Origin: Giardia intestinalis
Lineage: Eukaryota
Length of the DNA: 64,000 nt
Strand: one strand, 5' to 3'
Assembly (NCBI GenBank): GCA_000002435.2
Contig: CM018791.1
Below, one piece after another: positions 1 through 64,000 of the stretch. The translations under genes and the position numbers were made by a program. The notes below the pieces were generated by a model. That model did no database searches. It was not told where the DNA came from and saw only the letters and a program-made list of their open reading frames with translations. The number at the start of each line of letters is the position of its first letter. Position 1 is the first letter of the stretch.

Positions 1-13
1 AGAGAAGATTACC

Positions 14-1441
14 ATGCAAGATAAGACAGTGTGCATTGACGCTCACCCCAGCTACATCTCAGACAGCCAGGATCGTTTGCTGGTTGCTCAAAGTATCGTT
101 AACCGTCTAGCGTTCTCGCCTTCCTTTTTAGCCGTAACCAAAGACATTGATGCTGGTAGTGTTTCTGGATCTTTGGCAATGGAGTTGACAACCGCTCAAC
201 TAGCTGTAGTTCAAAGGTCTATTTTTGCTCTTTTTGGAGTGTCAGGAACAGTTGAGCTTTCTTTGCAGTACGACAGTATGCTTGCGTACGGAACACGCTC
301 ATTTTATGCCCCTGCGCTGATGCGGCTGTACTCCATTATCTTAGAGTATTCAGTTGCTCTTGCGCGTCTTGAAAGCATCTATAAGCACCACGGCGTATCA
401 TGGCAGCCGGACTTGGCCAAGGCATTATTTCTTGATGGCCTTTCTCGCATGCTGTCCTCATTTGGGTATGTGGATTGCTCTCTAGTGGTAACCATTGACG
501 AAGACCTCTGCACCAGAGGTGAAAATTCTGATGCCATAAGGGCTCTGCGTGCATTCAATACAGAACTGAGCTTAGATGTTAAGAAGCCTCTTGCAGCAGC
601 GTGCCTCCAGGCCAGTCGCTATGGACTCCTCACCTATGCGTCTCTTCTATTAGGATATCCTCCTTCAACGGAGCATACGTTATCTCTAGAGACCTCAGTC
701 ATCTGTGCCTATAAAACCGCGATTGAACGACTCTGCCGATGCTGTCTTTCAACGATTCTTGGAGGAAGCGTTCAGCCCAGCGAATCTCTTATAAATAAGT
801 CTGCCCATCTTCTTTCATTTGCCGCGGAACTACTGATCACAACATTTGTAGGCTGTCCCCTGTTGGAGCAGTATCTGAAGACACCACACGGACTGTGCAT
901 ATCCTTAATCGCACTAGTAAGTCAAGCTGTCGTTACAGCTCTCATCACAACCAGTGATCTTCGCCGCCCTCAAAGATCAACGGCCTGCAGCTTTCTCAGC
1001 TCGCTTTCCAGGTTCATGTTACACCTTGGCAGCACTGGGCCTAGATCGTTGGTATACTCCTGTCTTGGCGATAGAAGATATGACTCCAGCATGTACGTAT
1101 CTGCTGTGCCGTCATCATCGGAGCACGAAGAGATGTGTGTGGCGTATGAAACATATGGTGACACATATTACCTTCAGACGTGTATCCCGCTAATTGTCTT
1201 AGGTATAGCAGTAAAGCGCCAAAGGGCACTCGCAGCATTCTACAGCACTAAGGGGATTGATTCACTCACTGAGCTAATAAAGGTCGAACAACAGGGCAAG
1301 GATGCACATAGATTATTCATGCCCGGGGACCTGTCGGCCATCATCAGAACGTCTTTAGAAGATGACAATGAGGCTTCTGAGGCGGCAACTCAGGAGCTTA
1401 TCTCATTCATCAAGTCCGGGGCATTTATATGGAGTGCATAG
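14..1441 (+). CDS. hypothetical protein (475 aa)
   Basis: ATG at 14 opens a 476-codon ORF that converges on the next gene (stops 3 nt apart). No recognisable motifs. Only 13 nt of upstream sequence are visible, so the true start may lie outside the window. Confidence 0.45.
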   Translation: MQDKTVCIDAHPSYISDSQDRLLVAQSIVNRLAFSPSFLAVTKDIDAGSVSGSLAMELTTAQLAVVQRSIFALFGVSGTVELSLQYDSMLAYGTRSFYAPALMRLYSIILEYSVALARLESIYKHHGVSWQPDLAKALFLDGLSRMLSSFGYVDCSLVVTIDEDLCTRGENSDAIRALRAFNTELSLDVKKPLAAACLQASRYGLLTYASLLLGYPPSTEHTLSLETSVICAYKTAIERLCRCCLSTILGGSVQPSESLINKSAHLLSFAAELLITTFVGCPLLEQYLKTPHGLCISLIALVSQAVVTALITTSDLRRPQRSTACSFLSSLSRFMLHLGSTGPRSLVYSCLGDRRYDSSMYVSAVPSSSEHEEMCVAYETYGDTYYLQTCIPLIVLGIAVKRQRALAAFYSTKGIDSLTELIKVEQQGKDAHRLFMPGDLSAIIRTSLEDDNEASEAATQELISFIKSGAFIWSA

Positions 1442-1443
1442 GA

Positions 1444-2454
1444 TCAGGCCTTCGCCACATACTGCGGCTGCTCCTTGCAGTACCGCTTCAAGCCAAAAAA
1501 CTCCTTAGGTCTGTATTTTCTGTCTACGTCGTCGACAAACTTAGTTATCTGATTCCATGTGTTCAGACTGAGAGAAGGTTTCTCTTTAGCAAAGACAGTA
1601 CTTTTTACTACACCACTGTTAAATTTGTGCAGGGCTTTTAAAAGGCCCTGCAGAACTGCCTCTATGTGGAAGACATGTGCTTTGCTGATGTCTTCTGATA
1701 TGTTTACGTCGCGAACTCTGTCCAGGACAACCTGGATCAATACATATTCATACCTTTTACCAGTGCATGCGTGTATAATGAGGAAAAAGTATACTATCGC
1801 CGAGATGAGGTCATAGTATCTTTCGTTTTTCTTGGCCTCTTCGGTGGTAACAAACACACGCAGCAGCTCACGTATTTTCGTACGCTTCTCCGACTCAGAT
1901 TCGTAAAGGCCCAGAATGTAAGGACACATCATAACCATAGTGATATGGAAGATTACGTATATCTGGGGATCGTTCTCTATCTGTCTTTGAAAGAGGGTTT
2001 GCAACTCCTTGCAGAAATTATCACTTGGATCTTCATCTATGAACGGGTACACCTCCCACACGTATCCCAGGAGCTGCTGAACAAACACAAACGCAGGGAT
2101 GTTACAGGATCTACCGCTAGACTGTGCATTTCTGTGTTCACGAAGTATTTCCCTAAAGGTGTTCTCATTTTCTGCAGAGGCCAATCTATTGAACGTTTTC
2201 TTCAGCAACCCTAGATACCGTAAACCCCTTTCGAGATCTTTGCGGGTGTCGGGACCAGCGACGTCCTGTTCCGGTGCTAGGTAACCCCGTATGCTCTGAG
2301 AAATTCCTTGATAAAGAGGAGATCCAATGTGAAAGGCATTTCTGTAAATAGTTGCCGGGCTGGAATCCTCGTATTCAGTGGGTGGCTCGATTGCAGCTAG
2401 TGCCTCTGCTGGTTGCATAATCTCTTCGGCGTTCATCCGGAGATCAAGGTCCAT
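1444..2454 (-). CDS. hypothetical protein (336 aa)
   Basis: ATG at 2454..2452 is preceded on the coding strand by the AT-rich stretch 'taagctaaaaagttacagcggg'. The long ORF carries no conserved motif I can name. Confidence 0.5.
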   Translation of the reverse strand: MDLDLRMNAEEIMQPAEALAAIEPPTEYEDSSPATIYRNAFHIGSPLYQGISQSIRGYLAPEQDVAGPDTRKDLERGLRYLGLLKKTFNRLASAENENTFREILREHRNAQSSGRSCNIPAFVFVQQLLGYVWEVYPFIDEDPSDNFCKELQTLFQRQIENDPQIYVIFHITMVMMCPYILGLYESESEKRTKIRELLRVFVTTEEAKKNERYYDLISAIVYFFLIIHACTGKRYEYVLIQVVLDRVRDVNISEDISKAHVFHIEAVLQGLLKALHKFNSGVVKSTVFAKEKPSLSLNTWNQITKFVDDVDRKYRPKEFFGLKRYCKEQPQYVAKA

Positions 2455-2514
2455 GCCCGCTGTAACTTTTTAGCTTAACCGGACCACCAGACACAGTTGA
2501 GGACAAAAGCGGAT

Positions 2515-3405
2515 TCACTCTACGTCTGCATAGTGGAAGCCCTCGTGCTCTATGCCACACTCGTCGCCGCCGCGAACGATTCTAAAGTAGCCGTCCTCAC
2601 CCCAGTCAGGGCCCCAGGAGTTGCGGACAGTCCAGTAGTCGAGGCCGGAGTCTGTCACGCCATACCCAATTATCTCTACGGCGTGGCCGCCAAGCCAGAG
2701 CCCCCACCTGTGCTGGTAAACACCGCTCTTGTAATACATGAAGTCCTGCGCGACGTTGAAGGTCGCTACAACGGGGCCGTGAGCGAGAAGGACGTCGATT
2801 GCAGACCCGGACTTCGACCCGCTAGTGGCGACGACGTTCTCCACAGCGGATCCGTCGTCGCACTTCTGGGGGCAAAACTTGACGACAGCATCGTCTCCGG
2901 CCGTGTACCCCACGCAGCTAGCCAGAACAGTCCCCGTGTTGTGGAGGAAATTGAAGGCGTTCACTGGCTCGCCGCCGTTGCAGCCGTGGTCCTTGCGGTC
3001 GCAGTCAAGCACGTACTGAACCGAGTAGCTAACGCCCGTGGCATCCAACCCGCTCCTGCAGCGGTGATCTGCGAAGGTCTGGACGGAGGAGAAGGCCCAG
3101 CAGGATCCGCAGTTGCCCTGATCAACGACCTCTGTGATGCAGTGAGGATACTCGTCGCGGAAGTCATAACTCTCCGGGGCCCCAACAGGAGGCGTGGTGC
3201 TGCGCCTCATGGTAATTGCAGGTCTGGACGTGTCAACAAGGGGACCGAACATAGCCTTGACCTCGTCCAGGGACTTGCCCATAAAACGCTTCGGAAGCTC
3301 CGGGACCCAGGTGAGACCATCGAGCGCCTTAATTGTGTGGAGATCGGCGTGGGAGACAGCCGGAGCGGCAAGAACTGCACCTAGCAAAAGAGAAGCCCCT
3401 ATCAT
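2515..3405 (-). CDS. cathepsin B-like cysteine protease (papain family C1), 296 aa
   Basis: Catalytic Cys motif QGNCGSCWAFS, His motif GGHAVEIIGYG and Asn motif NSWGPDWGEDGYFRI are all present. The start was re-called at the ATG at 3405 because MIGASLLLGAVLAAPAVSHA is a typical signal peptide and 'aaaatcgaaattaaa' lies immediately upstream. The ORF-track extension up to 3597 is judged non-coding. Confidence 0.85.
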   Translation of the reverse strand: MIGASLLLGAVLAAPAVSHADLHTIKALDGLTWVPELPKRFMGKSLDEVKAMFGPLVDTSRPAITMRRSTTPPVGAPESYDFRDEYPHCITEVVDQGNCGSCWAFSSVQTFADHRCRSGLDATGVSYSVQYVLDCDRKDHGCNGGEPVNAFNFLHNTGTVLASCVGYTAGDDAVVKFCPQKCDDGSAVENVVATSGSKSGSAIDVLLAHGPVVATFNVAQDFMYYKSGVYQHRWGLWLGGHAVEIIGYGVTDSGLDYWTVRNSWGPDWGEDGYFRIVRGGDECGIEHEGFHYADVE

Positions 3406-3440
3406 TTTAATTTCGATTTTGCCCGTTTGTGTGTACAGGC
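3406..3440 (-). promoter_or_regulatory. AT-rich initiator region upstream of the cathepsin B ATG
   Basis: The sequence 'gggcaaaatcgaaattaaaATG' is a Giardia-type short AT-rich promoter abutting the start codon. Confidence 0.5.
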
Positions 3441-3759
3441 AAGTATGACAGGTACGTGACTTTTCTACAAATCGTTGTCTGCTTGATGCACTGAGAGGTA
3501 GCGCGGACAAAGATCTAGCTCTGCAAGCTGTTCTGAGCCAAGAGATAGTGATAAAGACTTTAGCTAAAAGCATGTTTGGCTCAATCAATGCATCCATAAC
3601 TGGTGAGAAACTATAAATACCTGCTAGAATACCTTCATATAGAAATATCTATTTAACGAGATAGAATGAATGAGACAGCGGTTTCTTCACTTGCCTGAAA
3701 ACATGCTGCACAGTTACCGATATAACGTGATGCTAGACCGAAGAAGCCAGTGATAAAAA

Positions 3760-4890
3760 ATGTCCAGTCATGATCCGCTGACTCCGACCATTCTCCAGCT
3801 CCACGCGGAACAAGCTAACTATACAGTCAATGGAATTGCCTGGATTCCTCAGTCTGCCAGATTGCTCACCGTTGGAATGACTTCGAGAGGCACAGGGCCT
3901 GTTTCCATCTGGGAGATGAAGAACCAGAAGCTGTCTGTACAATCATCGTGCGAGCATGTGCACGCTGTTAAATGTGTGAGTTTCGGGGCATCAATTAGCC
4001 CGAAGCGGGAGTTCGCCATCGGAGACCATAATGGGGGGTTGGGCGTGTTTGATATTGAGCGTCTCAAAACCCCCATCTTCGCTGCCAAGGCTCATGATGG
4101 AATGGTGCATTGTCTTGACGCGTTTGGTGGGAAGAATCCTGCCGCATATGGCGCCCCAGAAATCGTCACGGGCGGTTCTGATGGCGTTGTCAACGTATGG
4201 GACATAAGGCACCCCACGCCTGTTGTGCGCCTTCGTCCCAACTTGGAGTCTGCTTTGGATGTCGGTTACAAGGATGAAGGCTATGTACGGGTTTATCCAG
4301 AATGCTGGGCCGTATCTTTTGGAGGAGCTTCCTCGCCTACCCATAGATATATCGCCATGGGATATGATAACGGTGATTTGAAGGTTCTTGATTTGCGCGA
4401 GCAGCGTTTAATATACGAGCAGCACTTCCCTAACGGGATTGTTGGGATAGACTACGATAGGCCAGATATCGCTCCCAACAAACTTGTAGCTTCAACCTTA
4501 CAAGGACATGCGTACATAATTGATCAGCGAACATTCCACCAAACGGAGCACTATGCACTGCTAGATTATAAGCCATTTGGTGCTGACTCAACGGCGACTC
4601 TCTGGCGTGTGAGTCACTCCCCGTCATCTCGAGACGTTTTCGTAACTTGTGGTGGGGGACGTTTAGCCCTCTGTAAGTACGAGCCCCCTGCTGAACGCAC
4701 CCGTAAGCTTGAAGACGGCAGTGAGGTCGGCGTAATGGGAACCTGTAAAACAATATGCGACATTCCTGTCAGCCAACAAACTATCACAACCCTATGTTGG
4801 AATAGAGAGAAGCATGGATTGCTAGGATGGAGCGGTGTCGACCAGACTGTCAGTGTAGGCTTTGTCACTAACCTTAGTTCTCTCGAATAA
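3760..4890 (+). CDS. WD40-repeat protein (376 aa)
   Basis: ATG at 3760 is preceded by 'gtgataaaaaa'. WD-repeat signatures GGSDGVVNVWDIRH and GYDNGDLKVLDLRE are present. Confidence 0.7.
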   Translation: MSSHDPLTPTILQLHAEQANYTVNGIAWIPQSARLLTVGMTSRGTGPVSIWEMKNQKLSVQSSCEHVHAVKCVSFGASISPKREFAIGDHNGGLGVFDIERLKTPIFAAKAHDGMVHCLDAFGGKNPAAYGAPEIVTGGSDGVVNVWDIRHPTPVVRLRPNLESALDVGYKDEGYVRVYPECWAVSFGGASSPTHRYIAMGYDNGDLKVLDLREQRLIYEQHFPNGIVGIDYDRPDIAPNKLVASTLQGHAYIIDQRTFHQTEHYALLDYKPFGADSTATLWRVSHSPSSRDVFVTCGGGRLALCKYEPPAERTRKLEDGSEVGVMGTCKTICDIPVSQQTITTLCWNREKHGLLGWSGVDQTVSVGFVTNLSSLE

Positions 4891-7262
4891 GTCATATATT
4901 GCTGAGTCTTTTACCTGAAAGTGTGTCAGGACCCGCACGAGTAAATCGCAGGGCATCCGGCGTGGCAGGGCGCCACCCTTCGGGGGCTCGTCCTCAAGGG
5001 GCGGCCATAGCGGGATTGACGCCCTGACCGTCGAGTCTGTGCAGGAGCTGATAGCGTCATTCAAATGGCCTTCAGGCCTGGGAAGCCCCCTCTGGCCACC
5101 GTGTGCGAGATGCCTTGTCGCACAGTGCAGGCGCGTGATAGCAGCTGACAGAGCCGGCGCAAGTTGCAGCCGAGCTGTGGCTCTTGCGCCTCTCCGAAGC
5201 AGGGCGACAGTGTCTAGAAGGCGCGAGGTTCCCGCGGTTCATCTGGAGCCAGCCTTCCCCGCGGGTGCCGGAGGCTACTCCAAGCCAGCCGGGGGTGTCA
5301 CAGAACAAGCATCTTGAGGGCTCCCTAGGTGCAGTGGCAAAGGGACATCCACTGCTTCTTCGCCAGCGGCTTGCCCGGTGGACCACAGGGCCTCCTAGGC
5401 CGCCAAGCGCGAACACAGCTGCGATGAGTGGCTACTGTACGCCATTGTAACACGAGGTAGATGTGCAGGACGTCAGAGGCGTGCTGAGGAAGGCCTCTTT
5501 GTTCTTTGGCTTTCTATGCAGCTGTCCCTGGTAAGGATGTTGAGCCCATGCTCACAAGTCACGGCCCCTTTGAGAGTGACCAAAGCTGGTACTCAAACAG
5601 AGATAGATGGCTGCCTTGCAGATCTCGAATCGCTGCGCATGCCGGCCCAGAGAGGCCCCGATCAGCCCGTCACTAGGGACGAGGATCTCAGCATAGAAAT
5701 CGCCAAAGCCTCCCGCGCCTCGGATGGACCCAGGCGATGGTAATACGGGGTTGAGGGCCCCGCTACACCCAGGCAGACTAAGCACTGCCTCTGAGCATGA
5801 CATCAGGTCAGGGCCCTGTCGCAGATAGAGGGGCGAGGGTAGAAGCCAGCCGAGGCGGAGCAGCTGCATAGACGGGAGCGCAGGTTATTATGGCAGCAGA
5901 CTTCCACAGACGAGGGAGCCCGCGCTCTACTCCAGGATGAAACAGCGACGCCCCAGAGTGCGGCCCCGAACCATGCTGCACCCCTCCTTTTGTGGCGCAG
6001 GAAGACTGCATGCACTTCAACCACGATGCACCCGGCCTTGAATACTGTGCGGAAAGACGGGCGGCCAGTGCGATTCATGCGACGCAAGGAAGATGCCTCG
6101 CCTTCTGGTGCCCTACAATGCGGGGAACATAGCCCTCTGCGCACGGGCTGCCTGCTTAAGGACGGCAAGCACATGGAGCCAGGCGAGAAGAACCGGGCCT
6201 TGATAGCGGCACGGCTGTCTTCAAGGGAAGGGTGATCTCTTGTCTCTTTAAGCAAGACGTGCTGGATCGCACAAGCTTGCGATTGGGTGAGGAAGGCTTC
6301 TGCATGCAACTCTCCGACGCAGCCCAACTGCAAACAGGCGGCAGCGAAAGGACCACGGGTTCCAGTCGTGCAGAAAGAGGATGCGCCTTTCCGAGGTTAC
6401 ACGTAGCCATCGGGCGGGGGCGTTCTCTGCAGATGCTACGTGCTATGTAGGGTCGTGTCGAACCGAAGGACCACTCTTAGATGAGCCAGACCAAGGTGCC
6501 CCCACCCACGCGAGACGGGCCTGTCAAATATATGGCATGCCTGCGAAAGCGAGTGCTGACAGACGGGGGCCTTGGGGGTAGATCTGGCATCCTAGCCCAG
6601 AGAGTGAACGAGGGCGGCCCGCGATACTTGTCCAGCTGAAGTGTGAACGCTATGATGTCTTAGGTTGGACAAGCGGTTCTTAGTGCCTCCCTGAGAGGCT
6701 GTCGAGGAGGCGCTTTTGGATGAGGGGACGGCCCCAGCCAGGCAGACGTGATCACAGAAGAAGGGGCGCTGGAAGCCGGAACAGTAGCTGACGACTGCGT
6801 GTCTGCGCAGTGCAGTGCCCACTGCTGTCAGCCGGCACACGGCGGTCGTCAGGACGCAGAGCTGCAGAGTGCTGGAGGCGCCGGGCGAGGCCAGCCTCGC
6901 TCATGGGATAGTGGCTGCCTGAGCCCCGCAATCCTGCAAGTCTCTGGACGATGGCAACAAGAGGCTTTCTGTGGCACGCGTCTGTCAGGATGGCGCACTC
7001 TGGCCAGACTAATAGTGATGGGATCCAGGACCCAAAAAAGCAATCTGCCTGGATGGCGGTGTGCATCCCAGAGTCGGCGCCGTCTCTCGTGTCCGGCCCT
7101 GTGCCACTTCACGAACATCACGATCGCTGTGTCCCCCACGATGGTCACTCAGACAATCAGACAGATTACAGGATACGATAGCTATGGGTGTCAAGGGCCA
7201 CGAGCACTGGTGACTCTTCTCTGTATTCCGGTAGGACCTTGTAAGAGCATAGCGGTAGACGC

Positions 7263-7269
7263 GTTTACT
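7263..7269 (-). terminator. Giardia polyadenylation signal AGTAAAC, 12 nt downstream of the VSP stop
   Basis: Matches the AGTRAAY consensus. It is mirrored at 17662..17668. Confidence 0.7.
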
Positions 7270-7281
7270 ACCTAAGTACAT

Positions 7282-9381
7282 CTACGCTTTGCCTCTGCAG
7301 ATGAACCACCAGCAGAGGAAGCCAACGAGACCCCCAACGACGACGATGACTGCGACGGAGATGCCGGCTATGGCACCTGTGCTGAGCCCGCTCTTGTTCG
7401 TGCTTCCGCCAGTATTGTCGCCGGTATTATCATCCGTTTCGAAACATATGAACTTGCCGTTAACAGGTGTCGCGCACTGCCTGCATCCAGCCAGCCCCTC
7501 GGAGCACTTTCTGCACGGCCCATTACTGCTACTCTCCTTGTAATATCCAGGAGCACATACCTTGCATGTAGTAGCACCGGCTTCGCAGGTGTAGCAACTT
7601 TCGTGGCATTTCGTGCAGGCACTGCCAACCTTCACATATCCGTCCATACACCTAGAACAGTCCTTAGTGGTGGTGCATTCAGCGCACCCAGTGTAGCAAG
7701 TCACAAGGCTCTCGCCTGTCAGGCTAAATCCTTCTTCCGGAGTCTTGCAGATTCCGCCTGTACTCTGCGCACTCAAGCACACTGTCGACCCCGGAAGCTG
7801 GCTGGTGGAGTAGCAGCCGCCGTTCATCTTGAAGAAGCCGTCTGCGCAGACATTGCACACGCCACCGGTAATGCTTCCATCTTTGCACTTATCTGTGCGA
7901 CTGGCTTTAACAGCACAGACGCCGTTCTGGGGATACTCGTTGTTTTGACTACAGACAGAGCAGTATTTTGTCCCCTCAACAGTCAGACCGCACTCCCTGC
8001 ACTTGCCTGTGCCTGTGCCCGCCGCGCACTCGGCCCCACATGTGCCAGTGTTTCCTGTGGATCCGTAGGTGAGCGTGCTTCCAGACTTACAGCTTGTGCA
8101 ATCATTGGCAGTATTTCCGCTACATGTCTTACAGCTGGAATCGCAAGGGGAGCACGCTTCGCCGTAGAAGCCGTCCTTACAGAGACCGCACCCGCCATTT
8201 TCACTGCACGCGAGACAGTTGGCGACCTCGCACTTCTTGCAGACCCTCTTGTTGCCCTCTGTGCTACTGTAGTAGCCTAGAATATATTCGCAGTGGTCTA
8301 TGCACTGGTTTGTTGGCGTCAGATACTTGTTGGACAGACATTCGGTGCAGATCTCTTTGTTTGTTTGTGCACCACTGCATGCCTTACAATCCTGAGTACT
8401 GCATGGATTTGAAGGGGAATCATTTGGCACGCATTGTGTTTCTTCTTCGTTAAGCTTAAATCCATCATTGCACGTGCAAGTATTCTCGGTCTTGGCTTCT
8501 GAGTTATCAGGGCAGCTACTAATGCACGACTTCTTTCCGAGTCCAAATACCATATTTTCCTTGCACGCTGTGCAGGTAACGGAGGTGTCACTTTTGGTGC
8601 ATGTTTTGCAGTTCTCAAACGTTCCTGCCGTGCACGGCTTGCAACTCTTAGGCTCGGTATCATCTGGGTAGAGGGTAGAATCGGTGGAGCATTGATTTCC
8701 TTCTACACATATCCCCGTTAGACTACCGCTTTCCTTCTTTAAATACATCTTACTGGTAGCCTTGCACTTGCTGCACTTCTTTGTGGTTGTCGCCTCTGTA
8801 CATGTAGCGCAGTTCTCGTCGCCGCAAGCTATGCAGGTCGTAGTGCCTGCGCCGAAATAGCCTTCATCACACGCGGTGCATGTAGCAGGGCCAGTATTGC
8901 TTGGAGGATTACATGTTTTACATTGATCTACACCTTGATATTGATCTGCCCCCGTCGTGTCATTACAGGAGATGCACGATTGCTTATTAGCGGCTGCCAC
9001 TGGACTCTTAAAGAATCCTTCCACGCAATCCTTGCAGACTCCTGTTACTTTACCAACTGTCGCCCCTCCTGCTGGGTCGGCACAGATAAGCCCGCCCAAT
9101 TCGCCAGCAAATTCATAACATCCGCCCTTGTACATGAAGTATCCATCGCCGCAAGAGCCACACTTTCCTTGAGCAGGGGAAGCGCATTTAGCAGCTGCTT
9201 GGTCAGTCCCTGCTGGTACACATTCTCCATCAATAAGGTGGTCTGTTTCGGTTTTACACTGTGTGCAAACTTCCGTTTTGCCAATCATATCACACTCACC
9301 ATCTTTACACTTACTTGCAGTTGGCCCACTGCACGATGCTGCAAGAGCACTTATCAAAAGGCAGGGAGCTAGTAGCAACAT
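7282..9381 (-). CDS. vsp: variant-specific surface protein (VSP), 699 aa, copy L
   Basis: Signal peptide MLLLAPCLLISALAAS; more than 40 CXXC motifs; GGCY motifs; one C-terminal transmembrane helix; invariant CRGKA tail. The start is set at the ATG at 9381, because the ORF-track start at 9468 is a TTG. Confidence 0.92.
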   Translation of the reverse strand: MLLLAPCLLISALAASCSGPTASKCKDGECDMIGKTEVCTQCKTETDHLIDGECVPAGTDQAAAKCASPAQGKCGSCGDGYFMYKGGCYEFAGELGGLICADPAGGATVGKVTGVCKDCVEGFFKSPVAAANKQSCISCNDTTGADQYQGVDQCKTCNPPSNTGPATCTACDEGYFGAGTTTCIACGDENCATCTEATTTKKCSKCKATSKMYLKKESGSLTGICVEGNQCSTDSTLYPDDTEPKSCKPCTAGTFENCKTCTKSDTSVTCTACKENMVFGLGKKSCISSCPDNSEAKTENTCTCNDGFKLNEEETQCVPNDSPSNPCSTQDCKACSGAQTNKEICTECLSNKYLTPTNQCIDHCEYILGYYSSTEGNKRVCKKCEVANCLACSENGGCGLCKDGFYGEACSPCDSSCKTCSGNTANDCTSCKSGSTLTYGSTGNTGTCGAECAAGTGTGKCRECGLTVEGTKYCSVCSQNNEYPQNGVCAVKASRTDKCKDGSITGGVCNVCADGFFKMNGGCYSTSQLPGSTVCLSAQSTGGICKTPEEGFSLTGESLVTCYTGCAECTTTKDCSRCMDGYVKVGSACTKCHESCYTCEAGATTCKVCAPGYYKESSSNGPCRKCSEGLAGCRQCATPVNGKFICFETDDNTGDNTGGSTNKSGLSTGAIAGISVAVIVVVGGLVGFLCWWFICRGKA

Positions 9382-10039
9382 TGTGGCTCTGCTCAGATTG
9401 TTAGGTACATGCGAATGGGGAACCATTCGTAACCTGACCTCTAGCCATCCAATGCTAGAGCTTACCAATCCAGTAGCATAGCAATTACTTTAGGAATGCT
9501 GATCTATTTATAGAGTACATCACACAAAATAACTATATGACGTTTACTTAGGTAGCCGATGCATCAGTTATCGTATCATTATAGATTTATAGGTTGCACC
9601 ATAAAAGTTATGCGCAAACCTCCACATAGATGCCTAAGGCCACAAGTCGAAGACGAAAGGCAGAAGCTAAAAAGCAATTCCCCGTGACTCTTGACCCCCA
9701 CTTTTGCACCGTCCCCATTCGATGCAGGATGCCTCATCATCCTGTCCTTTCAAGTCTCTATGCGTGATCCGTGGCCTTGTGTTCCGCACTGTGCCTTGCA
9801 TCCTGGTAGTCACCTCCACCGGGTCCTTGCCAGCGGGACCGACGGTCTCACAGCGATCGCGTATGACAGAGCAGTCACCATCTGATGTGCGAGCCCTGTG
9901 ATAGGCCGTGATGTTGGAAGGCGACATCGGTCAAAGAGGAGGCATAGCCACACATTACGAGCCACGATGACATGACACATTGCATAGCATCGTGATATAT
10001 GCGTGCATAACCGGTACACCAATAGGCATAGAAACAGCA

Positions 10040-11450
10040 CACCAGTGCTACCAGGTCATGATGACCACTCTACCCACCAGTTATTTTTAAGACTGTGCTA
10101 CTGGAGCCTACCTACAGGCGTAGTCCAGAGACTTCACAAGTAAGTCTCATCCAAGTCATGGCCAGTGTGGAGACAAGGGTTGATCGTTGATGGTATATTA
10201 AGGGAATTTCCCTCCATTTGTATATTAGAGTCTCTTGTATTCCTCGGTCGCTTCATGCGATGTGCGTGTCCAGGGGTGCTCGTGTGTCTGTCCAGGGTTC
10301 AGACCTTTGCAAGGACACACGTTGTCCATTAGTATGCCTCGCTTTTTAATCTGCCGTCTGGTGAACGAGCCTGGGTTGTCACTTCCTTTTCAATAGAAGT
10401 CTCCTCTGTCGCGACGGCTGCTGTCGAGGTCTAGCTTTACTGGCTGGGGTCGTCTCTCGGTGTCCGTCCAGCCGTGGTCCCGGAGGCCGGCGTTCCCTCC
10501 TGTTCGTAGTCCCCCAGGTCAGTGGGTCCAGTCGACAGTTAGAAGCAGGCCGGCAGGAGGAGTTGCCAGGTGGACGCCACAGGGTAGTGAAGGCCAGACA
10601 GAGCGCTCCCGGCGTCGCTGGGCCCCTTGAACTTAATTTACTCTCCACTTCACCGGGGTGGGGTTGTCCCTTGCTACCTGAGCGACCTCCCATGCGAGCT
10701 ACTACCGCCCTGGACAGGTGGATCTCCCGCTTACTCCCAAACAGAGTCCAGAACCCAAAATCCAAACCTAGAATCCGGTGCCGTAATTCCGGCGGAAAAA
10801 GACGCCCTAACGTCCAGCCTTCATCAAACAACAGACCCGCGGCTGCTCCCATGAAAGCGCCACCGAGGAAACCTCATAGAACCCTGAAGCGAAAAGCCAA
10901 GAAGGCACCCAGATGATTTACTCCACCCACCGGTTGCTTCCAGTGGTGTGCTGCTGGGGCCCTCGCCTGCAGGTATGGTCCAGAGATCTCACGGGTAAGC
11001 TCTTGCTCAGTCCCTGACTAGTCCGGAGACGAGGGTTGGTCGTGTATCAATATAGATACCACAGTGGTGGTAGGGAGGAGCTATCTGCGTTCCTCGGCTA
11101 TTCTACAGGAGTACACTCAGACTGGATGTGCACAACGGTTCTTTCAGAGATCAAGCCGTCCTGCAGGCTCGCTGGTCTATTAGGGTGCCTCTCCTTGTTC
11201 TCCCTTCACGGTTGGTGAAGCTCTGGTCTTTGTTGTCATTCTCAATACTGTCCATGTAGATCAGCAGCAGCTATCAGGACTCTCTCCACTGGCTGGGATT
11301 CCACTCGATTGTGTGTCCAGTCTTTGCCCCTTCTCGGTCGTTGTCGACAGGTCCCAGGGGTGGATTCATTCGGTTGTCAGAAGTAGGATGACAGGAGGCG
11401 GTCGCTCTGGGTGGCCAGGCTTTCGGCCCGGTCGCGTCTGATCAGCTCCG
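10040..11450. repeat. diverged tandem direct repeat, period ~850-865 bp (~1.6 units)
   Basis: 10040..10270 aligns with 10905..11135, and 10780..10905 aligns with ~11330..11450, at roughly 70-75% identity. Shared blocks include 'ccacccacc', 'caggcgtagtccagagacttcacaagtaag' versus 'caggtatggtccagagatctcacgggtaag', and 'ttcctcgg'. Confidence 0.6.
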
Positions 11451-13224
11451 TCAGGTGCTCGTTCGCCTCTGCAGCCATGTAGGCGATGGCGAAGGCAGCC
11501 CGGACAGAGGTCCACGTGGAGCTCCTCGAGGTGCCCCTTGGACTGGGGTGGAGGGAGCCGTCCGTCCCATGATGATCGGGAGCGTCCCGTCCCTGTACTT
11601 CTTGACCTTCTCGTTGTAGTAGGCGTCCATCTGGCGGGGCTGGATGACGCCCACGTCCACTGCCTTGCACTTGTCGACGAGCCAGATGTCGGGCTTCTGG
11701 TTCTGATCTGAGGTGGCTGTGGGTCTTGACTTCCAGCTCCGGTTGAGCTTCCCCGAGACGCGGAGGCACAGGCACGTGACGATCATGTCGTGCCTCGTGG
11801 CAGCCCGGGCAGGTGCCTCTTTCTGCGCCATGATCGAGCCGCCCTTCTCCTTCAGAGCCCTTTCCTCCTCGGTCAGCACGCCGCACATCTGCAGACAGTA
11901 CGTCGCCACTCTGTCCGGAAGCTGGTGTGCGCGTGAGGAGGCGGTTGGAGTAGGCCCCTTCCCTTGCAGTGCCTGGCCGTCCACCGACAGCTCCACCGGG
12001 TCTCTGGTCCCCTTGTTGACGTCCAGGGAGGCCCACACCCTCCGCAGCTCGTCGTGGTAGAACCCAGGCATGAGCAGGCCCAGGCCGCCCTTCTCCTTCG
12101 GTACGCCAGGAAGTCGACCAGGCAATCGCAGCTTCTGCTGGTTAGTGCTGAAGCTTTGTGCGACGTCTGTCAGCTCCTCGTAGTCCGCCTTGTCCGAGGT
12201 GATCTCGACCAGGGGGGCGTAGTTCACCATCGGGATCACACAGAGTGACACCAGGATGAGTCTCTGGTGGGTGGTTATGGGTGCTCTCTCGATCTTCCTC
12301 AGGGCAGTCTCAGCACCTGCGATGGCCTTTGGGGCGAGGCTTGCAGGAGTGGGGGACGCCAGGTGGTTGAGGAAGGTCACCTCCTCGCCCGCCATGGTGG
12401 ACTTGCATTGTCGCTCCTGATCGTCAGGCCCATGGCGGCAGCCTCTGCTGTGGCCAGCTGTGTTATCACATCTGCTGGGTGCCCTTCGTCGTGGAGCGCC
12501 ACGATGTCATCGCTAGGCAAGGAAGGTGATGCCCCTCTCCCTGAGGCGTCTCAGGAGGCGCTCGATGGCCATGCAGAAGAGGAACGTGCTGAGCGGGCTG
12601 CCCTGGGGGACGCCGCAGACCTCGCACTTCACGTCCCGGCTGTGCCTCAGGTCGAGGAAGTCCCCGATGTAGTCGACCAGGACCTTCGGGACGCCCGCCT
12701 CGTTCAGGGCTCTGGCGACCTCTGCCCTCGGGAGGGAGTTGAAGGCATTCTTTATGTCGAAGGAGACGGCATGCATCCCCCGCCTGCTGATGAGCTCGTG
12801 GGCCCTCCTCACGCCTACCGCGTACGCGTTCTGCTTGAAGGCGATCTGTTCGCATGAGAGGTAGCTGGCATGCCTGACCAGCCGCTTCGGCAGGACGCAG
12901 TGGAAGATGTTCGTGACCATCCGCCTATCGCGATCGGGGGTATCCATCGGACTCCTTCGGGATGAGGATCGCCCGGAACTCGAACATGGCCGTCGCCTCG
13001 GGGTGGGTGGTCAGCTCGTTGTACGCCTGCGTGAGGTATTTCACGAAGCTGTCGCTCTGCTTCATCGCCTTGAGCTGGACCGACCCGAGGCCAAACACGC
13101 CTGAGGCCTTCTTGTTGAGAGTCCCAACAGGGCCTTCCTCATTTCCTCCTCGGTTGCCGCTCCAGTCCATCGAGTTCATCGATGGAGGGTAGTCAAGGCC
13201 AACGTAGCCTTCGGGAGGACGCAT
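11451..13224 (-). pseudogene. frameshifted reverse-transcriptase ORF of the retroelement
   Basis: The RT motifs are spread over ORFs 12925..13224, 12513..12947 and 11451..12395 in different frames, with motif C in a third frame at ~12470..12500. Confidence 0.75.
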
Positions 13225-13526
13225 GGGTGTAGCGCGCTGAGGGCGGCCTTGGCCTTCTCTGGCTTGTCTACCATGGGTGTGTCATCAAGGGCGCGGAGAG
13301 CCTTAGCAACTGCCCCGAAGCTCAGCGCGTTATTCACCCTGTTTGCTATCCGGCGTCTCGCCTTCTCGGGGTCCGGGTCTGCCTTACTCTGGGACTGCTC
13401 CGTGGTGTTGCTTGAGTCCTCCAGGCCTCCTACCAGGGCGTTCAGGCCCCTGATAGCGGGGAGCGCTACCCCAGTCCCGGCTTGCTCGATGCTCGCGATC
13501 GTGCGCGCACCCTGGTGGATGAGCAT
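11451..13526 (-). mobile_element. degenerate non-LTR retrotransposon remnant (reverse transcriptase plus REL-type endonuclease), GilD/GilM/GilT-like, non-functional
   Basis: Minus-strand fragments in at least four different frames carry RT motif 1 FRAILIPK, motif A FDIKNAFNSL, motif B GVPQGSPLSTFLF, motif C (SDDIVAL, in a shifted frame), the thumb KGGLGLL, and a C-terminal KPDIWLV...AVDVGV (PD-(D/E)xK-like) after a Cys cluster. At least three frameshifts are present. Confidence 0.8.
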
Positions 13527-14025
13527 GGCAGCTGTCCGGTTCGGTATATGGGCCGGAATGATCAGCTTGTCGTCGCCCGGTACTCTGTGTCTGTCGTCGT
13601 TTGCTTCTCTCAGGTGCTCGGTCAGTTGCTTGGCGCTCTCACATGGTAGGCCACAGAGCCAGCGTGTGTGTCCTGCCGAGAGGGCAAACGTCTTCGGAGT
13701 GGTCTCCCAAGTAGAGACTCAAGGCTTGCTGTTTGGGGTCTCGGAAGTACGATCTTGCGTTCATGATGTGGATCGGGTCCTTGCGGGCTCTCCTTCGTTT
13801 CAGGCCCAGCTGTGCACACGCCCGCGGAACAACCGAGGAACGCAGATAGCTCCTCCCGTCCACTACTGTGGTCATTATCATATTCCATAGCCAACCCCCG
13901 TCTTCGGACATCGCCAAAAATTGAGCGGGAATTTACTCGCGAGATTTGCGGACAGCGCCCGCAGGCGAGGGCCCCAGCAGCACACCACTGGAAGCAACCG
14001 GTGGGTGGAGTAAATCATCTGGGTG

Positions 14026-14891
14026 CCTTCTTGGCTTTTCGCTTCAGGGTTCTATGAGGTTTCCTCGGTGGCGCTTTCATGGGAGCAGCCGCGGGTCTGT
14101 TGTTTGATGAAGGCTGGACGTTAGGGCGTCTTTTTCCGCCGGAATTACGGCACCGGATTCTAGGTTTGGATTTTGGGTTCTGGACTCTGTTTGGGAGTAA
14201 GCGGGAGATCCACCTGTCCAGGGCGGTAGTAGCTCGCATGGGAGGTCGCTCAGGTAGCAAGGGACAACCCCACCCCGGTGAAGTGGAGAGTAAATTAAGT
14301 TCAAGGGGCCCAGCGACGCCGGGAGCGCTCTGTCTGGCCTTCACTACCCTGTGGCGTCCACCTGGCAACTCCTCCTGCCGGCCTGCTTCTAACTGTCGAC
14401 TGGACCCACTGACCTGGGGGACTACGAACAGGAGGGAACGCCGGCCTCCGGGACCACGGCTGGACGGACACCGAGAGACGACCCCAGCCAGTAAAGCTAG
14501 ACCTCGACAGCAGCCGTCGCGACAGAGGAGACTTCTATTGAAAAGGAAGTGACAACCCAGGCTCGTTCACCAGACGGCAGATTAAAAAGCGAGGCATACT
14601 AATGGACAACGTGTGTCCTTGCAAAGGTCTGAACCCTGGACAGACACACGAGCACCCCTGGACACGCACATCGCATGAAGCGACCGAGGAATACAAGAGA
14701 CTCTAATATACAAATGGAGGGAAATTCCCTTAATATACCATCAACGATCAACCCTTGTCTCCACACTGGCCATGACTTGGATGAGACTTACTTGTGAAGT
14801 CTCTGGACTACGCCTGTAGGTAGGCTCCAGTAGCACAGTCTTAAAAATAACTGGTGGGTAGAGTGGTCATCATGACCTGGTAGCACTGGTG
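14026..14891. repeat. mirrored copy of tandem-repeat unit U1
   Basis: Reverse complement of 10040..10905 inside the right arm. Confidence 0.6.
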
Positions 14892-15549
14892 TGCTGTTTC
14901 TATGCCTATTGGTGTACCGGTTATGCACGCATATATCACGATGCTATGCAATGTGTCATGTCATCGTGGCTCGTAATGTGTGGCTATGCCTCCTCTTTGA
15001 CCGATGTCGCCTTCCAACATCACGGCCTATCACAGGGCTCGCACATCAGATGGTGACTGCTCTGTCATACGCGATCGCTGTGAGACCGTCGGTCCCGCTG
15101 GCAAGGACCCGGTGGAGGTGACTACCAGGATGCAAGGCACAGTGCGGAACACAAGGCCACGGATCACGCATAGAGACTTGAAAGGACAGGATGATGAGGC
15201 ATCCTGCATCGAATGGGGACGGTGCAAAAGTGGGGGTCAAGAGTCACGGGGAATTGCTTTTTAGCTTCTGCCTTTCGTCTTCGACTTGTGGCCTTAGGCA
15301 TCTATGTGGAGGTTTGCGCATAACTTTTATGGTGCAACCTATAAATCTATAATGATACGATAACTGATGCATCGGCTACCTAAGTAAACGTCATATAGTT
15401 ATTTTGTGTGATGTACTCTATAAATAGATCAGCATTCCTAAAGTAATTGCTATGCTACTGGATTGGTAAGCTCTAGCATTGGATGGCTAGAGGTCAGGTT
15501 ACGAATGGTTCCCCATTCGCATGTACCTAACAATCTGAGCAGAGCCACA

Positions 15550-17649
15550 ATGTTGCTACTAGCTCCCTGCCTTTTGATAAGTGCTCTTGCAGCATCGTGC
15601 AGTGGGCCAACTGCAAGTAAGTGTAAAGATGGTGAGTGTGATATGATTGGCAAAACGGAAGTTTGCACACAGTGTAAAACCGAAACAGACCACCTTATTG
15701 ATGGAGAATGTGTACCAGCAGGGACTGACCAAGCAGCTGCTAAATGCGCTTCCCCTGCTCAAGGAAAGTGTGGCTCTTGCGGCGATGGATACTTCATGTA
15801 CAAGGGCGGATGTTATGAATTTGCTGGCGAATTGGGCGGGCTTATCTGTGCCGACCCAGCAGGAGGGGCGACAGTTGGTAAAGTAACAGGAGTCTGCAAG
15901 GATTGCGTGGAAGGATTCTTTAAGAGTCCAGTGGCAGCCGCTAATAAGCAATCGTGCATCTCCTGTAATGACACGACGGGGGCAGATCAATATCAAGGTG
16001 TAGATCAATGTAAAACATGTAATCCTCCAAGCAATACTGGCCCTGCTACATGCACCGCGTGTGATGAAGGCTATTTCGGCGCAGGCACTACGACCTGCAT
16101 AGCTTGCGGCGACGAGAACTGCGCTACATGTACAGAGGCGACAACCACAAAGAAGTGCAGCAAGTGCAAGGCTACCGGTAAGATGTATTTAAAGAAGGAA
16201 AGCGGTAGTCTAACGGGGATATGTGTAGAAGGAAATCAATGCTCCACCGATTCTACCCTCTACCCAGATGATACCGAGCCTAAGAGTTGCAAGCCGTGCA
16301 CGGCAGGAACGTTTGAGAACTGCAAAACATGCACCAAAAGTGACACCTCCGTTACCTGCACAGCGTGTAAGGCAAATATGGTATTTGGACTCGGAAAGAA
16401 GTCGTGCATTAGTAGCTGCCCTGATAACTCAGAAGCCAAGACCGAGAATACTTGCACGTGCAATGATGGATTTAAGCTTAACGAAGAAGAAACACAATGC
16501 GTGCCAAATGATTCCCCTTCAAATCCATGCAGTACTCAGGATTGTAAGGCATGCAGTGGTGCACAAACAAACAAAGAGATCTGCACCGAATGTCTGTCCA
16601 ACAAGTATCTGACGCCAACAAACCAGTGCATAGACCACTGCGAATATATTCTAGGCTACTACAGTAGCACAGAGGGCAACAAGAGGGTCTGCAAGAAGTG
16701 CGAGGTCGCCAACTGTCTCGCGTGCAGTGAAAATGGCGGGTGCGGTCTCTGTAAGGACGGCTTCTACGGCGAAGCGTGCTCCCCTTGCGATTCCAGCTGT
16801 AAGACATGTAGCGGAAATACTGCCAATGATTGCACAAGCTGTAAGTCTGGAAGCACGCTCACCTACGGATCCACAGGAAACACTGGCACATGTGGGGCCG
16901 AGTGCGCGGCGGGCACAGGCACAGGCAAGTGCAGGGAGTGCGGTCTGACTGTTGAGGGGACAAAATACTGCTCTGTCTGTAGTCAAAACAACGAGTATCC
17001 CCAGAACGGCGTCTGTGCTGTTAAAGCCAGTCGCACAGATAAGTGCAAAGATGGAAGCATTACCGGTGGCGTGTGCAATGTCTGCGCAGACGGCTTCTTC
17101 AAGATGAACGGCGGCTGCTACTCCACCAGCCAGCTTCCGGGGTCGACAGTGTGCTTGAGTGCGCAGAGTACAGGCGGAATCTGCAAGACTCCGGAAGAAG
17201 GATTTAGCCTGACAGGCGAGAGCCTTGTGACTTGCTACACTGGGTGCGCTGAATGCACCACCACTAAGGACTGTTCTAGGTGTATGGACGGATATGTGAA
17301 GGTTGGCAGTGCCTGCACGAAATGCCACGAAAGTTGCTACACCTGCGAAGCCGGTGCTACTACATGCAAGGTATGTGCTCCTGGATATTACAAGGAGAGT
17401 AGCAGTAATGGGCCGTGCAGAAAGTGCTCCGAGGGGCTGGCTGGATGCAGGCAGTGCGCGACACCTGTTAACGGCAAGTTCATATGTTTCGAAACGGATG
17501 ATAATACCGGCGACAATACTGGCGGAAGCACGAACAAGAGCGGGCTCAGCACAGGTGCCATAGCCGGCATCTCCGTCGCAGTCATCGTCGTCGTTGGGGG
17601 TCTCGTTGGCTTCCTCTGCTGGTGGTTCATCTGCAGAGGCAAAGCGTAG
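15550..17649 (+). CDS. vsp: variant-specific surface protein (VSP), 699 aa, copy R
   Basis: Same features as copy L. It differs by three SNPs, two of them nonsynonymous (S/G at 'KATS/GKMY' and E/A at 'ACKE/ANMV'). ATG at 15550. Confidence 0.92.
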   Translation: MLLLAPCLLISALAASCSGPTASKCKDGECDMIGKTEVCTQCKTETDHLIDGECVPAGTDQAAAKCASPAQGKCGSCGDGYFMYKGGCYEFAGELGGLICADPAGGATVGKVTGVCKDCVEGFFKSPVAAANKQSCISCNDTTGADQYQGVDQCKTCNPPSNTGPATCTACDEGYFGAGTTTCIACGDENCATCTEATTTKKCSKCKATGKMYLKKESGSLTGICVEGNQCSTDSTLYPDDTEPKSCKPCTAGTFENCKTCTKSDTSVTCTACKANMVFGLGKKSCISSCPDNSEAKTENTCTCNDGFKLNEEETQCVPNDSPSNPCSTQDCKACSGAQTNKEICTECLSNKYLTPTNQCIDHCEYILGYYSSTEGNKRVCKKCEVANCLACSENGGCGLCKDGFYGEACSPCDSSCKTCSGNTANDCTSCKSGSTLTYGSTGNTGTCGAECAAGTGTGKCRECGLTVEGTKYCSVCSQNNEYPQNGVCAVKASRTDKCKDGSITGGVCNVCADGFFKMNGGCYSTSQLPGSTVCLSAQSTGGICKTPEEGFSLTGESLVTCYTGCAECTTTKDCSRCMDGYVKVGSACTKCHESCYTCEAGATTCKVCAPGYYKESSSNGPCRKCSEGLAGCRQCATPVNGKFICFETDDNTGDNTGGSTNKSGLSTGAIAGISVAVIVVVGGLVGFLCWWFICRGKA

Positions 17650-17661
17650 ATGTACTTAGGT

Positions 17662-17668
17662 AGTAAAC
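17662..17668 (+). terminator. polyadenylation signal AGTAAAC after the VSP stop
   Basis: AGTRAAY consensus, 12 nt after TAG. Confidence 0.7.
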
Positions 17669-20114
17669 GCGTCTACCGCTATGCTCTTACAAGGTCCTAC
17701 CGGAATACAGAGAAGAGTCACCAGTGCTCGTGGCCCTTGACACCCATAGCTATCGTATCCTGTAATCTGTCTGATTGTCTGAGTGACCATCGTGGGGGAC
17801 ACAGCGATCGTGATGTTCGTGAAGTGGCACAGGGCCGGACACGAGAGACGGCGCCGACTCTGGGATGCACACCGCCATCCAGGCAGATTGCTTTTTTGGG
17901 TCCTGGATCCCATCACTATTAGTCTGGCCAGAGTGCGCCATCCTGACAGACGCGTGCCACAGAAAGCCTCTTGTTGCCATCGTCCAGAGACTTGCAGGAT
18001 TGCGGGGCTCAGGCAGCCACTATCCCATGAGCGAGGCTGGCCTCGCCCGGCGCCTCCAGCACTCTGCAGCTCTGCGTCCTGACGACCGCCGTGTGCCGGC
18101 TGACAGCAGTGGGCACTGCACTGCGCAGACACGCAGTCGTCAGCTACTGTTCCGGCTTCCAGCGCCCCTTCTTCTGTGATCACGTCTGCCTGGCTGGGGC
18201 CGTCCCCTCATCCAAAAGCGCCTCCTCGACAGCCTCTCAGGGAGGCACTAAGAACCGCTTGTCCAACCTAAGACATCATAGCGTTCACACTTCAGCTGGA
18301 CAAGTATCGCGGGCCGCCCTCGTTCACTCTCTGGGCTAGGATGCCAGATCTACCCCCAAGGCCCCCGTCTGTCAGCACTCGCTTTCGCAGGCATGCCATA
18401 TATTTGACAGGCCCGTCTCGCGTGGGTGGGGGCACCTTGGTCTGGCTCATCTAAGAGTGGTCCTTCGGTTCGACACGACCCTACATAGCACGTAGCATCT
18501 GCAGAGAACGCCCCCGCCCGATGGCTACGTGTAACCTCGGAAAGGCGCATCCTCTTTCTGCACGACTGGAACCCGTGGTCCTTTCGCTGCCGCCTGTTTG
18601 CAGTTGGGCTGCGTCGGAGAGTTGCATGCAGAAGCCTTCCTCACCCAATCGCAAGCTTGTGCGATCCAGCACGTCTTGCTTAAAGAGACAAGAGATCACC
18701 CTTCCCTTGAAGACAGCCGTGCCGCTATCAAGGCCCGGTTCTTCTCGCCTGGCTCCATGTGCTTGCCGTCCTTAAGCAGGCAGCCCGTGCGCAGAGGGCT
18801 ATGTTCCCCGCATTGTAGGGCACCAGAAGGCGAGGCATCTTCCTTGCGTCGCATGAATCGCACTGGCCGCCCGTCTTTCCGCACAGTATTCAAGGCCGGG
18901 TGCATCGTGGTTGAAGTGCATGCAGTCTTCCTGCGCCACAAAAGGAGGGGTGCAGCATGGTTCGGGGCCGCACTCTGGGGCGTCGCTGTTTCATCCTGGA
19001 GTAGAGCGCGGGCTCCCTCGTCTGTGGAAGTCTGCTGCCATAATAACCTGCGCTCCCGTCTATGCAGCTGCTCCGCCTCGGCTGGCTTCTACCCTCGCCC
19101 CTCTATCTGCGACAGGGCCCTGACCTGATGTCATGCTCAGAGGCAGTGCTTAGTCTGCCTGGGTGTAGCGGGGCCCTCAACCCCGTATTACCATCGCCTG
19201 GGTCCATCCGAGGCGCGGGAGGCTTTGGCGATTTCTATGCTGAGATCCTCGTCCCTAGTGACGGGCTGATCGGGGCCTCTCTGGGCCGGCATGCGCAGCG
19301 ATTCGAGATCTGCAAGGCAGCCATCTATCTCTGTTTGAGTACCAGCTTTGGTCACTCTCAAAGGGGCCGTGACTTGTGAGCATGGGCTCAACATCCTTAC
19401 CAGGGACAGCTGCATAGAAAGCCAAAGAACAAAGAGGCCTTCCTCAGCACGCCTCTGACGTCCTGCACATCTACCTCGTGTTACAATGGCGTACAGTAGC
19501 CACTCATCGCAGCTGTGTTCGCGCTTGGCGGCCTAGGAGGCCCTGTGGTCCACCGGGCAAGCCGCTGGCGAAGAAGCAGTGGATGTCCCTTTGCCACTGC
19601 ACCTAGGGAGCCCTCAAGATGCTTGTTCTGTGACACCCCCGGCTGGCTTGGAGTAGCCTCCGGCACCCGCGGGGAAGGCTGGCTCCAGATGAACCGCGGG
19701 AACCTCGCGCCTTCTAGACACTGTCGCCCTGCTTCGGAGAGGCGCAAGAGCCACAGCTCGGCTGCAACTTGCGCCGGCTCTGTCAGCTGCTATCACGCGC
19801 CTGCACTGTGCGACAAGGCATCTCGCACACGGTGGCCAGAGGGGGCTTCCCAGGCCTGAAGGCCATTTGAATGACGCTATCAGCTCCTGCACAGACTCGA
19901 CGGTCAGGGCGTCAATCCCGCTATGGCCGCCCCTTGAGGACGAGCCCCCGAAGGGTGGCGCCCTGCCACGCCGGATGCCCTGCGATTTACTCGTGCGGGT
20001 CCTGTCATATCTACTAGCAGATCACTATGGCAAAGTACTAAAACTACCCGGTGGATGAAGCAGGTTTTCTCATAGATCTGTCATCAAACAAACAAGTGCA
20101 ACGATATCTTTACA

Positions 20115-23100
20115 TTAGTCAATCATCCCAAGACTCTTGTCCAGCTGAGCTATTAGATTCCGTATATCTTCTTTAGCCATTGTGGTAGGCGGCATACTGG
20201 GTTGGGATCCAGTTGTGCTAAGAGGATACACAGACACACTAGTACTCGGTCGGGTGAAGGAAGTCATGCTTGGTGGATTGGTTCCGTAGCCTGGGCTGCT
20301 TAGGCCAATGTTCAAAGGACCCGCAGTTAATGAGGTTGGTGGGGCCCCAGTAATATTGGCTATGTCTCGCGCAAGGCCACTTTCAATAGACGTTCTCTGT
20401 TCCAAAAGATTAATTCTGCTTTCTGCTTTGCGGCGCCGTTCCTCTGTATCAAAAAGCATCCGATCTTCAACAGCCTTCCTAGCCTTGATCTCTTCCTCTA
20501 GTTGCAAGCTAAGGCGGCCTATCATTTCGTCTCGCTCTACTAGACCATTATGTTTAGCAGTAAGATCGCTTGTCAAATCGCGGATCTTAACTTGTAATTG
20601 CTCGATTTCTTTGTTGAGAAAGTTCACCATGTTGTCCATGTCTCTACGCTGATTATCATTTATGCTCAGCTGTCCTTCGAAGTTTGCAGACATGACCTTG
20701 TACTGAGCGATTGTGTTAGTCATCTCGCGGATCTGAAGGTTGAGTTCATTGATATTGAGCTCATATTGTTTTGCACTTTCTGACGCCCTCTCTAGCTCTC
20801 TCTTGTACATCTCGACGTCTGAGCGGATCTGATCATTGTCTTTATGTAGCTCCTGGTTCTGATATTCTGCGTTATTCAGCTTGAACTTTATTTGATCTCT
20901 GTCCTTGACAACGGATTCATACTCATCAATGGCCACGAAATCGGTCTTCATCTCAGTCTGCATTCCCGAAAAGCGTGTTCCGAGATCGAGTAGTTGGCAA
21001 TTGAGGTCGTTGATTTTGTTACGGAGAATCTCGTTTTCGCCCTGAACCTGTGTGACAAAGGACTCCTTTTCGGTGAGTCCATTATACAGATTATCATTTC
21101 TCTTGATCATGTACTTGCAGATATCCATTGCCAACTCTGCAAGAGTGAGCGGTCGCTGTACATATATGCCCAAGCTTATACCACCTAGTGTGCGACCAGA
21201 CATGATACTTGTGTAGCGGAGAGAAGAGTATACAGCCGTTGTAGGATTCGGTGCAAGAGCCATGACGTCGAGAAGCTTCACAATGGCGCGAGCCCGATCG
21301 TCTCGTGCAGACATAGCAAAACCACCATACCTGTAGTCTGAAAGAAGACGCACGTGATTCTGAAGGGCCTGGCAGAACTTGGCAGATAGCTCGAGGATGG
21401 GTGGCGGTGTCACTTCAACTCCGGCTAAAGTCGTCGTGGTTCCACCTATCGCAGTTCCGGAAAGGCCACGGGTGCTCGCCAGTGAACTATATGTGGTGGT
21501 GCCAAGAGGCCCAGCTGTTGCTGTTCCGGAGAAGGTCGCATTAGTGGGAGGGAGGAGAGGAATCGAGTTGACCTGGAGCAAGTTGTTAAGTCTTTCTTCA
21601 ACGGATCGGGTGTAGCTTCTATGATCGCCCATTGTTTGCTCTAAGCGTGACAAAAAGGTGATAACGTGGACGGCAACACGTAACTTTGACACAGTCCTGT
21701 TAAGACGGTTTTTCTTTGGATCAGAAGACTCCTCGTAACGAAGAAGAATCTCTCTTGTACTTGATATCTCGAATAGGGCTCGGTTAAGAAGTGTGGCAGC
21801 CAGCTCTTTGGAACAATGGATGCGCTTCAGCCTGTCCTGATCATCGCTGACCTCGCGCAATAAACAAAGAATTGTCTGGCCCGAAACAATCAAATTCGTA
21901 GTTAAAGTATTGTTTTCTGTTTCTAACTGCATCAAGCGTCCCGTTTGCTCCACCAGCTTCCGCTTCCCGCTTTCCAGTTCAGCAAGGCTGTCTGTAGTAT
22001 TGTTTGATAGCTCGCGGTTCTGAAGCTCCAATTGTGTATACTTTGTTCCCAGCTCGTCATTCTCCCTATTGAGAAGCTGAATCTCTTGCTGAAGCTTAGT
22101 TATATATGTTGCTGCATTGGAAGCAACATCTGATACCGATCCAGAACCCTTCGTACTACTCAAGTCTCCGGGAAGCATCGACTGTAGTTGGAGATTGGTC
22201 GCAGTCATGTTGATTCCTGTACTAGCCCCGAATGACTTACTCATTGCTGTACCTGATAAGTCTCCTTGCATGGCCAGGGCGTTCGCGCTTGAGGAAAGAT
22301 ATTTCTTTGATGAAGCCAGACTAGCCACGAGCATTTGAATGGCGCTATTAGATTCAACACGCAGCTTTTCTAGCTCTGTTGCAATCTTGTCGCGCTGAAT
22401 CTTCAACTCATCCATGTCTTTGGAGAGTGAGTCATAACCGGAATTGTTCCGGGCCATGGCTGTCTCCATACGAGCCAGCTCGATCTGGAGGGCCTCCTTG
22501 GCATCCGAAAGCTCTATGTTCTCCCTACGCATGGCAGAGATGTTCTTCTCTGCCTTGAGACAGTCATCTTCCAAGGATTTGACTTTGCTGCATTCGGAGC
22601 GCAGCTTAGCCAGGACAGAACTAAAGCAAGAGTAAAGGCTAGTTTCACGGTACTTGTCTAAGTCTGTTGCCGCTTGTGTGGGGTCCTCATTGTTAATAAT
22701 ACATCTGGTATAGTTGCTTATGGCAATACCGGCCTCCCGCTCGCTAGTCAAATGTTGATCAAGAAAGTTTTTCTGATGAAGCAATTGTTCGTTCTCTTCC
22801 GTCAACAGACGCATCTTCTTGCGCAGTTGAGAGGCCTCATCGTCAAGGTTCTTGAAATAGTCCATACGCTTCTTTGTCTCGTTAGAGTCATTTTCCATAG
22901 CCTTCATCTTGGAATCGATGACACTCAGGTCACCACGCGCCTGCTGAAGCTCGGCTTTTGTTCTCATCCACTCTTCACTTTCTTCCTTGTATTTTTCGCG
23001 AAGCATTCTTAGGTCATCTTCTGCGTGCTTCTGCATATTTAACTTCAATTTCAAGTCATCAACCTCCACTTTTAACTGCTTGTTTAGTTCTTTAAGGCTG

Positions 23101-23777
23101 GAAATCTCGTGAGTTGCCGACTCATATCGCGCCGTATGGATCTCTAGATCCTGTGCAGCCTTTCGAGAGACCAAGCGCTCGTCCTGTAGCTCTATTTCGG
23201 TATTAGATAACTTGGTGGTCAGCTGCTTCAACTCCTCAGTGCGAGCTGTCAAGCGAGATTCAAGACGATGCACGAGGTCTTCACGACGGGCATAATCTTC
23301 TCGTAAGCTATTCACCTGAGCCTTTGCTTGCTGTAGGGCTTCGACCAGAGCTTGGCGCTCCCCTGCAGATTCTGCGACTGTGCGACGCAAAGCCATATCC
23401 TTCGACTTGAGCTCCGATGCTATGTGGGCATTATCGCGCTCAAGCGCAAGGGTCTTTAGCCGCGCATTGTTAAGCTCTTTGCCACGAGCTATAGACTCGC
23501 TTGTGACGCTATCCAGGTTAGATTGCATCGTGTGAAAAGCTGGCAGAGGAACTCCAAGAGCTTGGCCCCCTGCACCATCAAAGTGCTGCCGCGCTGCTGG
23601 TTTAATCACTAGCCCGCTCGGATCAGATGTTCCGTTTGGAACGCCTCCAATAGACGAAAAGGAGGCAGATGGGGGATTCAGAGATGACTCTGTAAGTCCT
23701 GTAGACATGCCTGTCAAGAGACTCTTGCGTGCGTTTAGCCGTTCCGCTATGCGATGGGCCAGGGTGGGGTCCGTCAT
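20115..23777 (-). CDS. large coiled-coil protein (1220 aa)
   Basis: ATG at 23777 is preceded by 'cgataaaaaacagaatttcttgt'. Long heptad-like stretches rich in E, K, L and Q, with Ser/Thr-rich patches. Confidence 0.7.
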   Translation of the reverse strand: MTDPTLAHRIAERLNARKSLLTGMSTGLTESSLNPPSASFSSIGGVPNGTSDPSGLVIKPAARQHFDGAGGQALGVPLPAFHTMQSNLDSVTSESIARGKELNNARLKTLALERDNAHIASELKSKDMALRRTVAESAGERQALVEALQQAKAQVNSLREDYARREDLVHRLESRLTARTEELKQLTTKLSNTEIELQDERLVSRKAAQDLEIHTARYESATHEISSLKELNKQLKVEVDDLKLKLNMQKHAEDDLRMLREKYKEESEEWMRTKAELQQARGDLSVIDSKMKAMENDSNETKKRMDYFKNLDDEASQLRKKMRLLTEENEQLLHQKNFLDQHLTSEREAGIAISNYTRCIINNEDPTQAATDLDKYRETSLYSCFSSVLAKLRSECSKVKSLEDDCLKAEKNISAMRRENIELSDAKEALQIELARMETAMARNNSGYDSLSKDMDELKIQRDKIATELEKLRVESNSAIQMLVASLASSKKYLSSSANALAMQGDLSGTAMSKSFGASTGINMTATNLQLQSMLPGDLSSTKGSGSVSDVASNAATYITKLQQEIQLLNRENDELGTKYTQLELQNRELSNNTTDSLAELESGKRKLVEQTGRLMQLETENNTLTTNLIVSGQTILCLLREVSDDQDRLKRIHCSKELAATLLNRALFEISSTREILLRYEESSDPKKNRLNRTVSKLRVAVHVITFLSRLEQTMGDHRSYTRSVEERLNNLLQVNSIPLLPPTNATFSGTATAGPLGTTTYSSLASTRGLSGTAIGGTTTTLAGVEVTPPPILELSAKFCQALQNHVRLLSDYRYGGFAMSARDDRARAIVKLLDVMALAPNPTTAVYSSLRYTSIMSGRTLGGISLGIYVQRPLTLAELAMDICKYMIKRNDNLYNGLTEKESFVTQVQGENEILRNKINDLNCQLLDLGTRFSGMQTEMKTDFVAIDEYESVVKDRDQIKFKLNNAEYQNQELHKDNDQIRSDVEMYKRELERASESAKQYELNINELNLQIREMTNTIAQYKVMSANFEGQLSINDNQRRDMDNMVNFLNKEIEQLQVKIRDLTSDLTAKHNGLVERDEMIGRLSLQLEEEIKARKAVEDRMLFDTEERRRKAESRINLLEQRTSIESGLARDIANITGAPPTSLTAGPLNIGLSSPGYGTNPPSMTSFTRPSTSVSVYPLSTTGSQPSMPPTTMAKEDIRNLIAQLDKSLGMID

Positions 23778-23824
23778 ACAAGAAATTCTGTTTTTTATCG
23801 AAAAGTGCCATTTACTGGGATCAA

Positions 23825-25348
23825 TTAAACATTGACTGAGCTTCTATTCTTTAGTTCTCGGTTCATAGTTGCTGCCTGCAGTAAAAATGCGTCAAATTCG
23901 TCTTCGTTCTGCGGGAGGGAAAGACCCGCTACCACTGCGGGTCTCACTCGGGAGAAATCTTGGGAAGCAGCTATAGAAGCCGCCTGATTACGTACATTTC
24001 CTGGGAAGGTGCCAGACCTCAAAGCATCTGCTCGTCCTACTGCCGCCTGCGTTGTCTCCGGTTGATGCAGGAAACGTACTGTATTTGGCCGCATTCCTGA
24101 ATCCATGGACGGAGGCCTTGGCCTTGCATGATCTAGTTCATCACGGAGCAGTTTGTTCTCCTGTTCTAAGCTAAAGTTCTTGGCTAATAACGATTCAACT
24201 CTACCCTGAAGCTCAATAATCTCCCCTTGCAGCTCATTCTCACGCAGTCCATTTCTGGCCTTTTCTTCAGATAGTGCTGTCTCCACTAGAGAAAGTTGCT
24301 CTTTGACCGCCTTGAGTCTCTCTTGCAGGGCTGTCTGAACACGCAGTGCTTGGTGGACGGTTTCATGATGGACAGCAACGTCTACGCTAGAGCGAGCATT
24401 GAAGCTACCTTTGTCAACGCCTTCGCCAATGCTTGTCATGGCAATGGAGTTCGAAGATCTGGTTCCCAGCGTACTTGCAACACCAGCGAGGCTATCGAGA
24501 GTCAGAGTCTGTGCTTGTCGTACATAGCTCAGCGTTTCAGCAAATGCCAGTTGCTTTATTGTGTCCTGGAATCTAGTATTGTCGTGGATCAGATTGTAGT
24601 CAACGCACGAAATGGTGAGAATCTGCGTCTCTGAACATGTCATGTTCTTGCCAGGATAAATGGGTTTCATGTGCTGAAGCATTTTTGACTCCCTCAACGC
24701 CAAAAGGGATCGCGTCGTAAGATGTTTATGAAGAGCTTGTAGGAGAGGCAGCTGCTGAGACGAAGCATCAAGGACCTTGAGCTCCGTTGTCGCACCTTTT
24801 TCTTGTATCCGCAAAAGAAAACCTGAGTGAGGATTCTGGACTCGTGCATACTCTTGAACAGCTCTTCCGAGTGTCCGCTCAAGGCAGATAGAATCGTCAG
24901 TGGAGCAGAAGTTGTGCTCCAGTAGTATCTTTTCTTGCATTGGAGCGATCTCGTTGAGGTATATGGCAGTTAACGTTACAAACCCGCCCTCGGTTATCTT
25001 CTTGAGCGCGAGTAGAAGGGTGCGTCTTACAATGGCGATGGATGTGTATGTCTTGCCGCTTGCAGGCAAGCCTAGAACTACAATTCCCATTGACCGCCGT
25101 CCATAAAGAACGTCCTCTGCGATTGATAGACAAGTGCTTTCATAGAATGCAGAAATGGGGTAGGAGGGGGTGAAAATCCTGTCAAACTTGAAGGACCGAG
25201 ACATTGAGAAAGTTAGTGAGCTAAGCTTCAGCGTGCACTGGTCCGTGGAGACCGCTAGTTCGGCAACCTCCTGCCGCCCAGGGACCGCAGACGGCCGAAT
25301 CCGGACCACATTCATTTTTTGGTCTGACCAGCCGGCATCCATGTTCAT
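23825..25348 (-). CDS. kinesin-like protein with a divergent motor domain (507 aa)
   Basis: N-terminal VVRIRP, FKFDRIF (kinesin FxFDxVF), P-loop GLPASGKTYT and YLNEI are followed by a coiled-coil tail. The switch I and switch II motifs are not cleanly recognisable. Confidence 0.55.
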   Translation of the reverse strand: MNMDAGWSDQKMNVVRIRPSAVPGRQEVAELAVSTDQCTLKLSSLTFSMSRSFKFDRIFTPSYPISAFYESTCLSIAEDVLYGRRSMGIVVLGLPASGKTYTSIAIVRRTLLLALKKITEGGFVTLTAIYLNEIAPMQEKILLEHNFCSTDDSICLERTLGRAVQEYARVQNPHSGFLLRIQEKGATTELKVLDASSQQLPLLQALHKHLTTRSLLALRESKMLQHMKPIYPGKNMTCSETQILTISCVDYNLIHDNTRFQDTIKQLAFAETLSYVRQAQTLTLDSLAGVASTLGTRSSNSIAMTSIGEGVDKGSFNARSSVDVAVHHETVHQALRVQTALQERLKAVKEQLSLVETALSEEKARNGLRENELQGEIIELQGRVESLLAKNFSLEQENKLLRDELDHARPRPPSMDSGMRPNTVRFLHQPETTQAAVGRADALRSGTFPGNVRNQAASIAASQDFSRVRPAVVAGLSLPQNEDEFDAFLLQAATMNRELKNRSSVNV

Positions 25349-25437
25349 TTACAAGTTAGTAAGCCCCCTTACGCAGCAAAACTAAAAGGGAATCTAGAGA
25401 AGAAGAAGACCTGTGTAGCTATAGCCACAAAAGCGTC

Positions 25438-27474
25438 CTATTCCCCTCCCTGACCGAGCTGCCTTGTGGAGGAGCCAGAGGCGCTTTTCTTCGTAGAATC
25501 CTTGTTATATCTGTACTGTGCCAAGGAATCAACAGGCCTTGCCGCCTTAATGATCTCGTAGTACTTCCTTGCCCTGTCAACTCTACGACGAAGCTCCTTG
25601 AATGAGAACCTGTCGTCCTTCAAGTACTCAGAAGGATATGTGTATATCTCGCGCTTCTCGCTCATAAACGTGACGCTTCGGTGCGCGACAACCACCTTGG
25701 AATGGTCAGCGAAGTTAACCTGAAACACCTTGGTATTGAATAGAAGGCAAAGAGTGCCGTCATCGTACAACTTCCACTTCTTAAGGAAGAGCTGTGGCAG
25801 AGGAAGCCCTTTTGTCAGTCGCTTGAAGTCTATCTCTTGATTATTCATGCGCTCTTGCTCAATGACCCTCTTCAGCTCCTCATCCTCCTTGGGACGATCG
25901 GCTGCTGGAATGGGCACAATAGACCTATTTTCAAGGTAGTCTCTAAAGAAGGACAAGAGCTTGAACTTCTTCTCCGAGAGAATGGTAGTCCCCTCTTCGA
26001 ACAAGGCCCTGTCAAAGGCAGCGTCTAGGAGAGACGGAGAATAGTCAACGATGAGAGCGTTGGGAGAGAGAATCGCAGCCGATTCATCGTTAAATATCAC
26101 GCCGATGCTGCCGTTGCTGATCTGGTAGGCAAACCCATACCGGTTGGAATAGTCCACCCAGGACATGATGTAGCACGGTGGGTCTATTTGTGGATACTCG
26201 GCTTCATTGATGCCATACTTATTGACCACACCCTGTGCAGATCCAACGTTCTGCATGGCCATCGCTGTGCTAGCGCGAGAGATGCCTGCTGCGCTCTTGG
26301 TCGTAAGTATTGCATTTTGAGGCTTGTAAAAGTTTGCGGTCCCAGGAGTTGGTATGTGCTCGGTACCCCCAATGGCCTGCGGAGTGGCTGCAATGAAACG
26401 ACCATCCGTTCCTCCGGCGTTCTTGGCCATGTTGATAGTCATCTGCATGTTGCGAGTCGGTGACGCAGAGCACAGAGGTGGAACTTCGTAGGGTTCCGAT
26501 ATGATCCTTGGTGGTAGGCTCTCTGGGATAAAGTACTTGGACGGATTAAGCCATGAGTGGTCCAAGCACTCCTTGACGGTAAACCGCTTGCGGGGATCTG
26601 GAGTTAGCAGGCCTTTGATGAAGTTCTTGAGGTCTTCACTCACAGAGATGGAGCCTGGGAAAGAAAAATCGCAACGAACGATGCGCTTGTAGGTCGTCTT
26701 GATGTCCGCGGCTTCAAATGGGGGCCTACCATATATCATTGAAAAGACAAGACAGCCAAATGACCACATATCAGCCGAAAAACTGTGCCCCTGACCCGAA
26801 TACGCTGGAAGAAGCTGGTGACAGAGATTTACGCAGTCCTCGTCCAAGTTCGGGTCTGGACCACGCCCGCTAGCCTTGCGTTTCATTATGTGCGAATATA
26901 TGACCTCTGAGGGGAGAAAGTTTGGCGTTCCACACATGGTCCAGTGCAGCTCCTCTGGAGTTTCGCACTTGACTGCAAGCCCAAAGTCCCCAACCTTCAC
27001 GTCGAAGTCTTCCATCAAAAAAATATTCGACGTCTTAATGTCCCGATGAATAATGTAGAGGTCGTGGAGATACCAAAGAGCATTGAGGATACGCTTGCTG
27101 AAGAAGCGTGCTTCTGTTTCTGTGAGGTGTTTCCGCCGCCTGATGAGATCTGTCAATGTACCTCCATTACACTTTTCAAGAATAATGTAGTAGTTCATTT
27201 GATCCTTAAAGACATTCAGAACTCTACAAATGTTGGGGTGAACAAGCCCCCGGTGGATGGTGACTTCCGTCACGAACTTATCATAGTACTTCTTCTTCTG
27301 GAGAGCCGAGCGTGGAGTAATTTTGCAGGCGTAGGAGGAGTCAGAGTTAACGTCGTGGAACTCGTAAACGTATGCAAAGCCGCCTTTTCCTAGTAGTTTT
27401 CCGGGACGGTAGGTCACGTTGTGAAAGGGGTCCACGATCTGAGGATGCAGTTCTGGGGCGTTGCTGTGGGACAT
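25438..27474 (-). CDS. PLK: polo-like kinase (678 aa)
   Basis: Kinase motifs GKGGFAYVY, HRDIKTSNIFL, VGDFGLA and GTPNFLPSEV, plus a polo box WVDYSNRYGFAYQISNGSIGVIFND. The start is set at the ATG at 27474, which is preceded by 'ctgtaaaattttatagcccc'. The ORF-track start at 27711 is a GTG. Confidence 0.85.
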   Translation of the reverse strand: MSHSNAPELHPQIVDPFHNVTYRPGKLLGKGGFAYVYEFHDVNSDSSYACKITPRSALQKKKYYDKFVTEVTIHRGLVHPNICRVLNVFKDQMNYYIILEKCNGGTLTDLIRRRKHLTETEARFFSKRILNALWYLHDLYIIHRDIKTSNIFLMEDFDVKVGDFGLAVKCETPEELHWTMCGTPNFLPSEVIYSHIMKRKASGRGPDPNLDEDCVNLCHQLLPAYSGQGHSFSADMWSFGCLVFSMIYGRPPFEAADIKTTYKRIVRCDFSFPGSISVSEDLKNFIKGLLTPDPRKRFTVKECLDHSWLNPSKYFIPESLPPRIISEPYEVPPLCSASPTRNMQMTINMAKNAGGTDGRFIAATPQAIGGTEHIPTPGTANFYKPQNAILTTKSAAGISRASTAMAMQNVGSAQGVVNKYGINEAEYPQIDPPCYIMSWVDYSNRYGFAYQISNGSIGVIFNDESAAILSPNALIVDYSPSLLDAAFDRALFEEGTTILSEKKFKLLSFFRDYLENRSIVPIPAADRPKEDEELKRVIEQERMNNQEIDFKRLTKGLPLPQLFLKKWKLYDDGTLCLLFNTKVFQVNFADHSKVVVAHRSVTFMSEKREIYTYPSEYLKDDRFSFKELRRRVDRARKYYEIIKAARPVDSLAQYRYNKDSTKKSASGSSTRQLGQGGE

Positions 27475-27620
27475 GGGGCTATAAAATTTTACAGAGCCAA
27501 AAAAATCCAAACTGCTGCTCGGGAGCTCCCACCGCAAAAGCCAAAATTTAAAGGGAAGCGGGTGCGAGCCCCGACTGGACTGAAGATAGAGTTTACACGA
27601 CCGTTCACCTCGGATGACGC

Positions 27621-28166
27621 CTACGCGAGCTCGACCTCGACCTCCGCGTCGCTGACAGGGCAAGGCAGCCTGATGATGGATCGGGACTGCTTCGTATCGT
27701 ACATGGCGCACGTGCTAAACCTCTCTATAACGTCGTCGTGCTCCGAAGTTGTGCCCTGGCTGAAAATCCACTTGACCTTGATTGCAGGGATCTCCTCGGC
27801 TCCGGATGCGTTGCGGACAGTGCAGATTGCGGACATGTGGTTGGGGGCGAGCGACATGATGAGTTCAAGCGTCACTATCTCCCCGGAGTTCTCCTCCGTG
27901 AGCTCCGTCCTCCAGAGGAAGCCGTCCCATCTGTCTAGGCGCTTGATCTCATATAGAAGGGCCTTACGATCGCCCAGGCTGTCGATCCCCATTTGCTTCA
28001 GATCATCCTCGGTGAGAAGCATCAGGGAGCGTCCGCAGACGTCGTGCTTGCGAAGTTGCTGATTGTACTTCTTCATGTCTATGGAGCTGAGCCAGACGGA
28101 TACGTCGTGCTTAGACCAGAACTCTACGGGCCATATCTTTGCAACAGGAGTGCGATCAGCGTCCAT
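27621..28166 (-). CDS. SAM-domain protein (181 aa)
   Basis: SAM-like block WSKHDVSVWLSSIDMKKYNQQLRKHDVCGRSLMLLTEDDLKQMGIDSLGDRKALLYEIKRL. The first ATG is at 28166; the ORF-track start at 28358 is a GTG. Confidence 0.5.
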   Translation of the reverse strand: MDADRTPVAKIWPVEFWSKHDVSVWLSSIDMKKYNQQLRKHDVCGRSLMLLTEDDLKQMGIDSLGDRKALLYEIKRLDRWDGFLWRTELTEENSGEIVTLELIMSLAPNHMSAICTVRNASGAEEIPAIKVKWIFSQGTTSEHDDVIERFSTCAMYDTKQSRSIIRLPCPVSDAEVEVELA

Positions 28167-28230
28167 CAAATTTTGGCTTTGTCGATTTTGCGGCGCATAC
28201 AATTCCAAATTAAATTTGTTTCTTCCCGGA
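28167..28230. promoter_or_regulatory. 64-bp bidirectional promoter region between divergent ATGs
   Basis: The AT-rich sequence 'caaattttggctttgtcgattttg...aattccaaattaaatttgtttc' sits between the ATGs at 28166 (-) and 28231 (+). Confidence 0.5.
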
Positions 28231-28914
28231 ATGGGTGTCGCCGAAGGGGATGCTGCGCAGGGAGCAGGGGTGCTCGTCGTCCCCGGAGACGGCCTCGTAG
28301 CCGGTTCGTGCACAGGGGGCTCTGAGGCGACGGTTCTTAACGGGGTCTTGCGGGCCACCGCAGTGTGCTACGCCGAAAACAAGGCCGGCGTTCTCAGCCT
28401 TTCCTCCCGTTTTGCACGCCTCTACACCCCGTATGAGGGGGACTCGATAGTGGGGGTGGTCATAGAGAGGGCCATTGATGGATATCTTGTCGACATACGG
28501 GCGGCGCTTCCTGCATTTATAGGCGCCACTGCATTCATTGGGGCGAGCCGTAAGAATCCTGTCCTTTTGAAGCCCGGAGATGCCATCTATGCGCGGGTCT
28601 CCAGCGCTCCCCTCGGCGCACAACCTCAGCTCACTTGCGCCCTTGATGGCCATATGGCTCTCAACACCGTTTCGGCGCACGGACGGGTGGTGTACGGAAC
28701 GCTGGCCATGGGTGCCGAGGCGGGATTGCTCTTTAAAAAACTGGCTAGATTAATTCCCTTCAAGGGCTTCGCAGGTCCGAACGGCCTGCTCTGGGTCACG
28801 GGATCTACCCTCTATGACTCTATTACGGCGCAGCGTTGCCTAGAGGACCCGCTGGAGATGGATGCGATCGCACAGGAGCGGGCTAACCTCATCTCTCGCG
28901 CCAGCACCACATAG
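28231..28914 (+). CDS. exosome complex RNA-binding subunit, S1/KH type (Rrp40-like), 227 aa
   Basis: N-terminal VLVVPGDGL, an S1-like block YEGDSIVGVVIERAIDGYLVDI...GDAIYARV, and a C-terminal KH-like segment. ATG at 28231 is preceded by 'aaattaaatttgtttc'. Confidence 0.5.
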   Translation: MGVAEGDAAQGAGVLVVPGDGLVAGSCTGGSEATVLNGVLRATAVCYAENKAGVLSLSSRFARLYTPYEGDSIVGVVIERAIDGYLVDIRAALPAFIGATAFIGASRKNPVLLKPGDAIYARVSSAPLGAQPQLTCALDGHMALNTVSAHGRVVYGTLAMGAEAGLLFKKLARLIPFKGFAGPNGLLWVTGSTLYDSITAQRCLEDPLEMDAIAQERANLISRASTT

Positions 28915-28967
28915 CACGTTTGATTGATAAGTTATGTAAACATTTTTCATGTTACAAAAATTAAAAA

Positions 28968-29624
28968 ATGACTAGTACAGGAAATGAGGATACAGCGGGT
29001 GCAAGGATGATACATATCAAAGCCGTAGTGGTTGGAGACGGCTCAGTGGGCAAGACCTGCCTTCTTTTTGTCTATGCGAATAACTCATTTCCAGAGGACT
29101 ACTTGCCAACAGTCTTTGACAACTATTCTGCCAACGTCGTTGTTGACAACTTGACGATAAATATTGGTCTCTGGGATACTGCGGGCCAGGAGGATTACGA
29201 CAAATTGCGACCCTTGAGCTATCCAGGGGCGCACGTATTTTTGCTCTGCTTTAGCGTCGTTTCCAGCACTTCGTTTGCAAACATCAGATCCAAATGGTAC
29301 ACAGAGGTCAAGGAGTACTGTCCAAACGTGCCGATGATCCTTGTCGGAACAAAGTATGACCTGCTGTCCGACGAGGCTTACCTGGCCAAGATGAAAGAGA
29401 AGAACCAATCCCCGGTGTCTGATGAACGTGCAGAGGAAGTTGCAAAAGAGATAAAGGCCATTAAGTACATTAGCTGCAGTGCCCGATGCCAACTTCGCGT
29501 AAAGGACGTGTTTGATAGTGCAATCCGCGCGGCTCTCAAGAATATGGGGATGATGGGTAGTGGGACTTCCAAGGCAGGAAAGAAAAAGGATGGATCTGGA
29601 AAGGGAAAGTGTGTTATATTCTAG
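28968..29624 (+). CDS. rac: Rho-family GTPase Rac (218 aa), C-terminal CAAX box CVIF
   Basis: G1 GDGSVGKT, effector region [10 protein letters not shown]3 [10 protein letters not shown]4 VGTKYDL, and a polybasic stretch before CVIF. Upstream sequence is 'gttacaaaaattaaaaaATG'. Confidence 0.85.
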
Positions 29625-29753
29625 TCCTGTAAACTCTTGCCCAACAATGTAACTCTTTCTCGGTTGCTCTGGCCACGCTCTGGCTAGGTGGACCTGAGCT
29701 GCGGGGAGGCTGATAAATTAAATTGAGCAGGAAAAATCAAGCTTTAATCCTCA

Positions 29754-30590
29754 ATGGCCCGGTTCGCGGAGCTGGATGAATCATCCGATGAGCAGGCACC
29801 CACGGTTCGCACATTCAAAGTGACGGTGCTTGGAGATGGGAGTGTTGGCAAGTCTTCCATTTGTAGCAGATTTGCAAAAGATTTCTTCGCTACATCGTAC
29901 AAGCAGACCATCGGTGTGGACTTCTTTTCACAAACTGTGTGCCTCGACGACGGCAACAAGGTTACCTTTAACCTGTATGACATTGGAGGGCAATCAATTG
30001 GCTCCAAGATGCTTTCTGCATACATTTCTGGCACAAACGCACTCATTTTTGTCTATGACCTTACTAACGCCGAGTCTCTGGAGAACGTTGTGGAGTGGTA
30101 TGCCATGGCGAGAAGATCGGTTAAGTCGATGAAAGATGTCGTCGTCTATCTGGTAGGCAACAAGTCTGATCTTGCCACCCTCCGGGTCGTCCGGTCCTTT
30201 CGAAGCAATGAGATTTCTGCTGCCATTAATGCTTCCGCACATTTACTATTGTCGGCCTTGACTGGCGATCGCGTAGGCTTGCTCTTCATCAGCCTAGCAG
30301 GACGTTTGTGCGGAGTGGATGTAACCAGTATGATTCTCGATGGAAAGATGGGTCACACAGTGGAGGTAAGCAAGGATACCGAAGAGACCGTCAGTTGCAT
30401 CAACAAGGATCGATTTCTTGGTAATGCAGACACAGTTGACGGTGCTAGTGCTGTCGCCCGTGCAAAGGATCTGGAGAGTAGAATGGCGAAGAAGATACAG
30501 GAACTTGAGGGACAGGCGACTGGAATCCCTCATCAGACCCTGGTTGGTGTAGAGAGAGCAAAGCGATCCGGTCGGTGCGCTGTGATGTAG
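29754..30590 (+). CDS. Ras-superfamily small GTPase, Rab/Ras-like, with a C-terminal extension and CAAX box CAVM (278 aa)
   Basis: G1 GDGSVGKS, G2 Thr within TIGVDF, G3 YDIGGQS, G4 GNKSDL. A ~110-aa tail ends in CAVM. Confidence 0.65.
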   Translation: MARFAELDESSDEQAPTVRTFKVTVLGDGSVGKSSICSRFAKDFFATSYKQTIGVDFFSQTVCLDDGNKVTFNLYDIGGQSIGSKMLSAYISGTNALIFVYDLTNAESLENVVEWYAMARRSVKSMKDVVVYLVGNKSDLATLRVVRSFRSNEISAAINASAHLLLSALTGDRVGLLFISLAGRLCGVDVTSMILDGKMGHTVEVSKDTEETVSCINKDRFLGNADTVDGASAVARAKDLESRMAKKIQELEGQATGIPHQTLVGVERAKRSGRCAVM

Positions 30591-30601
30591 AGCCTTTATA
30601 T

Positions 30602-31795
30602 CTAGTCTGATCCAGCAAGAGACATGGTAACTGGAATGCACGTGTTCACCCTACGTCCGTCGGAGCTGCCCTTTACGAGACATCCACAGCACATAATAAA
30701 TGGCCCGTTAATCGCAATCCTATTTGGCTTAATAGAAGCTGCGAAGTCATACAGCTTGTGTATCGTAATGGATTCTGTGCTGTAATTATAGCAGGCCAGA
30801 TACAGGCCACGATTCACCATAATTAAGACGTTATTGGATGGTGTCAGGGTCATCTGTAGTATATTCTCGCAGGGAATTTGAACGAGTTTCTCTGTGCACA
30901 CATTGCATACGTATAAGGAGTGATTGCAGCTGACATATATTAGGTCCATTGCGGAAACAATCTGGCTTGTAGCTCCAATAGAGTTAAATGAGCATGCCAT
31001 CAGCCGCTCTGTGTCGTATGAGGGAGGATAGTTCTTGATAAGCTTGTCTGCCTCACTGTACGAATAGATAACAGGAGATCCTGTGTTAAGGGCAAAGGCC
31101 GTTATGATTAAGACCCCATCCTGCTCATGGGCCGTGAACTGTCCATTAGATACTATACAGTCGTCTATTATGGCAAGGTACCGTAATCTGTTACCTGTAT
31201 CCCACCTGGAAATGACCAATTCATAGTGTTTGGTGGATGGCTCCGGGGCGCCTCGCTGAGACTTGCGCTCCTGGCTCGAGCTCATGTACTGATTCTCTTG
31301 TGCATGCGGAGTAAAATTATTCTTTTCTGCTAGCTTGAGCTTGAGAGATGCTTTAAGATTGTTCTTCCCCGGACAAAGGAAGGGAAGAGTTGAGTTTGTA
31401 TTACCCTGGTCTTTTATTTCTCGGGAGTAGATAATAAGGCTAGACACTGTCTCTACGTGGGCAATTACGTGTCCCGCCTCTGCTGTGAGAGAGCTGTATA
31501 CTTGCTTGGAGAGTAGGGGGTATGCATAGAGCCCCCTGGTTGTGCCGACAAGCACACACGGGGTTGCGGCGCCATTACTATATAATGCCATAGAACAATA
31601 GGAGCCTTGAAGCCTACAGAGAAAGTTGCAAAGGGTTACATTTTCTACTACATTTGATGTCACTAAATAGACGGCATTTCTATCTGTCACATAAACATAG
31701 TTTCCTCTACCAAAGACTGTTATCGCTATAAGCTCTGCAGTTCCTTCCTCACCAGTTTCGGGCCGCAAATTGCAAAGACTTAGCACCCCATCCAT
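30602..31795 (-). CDS. hypothetical protein (~397 aa)
   Basis: Long ORF. The start is chosen at ATG 31795 because 'ctaaaacaattttgtagg' lies immediately upstream; alternative ATGs at 31876 and 31909 are not excluded. Confidence 0.45.
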   Translation of the reverse strand: MDGVLSLCNLRPETGEEGTAELIAITVFGRGNYVYVTDRNAVYLVTSNVVENVTLCNFLCRLQGSYCSMALYSNGAATPCVLVGTTRGLYAYPLLSKQVYSSLTAEAGHVIAHVETVSSLIIYSREIKDQGNTNSTLPFLCPGKNNLKASLKLKLAEKNNFTPHAQENQYMSSSQERKSQRGAPEPSTKHYELVISRWDTGNRLRYLAIIDDCIVSNGQFTAHEQDGVLIITAFALNTGSPVIYSYSEADKLIKNYPPSYDTERLMACSFNSIGATSQIVSAMDLIYVSCNHSLYVCNVCTEKLVQIPCENILQMTLTPSNNVLIMVNRGLYLACYNYSTESITIHKLYDFAASIKPNRIAINGPFIMCCGCLVKGSSDGRRVNTCIPVTMSLAGSD

Positions 31796-31820
31796 CCTAC
31801 AAAATTGTTTTAGAGCGGGC
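31796..31820. promoter_or_regulatory. 25-bp bidirectional AT-rich promoter
   Basis: 'cctacaaaattgttttagagcgggc' sits between ATG 31795 (-) and ATG 31821 (+). Confidence 0.4.
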
Positions 31821-34800
31821 ATGAAACCCTTGTCGGCCGCGTTGGCCACAGCTAAGTTTGTCTCCTGTGTAGACATGTTCAAGAACCTTGGAGTTCCAAA
31901 TACCAACATGCTCAAGAAGGGGGCTGTCTTTACTGTCGTAGATCCAACGATTCGAAGAACTGTTCTTGTGGCTCAGGGCACGCCCCCAGCAGCAAACAAG
32001 TATACTATCCCGGCGACTCTCAACCCCAAATCGTATTGTCAGACACACAGATATGTATTTGTTCAGCTAGCCTCAAGTATAGGTGGGGAGGGGGAAATGG
32101 GCATTTATCAAATCGCATTTCTTTGTCACAGTAGCAGCGGTACATCAGTCAGGGTTGTGTTCACGAACATCTCGTGCCTCGAGCCCAAAGTAACGAGCAC
32201 GTCTATTGTCATTCCGTTAGAGCTAAACCGTTGGACCACCCTTGCCGTGGACATGGACCAAGTTTTCCGCAATGCGTACAGAAATGCTATCTCATACAAG
32301 GGGGTTCTTCAGTTTGAAGCCATGTCGTCCACCGTCATCAAGGGCGTCTATTTTTGCACCAAGCCTTTTACCCCCTATGACGTACCAGAAGTGATGCTGC
32401 TTCCTCTTCCACTTGAGTTAGCATCAGGGAATTACAAGTCTCGTTTCCAATCTGATATTCCTCCCCTGTTGCAATTTTATGATTGGATTGCTGTCGGCTT
32501 TGACAATGTAAAAGCAAACGATTTTCAAGCAAGCAATAACATTTACAAGAGCAACCTTTCCGGGCTGTGGCCAAAGCTTTGTACGCACGTTGATTTCTTC
32601 GATCCGTCCAGAAATGTTGCCAAGCATCCCACCGGGATATCTGGGGAGGTGGTTGCTAGGGTAGAAATCGAAACAATGGGTCCACTACCCACTAAGCTAC
32701 GTCCATCTTCTCGTAGGAACCGCGGGAGTACCTCCGCACAGCGAGGCACTGTATCCCTTCAGGATGCCGAAACCATTGATGCACGCATTAAGAGAACAAG
32801 GGGCGTTCAGAGTGCGAAGTACAATACCAAATCAAGCACGACAACGCTAGTGACTGCCCAAGTGCCAGGCAACGTTTCTCGCCGGCTATCTGCACCTGTA
32901 TCAGCAACTATCTCGTCAGAGAGTGAGAATGTGATGACAGTGCCAGTGCGCACAGCAAATATATCAGAGAAACGGAGTAAGAGAGAACTGGGGGCTGACC
33001 CTGTTACACAGAGACCTAAGTCATATGTCCAACCTACTAATCCTTTAACCGATGAGCCAGATATGTTCCTCCAGAAGGCGGATATTGAGATTCTTAACCA
33101 GGACGTTCCTGAGCTAAATGCTAGCACGCCAGAAAGCGGTGCAATCTTATCTATTTCAGACTCTCGACTCAGAAGTGACGGATGCTGCTCCGTGGAGACG
33201 CCCCTAACCGCAGCCATTTGTGCCCCAACAATTGCAATTACCCAGCCAGTCGCAGTGAAAAGTAAGGTCGATCTGCCAGTTCTCAACCCCTCTGATACCA
33301 CGCAGACATTGACAATAAACCAGCTCCTGGTGGACACTGGAGAAAGAGTTGACCAGGGGCTGCAAGATGGATTTGCAAAATTCAATGAAGGCATGACAGG
33401 TGTCAAGATACTAATAGACAAAATCTATTCACGGCAAAAGCAGATGCTTCGGCATATCAATACAGCAAATATGAGTAGCTTCCTTTTAATCAATAAGGTA
33501 CCGATGCGCTATCTTACACACATGTCTGCGCTTGAGCCTCAAATTACCATAGGGTTTCAATCAACGACTAGATTTATATATTCATTTCCCCACAAATCCC
33601 TGCTCTCTGATCCCCTATCGTGTCACAATGTGGCACGGGGGCTTCTGGATGATGCTACCGATGAGCAGTGTGAGGAGGCTGCGTGCCGGGTCCTCAATGC
33701 CACGTTTAACATGCGCCTTTTTGATTTGATGGAGAGAGCATGTTATCAACCTCCAGTCTGTGATAGTCCTGATGGTGTATCTTTCGCTAGGTCAAAAAAG
33801 GCTTCTAGACCATCCTCTACAAAGTCTCCGGCTAAGTCAGCACCCACTGAGGCCGCTACTGTGCCTGTCCTGGAGCAAGCCAATCAACTTGTTAATGAGA
33901 TATGCCGCCGAACCCTGGCTGCACAAGGGCTCACACCCACGAAGGTGTTTCCCCAGAGGCAAGTTATCCAGGATATTAACCGTGCCTCCATGATTGGGCA
34001 GTCAAAGAGGCGCCTCTACGATGAGAGTGCTGCCAAGATGGAACAACAGTATTCCAGGAAAAAGGTACGTGTGGCCGAACCTCTAACGTTAGCGTTGCAT
34101 CCGTCATCTGGCATCCAACCTGTGTACACAGGCTATCCTCTTGTTCTGTGCTTCCTGAGTGCCAATTATGTAGTTGCACTTCTATCCTTTTATGAATATA
34201 TAGTATCACATGATGGTAGCTATGCGGTGTCCCCGCTCAGGGCGCAATTCTCACTGAGCCATGACTACTGCATCCTCTGTCTCACGTCTATGCTTTTGCA
34301 GGATAAGCACAAGGAGCACACACTTGCACTTCTCCAGATAGATGACGACTCTCTTTCGAATACCTGTACAGAGTCCACCGATCCTGACCACGGTACTCCG
34401 TCCACAGAATGCCTCCACCAGATAGGATATAAGAGCATTCATCAGCAAGTCGGGCTCTACAAGCCCAAGAACTCAACTGAACCATTTACCTATGCACGGT
34501 ATAAGCAGTATAACGGGGATCTGAGCAATCAGACTTCACTAGGTCAAGCAGAGATCCAGGATATTATTGATACCTTGAGCTCTAGTCAGACTGCCGGAGA
34601 GATGAGTGACAAGCAGAGACATGAGTCCACAAAAGTTCTTCTCATTGCCTCTGCAAAGTATTCGCCTTTCGTAGCTGTGTTCTTCGGTACGTACTTGGCA
34701 CTCTTCGAAGTTATGCCCCTTAGTCTTTGCGCACGGCTCAAAGGGCTATTATTCTATAACAGCAACTCCGCCTTTCCACACATTATCCAGGCCGCGTCCT

Positions 34801-37800
34801 TTAGCGACGACTCAACCAAGCTGGTCATCGCTGGGTGCAACAGTTCACTGACTTCGGTAGTAACGGCCGTTATAGATCTAACTGATGCCATTGACCTATC
34901 CAACGAATTTATACTTCTATCCGGCATGGCAGTAGGTGATCAATTACAAGCTTCGCCGACCCTTGAACCAGTCATCCAGGTCCTGTTCCATCCAGGGTCA
35001 AACGACCAGTTCGTGACCCTGTCTGCCACACAATTCAGGGGATGGAGGATTAAATATATTCATGGAGCAGGGTATATTAAGTCTGTTGCAGTGGATATAT
35101 GTAACAAGGAGGTACAATCTAACCTAACCCACAATATCAAGAAGTATGTGTTGGGATACATCTCTGAGAATATCATGCAGCCTGAGAAGGCAAACAAGCG
35201 CTTTCTGTCTGTGCTTTTCAGGCTTATCAAGCGTTTTTCCAGGCTTCTGTTCACTGACATATGCTTTAGCGGACCAAATCGGGTTCAAATAGCAACTGCA
35301 TGTGGCGTGATACTTATCTTTAACTTTACTGAGATACTTCGGGACTCAAGCAAGATTATGCTTTTGCTTCCTAGTAACACACCAGACTACCGTCCTCTGG
35401 CTGCATGCGCCCTCTCAGTTAACCGGGTGCCGGAGCCACTGTTGGACTCCTCCATAAACAACTATATTATCTTCAGCAGCACCGATGGAATCGTTCGAAG
35501 CTGGACGAATAACTTTGAAACGTTGATTATGCAATCTCGCTTTAAAGCCCCAGTTGTCTATCTTCGCGAGGTCATACTTTCTGGGACAAGCCGCATGGAA
35601 GTAATCTCTCCGCCAGTGTATCAATCGGATTATGCTTCGAAGCAACCAAACGGTCCCCTGGGAATAATTGGGGACAGTAAGTTGGGTGGATTTTCCGGCA
35701 TTAGCAAATCGTCCTTTTATGATGATGATGCCATAAAGCACACTGTTGTCTATAGCACTATACCTCCAAATATTTCCAATCTTTCGTCTACCAGACCACG
35801 AGCCACTGATTTGTCTAGACTAGCTCCGCCAGTATATAATACATCTCCTCAGGAACCCCAGAACATCGATGCCCATCTTGCAAACAACATGTATTATATA
35901 AAAAGAGGCCCATTTATGTTACGGCAAGGGTCCTCTCTTATTCCAGATCAGCAATCAGACCAATCGACCATGGATCAGACAGCGACCATGGTGGCCCAGG
36001 ACCTCATTGGACAATTGAGCTACATAAACATGCTAGGCCAAAGAAGTAGGATGCGGCAAAGCATCACTCATGGAGAAAGCACTGGGTCTCAATATCCCTC
36101 TGTGTCTATTGATACCATTTTCTTTGACAGTGCCAGTGATACAAGTGACACTGGATCTAAGCAGCATGAAGTGGTCAACAATGGATTCCGACCCATTAAC
36201 AATGCCACGCAGAAAGACCCTGTTCTGAGCACTCTGCGAATGCACCACAACCACGGTGGCAGCTGCGCGGACTCAAAGACCCTAACTTCTCGCGAGACAG
36301 CAGATTCACTCAATAGGCAATTTAGGAACCTATTAACAACACATCTAAAAGGCAGCACCCAGCGCTTGGTATTTAATAATATAGGACTATCGTTACCTAG
36401 CGTGCCTACTCCAAGCATGAAAATGTTGCAGACTTTACAGGCTCCAACGTCCTCTGGAACATTTATGAGTGTCTGCCTCAACGGAGATGTGGGTCTATTA
36501 TCTGTTGGGGACAGCAAAGGGCCAGTTTACAACACAGTTCTCTGCACACAGTATAAGAACGTCATAGACGCCAGGATTGATCCAAAACACAACGAGGGAG
36601 TCGCTCTCACAAACAATGTGATCAACATTTTCAACTTAACCACGGGGCTGAGGTCAGTATACTTCAAAGTGGCAGATTCGGAGCCAGATACCAGCATGCT
36701 GATCAGCACATACAGCCCCCCTCTGGGAAAGTGCTGCTATCATCCAACTTCCTATGTGATAGCAGTCATGACAAATACCCTGAACTGCCTGCTCCTTGAT
36801 GTTTCTAACCAGACAGTCATCTATAATTGTAACCTCCGCAGCTTCCTGCGAGAAGCTTCAAAATTAGCCGCAGAGCGTTCTGCCAACGCAGAGCTAGAGA
36901 TGATAGCAGTCAATACAACCTACATGCAGTCCATGCACGTTGATGCCTCTATTTATGAGCAGGAGCTGAGCACGCAAGGAGAGTCTGAGCGGGAGGAGCT
37001 CGACTCGTGGATTGGCGAGACGAGTGAGACAATTACTTTTGACAACGATATCATATCTACGTCTAGAGGCGGGCATACAGAGAGCGCTGCCTCTGGGTCA
37101 CATGCTGCAGTCAATAATCGATCTAAGTCCATGCGGTCTGCTTCTGCACGCCAAGCAACTGCCCAGCAGGCTTACTCGGACATATTATCCAGGCAACCCC
37201 AGTCTGTCAAAGTGACTACGGGGTCAAAAAAGCAAGTCGAGGCGGCACTCTATTACATCGCAGAAAGCTACACGAAGATGCTTGTTACCGGTGAGTTAGC
37301 AAGGCCTTTGGAGACTAACCACAATATAATCTTTACTCCCTCCGGTTCTCACCTGCTCTTGTACATAGATAACTACCTATTTTCTATATGCACAAACGGC
37401 TACGCAGAGCTACGGTTGGTGTACATAAGTAACTTTCCAATCAAGCAGGTGGTAGTAGGTGTTAGCGGAGGGTCGTCTAGAAGATCTAGAGAAGTGTTGG
37501 CAATGATTAACTTGCGAAACGAGGTGTCGATCTTCTCAGTTGAAGGTCTGCTCCTCAATTCCAAGCCAAAAATGCTAAGAATAACTCGGTATCCACAATT
37601 AGCACATGCCTATGCATTTCAAAACATGGGCATTCCGTCTGACCGCTATCGATTCGATGACCTGGTACCTTTAATCAAAACACCTGTTCTGATAACCATT
37701 AATGCCATTACAGAGTCGCTTATTGTCCTTGTGGTAGACAGCATCGAAGTCCAAGAGCCTAGCAACATTACTGCTGATGAGAAAGTTATCAGGGACGCAA

Positions 37801-38441
37801 ACCGAGCAGGATATAGCATAGCTAAGGGGCAAAGTAGGAATTATGTGGCTGTGTACTCCATCCAGTCATATAGCTTCTCGACTGGCGAAATGGAGTACGA
37901 GATTCCCGTGCACATAGAGTCTGGCAACATCGGGGAGTACATCCCTATTTTCATAGCAAGCTCTCAATTGTCAGGGGCTATCGCCCTCTTCTTCCGAGGC
38001 TCCAATCGAACCAAGATGATCTCTATCCCCTTAAGTATAGTAGCAGAGGTAGAGATGGAGTTCAGTAAGATTCTTAATAAGCTCACACTGGGAGAGCAGG
38101 TGCAGGTTGATGCATACACAGATATGTCGCGTATTCGATGTAGCATACTAGAGTATCCGATTTATACGGTGGACCACGACTCCAGGTTAGATCGTTTTCT
38201 TGTAACAGGACGAGGTATGCAATCTGTAACTGTCTATACATGGAACACAGGGGAGTATGTGGAGTTCAGCTCCCTTTCGCAATGCATCGAACACGAAGAG
38301 GGATACGACGAAATGGTTAAGAGCTACTTGATAGACCAGCAGGTCAAGAGGGGCATGTCCTTTAATGACCAAAGGTCTAGTGTTGCACAGAGTGCAGCAT
38401 ACACAGACAAAGAAGCAGTTATCTTGACAATTAATACATAA
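31821..38441 (+). CDS. very large hypothetical protein (~2206 aa)
   Basis: Uninterrupted 6.6 kb ORF with coding-like composition and no recognisable domains. The start is chosen at ATG 31821; the ORF-track start at 31770 is non-ATG. Confidence 0.6.
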   Translation: MKPLSAALATAKFVSCVDMFKNLGVPNTNMLKKGAVFTVVDPTIRRTVLVAQGTPPAANKYTIPATLNPKSYCQTHRYVFVQLASSIGGEGEMGIYQIAFLCHSSSGTSVRVVFTNISCLEPKVTSTSIVIPLELNRWTTLAVDMDQVFRNAYRNAISYKGVLQFEAMSSTVIKGVYFCTKPFTPYDVPEVMLLPLPLELASGNYKSRFQSDIPPLLQFYDWIAVGFDNVKANDFQASNNIYKSNLSGLWPKLCTHVDFFDPSRNVAKHPTGISGEVVARVEIETMGPLPTKLRPSSRRNRGSTSAQRGTVSLQDAETIDARIKRTRGVQSAKYNTKSSTTTLVTAQVPGNVSRRLSAPVSATISSESENVMTVPVRTANISEKRSKRELGADPVTQRPKSYVQPTNPLTDEPDMFLQKADIEILNQDVPELNASTPESGAILSISDSRLRSDGCCSVETPLTAAICAPTIAITQPVAVKSKVDLPVLNPSDTTQTLTINQLLVDTGERVDQGLQDGFAKFNEGMTGVKILIDKIYSRQKQMLRHINTANMSSFLLINKVPMRYLTHMSALEPQITIGFQSTTRFIYSFPHKSLLSDPLSCHNVARGLLDDATDEQCEEAACRVLNATFNMRLFDLMERACYQPPVCDSPDGVSFARSKKASRPSSTKSPAKSAPTEAATVPVLEQANQLVNEICRRTLAAQGLTPTKVFPQRQVIQDINRASMIGQSKRRLYDESAAKMEQQYSRKKVRVAEPLTLALHPSSGIQPVYTGYPLVLCFLSANYVVALLSFYEYIVSHDGSYAVSPLRAQFSLSHDYCILCLTSMLLQDKHKEHTLALLQIDDDSLSNTCTESTDPDHGTPSTECLHQIGYKSIHQQVGLYKPKNSTEPFTYARYKQYNGDLSNQTSLGQAEIQDIIDTLSSSQTAGEMSDKQRHESTKVLLIASAKYSPFVAVFFGTYLALFEVMPLSLCARLKGLLFYNSNSAFPHIIQAASFSDDSTKLVIAGCNSSLTSVVTAVIDLTDAIDLSNEFILLSGMAVGDQLQASPTLEPVIQVLFHPGSNDQFVTLSATQFRGWRIKYIHGAGYIKSVAVDICNKEVQSNLTHNIKKYVLGYISENIMQPEKANKRFLSVLFRLIKRFSRLLFTDICFSGPNRVQIATACGVILIFNFTEILRDSSKIMLLLPSNTPDYRPLAACALSVNRVPEPLLDSSINNYIIFSSTDGIVRSWTNNFETLIMQSRFKAPVVYLREVILSGTSRMEVISPPVYQSDYASKQPNGPLGIIGDSKLGGFSGISKSSFYDDDAIKHTVVYSTIPPNISNLSSTRPRATDLSRLAPPVYNTSPQEPQNIDAHLANNMYYIKRGPFMLRQGSSLIPDQQSDQSTMDQTATMVAQDLIGQLSYINMLGQRSRMRQSITHGESTGSQYPSVSIDTIFFDSASDTSDTGSKQHEVVNNGFRPINNATQKDPVLSTLRMHHNHGGSCADSKTLTSRETADSLNRQFRNLLTTHLKGSTQRLVFNNIGLSLPSVPTPSMKMLQTLQAPTSSGTFMSVCLNGDVGLLSVGDSKGPVYNTVLCTQYKNVIDARIDPKHNEGVALTNNVINIFNLTTGLRSVYFKVADSEPDTSMLISTYSPPLGKCCYHPTSYVIAVMTNTLNCLLLDVSNQTVIYNCNLRSFLREASKLAAERSANAELEMIAVNTTYMQSMHVDASIYEQELSTQGESEREELDSWIGETSETITFDNDIISTSRGGHTESAASGSHAAVNNRSKSMRSASARQATAQQAYSDILSRQPQSVKVTTGSKKQVEAALYYIAESYTKMLVTGELARPLETNHNIIFTPSGSHLLLYIDNYLFSICTNGYAELRLVYISNFPIKQVVVGVSGGSSRRSREVLAMINLRNEVSIFSVEGLLLNSKPKMLRITRYPQLAHAYAFQNMGIPSDRYRFDDLVPLIKTPVLITINAITESLIVLVVDSIEVQEPSNITADEKVIRDANRAGYSIAKGQSRNYVAVYSIQSYSFSTGEMEYEIPVHIESGNIGEYIPIFIASSQLSGAIALFFRGSNRTKMISIPLSIVAEVEMEFSKILNKLTLGEQVQVDAYTDMSRIRCSILEYPIYTVDHDSRLDRFLVTGRGMQSVTVYTWNTGEYVEFSSLSQCIEHEEGYDEMVKSYLIDQQVKRGMSFNDQRSSVAQSAAYTDKEAVILTINT

Positions 38442-38444
38442 AGA

Positions 38445-40931
38445 CTACCAAGGCTCCCACCTGTGGAGGAAGAAAACCACGTTCGTATATCCATTAAGCC
38501 GCGCATAATCGCTTGCTCTACGGCCCATGGCGTCTTTCATCCCAGCCTCTTTTCCAATCATCAGTCGGACTAGCTCACTGTTTCCACAGCCGGCTGCTAT
38601 CATAAGCGCCGTTCTGCCTCTGTGATCCTGCATCTGTGCTTCTGCTTCATGCAAAATTCCTGCACACTCATAGTATCCCCGTGATACAGCCATCATCAGA
38701 GCGGTAGTTCCTTTCAATGTTGTCTGTCTAGAACCGTGCGGAGCAAGGATCCTTACCATGTTTCTATCATTCCTTAAGGTCATGTACATCAGTGGGGTGA
38801 TACCCGTACTGTCTGCAATATGCCCTTCAAACGGAGAGAGAAAGGCCATAATCTCTGGGTAGTAGTATCGCGTCGCTAGCATCAAAGCTGTCTCTCCCGT
38901 CCTATTCTGCATAGCTGCCTCCTTCTTCGCTAACAATCTGACAATCGAAAAGTTCCCGTGCTGGGCGGCATACATCAGAGCTGTGTACTTGCAGGAATCC
39001 TGGTATCCTGCCTCGTATGGAGCCAGGAATCGCGCGGCAAAAAGCTTATTCTTCCGAGCGGCAACCATAAGTGCTGATTCTCCCGCAGGATTGAGCCTGC
39101 CTGCTTCTAGTGGCGCCAGCACACGAACCAGCGAGGGGTTGTTAACACGTACTGCATACATCAGGGCAGTGTCTCCATGATAATGGCCATAGTCTTTTTC
39201 CTTCTTACCCAGCTTTCTAACCTGTAAAATATTTCCTGTTATTAGCGCCTTAATGTACTTCTTACTATAGCTCTTTGCTCGGTACTCGTTCAAAGGGACG
39301 CTTTTCCGCTTAGAAACAGAGGTCCAAACACTTGGAGGTCTAGAGCATGACTGTGCGCTGAACGTCAAGGCGCCGGGTGGCCCTTCTACTTCCTGCTCTT
39401 CATCTGGGTAACACAGAGATGGTAATATGCCATACTTAGTAAGACCTCTTTCATGAGCGTCTTCTTTGTGGCCGCTCTCAGTAACATCGTGCGACGGGGC
39501 GTCCATTGTGCTAAAGGAAATAGATATATCCTCCTTTTTCCTTATCATCTTGTGATGTCTTTGGGGCTTTTGTCTTTTTCTCTTAGCAGAATACTGTGTT
39601 CTAGACCCTGACAATCTCTGAGTAGGCCATGAAGGCGCTTGTCTGTTTGAAGCAACTCTTGACGCAGGACCCTTTCTTTTTGTCGAACTAAGTTTATGAC
39701 ATCGCCTACGTGGATTAAAAAGGGCTTTGACACGCCTGTAGGTCAGTGCCTTTGATTTTTGAGCCTTTTGTATTAGTTTGGACTTCTTTCCCCCGGGTGC
39801 TTTACCTTGCAAGCGACGAAGATAATTAAACTCGTGCCCATATACAGGGGAGGTGCTGCTCGAGCGCTCTGCCATGGAAGAAAACAGGATTTGATCTGCA
39901 GTGTTCGAGCTGCCATTCCCTGATTCATCAAGAGAACTGTGAGAGTCGGAGCTTTTCTCTGAGAGCAGAGAAGCCGACTCTACAGAAATAGATTTCCAGT
40001 TGGGGTCGTTCAAAGCAGAAACGGCAGGATCAGATTGCTGTATTAGAGTAAGGTCGCATAAATCTGTCAGTTCAGCGGATGGATTAGGAACCTTAGCTGA
40101 TAGGTTCGAATTAGCGAATATGGCAAAATGATTTGTAACTCCAAGGCGTTTGGCTAAGAGAGCAGCAGTATCGCCTTGGTTATCTCGTATATCTTCTTCA
40201 AACTTAACTAGCACGCCTGCCGCATCTTGTGCAGTATACAAAATTGCATACATGAGAGCCGTTCTTCCATATTGATCTTTAGCACTTACCAGGGATTGTA
40301 GGGCTTCTGTAGACAGAAGCTTAATTAAGTGATCACCATAGCCACACTTTATAGCCTCCATCAACCCATTGCTTCCATAGTTATTGCACAGGCACACCTC
40401 TTCCAGCAACATCTCTATCACTTGGGAAGATCCGCCGAGAATAGCATAGATCAGCGCAGTGTCACCTGTATAGTCCCTCCGGCCCAGAAGCCTCGCCTTC
40501 AAATCCAGCACGAACTGCGGTCGTGAGTACCAAGCGGCTTTCATAAGCATGGTTGCTCCCTGTTCATCCAGTACATACTGTTCGTAGTGCAGTAGTATGT
40601 TAAAGAGGGCAGCATTCCCCATCTGGACAGCCCAATGGAGAGCACAATAGCCTCTGTTATCGATGACCCCAGCTTCAACAAAAACAAGCAAAGACGCAAC
40701 GTCGGCATTTCCACTTCTTGTTGCAATGATCAGGGCTGTCTCCCCAGCATCGTTACGTTTTCCAGCATCGTGGTTCAGCAGCAACTTAGCCAGGCCCTCA
40801 GATCCCATCCTGGCCGCAACCATCAGCCCTGTGTTCCCGTTAGCTGCTCGCCAATCATCATACAAGGGGAGGAGGGACTCTATCTTCTTGTAGTTCTTGC
40901 TGTAAATGGCATCAAACCAAGCTCTTTTCAT
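38445..40931 (-). CDS. ankyrin-repeat protein ('protein 21.1' family), 828 aa
   Basis: There are two blocks of ankyrin repeats (GNTGLMVAARMG..., GETALIIATRSGN..., GRTALMYAIL...; C-terminal GDTALMYAVRVNN..., GETALMLATR..., GRTALMIAAGCGN...). They are separated by a Ser-rich low-complexity linker. ATG at 40931 is preceded by 'ccctatttatttcaga'. Confidence 0.8.
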   Translation of the reverse strand: MKRAWFDAIYSKNYKKIESLLPLYDDWRAANGNTGLMVAARMGSEGLAKLLLNHDAGKRNDAGETALIIATRSGNADVASLLVFVEAGVIDNRGYCALHWAVQMGNAALFNILLHYEQYVLDEQGATMLMKAAWYSRPQFVLDLKARLLGRRDYTGDTALIYAILGGSSQVIEMLLEEVCLCNNYGSNGLMEAIKCGYGDHLIKLLSTEALQSLVSAKDQYGRTALMYAILYTAQDAAGVLVKFEEDIRDNQGDTAALLAKRLGVTNHFAIFANSNLSAKVPNPSAELTDLCDLTLIQQSDPAVSALNDPNWKSISVESASLLSEKSSDSHSSLDESGNGSSNTADQILFSSMAERSSSTSPVYGHEFNYLRRLQGKAPGGKKSKLIQKAQKSKALTYRRVKALFNPRRRCHKLSSTKRKGPASRVASNRQAPSWPTQRLSGSRTQYSAKRKRQKPQRHHKMIRKKEDISISFSTMDAPSHDVTESGHKEDAHERGLTKYGILPSLCYPDEEQEVEGPPGALTFSAQSCSRPPSVWTSVSKRKSVPLNEYRAKSYSKKYIKALITGNILQVRKLGKKEKDYGHYHGDTALMYAVRVNNPSLVRVLAPLEAGRLNPAGESALMVAARKNKLFAARFLAPYEAGYQDSCKYTALMYAAQHGNFSIVRLLAKKEAAMQNRTGETALMLATRYYYPEIMAFLSPFEGHIADSTGITPLMYMTLRNDRNMVRILAPHGSRQTTLKGTTALMMAVSRGYYECAGILHEAEAQMQDHRGRTALMIAAGCGNSELVRLMIGKEAGMKDAMGRRASDYARLNGYTNVVFFLHRWEPW

Positions 40932-41073
40932 TCTGAAATAAATAGGGTCAGCGGTATGTGGAATCCAGGATGTGAGTGGCACTCTGTAAAGATTGACACG
41001 GCTTCTTGACAGAAGATAAACATTGACGGCGTTTAATTGTGTTAGTAATTTGAATTTAGGAGTATAAAATAAA

Positions 41074-42297
41074 ATGGGAGATTTTTATGAAGAATTCGAC
41101 ATTTCTCATGTTGTTAGGCTGACACATGGGACGAAAAAGGGGCTCTATCTGGGCTACGGGGCCATTGCAAAGTTTGGAGAGGCCCTAGACGACCTTAAAC
41201 CATCCTGTCTGGGTTTTGTCACATCGCCGTCTGCCTACAAGAAATGTGGGCTCTGGGACACGATTGCCTCCGAACTGGAGAAGCGCGGCATCCCGTACTT
41301 GCACTACGACAAGATTATGACGAATCCTACCGTCGAGGCCTTGACGGAGGCTGTTGAGCTTTTTAGTCCGAAGTACGATCAGAACTTCGTAGTGTGCAGC
41401 ATTGGTGGAGGCTCTCCCGGAGATTCGGCCAAGTCGATTGCTGTGCTTCTCGAGCACAGAGACAAGACGGCCGTTGACCTTTACACGCACACGTTTGCCC
41501 CTGACCGCCGCTCTAAGCTTATCATGGTCAACATCACCCACGGGACTGGAACTGAGTGTGACATGTTTGCAGTGGCTTCTATCCTCACCGGGAACTCCCA
41601 CCCTTACAAGCCATGCATTGCCACATCGGTCATCTATCCTGATTACTCCTTTGATGATGTCAATGGGATGCTTTCTATGAACACCGACATGATCCGTTTC
41701 ACGACGATTGATGCTCTCAACCATGTAATGGAAGGCTCCACCACGACGATAGCTACGCCATACTCGTGCACCCTGGCACGAGAGGTTGTTTTCCTAGTCG
41801 CTCGCTATCTCCCCAGAGCCCTTGCCGATAAAGACGATAGGCGCGCCCGCTATTGGCTGACGTACGCTGCAGCCATAGCTGGTCTGTGCTTCGATGAAAG
41901 TTGCTTACATCTCACCCATGCTCTAGAGCATACGCTCTCAGCATATGTGCCAAACCTCATCCACGGGCAAGGTCTGGCACTCCTCCAGCCGGCGGTCCTC
42001 AAGCACATCTGGCCGAAGGTCTGTGGCTACCTGAACGACCTCTTTAGGCCGATCCTGGGGAACCTCAAAGGAACACCCGACGAAGCAGAACAGGCTTTCA
42101 GGCGCATGCGTGCCTTCCACAACAAGGTCGGCTTTTCGGGGACGCTGGCGGACATAGGGTTCTCCAAAGCAGACGTCGAAAAGCTTGTCGAGGCAACCTG
42201 GGCATGCCCGGGCATGGATGGGCTGATAGCTCTCTCGCCCGCTCCGTGTGAGAAGGCAGATGCTGCGCGCATTTTCTCCGAGTCCTTCTACAAGTGA
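41074..42297 (+). CDS. iron-containing alcohol dehydrogenase (Fe-ADH family), 407 aa
   Basis: GGGSPGDSAKSIAVLLEH signature (GGGSxxDxAK) and downstream metal-binding His residues. Upstream sequence is 'ggagtataaaataaaATG'. Confidence 0.85.
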   Translation: MGDFYEEFDISHVVRLTHGTKKGLYLGYGAIAKFGEALDDLKPSCLGFVTSPSAYKKCGLWDTIASELEKRGIPYLHYDKIMTNPTVEALTEAVELFSPKYDQNFVVCSIGGGSPGDSAKSIAVLLEHRDKTAVDLYTHTFAPDRRSKLIMVNITHGTGTECDMFAVASILTGNSHPYKPCIATSVIYPDYSFDDVNGMLSMNTDMIRFTTIDALNHVMEGSTTTIATPYSCTLAREVVFLVARYLPRALADKDDRRARYWLTYAAAIAGLCFDESCLHLTHALEHTLSAYVPNLIHGQGLALLQPAVLKHIWPKVCGYLNDLFRPILGNLKGTPDEAEQAFRRMRAFHNKVGFSGTLADIGFSKADVEKLVEATWACPGMDGLIALSPAPCEKADAARIFSESFYK

Positions 42298-42450
42298 GCA
42301 TTTTGGAGTGAACTGAGCATCTGCTGGTCCACCAATCGCTTCTCCTTTCCACTGTACAATGCAGGCTTCTGTCCTACAGGAGATACCCCGAGTTACCACC
42401 AAAGTCTGCCTGCAAAATTAGTCTAAAATTGTTGGGCTTGACTGTTACTA

Positions 42451-44358
42451 ATGAACGACATCTTCACCGTGATCGTTGATAAGCGTCTTATTCAGGCTGT
42501 GGAGTATGTAAAGCATCGTGCTGGCAGTCGGCCGGAGGAGATCTGGAAAAACGTGGCACGGTATATGAACGGACTTACTCCTGAACAATGTAGCGAACGG
42601 TATAATTACCTAGTGACCGAGAAGCAGTATGCACCACTTGACTATCGTCCAAAGGTGCCTATGCCCGACGAAGAGCTTCAAGTGACCATCATCGACGGGG
42701 ACAAGAAGGAGACGATGAGTATTCCCAGGGCCTTGTTAGTCAATAACATGGCCTACTTCAGAAACATCCTGGCTAACAAGGAATCTACTGCGATTGACCT
42801 GTCCATTCATTCGGATATTTGCATTTTCAAGTGGCTCATGGAGCACTGCTACCACCTATACCAGCCCTCTGACTATCCCCCTGTTTCACTGACAATCAGA
42901 ATTGTCTTTCCGGTGTTAGTGTCAGCTCATTTTCTTGGGATGCCCAACCTAGTCAACGATTGTATTCTATTTATGCTCAAGGGATCCAATTTCACACAGA
43001 TTCTTTCGTTCAATTATAATTTCTCCTGCATGGATACAGACTTGCTTAAGCGGTTCCTGGAACACGTCCCCCTGCCTATCTTCATTAGATATCTTGGAGC
43101 TAATCATAGCAATTACCTCATCACAAAGTTAGCAAACGCATCCAGTCACTCGCTCCTGCACAAGTTCTCTGATAAGATTCTGTTCTGCGACCAGTGCGGA
43201 CACTTTTGTCTTCAGGAGATACTAGATTCTTCAACTATCTCTAAGCTCTACCCCAACAGTACTTTTCTCAATTGCGTCAATGGATGCTCTAGGATTGATA
43301 GTAGGGGACGGATGACTAGCAACCACAACTTTCGCGTTTGCAAGAAACTCAGCAAAACGATTCAAAAGCACCTAGCCGACATTAAGATATACCCTAAGTT
43401 GACCAGCGTGCACATTTATTGGGCCCTATTTGGCCTATTATTCTGGTGTACATGTGCCAAATGCGAGCAGGTGTTTCCTCTTCAGGATCTCTGTAAGTGT
43501 GAGGCAAGCGGCGGTCAGCACACCAATCATGAGATTGACAAGGTTATTGTTGCCCCAGCAGATACGGATCTTAGATTAACCATCAAAGAAGACCTGTTTG
43601 ATCTCAATAAGAATATCTGGAACAATCTCTCTATTAAGTCTAAGCTTCTTAACATTCTAGATGTCCCCGTTATTCATAACATGATCACGCTAGGGCCTGC
43701 GTGTGGTAATTTTTCAGCAGTTTCGGTAGCTAGGTCTGGGCAAGAATCCAGCACTGCCCCACGAAAGAAAGCTAACATTCCCATTCACGCTGCTGTATCA
43801 GAGGACTCTGTATCAGAAGAGCAGACTCCAGCCGTTAATTTACACACGCCAACACAAGCGAGACCCAGGCAGGAACTTTCAACAAGGAGTACTGTCGATA
43901 CCAAGACAAGAAGGTTAAGCTTTCAGTTGAGGGCACAAAAAGGAGCCGTACAGGAGCCTAATGTTGTCAAACCTAGAGCTCAGCAGTCCGAGCCGCCCCT
44001 AAAGGCACCAGATCCAGACCTATCTTCTGACAGTCAAGATTCCAATGACTGCAGTGAGTTACAAACTCGAATATTTACCCATACAGCAGACGATGACGCA
44101 GTTGGGGTTAAAGGCAAGGCTACAGCAAAGGGGCTTCCCGAGAGATGCAAGCGTTATCTGAAGTTAAAAAGTAGCATGACTGACGAGCAGCGCAAAACAG
44201 TCCTCAATGGCATTGCACACGAAGAAGATGTTTCTAAACTGCGAGCACTGAATTCAGTCTTGATTACTGCCAGAGAAAATGACATAATCAAAAAGGCCCG
44301 CTACGCCTTCGAGAGCATTCCGTTTCCCACATATAATCTCCAGTCACGCGGGAAGTGA
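42451..44358 (+). CDS. hypothetical protein (635 aa) with a weak N-terminal SANT/Myb-like segment and a BTB-like segment
   Basis: SRPEEIWKNVARYMNGLTPEQCSERYNYL is SANT-like. QVTIIDGDKKETMSIPRALLVNNMAYFRNIL...IFKWLMEHCY is BTB/POZ-like. The C-terminal half is Ser- and Pro-rich. Confidence 0.5.
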   Translation: MNDIFTVIVDKRLIQAVEYVKHRAGSRPEEIWKNVARYMNGLTPEQCSERYNYLVTEKQYAPLDYRPKVPMPDEELQVTIIDGDKKETMSIPRALLVNNMAYFRNILANKESTAIDLSIHSDICIFKWLMEHCYHLYQPSDYPPVSLTIRIVFPVLVSAHFLGMPNLVNDCILFMLKGSNFTQILSFNYNFSCMDTDLLKRFLEHVPLPIFIRYLGANHSNYLITKLANASSHSLLHKFSDKILFCDQCGHFCLQEILDSSTISKLYPNSTFLNCVNGCSRIDSRGRMTSNHNFRVCKKLSKTIQKHLADIKIYPKLTSVHIYWALFGLLFWCTCAKCEQVFPLQDLCKCEASGGQHTNHEIDKVIVAPADTDLRLTIKEDLFDLNKNIWNNLSIKSKLLNILDVPVIHNMITLGPACGNFSAVSVARSGQESSTAPRKKANIPIHAAVSEDSVSEEQTPAVNLHTPTQARPRQELSTRSTVDTKTRRLSFQLRAQKGAVQEPNVVKPRAQQSEPPLKAPDPDLSSDSQDSNDCSELQTRIFTHTADDDAVGVKGKATAKGLPERCKRYLKLKSSMTDEQRKTVLNGIAHEEDVSKLRALNSVLITARENDIIKKARYAFESIPFPTYNLQSRGK

Positions 44359-44378
44359 CACGCATCACCATGTAAAGT

Positions 44379-45350
44379 TTACTCATCTTCATCTGTAGCG
44401 CCGCCCTGATCTTCTGCTTCACGCTTACTTGCTTTAGCTCTTCGTTCTCGATTACGAGGCTTCCCTGTCCCTGTTTCAGGCTTTGTCTCTGACTTATGAT
44501 AGCAATGACCAGTTCCCGCTATTAAGCAACGGTTGCACTCGGGGAAGCTTGCCTTGCAGACGGTTTGTCCAAAGCCGACAAGCAGATGGTTAATATCTCG
44601 CCACTTGTCCTTTGGCAAGGTCTCGACTAGCTGCTTGGCCACATCATCTGGATTTAGCATCTTCCCGTTAGGCTCACACATTCCTTTTTCGACCCATCTC
44701 AGCCTCTGCGCTATGCGGCACACGTGCGTATCCACTGCTATTCCCTCGACTTGGCCATAGACGATCTGAACCAACAAGTGCCCCATTTTTGGTCCAAAGC
44801 CGGGGAGCTTTAGAATACCCGCGAGGTCCTTGGGAATATCGCCCCCATAGTTGTCTAGGCATATCTGAGCAACGTTCTTCATGTACTCTGCCTTTCTTCG
44901 ACAGAAGCCCACTGGATGGATTATCCTCCCCAACTCATCTAGTCCAGAGTCCACCACGTTCTTCGCTGTCAGCCTCCACGCATCAAGCTTCATTAGGTTG
45001 TCAATATCGATAGGAAAGTTCTTCTTGAGCATGGCTTCTGCTTTGGTGGACTTCTGCAGCCCCTTCGTCTTTTCTTCAAACTCTGCCTCGAGCTTCTTTA
45101 AACGCTCTTTGTCAAGGCCGTCAGGGGGCACTGGAAGCATATGATTAAGTTTGTACATGGCGGCAGCGGTTACTCTATCCAGATTTCTGGCAGACAGGAG
45201 AAGGCCTATGGCAAAGCGGAAGCGACCATCTGGAGTTTCTGTTGTATCCGAGAGCATGTGCGCCCCGAATACATCGACGGGGCAGACATACTCTGCCCGC
45301 ATTGTCTCTATTTTCTCCCATGTATCCTCAAGATCCGGGATCGGAGCCAT
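44379..45350 (-). CDS. nth: endonuclease III (Nth) DNA glycosylase/AP lyase, 323 aa
   Basis: HhH-GPD motif LPGFGPKMGHLL, the catalytic region VDTHVCRIAQRL, and a [4Fe-4S] cluster ligand set CKASFPECNRCLIAGTGHC, followed by a basic tail. Confidence 0.85.
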   Translation of the reverse strand: MAPIPDLEDTWEKIETMRAEYVCPVDVFGAHMLSDTTETPDGRFRFAIGLLLSARNLDRVTAAAMYKLNHMLPVPPDGLDKERLKKLEAEFEEKTKGLQKSTKAEAMLKKNFPIDIDNLMKLDAWRLTAKNVVDSGLDELGRIIHPVGFCRRKAEYMKNVAQICLDNYGGDIPKDLAGILKLPGFGPKMGHLLVQIVYGQVEGIAVDTHVCRIAQRLRWVEKGMCEPNGKMLNPDDVAKQLVETLPKDKWRDINHLLVGFGQTVCKASFPECNRCLIAGTGHCYHKSETKPETGTGKPRNRERRAKASKREAEDQGGATDEDE

Positions 45351-45371
45351 TTAATTGTAGTATTTTTTGAA
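45351..45371. promoter_or_regulatory. 21-bp bidirectional AT-rich promoter
   Basis: 'ttaattgtagtattttttgaa' sits between ATG 45350 (-) and ATG 45372 (+). Confidence 0.45.
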
Positions 45372-47327
45372 ATGAACGATTCTTCTCACGAAGCCCTTTG
45401 TCCAGAGTGCCGCGGACGGTATGGCTTCTCGTCGCTGGCAACACACCTATGTTTGGAACATGGGTTTTGTCCTTTTTGTCCCTCTGAAAAGTACATCACA
45501 GAAGATTTGTATCCTGAGTTAATTTGCACACGGAAAGAGCTGGTGGGTCGGCTAGCCCAGGTCTATCGGAAGGTAGCCAGTGACCTTCTTGCGCCACGGG
45601 AGACTGGCTTTTCTCTTGAAGCCTGTAGCTCAATCTATTCGACATATATAGCGTCGTTCTCTCTCCTACGCAAATTTCCTTACGGCCTTTCACCTCCTGT
45701 TGCAATGCTTGTGCATCTTATCATTGAGCATCCAGCAGTAGGATATAGGTTATTGTGCTCATTGAGTGGTGCTGAATCCCTGACAGCAATTTATGCCCTT
45801 GCTTCTTACAGCGAGCTGGTGCCACAAGAAGATGCTCAACTTTGTCCTGATTGCTTTCTCTTTTACACTGACCCAGCCAATCACCACAGTCAGTGTAAGA
45901 GATACTATAGATATCATTTTAAGCATCACCTTCACTATCAGGGCTGTCTAACAGATTGCTTAGCAGGCTCCATGTCATCTGCATATGCGTCAGCTAGGAC
46001 GATCATTGGCCAGTACTTTTGTCCAGAGAGTTTAAAGAACAATCTACACTGTGCTCGATACTATATGAATCTATATGCACCAGTTAGCTCTACTACAGCC
46101 AAGAGTGTGGAGGACAGCCTACGGGGCTATCTTACCCGCTACCCCGTATTCACATCCCTTAGTTACCCAGACAAGGCATACAAAGTCAAGTCTTTCGAGC
46201 TCCAGGGCTCGTACGCTTTTGGCAAGGCCACCATTTACTCAGATATAGACTTTCACCTCGTTATTCTAAAGCTTGAGGGTGTGGAAATGAATGACTTGAC
46301 TTCTGAGGACACAAAAGACTGCTTGTCCTCTCTGATCAGGCACCTACAGGCACCCTCGGCAGGTGAGTGGCTGAGCCAGTTCTCGATGGATAAACCAATT
46401 AAGTATTGCAGGGGTACTACAGGGTTCATAGAGTTTTCACTTAAGAATGCAACGCAATCTGTTAGCCTAGTATTTGGCAGCCAACACCATCTATCTGCTG
46501 GACGGCGGCGACTTGCAATTATGCGGTCCTTTTATCTCGACAAGCTCGCCATCTATGAACGTGCAGAGGGGTTCCTAAAGCAGTGGTTGTTTATGAGTAG
46601 GACAACCGAGGGTAGCACTGCAATGGGCCTCACAAAGTTTGCATCACTGACCATCTTGCAGCGCGTGTGCCTTTTTACTGATGCTGGCAGTCTTCTCCGG
46701 CGGTTCATTTGCTATGATTCAAGTGAAACCTACGAGGCCATGCTAGATCCGCCTTCTGTTGACAGTGTAACTTTTAGCGAGTCGCTGACTCTTTATCAAT
46801 ACGACTATAATGTACGCGGCATAGAAAAAACTATTAACCTTGCTGGATTGCATCCAAACCCCGAGTTAGTTGATCCAGCAAAATTCAAACAACTAGCGAT
46901 TGACCACTGTGCTGACAATAGATCAAAACGTGATATTCTTGACGCCATATTGCAGTTAGCAGATACTCCTGAGGAGATCTCGTTCATCTGGGCCTTTACT
47001 CTCATCCACGAGGTATTGCGCTACCACCGAGACTTCTATCAGCAGACACTTAGATGTAAGTTGAGCTCCGATCAAGAAATGTCAACAACGAATGTTCTGT
47101 ACAGTCTGCGTGATTTATTGAGCATCTCTAATGACTTGGAGCCCATTTCCACGGAAACGCGTACGTGTGTATCTGCACACGTGACAAAAACCATGACATT
47201 AGCCTGTGCATTTAGAATACTCTTAACCGTGGAAACAAGCATGCTGTTTTTGCGATACTTTCTACCCACCCCTCCGCACTGCAGCACAGCAGATCGCGAA
47301 GTTCTTCATAAACTCATTGCAATCTAA
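45372..47327 (+). CDS. hypothetical protein (651 aa) with a nucleotidyltransferase-fold motif (Cid1/PAP-like) and an N-terminal Cys/His cluster
   Basis: ELQGSYAFGKATIYSDIDFHLVI matches the NTase motif hG[GS]x9-13Dh[DE]h (compare Cid1 GSFKTGLYLPTSDIDLVV). The N-terminal segment CPECRGRYGFSSLATHLCLEHGFCPFCP has zinc-finger-like spacing. The ORF-track start at 45141 overlaps the nth gene and was rejected in favour of ATG 45372. Confidence 0.5.
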   Translation: MNDSSHEALCPECRGRYGFSSLATHLCLEHGFCPFCPSEKYITEDLYPELICTRKELVGRLAQVYRKVASDLLAPRETGFSLEACSSIYSTYIASFSLLRKFPYGLSPPVAMLVHLIIEHPAVGYRLLCSLSGAESLTAIYALASYSELVPQEDAQLCPDCFLFYTDPANHHSQCKRYYRYHFKHHLHYQGCLTDCLAGSMSSAYASARTIIGQYFCPESLKNNLHCARYYMNLYAPVSSTTAKSVEDSLRGYLTRYPVFTSLSYPDKAYKVKSFELQGSYAFGKATIYSDIDFHLVILKLEGVEMNDLTSEDTKDCLSSLIRHLQAPSAGEWLSQFSMDKPIKYCRGTTGFIEFSLKNATQSVSLVFGSQHHLSAGRRRLAIMRSFYLDKLAIYERAEGFLKQWLFMSRTTEGSTAMGLTKFASLTILQRVCLFTDAGSLLRRFICYDSSETYEAMLDPPSVDSVTFSESLTLYQYDYNVRGIEKTINLAGLHPNPELVDPAKFKQLAIDHCADNRSKRDILDAILQLADTPEEISFIWAFTLIHEVLRYHRDFYQQTLRCKLSSDQEMSTTNVLYSLRDLLSISNDLEPISTETRTCVSAHVTKTMTLACAFRILLTVETSMLFLRYFLPTPPHCSTADREVLHKLIAI

Positions 47328-47328
47328 G

Positions 47329-50300
47329 CTAAATAAATCTTACCCCAAAGAAAGGATTATGCTCTAGCCATTCCTCGCTACTGATGCTTGTTTTGTTGGG
47401 CAAGTAGACTACGGGCTGGATGCGTCCTCCTATTTTGATAGGTACGGGGACCATGTTGGCAGGAACCCGTAGATACGTGTGCCTGTGGCTGCCCGCTATT
47501 GATGTCTGTCTGGTTGTTGTGTTGTTGGTAACTACGCAGTAGGCGTACAGCTCTAAGCAGTTATTATATCCATGCGCTCTTTCGACAGTGTCAGCGCAGA
47601 CAGTTTCTAACACGGCGTCATATGATATCCTGAAGAGCTCAAGATTTCTGAGAACCACGTAGAAAGGACATTGATTTTGGCGGTCTGTGCCCTTGGTCTC
47701 AGTGTCTATGGTGCCATCCTCACGAATCTGCGGCATGTAGCTGGGCTTTTTAATGCTTACGACAATCCTTTGCCTGTTAATGGGGGTCGATGTAAGGACA
47801 GCCGAGTGCATTCGAACAAAGTTGAGTATGTCTCCGAGAATCGGGCCATATGTGCTAACGTTGATGATCCAGTGCGTGGGGAATGAACCAAATCCTACGT
47901 TCCCATCGACAGTGAACATATCTGGAAGACCCACGTTAGGGATAATGTGCTTAAGGATGTACATAGACGAAAGGTTCCTGCTAGGAGATCCGAACGGGAT
48001 ACGCTTGAAGTCCTCGTGTGCCATAACATAGGTCCTTAGGGCAGATGTCATTTTGCTGAGGTCCGTCTTACGGGCAGCATTGACTATTTTCATGGTAGAC
48101 GGAAAGTTTGGGTTAACAACTGTAGAAAGCGTGTTCAGCGTCGTGTTTGACGAGAAAAGGTGACGATAGTAGAACTCCTGAGGAAGGCTGTGTTGGGCAG
48201 CAGAAACCAGATATCTCTTCTGTCGTGAGATTTGCAGGTCACTGGTTTCCTCAGTGCTGTAAGCGTATAAGCGTAGTTGTTGTACAAGGTCCAGTAAGTC
48301 AGAAATGTCATTATAAAACGGAAGAATGTCCAGCCATTCCGTAAATTTTCCTGCACGAGTCGTCCCAGAAGCGCGTTCTGCGGCAAGATTTGGAATGGTA
48401 ACGGTGTTAAGAGAGCGGTGCTCAATCTCTACCAGTTTGCGGACAGTTCCTTCTATTTTCTTAGTGTCGATGGGGCGTTCATCAGTAAGGTCTCCAGCGG
48501 CAATTTGAATTGTGACCAGCAAGTTTTCATAGATATCGTCCTCTTCACACCGAGCAGCCGACTGTACCCCTTGATTGTTGCGCAGAATGCTGGTTCCCCG
48601 AGAGCGAGTAGTAATACTAGACCCTCGTGAGGATAAGTTGTCACTTCCAGCTATAGACTCCCCATCGTCAAAACCGACAAAGTCTCCCTCTCGACCGTCT
48701 CCGTCCATTCCAGTAAGCTGCGTTGAGGCCTTACTGCTTTCTAGCGAAAGGGTAGACTCTGTAATGGAAGTGCTCGAGGAGAGCTCATCTTCCTCGCTGT
48801 CAGAACTTCCTGCAAGGCGCAACTTCTTCTTCGCTGCCTTTTGTGCTTTTGCGCGCATAGTTTCCTTCAGTAGTCGCATGACAACCTCATCATGTACCTG
48901 TTGCTCGGAGACAACCAGCCTGGTTGGTATTATCTTTGATAAGGCCTCAAGCTGGCCAAAGTTGAGACTGTAAATTACTTTCGCGACGCGCTTATATTGT
49001 TTGGAGTCTACTCGATTCATGAGGATTGCACTGTTGTCTCTCAAGAGCGTGAGATTGACGAATGCGCAGCTCTTGAAGGACGTTTTGTCATACTTTTGCA
49101 CTTGCTTGGTTACAGCCCGCAATAGCACCTTTTTGAGCTTGTAAAAGAGCCTTGTATCGTCCATAAATATAGTAGATTGATAACTCAAGAACGAGTGCTT
49201 TAGAGCCAAAAGAACAATCCCACGCATAGTTATAGGGGGCTGGAAGTTTGGAACAGCTTCCAAGTCTATCACTTTAAAGCAAATCATAATGAGCAACGTG
49301 ATGCCGACCATACAAAGATTGAGATAGTGAACAAATGCCTTGCTCAGTGTGCCAGGATGCTGTATGTAGATGTAGTTTGGAACAGTCAGGATTGATATCT
49401 CATATAAAAGACTAGTGAAGTGTTCTGAGTCGAGATGAGTCAGTGCTGGTGAGCTGCTGTGGTTTGCGTTCAGGGCGGAGGGAAACAGAGAAGAAGATGG
49501 TACGAAGATGAAAATAGGGTATGTGATGTCGTATTTTCGTATACTCAGCTTCTGTCTCAAGATGTTGATGACATCTTGGAGCAGAGCCGCCCCACCTAGA
49601 GCAGGGTCTGCCACGGCAACGGTGATTGATTCTATTATATCTTGGAAGGAAAGGTGCTTAGCAAAGTTAGCCCGTACGGTTCTATACGGGTTACTTGGAA
49701 GCAGGTGGATAAACGTGAAGACATGGTCAATGGAGATGATTTTGTCAAAGAATATCAGAGTGACCTGTATGGGCGACGGCCCCATGGCCATGATGTGCTG
49801 CATCTTCTTGTCCTTTAGAATTTGCGGATCGGCATCAATCTCCTGCACCTTGGCATTATATCGCTCAAGGACCCTAAACGAGAAAGTATACGCATCGTAA
49901 AGCTGCATGACGCAATCTGATGCTAAGTCGGGTGGCATCTCTATGTCCTTTCCGACGCTTGTCTTTGTAGGGAGTCCAACAAATGTGAGCAGGTTCCGGA
50001 ACGATAGGCCCATGGCTTGCAGATATGTCTGGACTAACTCCCCGCGCTCTGCAGCCGATGATATCTTCATATCACTTCTGAAATGGCCAGTTAGCCCTTT
50101 TGGTGCGTTAACCGACATCGTCGCAGAAAGCTGCCAAGCGCTGGGTCCACAACGCTTTTCCAGCATCACAGCCATCGCTTCAAAGGTGTCAATGATGAGC
50201 TCAGGCTTCAAGGCATTGGACAGGGAGAAGATAGCAAAGAAGGATTGGCTGTCCTGCTTAGCTAGCATAGGCGGCAGTTTGAACACCTGGTAATTAGATG

Positions 50301-53300
50301 CCATGGCATCCTGCATCAGCGATGAGTACCACTGCTGCAGTGCAGTCTTCTTTTCTGTGTCCTTTGCTCCCTTTATCGTTAATTCGGTAGAGTGCTGTCC
50401 TGCTGCCATATTAGCTCTGGCGTAAAAGGCTAATACAGAGGCGAAGGGCTGCTCACACCTAGAGAAACAAACAAAGGCAGCGTGATGCTTTAGAAACCAT
50501 GTCAGAGAATTGGCTATCACAGGATTGTACCTTCCCAACAGACAGAAGAAGATCCAGGACATAACAACCTTAGGAGACATGGAGGTAACTTCCGGTATTA
50601 GATGCTTGATATTATTCAGCACGTCTGCATCAGCGTTGTCTGCATCTATCTTCGTCAAGGCAAATTTGCTCTTCATATAAAACGCCCCCATAATTTGCTG
50701 GGTTGTGAGAAGTCTCGTAATATCTTTTATGGATGAACGAAGAACAGCAAACAAAGATAGAGCTGGAGCTGTCACGTTTTCCATGAGGGGGTTGATAGAA
50801 TAGGGCCGTTCCTTGCTTATTCCACTCAAGTCTCCAATTGCCGTAGAAAAGAGAATATGTATCAAGTGCCATATCCCAGCAGAAAGCTCTGGAGGGAAGA
50901 CGTTGATAAGCCGGGCCTCTAGAGTCGGAATCATCACAGACATAAGGAAGTTCTTGAGCGTCCCAGGATCATATCTTATACAGAACGCTAGGATATTCTC
51001 GTCCTGCATGCTTACAAGGCCGTTCTGAAGCATATATTCCTCTGAGAAATCATGCTGGAACCGAGGGTCTTTAGCATACTTTTCTTTGAGGTGTCCCTGA
51101 AACGAGGACACGGCCTTGACTAGAGTAATCTTGAAGATAATGAAAAAGTCTCGAGAATACCCTATGAGGGCAGGGAGATGGTAGGCCGAGATCTTTCTCA
51201 AGTAGTAGATAATGGCATTGACAGCAAGCGCTATATCGTCGCAAAGAGCCTGTCCATACGTATTCACGATATCGAATATAGCACAGCGAATGTTGACTGG
51301 CGTGTCAACTAGCTTGTACTCCTTCTCCTTGTCCTTTGATAACATGCTGCAGCGCTCCTGCTGAAGAAGAATCAGCCCCTTTAGTGCGGACAAAAGCTGA
51401 CTAACCTCGGTCTTCCTTGACGAAGAAGCGTGGAGCACAAAGCTAGCTGCAAAGCAAACATGCTGTATACTATCCGAAGACCCTGTTAGTTGCGTAACCA
51501 TTTGGTTCATAGCAGCTTGCTCCATCTCTCGCTTGGCCACAGTGGGATCAGCTGAACGAATAAATGAAGTACCCATCTGGGACACCTTGTCGGTGGACAG
51601 ACTCAGGACATGTACCATGAGATAGCTCTTAACCTGGTCGCTAGCGAGGTTGATCATGCGTGAGAAGCGCACATTATTCAAGCGATACCGCTCGTTACGG
51701 CTACGAATTCCCTCTGATTCTCCAAAGATCGACTCCAGAAAGATCTGGGACATGATGTGCTTTTGGCTTTGAAGTAACATCATTTCAGTATCTGCAAGTG
51801 CTACCCTGTTTGGTGATGAGTAATGTGTACAGACGGCAATGGTGTTGATGAAGTGTTGAGTGAAGAGCCCTGCGTTTATCAGCACGTCGCCCAGACTCAT
51901 CCCCTGGCTCAGAGCAAAGATGATGGTGTACTTGTGAAGTGCCTGGGCAGTTATAGCTGTCACCGACCCGATGGCAATGGTTTGTCGCTTCCCAATGGTC
52001 TTTCGCGATCGCAGGACCATGAACTTTCTTAGGGTAGTATAGTTGCTTGTATCCGTATTACGAGATTCCATGTTAATGAATAGGAATGTGTACTCTCCAG
52101 TGCTCAGACCTCTGGCAAGGGTTGCGCTGAATTCACGCGGTGGGATGCGCATGTCTATCACCAGAACGCGCTTCTGCAGATCAGCAAGGAGGTTTGTCAC
52201 ATCGTTCAGACGAGGATTTGTTGGATTCATCCCATGAACAATTACACTGGCCACTTGCTCATAATACAAAGTCCCTTGGGCTTCTTGTTTCTTGCATGCT
52301 TCCAAGAAGCACGCCGCCGCTACCCCTAACGTCTCATCAACACAAAAGACCGTGCTTCCAGTAATGTACCGTATAGCAACAGAGTAGAGTCCAAGCATAG
52401 CAGGATCTCCCATGGACCATGGGATGCGGAAGCCCTTGAGAAGCATTAGGATCGGCCAGTCAGCTCCGAGAAGTTCCACTAAGTGACCCATAAAGGCAAA
52501 CTGTCCATACTGAAGAGTGGCGTTGCATATCATCGTCGGCGAATTTTCGTTGAAATCGACTTTCTTGGCCTCTGGGTCCGGGAAATCCACACTGAATCCA
52601 AGGCTGCTGTAAAGCGCCACTATCATGACATTGAAGCAAGAGATATTTGCGGTTGTGGAGCTTTGATCAAGTAACTTAAGCAATTTCATGGGTATATCTC
52701 CAAAGACACCACCAAGTAAGGCATCTCTAGCGGTTCCTTCCGTAACCAATCCAGGTATCGAGAAAAGAAGCGAGGCTGCAATGGCCACAGAGTCTAACGC
52801 AGCAGAGCGTGCTGCTGCCGCCATTATGCGGAAGTCAGTCTTCAAGGCGTCTATGCAGGTATGGATTAAATCTCGCATCACAACAGCTTCTGCTATGGCA
52901 GTAAGTAAGTCTCGCTGACGCTTACTTGCTGAATCGCTATTCTTATCGTCCTGGGAAACCTGTGCCTTGACAGCTTGGTCAATGGTCTTCGCAACCGAGT
53001 CTGGAGATAGCTCTGTGACGTCAATGGTCTTTGGCTTTGTTTTGCTAGGCGACGCTAAGGCTTCATACAATCTCAATGCGATGAAAAGCGTATTTAGAAT
53101 GGACATGAAGTCAGCAACCTTTAATAAGATAGTGTTACAGATTTGAGAAGCGAGATGTGTGAAGACAGACATCGAGGGGCATGCATTGATGCTGTTTGTG
53201 CTACAAAAGCGATAGACACCAACAGATGCCACCATGAATGTGTGATGGAAAAGTGGCCAGTCCACACTGACTTTGGTTGGGAGAACAACTTCCGTTGGAA

Positions 53301-56300
53301 GTTTGCAGTCAGAGAGTTGAAAAAGTGAGAACAGGTCGAGCTTGTCCATGGCCACAATGTTAACATTGCATTCGTGCAGTCTCTTCTGGAGCATTATCTC
53401 GAGGAAGTTCTTCATCTGTACTGGGGCATCTGGCACCTGCGGTCGGACCAGCGTGAGCTTACTGTCAGTCTTTTCTGCCATCTTCGCTTGTGCCTGCGCA
53501 GCATCTTCCAGCTTTTTAGTTGCTCTACTTAGACGCATCTCCTTGTGCAGGTCAACGAGATTGGTTACTAATTCTAAGATGGGAGACTTGACACTGCCCA
53601 GCACCTTTGCACGCATGCACTCGCTAGACGATACTACCATAATGTCTTTAGAAAAGATCTTATCGGCACAGTTGAGGGGGAAATCATCGATGATCACAAC
53701 GCTAAGAGTGAGTGATAGGATTGAGACTAGAACGCGTGAATCTGCCACGATATCCAAACCTAAACCAAATGTCGCGAGATTACAAAGACACTGGATCTCT
53801 TCTTCGTCAAAGATGGACTGAAGAATGTTCAGGGGCTCGAGGCTCCGGCAAAGAAGTGAGTAGGCCGTGACCCCCGTTGGGGACGTCCTCATTAGGGTGG
53901 ACATTGGGGTCATGATTAGGACATTCATAGGACTGTGAAGTAGACACTTACTCATGATGGTATCTCGTGTTACCTGCTTGTTAGCGTCGTGGCCTTGAGG
54001 AGCAACATCCACCTCGTCCAAATTGACATGATCTTCTAAAAGCAGTTTGGAGTACTGTTCTATCTTTATCAGGTATTCGGACCAGGACATGACTGCAAAA
54101 GGTAGCTGAGAAATACCCCGTCCTGTACCAATCACGCGGCTAGGAAGCGAGGTAGTTAGAGCCGAGTTGACGCTGAAACCCAGGTTGAGAAGCGACGGAG
54201 AAACAGTGTTTGCTGAGGACTTTGCAGTCAAGAGTATTTCTGGCTTTATTCCTAACGCCATGGCAAAAGACACTCGCAAAATCATGATGAGCGCCAGAAA
54301 ATCTAGTGTGTCGCTGTTGTACAGGCTCGTGCTTTGTAGCTCTGCAATCATCTTTTTAAGGTTGTCGATCAGGTCCAGGTTTTCTTTTGGCTCTTTTCGG
54401 TCCCCTCTAGGCGGTCGCTTAGTCCGTAGCACAGTTTGTCCGTCCAGATGACTCAGGATTGTTGTTACGTCGATTAAAATCCTCTGTTGGCTCGATTTTT
54501 TGCCAGTTTCTGAGAGCCCGACGGCCGATGTAGCTGCCGACATGCTGGAAAGCTTACTCCTGCTACTCCCCTTTGAAATCTCAGATTGCGCGTCATCAGG
54601 ATCCTCGTCCGCGGCAGCCCTGTTCATCTCTGTAAGCGTCTGCTTGAACCTATCAGAGCTGAGAATAGTATAGTTCCCTAGAGCAGCAAACAGTCTAACA
54701 AGCTGATTGTAGGAGTTGCTTGGGGCGTTATCAATACGAATGATGGCCTTGTTAGGCTTCATGGAAAGCATAGTGAGCAGAGGGAACCCGTCAAACTGGG
54801 TTTGCTCATCGCCGTCTTCGTGCTCCTGCCGAGCTATATCTTCTGCGACCTTAACTTCGTTCTCAAGAGAATCAACAACCTCTGTGATGACCTCTCTATC
54901 TTCTTGACTCATATCTGAAGAGTAAAGAGAAGCTGCTATCTGCTGAGGATCAGTCAGGATGTCGGTTGCCGAGGAGTCCTTCGGGACCCCAGTTGTTGCT
55001 ACCTTCGTATACGCTAGAATGCGTGCAGCATAAATACTGGCATGCTTGAGAATCTGCAGCCTAGTAGGAAATATCGGATCCTCGCCATAGAGGGAGCTCA
55101 TACTTCCCCCGCTTCTGATGCTAATACCATACGTTAGGAGGCAATTAAGTTTTGCAAGGTTGAGCTCCCTGCGCGTAGCTATAACAAGAAATGCTTCTAG
55201 TGCGCGACACGTGATAAACGGATCTAGGTCTTGGCCGTAAAGCTTAACCATGGACATGAGATGCACAAACCAAAAAGGATTGGTGCTCCGATAGTTGAGG
55301 CTTAAGAACGACGACCTATCAACTAGAGTCTTGAAGAGATTGACCGGGGAATCCCTCAGGTCTACCTCTGTGACGTGATGAGATATCAGCGTATTAATCA
55401 TGTATTGATTTCCGAGTCTGAATGTAGAGGCTTGGGCATCTGCAATGTCAGACTTGGTGCTTTTCGTGGTGATCTGTATGTTTGCCGTGTCTAAAGTTTT
55501 ATTAGTTGCAGTTTGCTGCATTCCGGTGCCTGTTTGAGTGCCGCCTTGCTCACGCCTAGCTGTCATGTAGTTAATAGACTGGTTCAATACATACCGCTCC
55601 CACGCCGTGACAAGGATGAAGTTTCCCTTGACTAAAAGTCGTGCGTCACTCCACGGTGTAGTAGAGCTAGCTTGTGATTTCTGGGCCAGCTGCTGTTTGT
55701 GCAGAGCAGTCAGTTGGTCCTCACCACTGTTGTCTGCCTCATCATCCAAATATCCTAAAATACTTAGGCTTGCAAACCGCTCTATAATTCCCTGTAGGAC
55801 AACGAGATTTGTCTCCGAAAGATTGCGGAGGGCACCAAATAAGGAATGGATATTGGCATTAGATAGCTCCCTATCCCTGTTAGCTTTAATAATACTCGTG
55901 ATAGAGTCGGGCGGAAGTCGTCCAGGGTGTTTCCCCATGGTCTGGTACGCCTCTATTGTTGCGAGCATGTCATCGCTGATGTCAGCAGGGTCCTTCATCA
56001 AAAAGGAGTTGTAGTTCTTCAGCCTGTCAAACACTGTGAAGCTATTGATAAGCCCCACCGGGAGAGACCCTTTAATAAGGAAGTATCCATTAATAAACTG
56101 GAAAATCCACGATTCGGTATGGTGAGGATACACCTTCAGGAATAGACTGCGAAGGAAGGGCTCTGTAAGCGGCGGCATTTTAATTGTCAAGGCGGCATTC
56201 TGGGCAATCTCAGTATTGAATCTATCACACTCGATAATGAAGCTACAGTCGGATAACGATGCACACCCAGTTTTAAAGCTTTGAAGTGTTTCTGGGTAGA

Positions 56301-59300
56301 TAGAGTTGGGTAGGATCACAGATGAAGGCATTTGGCTGTATGATTTGCGAAGCACCACGTCCTTTTCAGCAACATCCATCAGAATGACATGGTCCCTTAG
56401 TAGAAGTGCGATGTGCTCGGAGATTTCTGCACTCCGACAGTCTGAACAGTGCAAGTGGAAAGAAGGGAAACTCAAAGAGCTGTAGTAGTCAAGTATCATA
56501 TTGCTGTCTTCGTCATGGATAGCCGCTGTAGTGCTGCTATGCCTGTTTGCGGATGACTGTGCTGCTCTGCGAAGAGTGAACTTCTGTGCAATACCAGTAA
56601 GCACAGAAAACGTTGAGGAGTCGCTATGCAAATCAGACAGTAAAATCATGTTTGTATCGACCATATCCCGAACCAGAATCTTGGCAGCATCCAAGATAGT
56701 TGTCTTCCCAGATCCCCGCTCCCCCACAAGGGCCAGAGAAATAGGACTGAGCATAGCACACCCAAGGACCACCAAAATGGCTGCCCTATGGGAGTCAAAA
56801 TAAATGGGACTGTCCAACAGCGAGTGAAGACTGGGTCTTTCCCCTCTGTCCTTATCGAGAATGATTTCATTAATATCACTTTTCTCTCGCTTCTGCTGTC
56901 GCTTTGCAGCCATTCCGCGTGCAAGGTCGTCATCGTCGTCGCCCGATTCGCCTTTTGCTTCGTTAGCCTGCTCCTCGGTGTCCTTATTAAGTCGTGCCTC
57001 ATATGCCTGCTTTCTTCGTAGACACAACGTTTTTTCTGCGATATACAAAATGTTCTTCTCTAAGGACACCTTATCAGCATCAAGGATAACATTATTGAGC
57101 AGGCCCTCTCCTACCTTATATGTGCGGAACTCGACGCGGGCATGGAAGTGATTGTAATGTTTAGACTTCTTCTCCTTATTGATGCCGAACTTGTAATCGA
57201 GGTAACTAAACGTGTCACCGGACATATACTTTGGCACGATATGAGTGACCTCTTGCATGGTATTTCGAATTCCGGTCATAAGCTGCTCGTTTGTAAGTCC
57301 GTGGTTGAGTTTGGCCAAGGAGAGTTTTTGGGAGACAGTGTAACTAGCCAAGCACTCCCTCTTCAAAGATGGAAGAGATTGATCTGCTTCTGATAAAATC
57401 AAAACTATGGCGGCTATCATTGAGCAAAATGTGCCGTGGCTGACTTTCTGTAATTCAGAAAGCTCAGCTATGACTTTCGTATATCTTTTCAATAGCAAAT
57501 CGTGTGCTGTCTTTGGTCCCTGTGCTAAGAGGCGCTCCCAGTTGCTACTTGCAGTGAATGTGAGATAAAAAAGAGAGCATGCATTCCAGATTGCGCAGAA
57601 AAATGGGGTGCATATGTTAATGAACGCAGTCATGTGCTTCTTTGGATGGAAAAACGCCTCGTTGAGATACTTTTCTGTGAATCCAAAGGATAGACTGCCT
57701 TGGAAGCCTATTCCGAAAGGTATTATATCGTTTTCTGCATTAAGAAGAACAGTGTGGTTGATTATTTCAGAAACGTTAGCTGAATTGCCAGCTTCTGCCG
57801 TCAACTTCTTCATTTGAGCCTCCAGACTCATTAGGGTGTTCTTTGAAAAGCCGGCAACCTCTGAAAAAGGGTACAGATCATCAGACACCCGAACACGCGA
57901 CTGCATAAGGTTTCCTAGTACAAATAGCTGCTTCCGCTTCACCTGTAGAACATTAGCATCAGACGACAGGTGGCCGACATATGTATTCTCAGATTTGTGC
58001 TTCCCGGCCTTCTGTGATTTCTCATGCATCTGAGTGGTGGTAAGATACTGGGCTCCGAGAATTCTTGTCATAGCGTTAATATCGCGTCCTCTTTGACCCA
58101 TAGCAACCTCAGATATGCGCTGGACACAAGCAGATGCCGTGTTTTGATCAAATTTATCACTTACTGTGCAGATCTCTTTGAGGAAGTCATTTTGCAATCT
58201 GCGCTTTCTTGGTGTAACAACTCCATTACGACAGAGGTTGAAGTAGATGATAGACCGCAAGAGATACACCTCCTCTATACTTCTCCCGTAGCCAAATATC
58301 TTTGTAATGACGTCGTAATAGAAGGATATCACCCCCTTCACAAAGGTGGGAAGTGCAGAGATGCGCTTTTCTGCTGTTATCAAGAGCCGGTCCTTGAGCG
58401 AGCTGTGGAGTAAGATCGACCTATAGTTGGTCACAACACTTTCTAGAGCACACGAAAGCGGACTGGCTGGATCATCCCCGTATTGATTCACGTGTTCCAT
58501 ACCCTCCAGTGCGGCGTCCAAATCGCGTTTCCAAAGCATGTGGTTACGGTGCACAAGACTGAGGAGCTGCGCTTCTTCAATATGCAGGCTGCCCTGGCAT
58601 ATCTTTTTAGACCCGTCTGCGCCCTCGATGGACGGAAGCAAAATCAGACGGTGGCATATTGATTTGATAAGCGGATAACCAATTATGTCCGGGAGGAAAC
58701 TAGGACTGAAAACAATAAGGTAATGTGGTCCGTGTGTTACATCAATCTGGATTTGTGACAGGTTCTTGTCGTCTGTTAGGACAGGGAATCCAAGGGATAC
58801 ACTGATAATTATTTCAAACATCTGAAGGAATGCACTGACATTGGATGGTGCGATGACGATCAGGTGCTCCTGAACGGGTTTGTCGTTTGCAATGCTATCG
58901 CTGAGATCGATTGCCTGGATGGCTTTATGTGCGCTATAAACAGACGTGGCGTTGAAGCAATAGTGCATACGCCAGCCGCGCACAGCAGCAAGGATACTAG
59001 CAAAGGTTTTGAGGTAAGAGATTTGCGGAACAACCACCAAGACTGGCTTGTATGACCGCAAAAGGTCGTTACAAAACAGAACGTCATAGACTGTTTGGAG
59101 GGAAAGCTGATGTGCTTGCGAGAACATGTTAATATACCACTGAAATTGCTGGGACAAGTAGCGCGAAAGACTATCTGTGTAATACTTTAGAAAACTCACC
59201 TGCTTGATTGGCGCATTCTTAGCTTTGTCCATTTCATAAGTATCTCCAGTTTCTGCATACTTCAGTCCCAGATGAACCCGAGCAGACTCAACGGTCCCTA

Positions 59301-62300
59301 GGAAATTGCGAGCCAGGCGGCCTATGTGCATTGAGTTCATCTTGTCGAGGCCAAATGCTGCGCATACAAACTGTGAATAGACAGTGGTCAATGACCTTAG
59401 CTCATGCCGCGTGGCCTTCAGTGAGAGAAAGCTTCCTGTCTGTCGCAGGATATAGTCAAGTGTCACTGCTGCAACACAAGATGTGTCGGACTTATCTTTG
59501 GCGCGGCTATAGATCATCTGGACATCGGAAGCTAGCAATCTACAAGAAAGAGGACCCATGGAGGCCAGGAAGTTATTGAGTTCGCAAAATGTGTGATAAT
59601 ACTCCGGTGATACCTTCTTAAATGATGACTCGGGCTGGTCAAATTCCAAGTATACGAGCTCTGAATGCTTAAACGCATTGATGCAGCTCTTTCCATGCTC
59701 TGTAAGGTGGTATACCGCTGCATAATTGTCCTGGACCTTGCTCAGTTCTTCGCCGCCAGACTGAGGTCCAGGATCAGTTGTTGATGTTTGGCTCTCTGGA
59801 TTTGCTTCATGCTCCTCCTTTTGGGCAAAGAAAAATTTGTCAGCTGTGATAATGGGTGCGAGCTCGGGAAGATGGAAGATCAGCAAGCCGTGATCCGAGA
59901 AGTCTGAGAAGTCCGCAATCTTAACTGTGACCCTGGATTGTATGTAGTTTAGTTCAGGACTGCCAAAGAACAGCTTGCTTTTTATGGCCTTCTTCTTCTC
60001 AGCAGCGCTTATTTCATGGGTAACGCAAAGCGTTTCGAGGGGACCGGCCTTTCTGCGCAAGCTATGCGATAGTTCTACCAGCTCCAGGATCTGCGGTGTT
60101 GGCAAGTACTGCAACCCGAATACGAGAACCACATATCCGGCGCAAAGACAGGCGGTGATCCGCTGCAAACACTTCACAAACGTGAACTCTGCAACGCAGA
60201 CACATACCAGTCGTCGACCAAGTAGGTGGCACGTGTGCAGAACCAATTTCGTTGGCTCTTGGGTATAGATGGACCGAGTAGCTGCTGTTAGAAGGAATAC
60301 TGGAAGACCCATGGAAAATCCATTAACTATCGACGTCGCAGCATACCTATATTGTAAAGGAATGGCTGAAATAATGTCCAACGGAGTCGGGGCACCGATC
60401 CAGTGAGGCCCGTATGTAATTAGAAACTCACTGAGTGACGATGTGACATACAGATCATGGGTTGTAGGGTTGTAGACGGTGAAGGTGATGCTATTATTCA
60501 TTGAGAGTATCCTGTTTAGGTCATCGCCGCGGAGGATCTTCTTTAGGTCTTGGAGGTACTCGCACCAATCAGCCATGTGCTGAATAAATACCTTTACATA
60601 TATAGGATTCTTTTGCATGCTATTGATCTTCACCGCGAGTATAAGGTTTTGGAAAAAGTCAAGAAGTTCTGCCAGATCATTATATGTGGGGTTTTTAACA
60701 AGCGCGAATCTGAAGAGTAAGCTGCGGGTCTTCTCTAGCAACCAGGTGGATATTGCTATGATAACTGCGCGAAACAGGTTGGTCTTAAGATAGTTGGAGA
60801 ACCCATCTGGATCTCTGATCATCGGCGAGGAGGCCAACTTCTGCTTATTTCTTTCTAACTCCTCGTTGATAGGTGCACTTTTGGTCACAGATGATGCTGA
60901 TTGACTGACCGACTGTGCCATCTGCTCCAGGTGTAAATAGGTAAAAAACCCTTCCGGAGGTGCTTCACCATGGAGCCCCTTGCCCGTAAACTTCATGTAA
61001 GCCACTGCAAATTCATCCCACGCTTTCTTAACAGCATCCACAAAAGATGCACGGGTTTCTGCGGCTACAGCGTCTGGTACAAGATAAATGACATTGGGTG
61101 CCTCAACAGGAGTGGTGAACATTAAGCTTTCGTCACCAGATCGTATGCCATTTATGATGGAGCCACGAATAGACGACGAGTCAATAAGATACTCGTCCAT
61201 TCCGTGAAAAACCTCATAACTCAGAGAAGTAACCAGCTTGAAAAGGCTCTTTTTTAGTGGAAAACAGCCACAAAACACCTGGCACACAGACGAGCAGAAA
61301 AGTGCGGAAGGAAAATTCTTCCCGTTGCTCCAGGGAATGAACTTCCGTGGGCCAATGGAAAGAGTCTCCGGGTCGGATGTCTTTACTGAGTAGTATGGAG
61401 AGAAGGTGGTCGTAGTCGAGCTTTTAGTAGCCAGGTCTTGAAACGACTGCAGAATGGCGAAATCTTGGTAGAAGTGAATGCGCTTATGAATAGCATCGAC
61501 CTCAAGCATGTGCTTAGAGAGGGTCTTGAGAACGTTCATGTTAATAACTATACAGAGGAAGGGCACAGACGTGCTCATAGAACGTGCCGTAGAGATATTT
61601 CTTAGAATTCGTGCTCCAAGGGACTTTTTCTTCATAATCTCCTCTACAGAGCAATACTTCGTGATCACGTCTCTCCAGGCGGCACATGCAGCCTGAAGCG
61701 TTGTGATATCTTGCTTTGACAGTATGTTGACAGTAAAGGCTTTCCTCCCCTGTTCTGTCTTTAGCCTTGTAGCCAGTTTTGCCCGTTCTGCCTCTGTGAG
61801 TTCTGCTCCTCCAAAACGCTTGGCCAACTGGTTGGGCGAGGGAGACGCATCACCTGGTGCTGCCACGTCCTTGATAATCTTCTTATGATAGTTGGTGAAG
61901 AGAGTTTCTTGGGGGCCCGTGAAATTGATCAGGTTGGCGTTGGCCTGGTAGGTGAGGAGATCTTGTAGCACAAATGGCATGCGCTTAAATATCGTAATGA
62001 GAAAGAGCATTAGCTGTGCCAATGCCTCGAGATCGCGTGCATACTCCTCTACATTCTGCGTGTATCGCCATTGCTGGAGATATTGTCGATGTGCGTCAAA
62101 GGCCTCAGACAAGTAGCGTGCAGTCAGGATGGTGCTCTTACTGGCCACATATGCCAGGTTAATGTCGAAGGATTGAGTATAGTCTATGTATCGTGTCCCA
62201 ACGTATCCAAGATTATTTAGCACAAGGGAAATCGTTACTAAGGCCTCTCTGCATATCTCTTCCGCGTTGGCGGGCGTGATAATGGCAAAGTCTATGGCAT

Positions 62301-64000
62301 TCTTCCATCCCATCGACCTGTCATTTGTAGCAAAGCTGGATGTCCCAACTGAAAGAGCGTATGTTTTGTCAATGCGAATAGAGTATAACGCGCGCTCTAT
62401 TTGTTTCAGCTCGCGAAGGGCTTGCTTATCAATACTAGCGTTTTGAACTAGCACCAGCACGAAGTCCAGTAGCTCATTGTTTTTCTCAAAAGCATCCAGA
62501 AGAAGCTGTGGCTTAACTGAGAAGGTTTTTTCTACAAAGACTCCGGTAAAAGACGTTATTCGTTGAAGGTGAATAGGTCGAAGGGAATCGCTGCTGACTT
62601 GATGAAGCAGCGTGACTGGTGGCACAAAGAGCAAAAGAACATTTTCTGCGTTGTCTAAATACTCGGTCCATGGCTCAAAAGAGACACTAAAGGCCACGTC
62701 CGGCATATCCCTTATGCGAGCCATAAAAGGCATATCGCTTCCACTTGAATCTGTGAGCTGTATCTTATCCTTGTACCGAGGGCCTATGACCTTGTTGATT
62801 AAATGCAAAATGTCTATCTTGTTTGTGTGAACGTCGATAAACTTCTCTTGGGCAAACTTCCGAGCCTGCCGTATCCCATAGGCAACGCGGTCAATGGCCA
62901 TAAGCAGCTCTATGTGCGGGTAAGATCGCAACGTTCTCTCGCTGTAGTGGTTATGGCACGAGTCTATATCAAAGAGCGTAATGGAGATGTCTGCTATTGG
63001 AGCAAGGATCTTGAGCATTGCAAAGGGAGAGGGATAGACCGGCATCTCCAAGAGTCTGGTTGAGCAGTCTGCAGCCAAAAGATAAACGCGCCAACGATCC
63101 AGGAGACGGATCAAACAGCAGAGCTCCATAAGAATGAACTTGTACTCTGAGAGAATGCGTCTCATATCGTATCTCTCTGCGTTACGCTGATAGGGGGCAG
63201 TTGACTTACGTACGGGGCGTTTGTATAGCTTGGCTGTTGAAAATATGTACTTGTGTCCAGGTACTTTGGATGACAGAGAATCCGGCACGTTGTTCCGGAG
63301 ACATATGATGCGCTGGTTGTTGGCTGTTTCTGACCCATCAATCTCACGAAAGCCCTTGAGAAGGGAGCTGTATGAAATGCGTTTTGTGTGGAGCTCAAAT
63401 CTACAAGAAACAGCAAGAGACTGAAGGAAATCCCGTTCGAATACTTGCGTGTTCTCCAAGGAGATACTAGCAACGGATTCTTTAGGAGCTAGCAAGAACC
63501 TGGTGGCTTCGGCGTGATGCTCCATTCTGGATTCTTCATCGCGAGATTGCGATTCATCTAACACTTCCGGCCCCTCTGGATTGTGTGCTTCACCGGAAGG
63601 AACCGTGGAAGCTGTGGCTTTCTTGAACTGATGGTTTGTCCGAAACGAGGAAGCCTTGGCGTAGTTTAAACTAGAAGAAGGATCTTTAGCTGAATGGGCC
63701 TCTGGTACTGAACTGTCTGGCTCCGAAGAAAAGGGGTCTAGCTGCAAATGATTAGATGCACAGTGATAGTCGTCCAAAGTTAGAAGCTTCAGCTCAAAGT
63801 TCTTACAAAGAATGGGGTACTTCTCAGCAAACGTGAGTGGCGCATTTCTGGCCTCACGAAATGACGGATAGTCTATAGTAAAGATGACCTTGAGGCCGTC
63901 TGCAATAGAAAAGGCAATCTGCGCAATCCAATTGTCTACCGCGCTAACGTAGTCTGCATATGCATTAATGCGACTAGAGATACTTTGTGAATGCTTCTTT
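47329..64000 (-). CDS. giant hypothetical protein (more than 5480 aa) with a single Walker-A P-loop; 5' end lies outside the window
   Basis: One uninterrupted minus-strand reading frame runs from the window edge to the stop at 47329. The 63777 'start' in the ORF track is a TTG, and the frame stays open to 64000. It contains LALVGERGSGKTTILDAAKIL. No dynein-type multi-P-loop pattern and no other family signature was recognised. Confidence 0.7.
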   Translation of the reverse strand, partial: KKHSQSISSRINAYADYVSAVDNWIAQIAFSIADGLKVIFTIDYPSFREARNAPLTFAEKYPILCKNFELKLLTLDDYHCASNHLQLDPFSSEPDSSVPEAHSAKDPSSSLNYAKASSFRTNHQFKKATASTVPSGEAHNPEGPEVLDESQSRDEESRMEHHAEATRFLLAPKESVASISLENTQVFERDFLQSLAVSCRFELHTKRISYSSLLKGFREIDGSETANNQRIICLRNNVPDSLSSKVPGHKYIFSTAKLYKRPVRKSTAPYQRNAERYDMRRILSEYKFILMELCCLIRLLDRWRVYLLAADCSTRLLEMPVYPSPFAMLKILAPIADISITLFDIDSCHNHYSERTLRSYPHIELLMAIDRVAYGIRQARKFAQEKFIDVHTNKIDILHLINKVIGPRYKDKIQLTDSSGSDMPFMARIRDMPDVAFSVSFEPWTEYLDNAENVLLLFVPPVTLLHQVSSDSLRPIHLQRITSFTGVFVEKTFSVKPQLLLDAFEKNNELLDFVLVLVQNASIDKQALRELKQIERALYSIRIDKTYALSVGTSSFATNDRSMGWKNAIDFAIITPANAEEICREALVTISLVLNNLGYVGTRYIDYTQSFDINLAYVASKSTILTARYLSEAFDAHRQYLQQWRYTQNVEEYARDLEALAQLMLFLITIFKRMPFVLQDLLTYQANANLINFTGPQETLFTNYHKKIIKDVAAPGDASPSPNQLAKRFGGAELTEAERAKLATRLKTEQGRKAFTVNILSKQDITTLQAACAAWRDVITKYCSVEEIMKKKSLGARILRNISTARSMSTSVPFLCIVINMNVLKTLSKHMLEVDAIHKRIHFYQDFAILQSFQDLATKSSTTTTFSPYYSVKTSDPETLSIGPRKFIPWSNGKNFPSALFCSSVCQVFCGCFPLKKSLFKLVTSLSYEVFHGMDEYLIDSSSIRGSIINGIRSGDESLMFTTPVEAPNVIYLVPDAVAAETRASFVDAVKKAWDEFAVAYMKFTGKGLHGEAPPEGFFTYLHLEQMAQSVSQSASSVTKSAPINEELERNKQKLASSPMIRDPDGFSNYLKTNLFRAVIIAISTWLLEKTRSLLFRFALVKNPTYNDLAELLDFFQNLILAVKINSMQKNPIYVKVFIQHMADWCEYLQDLKKILRGDDLNRILSMNNSITFTVYNPTTHDLYVTSSLSEFLITYGPHWIGAPTPLDIISAIPLQYRYAATSIVNGFSMGLPVFLLTAATRSIYTQEPTKLVLHTCHLLGRRLVCVCVAEFTFVKCLQRITACLCAGYVVLVFGLQYLPTPQILELVELSHSLRRKAGPLETLCVTHEISAAEKKKAIKSKLFFGSPELNYIQSRVTVKIADFSDFSDHGLLIFHLPELAPIITADKFFFAQKEEHEANPESQTSTTDPGPQSGGEELSKVQDNYAAVYHLTEHGKSCINAFKHSELVYLEFDQPESSFKKVSPEYYHTFCELNNFLASMGPLSCRLLASDVQMIYSRAKDKSDTSCVAAVTLDYILRQTGSFLSLKATRHELRSLTTVYSQFVCAAFGLDKMNSMHIGRLARNFLGTVESARVHLGLKYAETGDTYEMDKAKNAPIKQVSFLKYYTDSLSRYLSQQFQWYINMFSQAHQLSLQTVYDVLFCNDLLRSYKPVLVVVPQISYLKTFASILAAVRGWRMHYCFNATSVYSAHKAIQAIDLSDSIANDKPVQEHLIVIAPSNVSAFLQMFEIIISVSLGFPVLTDDKNLSQIQIDVTHGPHYLIVFSPSFLPDIIGYPLIKSICHRLILLPSIEGADGSKKICQGSLHIEEAQLLSLVHRNHMLWKRDLDAALEGMEHVNQYGDDPASPLSCALESVVTNYRSILLHSSLKDRLLITAEKRISALPTFVKGVISFYYDVITKIFGYGRSIEEVYLLRSIIYFNLCRNGVVTPRKRRLQNDFLKEICTVSDKFDQNTASACVQRISEVAMGQRGRDINAMTRILGAQYLTTTQMHEKSQKAGKHKSENTYVGHLSSDANVLQVKRKQLFVLGNLMQSRVRVSDDLYPFSEVAGFSKNTLMSLEAQMKKLTAEAGNSANVSEIINHTVLLNAENDIIPFGIGFQGSLSFGFTEKYLNEAFFHPKKHMTAFINICTPFFCAIWNACSLFYLTFTASSNWERLLAQGPKTAHDLLLKRYTKVIAELSELQKVSHGTFCSMIAAIVLILSEADQSLPSLKRECLASYTVSQKLSLAKLNHGLTNEQLMTGIRNTMQEVTHIVPKYMSGDTFSYLDYKFGINKEKKSKHYNHFHARVEFRTYKVGEGLLNNVILDADKVSLEKNILYIAEKTLCLRRKQAYEARLNKDTEEQANEAKGESGDDDDDLARGMAAKRQQKREKSDINEIILDKDRGERPSLHSLLDSPIYFDSHRAAILVVLGCAMLSPISLALVGERGSGKTTILDAAKILVRDMVDTNMILLSDLHSDSSTFSVLTGIAQKFTLRRAAQSSANRHSSTTAAIHDEDSNMILDYYSSLSFPSFHLHCSDCRSAEISEHIALLLRDHVILMDVAEKDVVLRKSYSQMPSSVILPNSIYPETLQSFKTGCASLSDCSFIIECDRFNTEIAQNAALTIKMPPLTEPFLRSLFLKVYPHHTESWIFQFINGYFLIKGSLPVGLINSFTVFDRLKNYNSFLMKDPADISDDMLATIEAYQTMGKHPGRLPPDSITSIIKANRDRELSNANIHSLFGALRNLSETNLVVLQGIIERFASLSILGYLDDEADNSGEDQLTALHKQQLAQKSQASSTTPWSDARLLVKGNFILVTAWERYVLNQSINYMTARREQGGTQTGTGMQQTATNKTLDTANIQITTKSTKSDIADAQASTFRLGNQYMINTLISHHVTEVDLRDSPVNLFKTLVDRSSFLSLNYRSTNPFWFVHLMSMVKLYGQDLDPFITCRALEAFLVIATRRELNLAKLNCLLTYGISIRSGGSMSSLYGEDPIFPTRLQILKHASIYAARILAYTKVATTGVPKDSSATDILTDPQQIAASLYSSDMSQEDREVITEVVDSLENEVKVAEDIARQEHEDGDEQTQFDGFPLLTMLSMKPNKAIIRIDNAPSNSYNQLVRLFAALGNYTILSSDRFKQTLTEMNRAAADEDPDDAQSEISKGSSRSKLSSMSAATSAVGLSETGKKSSQQRILIDVTTILSHLDGQTVLRTKRPPRGDRKEPKENLDLIDNLKKMIAELQSTSLYNSDTLDFLALIMILRVSFAMALGIKPEILLTAKSSANTVSPSLLNLGFSVNSALTTSLPSRVIGTGRGISQLPFAVMSWSEYLIKIEQYSKLLLEDHVNLDEVDVAPQGHDANKQVTRDTIMSKCLLHSPMNVLIMTPMSTLMRTSPTGVTAYSLLCRSLEPLNILQSIFDEEEIQCLCNLATFGLGLDIVADSRVLVSILSLTLSVVIIDDFPLNCADKIFSKDIMVVSSSECMRAKVLGSVKSPILELVTNLVDLHKEMRLSRATKKLEDAAQAQAKMAEKTDSKLTLVRPQVPDAPVQMKNFLEIMLQKRLHECNVNIVAMDKLDLFSLFQLSDCKLPTEVVLPTKVSVDWPLFHHTFMVASVGVYRFCSTNSINACPSMSVFTHLASQICNTILLKVADFMSILNTLFIALRLYEALASPSKTKPKTIDVTELSPDSVAKTIDQAVKAQVSQDDKNSDSASKRQRDLLTAIAEAVVMRDLIHTCIDALKTDFRIMAAAARSAALDSVAIAASLLFSIPGLVTEGTARDALLGGVFGDIPMKLLKLLDQSSTTANISCFNVMIVALYSSLGFSVDFPDPEAKKVDFNENSPTMICNATLQYGQFAFMGHLVELLGADWPILMLLKGFRIPWSMGDPAMLGLYSVAIRYITGSTVFCVDETLGVAAACFLEACKKQEAQGTLYYEQVASVIVHGMNPTNPRLNDVTNLLADLQKRVLVIDMRIPPREFSATLARGLSTGEYTFLFINMESRNTDTSNYTTLRKFMVLRSRKTIGKRQTIAIGSVTAITAQALHKYTIIFALSQGMSLGDVLINAGLFTQHFINTIAVCTHYSSPNRVALADTEMMLLQSQKHIMSQIFLESIFGESEGIRSRNERYRLNNVRFSRMINLASDQVKSYLMVHVLSLSTDKVSQMGTSFIRSADPTVAKREMEQAAMNQMVTQLTGSSDSIQHVCFAASFVLHASSSRKTEVSQLLSALKGLILLQQERCSMLSKDKEKEYKLVDTPVNIRCAIFDIVNTYGQALCDDIALAVNAIIYYLRKISAYHLPALIGYSRDFFIIFKITLVKAVSSFQGHLKEKYAKDPRFQHDFSEEYMLQNGLVSMQDENILAFCIRYDPGTLKNFLMSVMIPTLEARLINVFPPELSAGIWHLIHILFSTAIGDLSGISKERPYSINPLMENVTAPALSLFAVLRSSIKDITRLLTTQQIMGAFYMKSKFALTKIDADNADADVLNNIKHLIPEVTSMSPKVVMSWIFFCLLGRYNPVIANSLTWFLKHHAAFVCFSRCEQPFASVLAFYARANMAAGQHSTELTIKGAKDTEKKTALQQWYSSLMQDAMASNYQVFKLPPMLAKQDSQSFFAIFSLSNALKPELIIDTFEAMAVMLEKRCGPSAWQLSATMSVNAPKGLTGHFRSDMKISSAAERGELVQTYLQAMGLSFRNLLTFVGLPTKTSVGKDIEMPPDLASDCVMQLYDAYTFSFRVLERYNAKVQEIDADPQILKDKKMQHIMAMGPSPIQVTLIFFDKIISIDHVFTFIHLLPSNPYRTVRANFAKHLSFQDIIESITVAVADPALGGAALLQDVINILRQKLSIRKYDITYPIFIFVPSSSLFPSALNANHSSSPALTHLDSEHFTSLLYEISILTVPNYIYIQHPGTLSKAFVHYLNLCMVGITLLIMICFKVIDLEAVPNFQPPITMRGIVLLALKHSFLSYQSTIFMDDTRLFYKLKKVLLRAVTKQVQKYDKTSFKSCAFVNLTLLRDNSAILMNRVDSKQYKRVAKVIYSLNFGQLEALSKIIPTRLVVSEQQVHDEVVMRLLKETMRAKAQKAAKKKLRLAGSSDSEEDELSSSTSITESTLSLESSKASTQLTGMDGDGREGDFVGFDDGESIAGSDNLSSRGSSITTRSRGTSILRNNQGVQSAARCEEDDIYENLLVTIQIAAGDLTDERPIDTKKIEGTVRKLVEIEHRSLNTVTIPNLAAERASGTTRAGKFTEWLDILPFYNDISDLLDLVQQLRLYAYSTEETSDLQISRQKRYLVSAAQHSLPQEFYYRHLFSSNTTLNTLSTVVNPNFPSTMKIVNAARKTDLSKMTSALRTYVMAHEDFKRIPFGSPSRNLSSMYILKHIIPNVGLPDMFTVDGNVGFGSFPTHWIINVSTYGPILGDILNFVRMHSAVLTSTPINRQRIVVSIKKPSYMPQIREDGTIDTETKGTDRQNQCPFYVVLRNLELFRISYDAVLETVCADTVERAHGYNNCLELYAYCVVTNNTTTRQTSIAGSHRHTYLRVPANMVPVPIKIGGRIQPVVYLPNKTSISSEEWLEHNPFFGVRFI

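Follow-up and report, generated by a model that had tools for sequence, protein, structure and literature searches.

A degenerate retrotransposon of GilD/Genie-2 type as the probable spacer of an old VSP-gene palindrome in Giardia intestinalis WB

The palindromes P1-P8 of the primate Y chromosome, as Rozen and colleagues are said to have described in 2003, are maintained by arm-to-arm gene conversion. Palindromes can also be formed by priming from short inverted repeats, as in Tetrahymena rDNA and in palindromic amplification in yeast and mammals. Giardia reportedly harbors a dead family of non-LTR retrotransposons, described as GilD by Arkhipova and Morrison in 2001 and as Genie 2 by Burke and colleagues in 2002, the latter of whom are said to have found that every Genie 2 copy carries inverted repeats (up to 172 bp). 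GilD elements adjoin VSP genes (PMC2861651), and Giardia WB carries identical inverted vsp pairs, which were called an "interesting, but cryptic observation" (Adam et al. 2010, PMC2996952). In that study the intervening DNA is called non-coding, the pairs are read as recent duplications and retrotransposons go unmentioned (PMC2996952).

Layout of the palindrome locus

The window (the whole stretch of DNA analyzed here, 64,000 nucleotides) comes from Giardia intestinalis WB (assemblage AI) and contains ORFs identical to WB proteins. It contains a palindrome with a VSP gene in each arm, lying between a WD40 gene and a gene for a coiled-coil protein:

3760..4890, + strand: left flanking gene (GL50803_3531), WD40 protein (Pfam WD40/beta-propeller)
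4927-20004: palindrome, 15 kb, with two 6-kb arms and a 3.1-kb spacer
4927..10910, unstranded: left arm, the part outside the transposon, mirroring 14021-20004 with 3 mismatches
7282..9468, - strand: VSP gene copy 1, a 728-codon ORF ending in CRGKA (PF03302 VSP, E = 3e-134, Pfam)
14021..20004, unstranded: right arm, mirror of the left arm
15463..17649, + strand: VSP gene copy 2, mirror of 7282-9468 and head-to-head with copy 1
20115..23777, - strand: right flanking gene (GL50803_112112), 1220-aa coiled-coil protein

A comparison of each arm with its mirror places the inverted repeat at 4924-11009 / 13922-20007. Between 4927-10970 and 13961-20004 only 3 of 6044 positions differ (99.95% identity), which bears out the preliminary description, where the arms had been put at ~99.9% identity outside 10970/13961; the sole mismatches there fall at 4926 (the edge), 8558, 8563 and 8754. 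The two VSP copies are near-identical, not identical, differing by 3 nt and 2 aa. Their ORFs are separated by 5994 bp (9468 to 15463), of which the non-identical core makes up 2990 bp. The WD40 gene, an exact match to the sequence of XP_001704350.1, ends 36 bp from the left arm, whose outer junction at 4926/4927 is abrupt; the right arm passes without a break into the right flank in isolates DH and P15. The coiled-coil gene belongs to a cluster with members from WB, DH, GS, P15 and assemblage B, and shows ~99% nucleotide identity to its DH counterpart. A phage database search gave no match, and neither did Rfam over the whole palindrome.

Some long-read libraries are known to yield long perfect inverted repeats, and the palindrome might on that account be a chimeric or hairpin-read product of the reference assembly. 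We regard this as extremely improbable: 3 real differences separate the arms, both junctions were recovered from other isolates in 454 and Illumina assemblies, and independent short-read contigs stop at the arm boundary. Ten such short-read assemblies of WB-type samples end ~30 nt inside it, as is expected of a true two-copy repeat.

The spacer element and its terminal repeats

The following features were delineated in the spacer:

10911..14020, - strand: degenerate non-LTR retrotransposon of apparent GilD/Genie-2 type, filling the whole spacer (ends uncertain by ~6 nt, 10911-10917 / 14014-14020)
10911..11104, - strand: 3' terminal inverted repeat (eight-copy alignment, identity matrix and block profile)
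11073-11097, + strand, with partner 13833-13857, - strand: conserved 25-mer GGGAGGAGCTATCTGCGTTCCTCGG at the inner end of the repeat
11451..12395, - strand: C-terminal ORF with reverse-transcriptase thumb and putative restriction-like endonuclease region
12513..12947, - strand: reverse-transcriptase fragment (Pfam RVT_1, E = 1.9e-14)
13827..14020, - strand: 5' terminal inverted repeat, consensus-like except for a scrambled patch at ~13867-13900

Judged by its sequence, the spacer is one dead element, probably of GilD/Genie-2 type, its family being set by published descriptions. At full length it matches four DH copies, those on L002, L003 and L004 among them, at 87-88% (BLAST), or at about 90-91% over aligned columns only. 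On translation its frame proves to be broken by frameshifts and stops; all copies of the element are likewise broken, with fragmented ORFs in all DH copies and disrupted frames in WB, and they are ~88-95% alike among themselves. The intact reverse-transcriptase ORF of a DH paralogue finds its best PDB matches, which are weak (E = 4e-4), in R2 retrotransposon proteins. The ORF at 11451..12395 is 100% identical to XP_001705782.1 ('Reverse transcriptase/endonuclease, putative'); CxxC, RHD and KPD...D..K motifs can be seen by eye in its translation, and it returned no Pfam and no PDB match. No orthologue of the spacer ORF at >96% identity was found in other isolates, and an exact sequence look-up of this WB ORF matched no contig.

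In three DH paralogues, at loci unrelated to the palindrome, the element likewise ends in inverted repeats, of 170 nt at 98% identity (L004), 137 nt at 96% (L002) and 119 nt at 87% (L028), with ~2.8 kb between the repeat arms in each case. The repeats of WB and of the DH copy L003 are more diverged than these pairs. A 17-bp target-site duplication (8546-8562 and 11685-11701) surrounds the 5'-truncated L002 copy; the L028 copy is 5'-truncated too, and no target-site duplication was found for L004, L028 or WB. The terminal inverted repeats led us to consider a Class II DNA transposon, which was rejected, as the only domain is a reverse transcriptase and the copies show the 5' truncation and 17-bp duplication typical of retrotransposition.

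These terminal repeats bear directly on the inner edge of the palindrome arms. Inside 10970/13961 a gapped alignment of the two sides extends to ~11104/13827, that is over 134 bp, with a local score of 87; shuffled sequences average 15-19 and peak at 29-32, and none of 500 scores as high. The preliminary description had thus rightly noted alignable sequence here, along with a perfectly shared motif: the 25-mer GGGAGGAGCTATCTGCGTTCCTCGG has exactly two occurrences in the window, one per strand, where 0 are expected by chance. The length of 160-200 bp that it had given to this zone does not hold, since farther inward (11105-11500 versus the reverse complement of 13431-13826) there is no mirror similarity, the score being reached by 211 of 500 shuffles. 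The zone is 71% identical counting gap columns (100/140); the ~70-80% that had been proposed was not confirmed as such. Nor does identity decay gradually toward the core, as had been claimed. Instead, the boundary profile steps from 100% to 60% and then climbs (60, 60, 72, 72 and 88% in successive 25-column blocks going inward) before falling abruptly to background. A weak mirror match within the spacer (score 36) comes down to 37 nt of GC-rich sequence and is trivial.

Comparison of the copies shows the ~190-bp terminal inverted repeats, at the level of sequence, to be part of the unit transposed in this element family, the diverged zone (10971-11104 / 13827-13960) to be the inner 134 bp of those repeats, and the innermost 25-mer, the best-conserved block among the eight aligned repeat copies, to be conserved across the family. 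The outer 54-60 nt of the 3' repeat are identical to the other end, and its inner 134 nt (10971-11104) constitute the diverged zone. The zone appears diverged because of a ~58-nt hyper-diverged patch in the 3' repeat (10971 to ~11028, ~62% identity) together with the ~30-nt scrambled patch in the 5' repeat. Substitutions in the diverged patch comprise 22 transitions and 6 transversions; one-directional editing or deamination was rejected as their cause, the four transition types being about equal. The outer 54 nt of the WB repeat match the family consensus at 96-98%, a level for which identity by descent would suffice; conversion may, but need not, have acted on this portion.

A two-tier identity at the arm/spacer boundary could also arise if the 134-bp zone were the decayed inner part of the palindrome itself, with the frequency of conversion falling toward the spacer. 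This we hold to be highly improbable, as the same sequence flanks armless GilD copies at unrelated loci, identity climbs and does not fall toward the core, and the WB repeats are nearer to the family consensus (78-87%) than to one another (71%).

The core of the DH locus is organized differently. On contig L003 the arm is joined to a GilD copy whose identity to the WB spacer (0.898) does not exceed that of any paralogue and that lies in the opposite orientation along the contig path; its repeat is truncated by 59 nt and carries a 12-nt filler. The far end of this element adjoins a VSP tail remnant (score 100, reached by 0 of 500 shuffles) and unrelated DNA, and positions 1-8000 of L003, on the far side of the element, are absent from the 64-kb window. 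That the WB arm, too, might end inwardly in a VSP-tail remnant was considered and rejected, as the score is matched by 74 and by 301 of 500 shuffles. On these sequence comparisons DH appears to be without a simple orthologue of the WB spacer, which counts against the explanation that we favor below.

Age and upkeep of the arms

To our mind the locus is very probably explained by an inner weak zone that consists of the terminal repeats of a dead retrotransposon, and by arms that represent an old palindrome kept alike in each lineage by conversion. Comparison of orthologous loci across assemblages, which the preliminary description had proposed, supports this reading for the arms. In assemblage B the WD40 and coiled-coil genes lie 34 bp apart without a palindrome. 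In AII both outer junctions occur at the same positions as in WB, that of the WD40-anchored arm (the Y-arm) on L020 and L023 and that of the coiled-coil-anchored arm (arm-F) on L003; in P15 (assemblage E) both occur at the same nucleotides, on L025 and L016, in a comparison that takes in the outer junctions and arm sequence. By these comparisons the palindrome is shown to predate the A/E split, as far as shared junctions date it, and to be missing from B. A single arm in DH, with a duplication specific to WB, had been suggested by L003 and was rejected once the junction of the WD40 gene and the arm had turned up on L020 from DH and on L023 from an AII sample.

Within each genome the arms are near-identical. 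The WD40-anchored arm of AII (L020, L023) differs from the coiled-coil-anchored arm (L003) at 3 positions in 4854 nt and at 3 in 480 nt (99.4-99.94% identity); the contigs behind the full-length figure may be a collapsed consensus of both arms, and anchorage in unique flank on either side within a single isolate is confined to the outer 480 bp. The P15 arms are 99.75% identical over at least 398 nt. Identity within a genome is thus at least 99.4% in each lineage (99.95% in WB), some contigs again being possibly collapsed. Between genomes, the AII arm is 95.4% identical to that of WB, the AI and AII arms differing by 2-15% per 300-bp bin, and only ~155 nt of the P15 arm can be aligned to WB. 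That arms are alike within each genome, whereas their identity drops to 95% between AI and AII and most of their length cannot be aligned between A and E, is the pattern of concerted evolution, as read from these alignments.

Such a pattern is probably the product of recurrent arm-to-arm gene conversion. Conversion would enter the transposon repeat for no more than 54-60 bp and would halt where identity falls to ~60%, because recombination needs homology. Of the two readings offered in the preliminary description, an old palindrome under ongoing conversion is therefore upheld for the 6-kb arms, given the junctions shared with AII and E, the divergence of arms between genomes and the lack of a palindrome in B; it fails for the inner zone, which is transposon repeat. 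The other, a recent re-duplication in the WB lineage that made the 6-kb arms over an older diverged inverted repeat, was correct in that an older repeat exists, namely the transposon's, at the inner edge of the arms. The mere 3 differences in 6044 arm positions, and the DH locus, which at first seemed one-armed, also speak for it. A recent date is nevertheless highly improbable, as the Y-arm and arm-F junctions lie at the same nucleotides in AII (L020, L023, L003) and P15 (L025, L016), so that independent duplications with identical end points would be required in three lineages.

How the palindrome arose is a separate matter, on which our favored explanation is compatible with more than one course of events. 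The pre-existing repeats may, speculatively, have nucleated the palindrome through fold-back priming or template switching, which would account for arms that abut both element ends exactly and symmetrically. In the fold-back version, a break beside a solitary GilD copy would let its terminal repeats anneal within one strand, whereupon synthesis would copy the flank outward into a second arm; the step at 10970/13961 would then mark the original priming point inside the repeat and not a conversion endpoint. We consider this origin possible but rather unlikely. It would fit the exact and symmetric abutment of the arms without a target-site duplication, where the L002 copy has one of 17 bp, the start of perfect identity within the repeat, the novel and abrupt left outer junction beside a right arm continuous with its flank, and the full-length 5' repeat of WB, whereas those of L002 and L028 are 5'-truncated. 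However, the palindrome antedates the A/E split and has since undergone homogenization, so that the boundary may at first have lain elsewhere than today; the consensus-like outer 54 nt would be near-identical anyway; and the data fit equally well an insertion of the element at the center of an existing palindrome, followed by conversion.

Wider reading and comparison with known systems

An old palindrome homogenized per lineage runs counter to the recent-duplication view, in that at least one VSP palindrome already existed before the A/E split and is kept homogeneous in each lineage. It also indicates that a two-tier identity at a palindrome edge can signal a transposon and not the age of the palindrome. 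Tentatively, and with more doubt than conviction, we suggest that GilD elements organize identical inverted VSP pairs generally: their ~190-bp repeats would seed fold-back duplications and bound conversion inwardly, and read-through hairpin RNA could feed VSP silencing by Dicer/RNAi. A numerical hint for the first part of this suggestion comes from the DH locus L001, where 396 nt from the VSP stop codon to the GilD end plus 137-170 nt of conserved repeat give 533-566 nt, near the '3' divergence' of 486-559 nt in most tail-to-tail vsp pairs (PMC2996952). Should the pattern hold generally, it would tie a transposon family regarded as inert to the structure, upkeep and possibly regulation of the antigenic-variation repertoire, and would account for the breaking of assemblies at these VSP loci.

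Like the described pairs, the locus has near-identical inverted VSP ORFs with flanks identical until a divergence point, ~3 kb of non-identical DNA between them and contigs that end at the pair. It differs in the inter-ORF distance (5994 bp against 2190-3847 bp in the published table, PMC2996952), in its 6-kb arms, which take in 1.5 kb of sequence upstream of the start codon, and in copies that differ by 2 aa. The spacer resembles GilD/Genie 2 in its size of ~3 kb, in its place beside VSP genes (PMC2861651), in the order of reverse transcriptase and putative endonuclease-like C-terminus, in the occurrence of degenerate, frameshifted copies only, and in inverted repeats at its ends, the best pair here measuring 170 nt against the 172 bp reported for Genie 2; the available papers do not portray the family as exactly filling the space between the arms of a VSP palindrome.

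With primate Y palindromes P1-P8 it shares a unique spacer between arms of at least 99.9% identity, orthologues in diverged lineages, and arms closer within a lineage than between lineages. In contrast, the Giardia palindrome is ~100 times smaller, resides in an asexual-like polyploid protist, carries antigen genes as its cargo, and has for a spacer a transposon that supplies, in its own inverted repeats, the transition between arm and spacer. In anatomy it is like palindromes primed by short repeats, with an unpaired loop followed by a short repeat that is old and imperfect and, beyond it, by perfect long arms; it differs in that the Giardia arms stop at 6 kb, at an internal junction and not at a chromosome end.

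Anatomy of the palindrome and its spacer

The window is from Giardia intestinalis WB, which belongs to assemblage AI. Its mirror comparison, in which position i pairs with 24931 - i, returned mismatches outside 10970/13961 only at 4926, 8558, 8563 and 8754. The first of these is the true outer edge of the palindrome; hence, the arms span 4927-10970 and 13961-20004 and differ at 3 of 6044 nt, bearing out the near-identity that the preliminary description had noted for this region. A repeat search of the window delimited the arms as 4924-11009 and 13922-20007, with 2912 nt in between, and found a second inverted pair (76% complementary) at 11021-11112 and 13818-13909. Each arm carries an ORF of 728 codons that Pfam matches strongly to VSP (E = 3e-134). 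All three differences between the arms (mirror positions 16373, 16368 and 16177) fall in the VSP coding region within a span of <200 bp, and two of the three are amino-acid replacements (S239G and E304A). At its outer end, each arm has 1.5 kb of GC-rich (57-61%) sequence (18400-19900, mirrored at 5030-6530), and the two ORFs scanned there gave no Pfam match. The spacer ORF, the WD40 gene on the left flank and the coiled-coil gene on the right flank are identical to the WB proteins XP_001705782.1, XP_001704350.1 and XP_001705778.1, respectively.

The spacer has the following features:

10911-14020, minus strand: reverse transcriptase (RT) interrupted by frameshifts and stops (translation)
Within 10911-14020, minus strand: RVT_1 fragment (Pfam)

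Its C-terminal region displays CxxC, RHD and KPD...D..K motifs. Thirty-eight relatives came from a protein search, all of them from Giardia and all fragmentary; most are annotated as "Reverse transcriptase/endonuclease" or hypothetical. For a paralogue from isolate DH (assemblage AII), the longest uninterrupted RT ORF had R2 retrotransposon proteins as its top structure matches, at weak scores. These features fit a copy of GilD, a dead family reported to sit in gene-poor regions, adjoining VSP genes (PMC2861651). Across its full length, the WB spacer is 87-88% identical (BLAST) to the five DH copies compared (contigs L001-L004 and L028), or ~90-91% over aligned columns. Genie 2 fits equally well; inverted repeats, as long as 172 bp, are reportedly present in all of its copies.

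The diverged zone and the ends of the element

The weakly matching stretch at the inner edge of the arms had been described as 160-200 bp of alignable sequence that decays gradually toward the core. Such a zone exists, but it measures 134 bp: a gapped alignment inward of 10970/13961 extends to ~11104/13827 with a score of 87, where shuffled sequences averaged 15-19 and scored 29-32 at most, and further inward the two sides are unrelated, 211 of 500 shuffles reaching the score obtained there. The gradual decay did not hold up: successive 25-column blocks are 60, 60, 72, 72 and 88% identical in the inward direction, and the similarity then ends abruptly. The 25-mer quoted as shared by both sides does occur exactly twice in the window.

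As judged from comparison with its paralogues, the diverged zone is the terminal inverted repeat of the retrotransposon and not decay of the palindrome. The elements on L002, L004 and L028 lie at loci without long arms, yet the termini of each match one another in inverted orientation (137 nt at 96%, 170 nt at 98% and 119 nt at 87%, respectively), with ~2.8 kb between each pair. A multiple alignment of eight element ends defines a repeat of ~190 nt, extending from (ATCATCT)TTTACTCCACCCACCGG to just past the 25-mer, and the corresponding ends in the window, 10911-10917 and 14014-14020, lie 54-60 bp within the zone of perfect identity. On L002, an exact 17-bp target-site duplication (TCTACAGTCAAACCATA, 8546-8562 and 11685-11701) surrounds a 5'-truncated GilD copy whose 5' repeat is without its outer ~40 nt, and the L028 copy is likewise 5'-truncated. 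Together, the target-site duplication and the truncated 5' repeats indicate that the terminal repeats belong to the retrotransposed unit. We regard the duplication around this truncated L002 copy as direct evidence that GilD, now dead and bounded by terminal inverted repeats, was formerly mobile by target-primed reverse transcription. The 25-mer, GGGAGGAGCTATCTGCGTTCCTCGG, found at 11073-11097 and 13833-13857 and on L001-L004, is the best-conserved block of the GilD ends examined, and its conservation extends even to badly decayed ends; it may be the trace of a site that was once functional, for instance a promoter or a sequence recognised by the RT.

The inner part of the repeat pair is 71% identical in WB versus 93-95% in L002 and L004. 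This poor match is due to two patches, outside of which both WB repeats are consensus-like: one of ~58 nt in the 3' repeat (10971 to ~11028), which is ~62% identical to the family consensus and shares its variant with the distal repeat of L003, and a scrambled one of ~30 nt in the 5' repeat (~13867-13900). The step at 10970/13961 is the exact start of the 3' patch. In its outer 54 nt, the WB repeat agrees at 96-98% with the consensus of the other copies; thus, the perfect match of these nucleotides in WB is, by itself, no proof of conversion entering the element.

Age and concerted evolution of the arms

In assemblage B (GS and Logan; L005 and L017-L019), the coiled-coil and WD40 genes are convergent and 34 bp apart (L005, L017: 13663-13697, equivalent to 4890 and 20115 of the window); synteny of the flanks is kept on both sides, and the entire 15-kb structure is absent. 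Relative to B, an insertion specific to the A+E lineage comprises the whole 15-kb VSP palindrome and, next to the coiled-coil gene, ~95 nt that are unique. In AII, the DH contig L020 includes the left flank and 480 bp of the arm, L023, an independent contig of AII type, reaches 4.85 kb into the left-flank-anchored arm, and DH L003 runs from the right flank through an entire arm; the left-anchored sequences differ from the right-anchored one at 3/480 nt (L020) and 3/4854 nt (L023). Identity of the AII arm to the arms of WB is only 95.4%, with individual 300-bp bins at 84% to 99%, whereas the adjacent unique flank is ~99% identical. By the same binning, WB-DH identity is 85-94% in the outer 1.5 kb, 96-99% in the remaining arm and ~99% in the unique flank. 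In P15 (assemblage E), the sequence after the coiled-coil gene (L016, 13770-14167) and that after the WD40 gene (L025, 11170-11567) agree at 397 of the 398 nt available (99.75%). These repeats begin at the same junctions as in WB and are alignable to WB over the first ~155 nt only, after which their content is unrelated to the WB arms; the cargo of the palindrome has thus turned over within a persisting frame. Among WB-type short-read assemblies, 10 contigs with a WB-identical coiled-coil gene all stop 140 nt past its stop codon, and the one that was aligned to the window (L006) ends ~30 nt inside the arm, as expected for a genuine two-copy repeat.

This pattern places the origin of the palindrome between the separation from B and the A/E split, and the arms have since evolved in concert within each lineage. 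The preliminary description had offered two readings, the second being a recent re-duplication layered on an older diverged repeat. That reading is largely refuted by the same end points in three lineages, since independent re-duplication to identical end points in each of them is not credible. Its first reading, an old palindrome kept alike by gene conversion, is supported for the arms: we conclude from these comparisons that recurrent arm-to-arm gene conversion, or equivalent copying, keeps them alike. Dating by orthologous loci, as called for in the preliminary description and pursued in these four comparisons, yields old arms; the diverged zone proves to be a transposon repeat.

Differing cores, possible origin and known systems

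On DH L003 (7945-11172; AHGT01000021.1), the arm adjoins another GilD copy, which differs from the WB spacer by 10%, is no nearer to it than the paralogues are (identity 0.898, against 0.908-0.912) and lies in the opposite orientation along the contig path. Its arm-proximal repeat has the 12-nt filler TTTACGCTGCTA in place of the outer 59 nt, with the arm starting at the same base; its far end cuts into a VSP transmembrane-coding tail (last 25 codons, ...GFLCWWFIYGRKA*), beyond which the DNA is absent from the 64-kb window. As the DH arms are identical, the path of the assembler through the arm is arbitrary, and the inversion may be an assembly effect. Nevertheless, the palindrome spacer clearly differs between the AI and AII sequences, and this difference points to ectopic recombination among GilD copies.

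The anatomy of the palindrome, the assignment of its diverged zone to a transposon and the pattern across assemblages are established. The inner limit of arm-to-arm conversion would be set by loss of homology: where identity falls from 100% to ~60% at the diverged patch, heteroduplex rejection would stop conversion tracts. The palindrome could have been created by fold-back priming, or by template switching, inside an inverted repeat that was already in place, a route that we consider rather unlikely although several features agree with it. The anatomy is that expected (an unpaired loop, an old imperfect short repeat and perfect long arms); mirror-image flanks meet both element ends to the nucleotide without a target-site duplication; the WB 5' repeat is full-length, versus those truncated in L002 and L028; and the outer junction on the left is novel and abrupt, the right arm being continuous with the flank in DH and P15. 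It is also possible that the element inserted at the centre of an older palindrome and that conversion followed.

We would assign the locus to kinds already known, namely palindromes maintained by conversion, inverted VSP pairs and GilD/Genie 2 elements. Its behaviour matches that of primate Y-chromosome palindromes. In WB, 14 identical inverted vsp pairs are on record, separated by "2 to 4 kb of non-coding DNA" and showing a point of "abrupt divergence"; they were termed cryptic and read as recent duplications, with no mention of retrotransposons (PMC2996952). The present pair is not in the table of that paper; its ORFs are 5994 bp apart and its arms 6 kb long. The locus adds that the spacer consists exactly of the transposon and that the origin of the palindrome is ancient, not recent. 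DH L001 begins within a GilD copy (1-1382; AHGT01000087.1), the 3' end of which is separated by 396 nt from a VSP stop codon, the tail of that gene facing the element. This spacing plus the repeat length comes close to the "3' divergence" of 486-559 nt given for most WB tail-to-tail identical VSP pairs (PMC2996952), which may also be GilD-centred; the locus would gain in significance if GilD cores prove general among VSP palindromes.

What the first reader, a model, noticed from the sequence alone, without database searches (positions are those of the whole stretch)
47329..64000. Giant (more than 5480 aa) single-exon ORF with one P-loop and no recognisable family signature
A 16.7 kb continuous minus-strand reading frame runs off the window edge. 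It has one Walker-A motif (GERGSGKTT) but lacks the four-P-loop pattern of dynein heavy chains. I could not assign it to midasin, PIKK, BEACH or HECT families from motifs. Proteins of this size in Giardia are rare, and many are unannotated.
Basis: seen in the sequence. Interest (0 to 1): 0.55.

Follow-up and report, generated by a model that had tools for sequence, protein, structure and literature searches.

The report
Cryptic, degenerate dynein heavy chain of Giardia
The giant "hypothetical" Giardia gene is a real, strongly conserved relative of the dynein motor protein, so diverged that only structure prediction reveals it, and it has lost three of its four ATP-binding loops, so it probably no longer works as a conventional motor.

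Summary
A minus-strand frame is open for 5,556 codons (47332-63999, stop at 47329-47331) and runs off the window. It is 100% identical to Giardia intestinalis WB GL50803_37350 (A8BPH9), a 7,100-aa "hypothetical protein". It has one Walker A, and no Pfam or PDB sequence or profile match.

It is a real gene. dN/dS against assemblage B is 0.04 along the whole length. Collinear 4,300-7,700-aa homologues occur in Spironucleus, Hexamita and unnamed assemblies.

The alignment shows four P-loop positions at dynein-like spacing. Three are decayed (AAA1, AAA2, AAA3 "GxGxxGS"). One is intact, most likely AAA4, and has a Walker B Asp but no catalytic Glu.

Best reading: a diplomonad-restricted, dynein-derived, probably non-motile protein, conceptually like animal DNAHX/DNHD1. 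The stalk/microtubule-binding domain, the AAA5-6 mapping, expression and location are unresolved.

The parts
47329..63999 (-). C-terminal 5,556 codons plus stop codon (47329-47331) of GL50803_37350, which is 7,100 aa in full. The N-terminal 1,544 aa lie beyond the window edge.
   Evidence: 100% identical to P0003 = XP_001705756. dN/dS 0.041 against assemblage B.
61009..61818 (-). Linker-like region (window aa 728-997; full-length 2272-2541). It contains 'IINGIRSGDESLMF', which resembles the canonical dynein linker motif 'I.GM.S.EGE.V.F'.
   Evidence: hhalign of the family profile against a profile of 74 canonical linker-AAA1-AAA2 pieces: best local hit here, collinear, score 30.1, P=0.04. It exceeds the reversed control and all 24 block-shuffled controls (max 27.9). 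This is marginal, not significant on its own.
58432..60834 (-). First structural tile (window aa 1056-1856; full-length 2600-3400): end of linker, AAA1-like module, AAA2-like large domain.
59845..60387 (-). AAA1-like alpha/beta large domain. The beta-strand 'LPVFLL' (nt 60289-60306) is followed by 'TAATRSIY' where canonical dynein has GPAGTGKT. The strand 'AGYVVLVFGLQYL' sits where canonical dynein has GAWACFDEFNRI. No Walker A and no Walker B acidic pair.
   Evidence: DSSP of model 1; family alignment; low-confidence extended hhalign alignment supports this register. An alternative register cannot be excluded, but neither register contains GxxxxGK[ST].
58642..59193 (-). AAA2-like alpha/beta large domain with five predicted strands. 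The P-loop position is occupied by the family-conserved 'PQxSYx[RK]' (PQISYLKT, nt 59005-59028).
   Evidence: Model 1 DSSP, strands at tile 598-731; alignment.
57694..57714 (-). Decayed Walker A of the putative AAA3: 'GIGFQGS' (family GxGxxGS[LI]). The glycine frame is kept and two Gly are invariant. Lys is replaced by Ser and Thr by Leu/Ile.
   Evidence: Invariant G3640/G3642; alignment block; spacing of 358-583 aa from the AAA2 site against 358 in a canonical chain. Inferred from sequence, not modelled.
56062..56784 (-). The only intact nucleotide-binding module, most likely AAA4. Walker A GERGSGKT is at nt 56701-56724. The Walker-B-like strand 'MILDYY' is at nt 56482-56499 (Asp kept in 8 of 9 sequences; never followed by Glu). 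Invariant R-D-H lies in 'LLLRDH'.
   Evidence: Generic AAA+ P-loop similarity to ORC4 only (E about 0.14). The assignment to AAA4 rather than AAA3 is an inference from counting P-loop remnants and from spacing.
54754..56064 (-). Mostly helical 437-aa region between the intact P-loop module and the next alpha/beta module. If the P-loop is AAA4, this is where the AAA4 lid, stalk and microtubule-binding domain should be.
   Evidence: AF2 model 2, tile 1-420: helices only, but pLDDT mostly below 50. The spacing of 660 aa in Giardia compares with a recalled (not measured) ~660 aa in human dynein-1. Not demonstrated.
53677..54753 (-). Alpha/beta elements of a further AAA-like module (putative AAA5). 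Strands include 'AIIRID' followed by NAPSNSY, 'RILIDV', 'NVLIMTP' and 'VVIIDDF'.
   Evidence: Model 2 DSSP strands at tile 438-443, 528-532, 714-720, 787-793, local pLDDT 55-83. Foldseek on model 2 ranks dynein motors first but weakly (best E 2.8e-3).
52759..53583 (-). Cluster of long helices (36, 39 and 55 residues) after the putative AAA5. It may be the lid plus strut/buttress, or under the alternative mapping a shortened stalk.
Evidence: Model 2 helices 828-863, 965-1003, 1048-1102, pLDDT 60-87.
47332..52416 (-). C-terminal ~1,690 aa starting at the family-conserved 'W.PGDP' (nt 52396-52416). This may correspond to the canonical AAA6 'LSPGxDP'. The region is conserved and collinear across the family but not modelled.
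   Evidence: Alignment A1. No Pfam hit. No MIDAS/VWA domain. The motif resemblance is from memory and untested.

Best explanation
The ORF encodes GL50803_37350, a dynein-heavy-chain-derived giant protein. It belongs to a small family found so far only in diplomonads and unnamed relatives.

Shown here:
- It is a real gene under strong purifying selection.
- The modelled region upstream of the P-loop folds as dynein linker end, AAA1 and AAA2.
- AAA1 has no Walker A.
- Only one canonical Walker A exists in the whole protein, and it is conserved in every full-length homologue.

Inferred:
- The protein keeps the dynein order of four P-loop sites. AAA1, AAA2 and AAA3 have decayed, and the surviving site is AAA4.
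- That site keeps the Walker A Lys and Ser/Thr and a Walker B Asp but has no catalytic Glu. It probably binds nucleotide with little or no hydrolysis.
- AAA1 is the site that drives the powerstroke in every characterised dynein. This protein is therefore most likely a non-motile pseudo-motor: a rigid AAA+ ring with a linker and a long tail, acting as a structural or regulatory component of the diplomonad microtubule/flagellar apparatus. The remaining nucleotide site would act as a conformational latch rather than an engine.
For: - Real gene: open for 5,556 codons. dN/dS is 0.041 overall and 0.027-0.082 in the 500-codon blocks where dS could be estimated (one block saturated) against assemblage B. 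51-97% identity in every 100-aa window.
- Family: an exhaustive HMMER scan of 1.84 billion representatives finds only 19 proteins, 8 of them giant and collinear: three in Spironucleus salmonicida, several in Hexamita inflata, three from unnamed Logan assemblies. One Hexamita member is named 'Dynein heavy chain' by UniRef.
- The second tile again ranks dynein motors first, but weakly.
- A marginal, collinear linker match in profile-profile comparison beats 25 of 25 controls.
- P-loop remnants and the single intact site. Spacing between successive P-loop positions is 425, 437 and 330 aa. Canonical chains measured here give 281 and 358 for the first two.
Against: - No sequence method reaches significance against dynein: Pfam, PDB phmmer and family profiles, hhalign against canonical AAA1 (Prob <1%).
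- The assignment rests on one confident AF2 model built from an 8-sequence alignment. Both fold searches use that same model.
- The second model is poor (pLDDT 54), and its dynein hits are not significant (no hit at E<=1e-3).
- A stalk, a microtubule-binding domain, a strut and a closed six-module ring were not demonstrated.
- The AAA1 register and the AAA3-versus-AAA4 identity of the intact site are inferred from motif resemblance and spacing only.
- Loss of motility is inferred from sequence. An unconventional catalytic arrangement cannot be excluded.
- No expression, localisation or interaction data were found.
Confidence: 0.78

Rival explanations
1. It is a working but unconventional motor. 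The single conserved P-loop site (AAA4 or AAA3) has taken over as the ATP-hydrolysing engine, with catalytic residues supplied from non-canonical positions.
For: The P-loop module is among the best-conserved parts of the protein. It has an invariant Walker A Gly and Lys, a mostly conserved Walker B Asp, and invariant R-D-H and D/E residues nearby. Purifying selection acts over the entire 7,100 aa, including linker-like and ring-like parts.
Against: No Glu follows the Walker B Asp in any of the 9 sequences. In all characterised dyneins the powerstroke is driven from AAA1, which here has neither Walker A nor Walker B (established knowledge; see also PMC2533788 abstract). The described precedents with degenerate AAA1 (DNAHX, DNHD1) are interpreted as non-motile (bioRxiv 10.1101/2025.01.18.633724).
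Confidence: 0.12
2. It is another giant AAA+ ring protein, midasin/Rea1-like or a novel lineage of the dynein/midasin/MoxR clade, rather than a dynein derivative.
Confidence: 0.05
3. The dynein resemblance is an artefact of AlphaFold on a shallow alignment, and the protein is a lineage-specific fold of unknown kind that carries one AAA+ P-loop domain.
For: Only 8-9 sequences were in the alignments. Model 2 is poor. All sequence-based tests are negative or marginal.
Against: No templates were used, yet model 1 reaches pLDDT 70-90 over 428 residues and reproduces two successive AAA+ large domains with an intervening lid. Decayed P-loop remnants sit exactly where the modelled strand-loop-helix elements predict them. 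There is an independent marginal linker signal and an independent UniRef label on a family member.
Confidence: 0.04
4. It is an artefactual ORF or a decaying pseudogene.
For: No expression data could be retrieved.
Against: dN/dS is 0.04 with dS near saturation. The frame is intact at 7,096-7,100 aa in many independent assemblies of two assemblages. Full-length homologues exist in other genera.
Confidence: 0.01

Closest known systems
Canonical dynein heavy chains (cytoplasmic dynein-1, dynein-2/IFT dynein, axonemal outer- and inner-arm dyneins)
   Same: Predicted fold of the linker end, AAA1 and AAA2. A single giant polypeptide with a long N-terminal tail. Four successive P-loop positions at comparable spacing. 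The nearest structural relatives beyond dynein are midasin and MoxR AAA+ proteins, as expected for dynein AAA modules.
   Different: 7,100 aa against about 4,000-4,700. No Pfam dynein domain is detectable. AAA1 lacks Walker A and Walker B. The AAA2 and AAA3 P-loops have decayed. Only one intact P-loop remains, and it has no catalytic Glu. There are about 1,000 extra residues after the last recognisable ring motif. The stalk/MTBD is not demonstrated.
[quoted passage not shown]
   Same: A dynein heavy chain with multiple insertions and a non-conserved AAA1 site, interpreted as non-motile and structural or regulatory.
   Different: DNAHX is readily recognisable as a DHC. It branches from outer-arm alpha heavy chains within animals, and its authors report it absent from protists. 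It keeps a Walker A (Thr to Val) that still binds ATP at AAA1. The Giardia family has lost the AAA1 P-loop altogether and has no detectable sequence similarity to any DHC class. The resemblance is convergent, not orthologous.
DNHD1 (human 'orphan' dynein heavy chain domain 1; class DHC11 of Kollmar 2016)
   Same: A long-overlooked, aberrant DHC with disordered insertions and a poorly conserved AAA1 lacking catalytic Walker B residues, which nevertheless functions in flagella (as summarised in the DNAHX preprint).
   Different: A different lineage (opisthokonts), still detected by dynein profiles, and shorter (4,753 aa, from my own knowledge). No evidence of orthology.
'Orphan diplomonad dynein' of Kollmar 2016 (PMC5100056)
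   Same: That survey reports unclassified Giardia/Spironucleus DHCs. One has an N-terminal tail that aligns to none of the nine classical classes, which fits a diplomonad-specific aberrant DHC.
   Different: Identity with GL50803_37350 could not be checked, because no accession appears in the text and no supplement is held. Those orphans were found by sequence similarity to dynein motors, which this protein does not show with HMMER or HH-suite.
Midasin / Rea1 / Mdn1
   Different: Midasin has a C-terminal MIDAS (VWA) domain, a D/E-rich linker and several intact P-loops. None of these is found here. Dynein matches are better and longer.

Membership tests
Dynein heavy chain (homology / fold) | Motor region structurally superposable on solved dynein motors (linker followed by tandem AAA+ modules) | tested here: met
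Dynein heavy chain (curated sequence family) | Matches to Pfam DHC_N2, AAA_6, AAA_7, AAA_8, MT, AAA_9 or Dynein_heavy at gathering score | tested here: not met
   No such hit at E<=1 in any tile of the Giardia protein or in the 3 homologues scanned. Canonical controls score 500+ bits for AAA_6.
Dynein heavy chain (functional motor) | Intact Walker A and Walker B in AAA1, the principal ATP-hydrolysis site | tested here: not met
   No GxxxxGK[ST] anywhere in the modelled AAA1 under either register, and no DE pair on the Walker B strand.
Dynein heavy chain (functional motor) | Four nucleotide-binding P-loops (AAA1-AAA4) | tested here: not met
   One intact P-loop. The other three positions hold remnants: 'TAATRSIY'/'GSxExG', 'PQxSYx[RK]', 'GxGxxGS'.
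Dynein heavy chain | Linker domain N-terminal to AAA1 | tested here: inconclusive
   The Foldseek alignments span the helical N-terminal part of tile 1. The hhalign best hit falls on the DHC_N2 region, P=0.04, above 25 of 25 controls. This is not significant by itself.
Dynein heavy chain | Antiparallel coiled-coil stalk with microtubule-binding domain between AAA4 and AAA5, supported by a strut from AAA5 | tested here: inconclusive
   Model 2 covers the region, but pLDDT is below 50 where the stalk is expected under the preferred mapping. Long helices are seen further downstream. No significant match to a canonical MTBD segment.
Dynein heavy chain | Six AAA+ modules closing a ring, plus a C-terminal domain | tested here: inconclusive
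   AAA1 and AAA2 are modelled. AAA3 and AAA4 are inferred from sequence. Further alpha/beta elements are predicted at moderate confidence. The last ~1,690 aa were not modelled.
DNAHX subfamily | Branches from outer-arm alpha heavy chains within animals; AAA1 Walker A retained with Thr to Val, trapping ATP; PS2 insert in AAA4 lid | tested here: not met
   The AAA1 P-loop is absent rather than point-substituted. The taxon is a diplomonad, and the DNAHX authors report the subfamily absent from protists. Phylogeny was not computable because no alignable sequence similarity exists.
Midasin / Rea1 | C-terminal MIDAS (VWA) domain preceded by a D/E-rich region; several intact P-loops in the ring | tested here: not met
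   No VWA or any other Pfam domain in the C-terminal tiles. A single P-loop. Structural match weaker than dynein.
Integral membrane protein ('Putative membrane spanning protein', the name given in two isolate annotations) | Genuine transmembrane helices | tested here: not met
   Only 5 hydrophobic 19-mers score at least 1.9 on Kyte-Doolittle across 7,100 aa. The two that fall in modelled or assigned parts are AAA+ core beta-strands: the AAA1 strand 'AGYVVLVFG' and the strand before the Walker A.

The most novel reading that the evidence does not exclude
Diplomonads carry a lineage-specific, dynein-derived giant in which the ancestral engine (AAA1) and two further sites were dismantled. A single site, probably AAA4, was kept as a nucleotide-gated switch. 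This would be an independent, protist origin of the 'non-motile dynein' concept recently proposed for animal DNAHX/DNHD1, and the most degenerate dynein ring known. It may serve as a structural element of the unusual cytoplasmic axonemes or other diplomonad microtubule arrays, or as a template or chaperone for other dyneins.
Probability: 0.3. Interest if true: 0.75.

Novelty: new variant of a known kind. Interest (0 to 1): 0.55.

Why it matters
Giardia's largest "hypothetical" proteins are a blind spot, and about 40% of its proteome is uncharacterised (abstract of PMC13322205). Assigning this 21-kb gene to the dynein lineage gives it a testable context: flagella and microtubule cytoskeleton.

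It also shows that dynein inventories based on sequence profiles can miss family members entirely. If the non-motile reading holds, dynein rings have been converted into pseudo-motors more than once: in animals (DNAHX, DNHD1) and independently in diplomonads. This case would be an extreme natural experiment on which AAA site is indispensable once motility is lost. Here the site that survives is a regulatory one, not AAA1.

For parasitology, a diplomonad-restricted, strongly constrained cytoskeletal giant is a candidate lineage-specific vulnerability.

Tried and rejected
1. Pfam on overlapping tiles of the window protein, on the N-terminal 1,600 aa (assemblage B copy) and on three homologues. 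Only sub-threshold P-loop hits.
2. phmmer of 5,000 aa against PDB sequences, and family-profile hmmsearch of two regions against PDB at E<=10. No dynein; only ORC4 P-loop and a coiled-coil protein at E about 0.1.
3. hhalign of the P-loop module against every 400-aa window of the family, looking for internal AAA repeats. Nothing.
4. hhalign of the putative AAA1 against a profile of 120 canonical AAA1 fragments. Not significant, and it proposed a different register, so the AAA1 register is reported as unsettled.
5. Two database searches to obtain full-length canonical dyneins for a coordinate-level map. The tool returned only pieces under 900 aa. They sufficed for linker-AAA1-AAA2 but not for AAA3-AAA6 or the MTBD. 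One intron-rich locus was inspected and abandoned.
6. A single chimeric canonical piece (P0219: AAA4 Walker B, MTBD, AAA5) compared with the rest of the family. No significant hit.
A contiguous tile was used instead and gave a poor model.
8. My first mapping (intact P-loop = AAA3, 'PGDP' = AAA5, stalk at full-length 5017-5290) was downgraded. This followed finding the GxGxxGS remnant between AAA2 and the intact site, and the dynein-like spacings.
9. Literature and supplement searches for the gene ID in any paper, in the 2026 localisation atlas and in two proteomes. No true hits; the numeric matches were coincidental.
10. The 'membrane spanning protein' annotation was rejected.
Full report
OBSERVATION. 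The minus-strand frame is open from window 47332 to 63999 (5,556 codons), has its stop codon at 47329-47331, and runs off the right edge. The translated protein has exactly one Walker A, GERGSGKT, at window aa 2426-2433. Pfam scans of five overlapping tiles at E<=1 give only sub-threshold generic P-loop matches, and phmmer against all PDB sequences gives nothing relevant.

IDENTITY OF THE GENE. The large protein database holds only two clusters related to the query. One is a 7,100-aa protein of Giardia intestinalis assemblage A. Its WB member (GL50803_0037350, XP_001705756, UniProt A8BPH9, "hypothetical protein") is 100% identical to the window over all 5,556 residues. The other is the 7,096-7,098-aa assemblage B orthologue at 86% identity. 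The window therefore lacks the first 1,544 residues (full-length position = window aa + 1,544). Two isolate annotations call it "putative membrane spanning protein". That name is unsupported. Only five strongly hydrophobic 19-mers exist in 7,100 aa, and the two that can be placed are AAA+ core beta-strands. No paper in the searchable library mentions the gene by any identifier.

IS IT A REAL GENE? Yes. A codon alignment of the window with the assemblage B locus (L001) gives dN/dS = 0.041 overall. In the 500-codon blocks where dS could be estimated it ranges from 0.027 to 0.082, with synonymous sites near saturation; one block was fully saturated. Protein identity is 51-97% in every 100-aa window. 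Expression could not be examined. The localisation atlas and two proteome supplements contain no true hit.

RELATIVES. An exhaustive HMMER scan of 1.84 billion representative proteins with window aa 1150-2349 found only 19 proteins. Eight are giants of 2,068-7,705 aa at 23-38% identity. They comprise three paralogues in Spironucleus salmonicida, at least two clusters in Hexamita inflata, and three proteins from unnamed Logan assemblies. Two of those three lie on compact, intron-poor contigs of the same run, SRR31929897. No canonical member of any known family was hit. The nine sequences aligned are collinear from about full-length 1,250 to the C-terminus; one Hexamita sequence is C-terminally truncated. 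One Hexamita member carries the automatic UniRef name "Dynein heavy chain". Every full-length homologue keeps the single Walker A in the same context.

WHAT IT IS. Reading the sequence, I noticed a resemblance to the dynein AAA1 region and treated it as a lead only. Sequence tests did not confirm it:
- a family profile against PDB sequences gave no hit at E<=10;
- hhalign against 120 genuine canonical AAA1 fragments gave probability below 1%.

Structure did confirm it. An AlphaFold2 model of full-length 2,600-3,400 (window aa 1056-1856) was built from an 8-sequence family alignment without templates. It reached mean pLDDT 69 and pTM 0.59, and shows a helical segment, an alpha/beta AAA+ large domain, a helical lid and a second five-stranded alpha/beta domain.
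- Foldseek against 350,542 PDB chains returned 104 hits at E<=1e-3. The 50 listed are all dynein heavy-chain motors (dynein-1 from human and yeast, dynein-2, axonemal dyneins), with E from 9e-10 to 3e-7, probability 1.00 and 770-860 aligned columns, which is the whole query.

A second profile-profile test used 74 real canonical pieces spanning linker, AAA1 and AAA2. Its best local hit falls on the dynein linker (family "II.GL.S.dE.L.F" against canonical "I.GM.S.EGE.V.F"), collinear with AAA1. The score is 30.1 (P=0.04), above a reversed and 24 block-shuffled controls whose maximum is 27.9. This is marginal but points the same way.

A second model (window aa 2646-3845) was poor (pLDDT 54). Its Foldseek list is again headed by dynein motors, but with no hit at E<=1e-3. 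I count it as weak corroboration only.

THE NUCLEOTIDE SITES. The family alignment shows four P-loop positions.
- AAA1: the strand "LPVFLL" is followed by "TAATRSIY" in Giardia and "GS.E.G/SY" in relatives, where canonical dynein has GPAGTGKT. The strand corresponding to the Walker B "CFDEFNR" reads "VVLVFGLQY". An alternative register suggested weakly by hhalign would shift these assignments, but it also contains no Walker A.
- AAA2: "PQxSYx[RK]", a conserved non-P-loop sequence on the first strand of the second modelled alpha/beta domain.
- About 437 aa further on: "GxGxxGS[LI]", with two invariant glycines. This is a Walker A glycine frame in which Lys became Ser.
- 330 aa further on: the intact GxxxxGK[ST].

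Measured spacings in Giardia are 425, 437 and 330 aa, and 380-420, 358-429 and 240-313 aa in the compact relatives. Canonical chains fetched here give 281 (median of 72) and 358 for the first two intervals. The simplest reading is that the dynein four-P-loop pattern is present but three sites have decayed, and the survivor is AAA4. This step is inferred, because I could not obtain residue-level structural alignments or canonical AAA3-AAA6 sequences.

The surviving site has a Walker-B-like strand, "(I/V)LD(Y/C)", 72 residues after the Lys. Asp is kept in 8 of 9 sequences but is never followed by Glu. Invariant residues follow it (FPSFH, LLLRDH, LSDCS.IIE). That pattern suggests nucleotide binding without efficient hydrolysis.

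DOWNSTREAM ARCHITECTURE (LARGELY UNRESOLVED). After the intact site come three regions:
- about 437 mostly helical residues, modelled at pLDDT below 50;
- alpha/beta elements ("AIIRID…", "RILIDV", "NVLIMTP", "VVIIDDF");
- a cluster of 36-55-residue helices.

A conserved "W.PGDP" and a further ~1,690 residues follow. From memory of canonical motifs these could be AAA4 lid/stalk/MTBD, AAA5, strut and AAA6 respectively. The 660-aa distance from the intact P-loop to the next module compares with a recalled (not measured) ~660 aa between AAA4 and AAA5 in human dynein-1. None of this reached significance. Compact family members have about 130-160 fewer residues in that interval. Whether the protein can bind microtubules is therefore open.

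HOW IT MOST LIKELY WORKS. In all studied dyneins AAA1 hydrolysis drives linker swing and microtubule release, while AAA3 and AAA4 are regulatory (for example PMC2533788 and PMC7683685 abstracts). A chain with no AAA1 Walker A or B cannot run that cycle. Yet the whole 7,100-aa protein is under strong constraint. I therefore favour a non-motile, dynein-derived scaffold or regulator whose one remaining nucleotide site stabilises or switches ring conformation.

The closest precedents are conceptual. The first is DNAHX of externally fertilising animals: insertions, a non-conserved AAA1, a permanent pre-powerstroke lock, and a proposed role as a template that pairs with other dynein chains. The second is DNHD1 (bioRxiv 10.1101/2025.01.18.633724). 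That preprint reports DNAHX absent from protists, and the Giardia family shares no detectable sequence similarity with it, so any similarity is convergent. Kollmar's dynein survey mentions an orphan diplomonad dynein whose tail aligns with none of the nine classical classes (PMC5100056). It might be this gene, but no accession is available to check.

The family occurs in Giardia, Spironucleus and Hexamita, and the last two lack a ventral disc. A role tied to features shared by diplomonads, such as their flagellar apparatus, is therefore more plausible than a disc-specific one. This is speculation.

RIVALS. An unconventional motor powered from the surviving site is possible but lacks a catalytic Glu (0.12). 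A midasin-like or other AAA+ giant fits worse structurally and lacks a MIDAS domain (0.05). An AlphaFold artefact is unlikely, given the concordant P-loop remnants, the linker signal and the UniRef label (0.04). A pseudogene is excluded by dN/dS (0.01).

MEMBERSHIP AND NOVELTY. Homology to dynein heavy chains at fold level is met. The curated sequence signatures and the catalytic hallmarks (AAA1 Walker A/B, four P-loops) were tested and not met. The stalk/MTBD and ring closure are inconclusive. I therefore file it as a dynein-heavy-chain-derived, probably non-motile protein, not as a canonical dynein motor and not as a member of DNAHX, DNHD1 or midasin. It is a new variant of a known kind. It is interesting because it is invisible to profile searches, extremely degenerate yet highly constrained, and lineage-restricted. 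It is not categorically new.

Noticed in passing
window 4924-11103 and 13827-20007: A large inverted duplication: two ~6.18-kb arms at 99.35% identity, separated by a 2.7-kb spacer. Each arm carries a 735-codon cysteine-rich (CXXC-type, VSP-like) ORF (7285-9489 minus, 15442-17646 plus; 99.7% identical proteins). The arms overlap the GC-richer stretches of the window (GC 0.57-0.61).
   Followed up: partly
window 31770-38441 (+): A 2,223-aa ORF whose only Pfam match is an N-terminal CFA20 domain (PF05018, E 3.5e-11, residues 45-209). This makes it a giant CFAP20-domain protein, whereas canonical CFAP20 is about 190 aa (my own knowledge). The remaining ~2,000 aa are unassigned.
   Followed up: no
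window 23828-25348 (-): A 507-codon open stretch with a sub-threshold, partial kinesin motor match (PF00225, 24.6 bits against a 29.3 cut-off, covering only residues 27-102, profile 12-91 of 327). It may be a degenerate kinesin-like protein.
   Followed up: no
window 45141-47331; L001 24253-24291: The convergent neighbour (728-aa ORF with no Pfam hit, ending at 47327) stops one base from the giant gene's stop codon (47329-47331). In assemblage B the two called genes overlap by 39 nt. The 3' ends of the two transcripts must overlap.
   Followed up: partly
window 20118-23843 (-) and 45141-47327 (+): Two further sizeable ORFs (1,242 and 728 aa) with no Pfam match at E<=1e-3.
   Followed up: no
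L003 667-22752 and L004 6001-29118 (both Logan run SRR31929897): Two paralogues of the family (7,361 aa at 38% identity; 7,705 aa, GC- and Ala/Gly-rich, at 23%) lie on compact intron-poor contigs from the same sequencing run of an unidentified organism. Their neighbours differ from those in Giardia intestinalis, so there is no synteny. Spironucleus has three paralogues and Hexamita has at least two clusters, whereas Giardia intestinalis has one.
   Followed up: partly
P0219 (NCBI 'hypothetical protein NQ315_003378, partial', Exocentrus adspersus): This canonical dynein gene model is chimeric. It jumps from AAA1/AAA2 directly to the AAA4 Walker B region, the MTBD and AAA5 (Pfam AAA_6, AAA_8 fragment, AAA_9). 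It was useful as a source of canonical motifs, but it is a mis-spliced prediction.
   Followed up: partly
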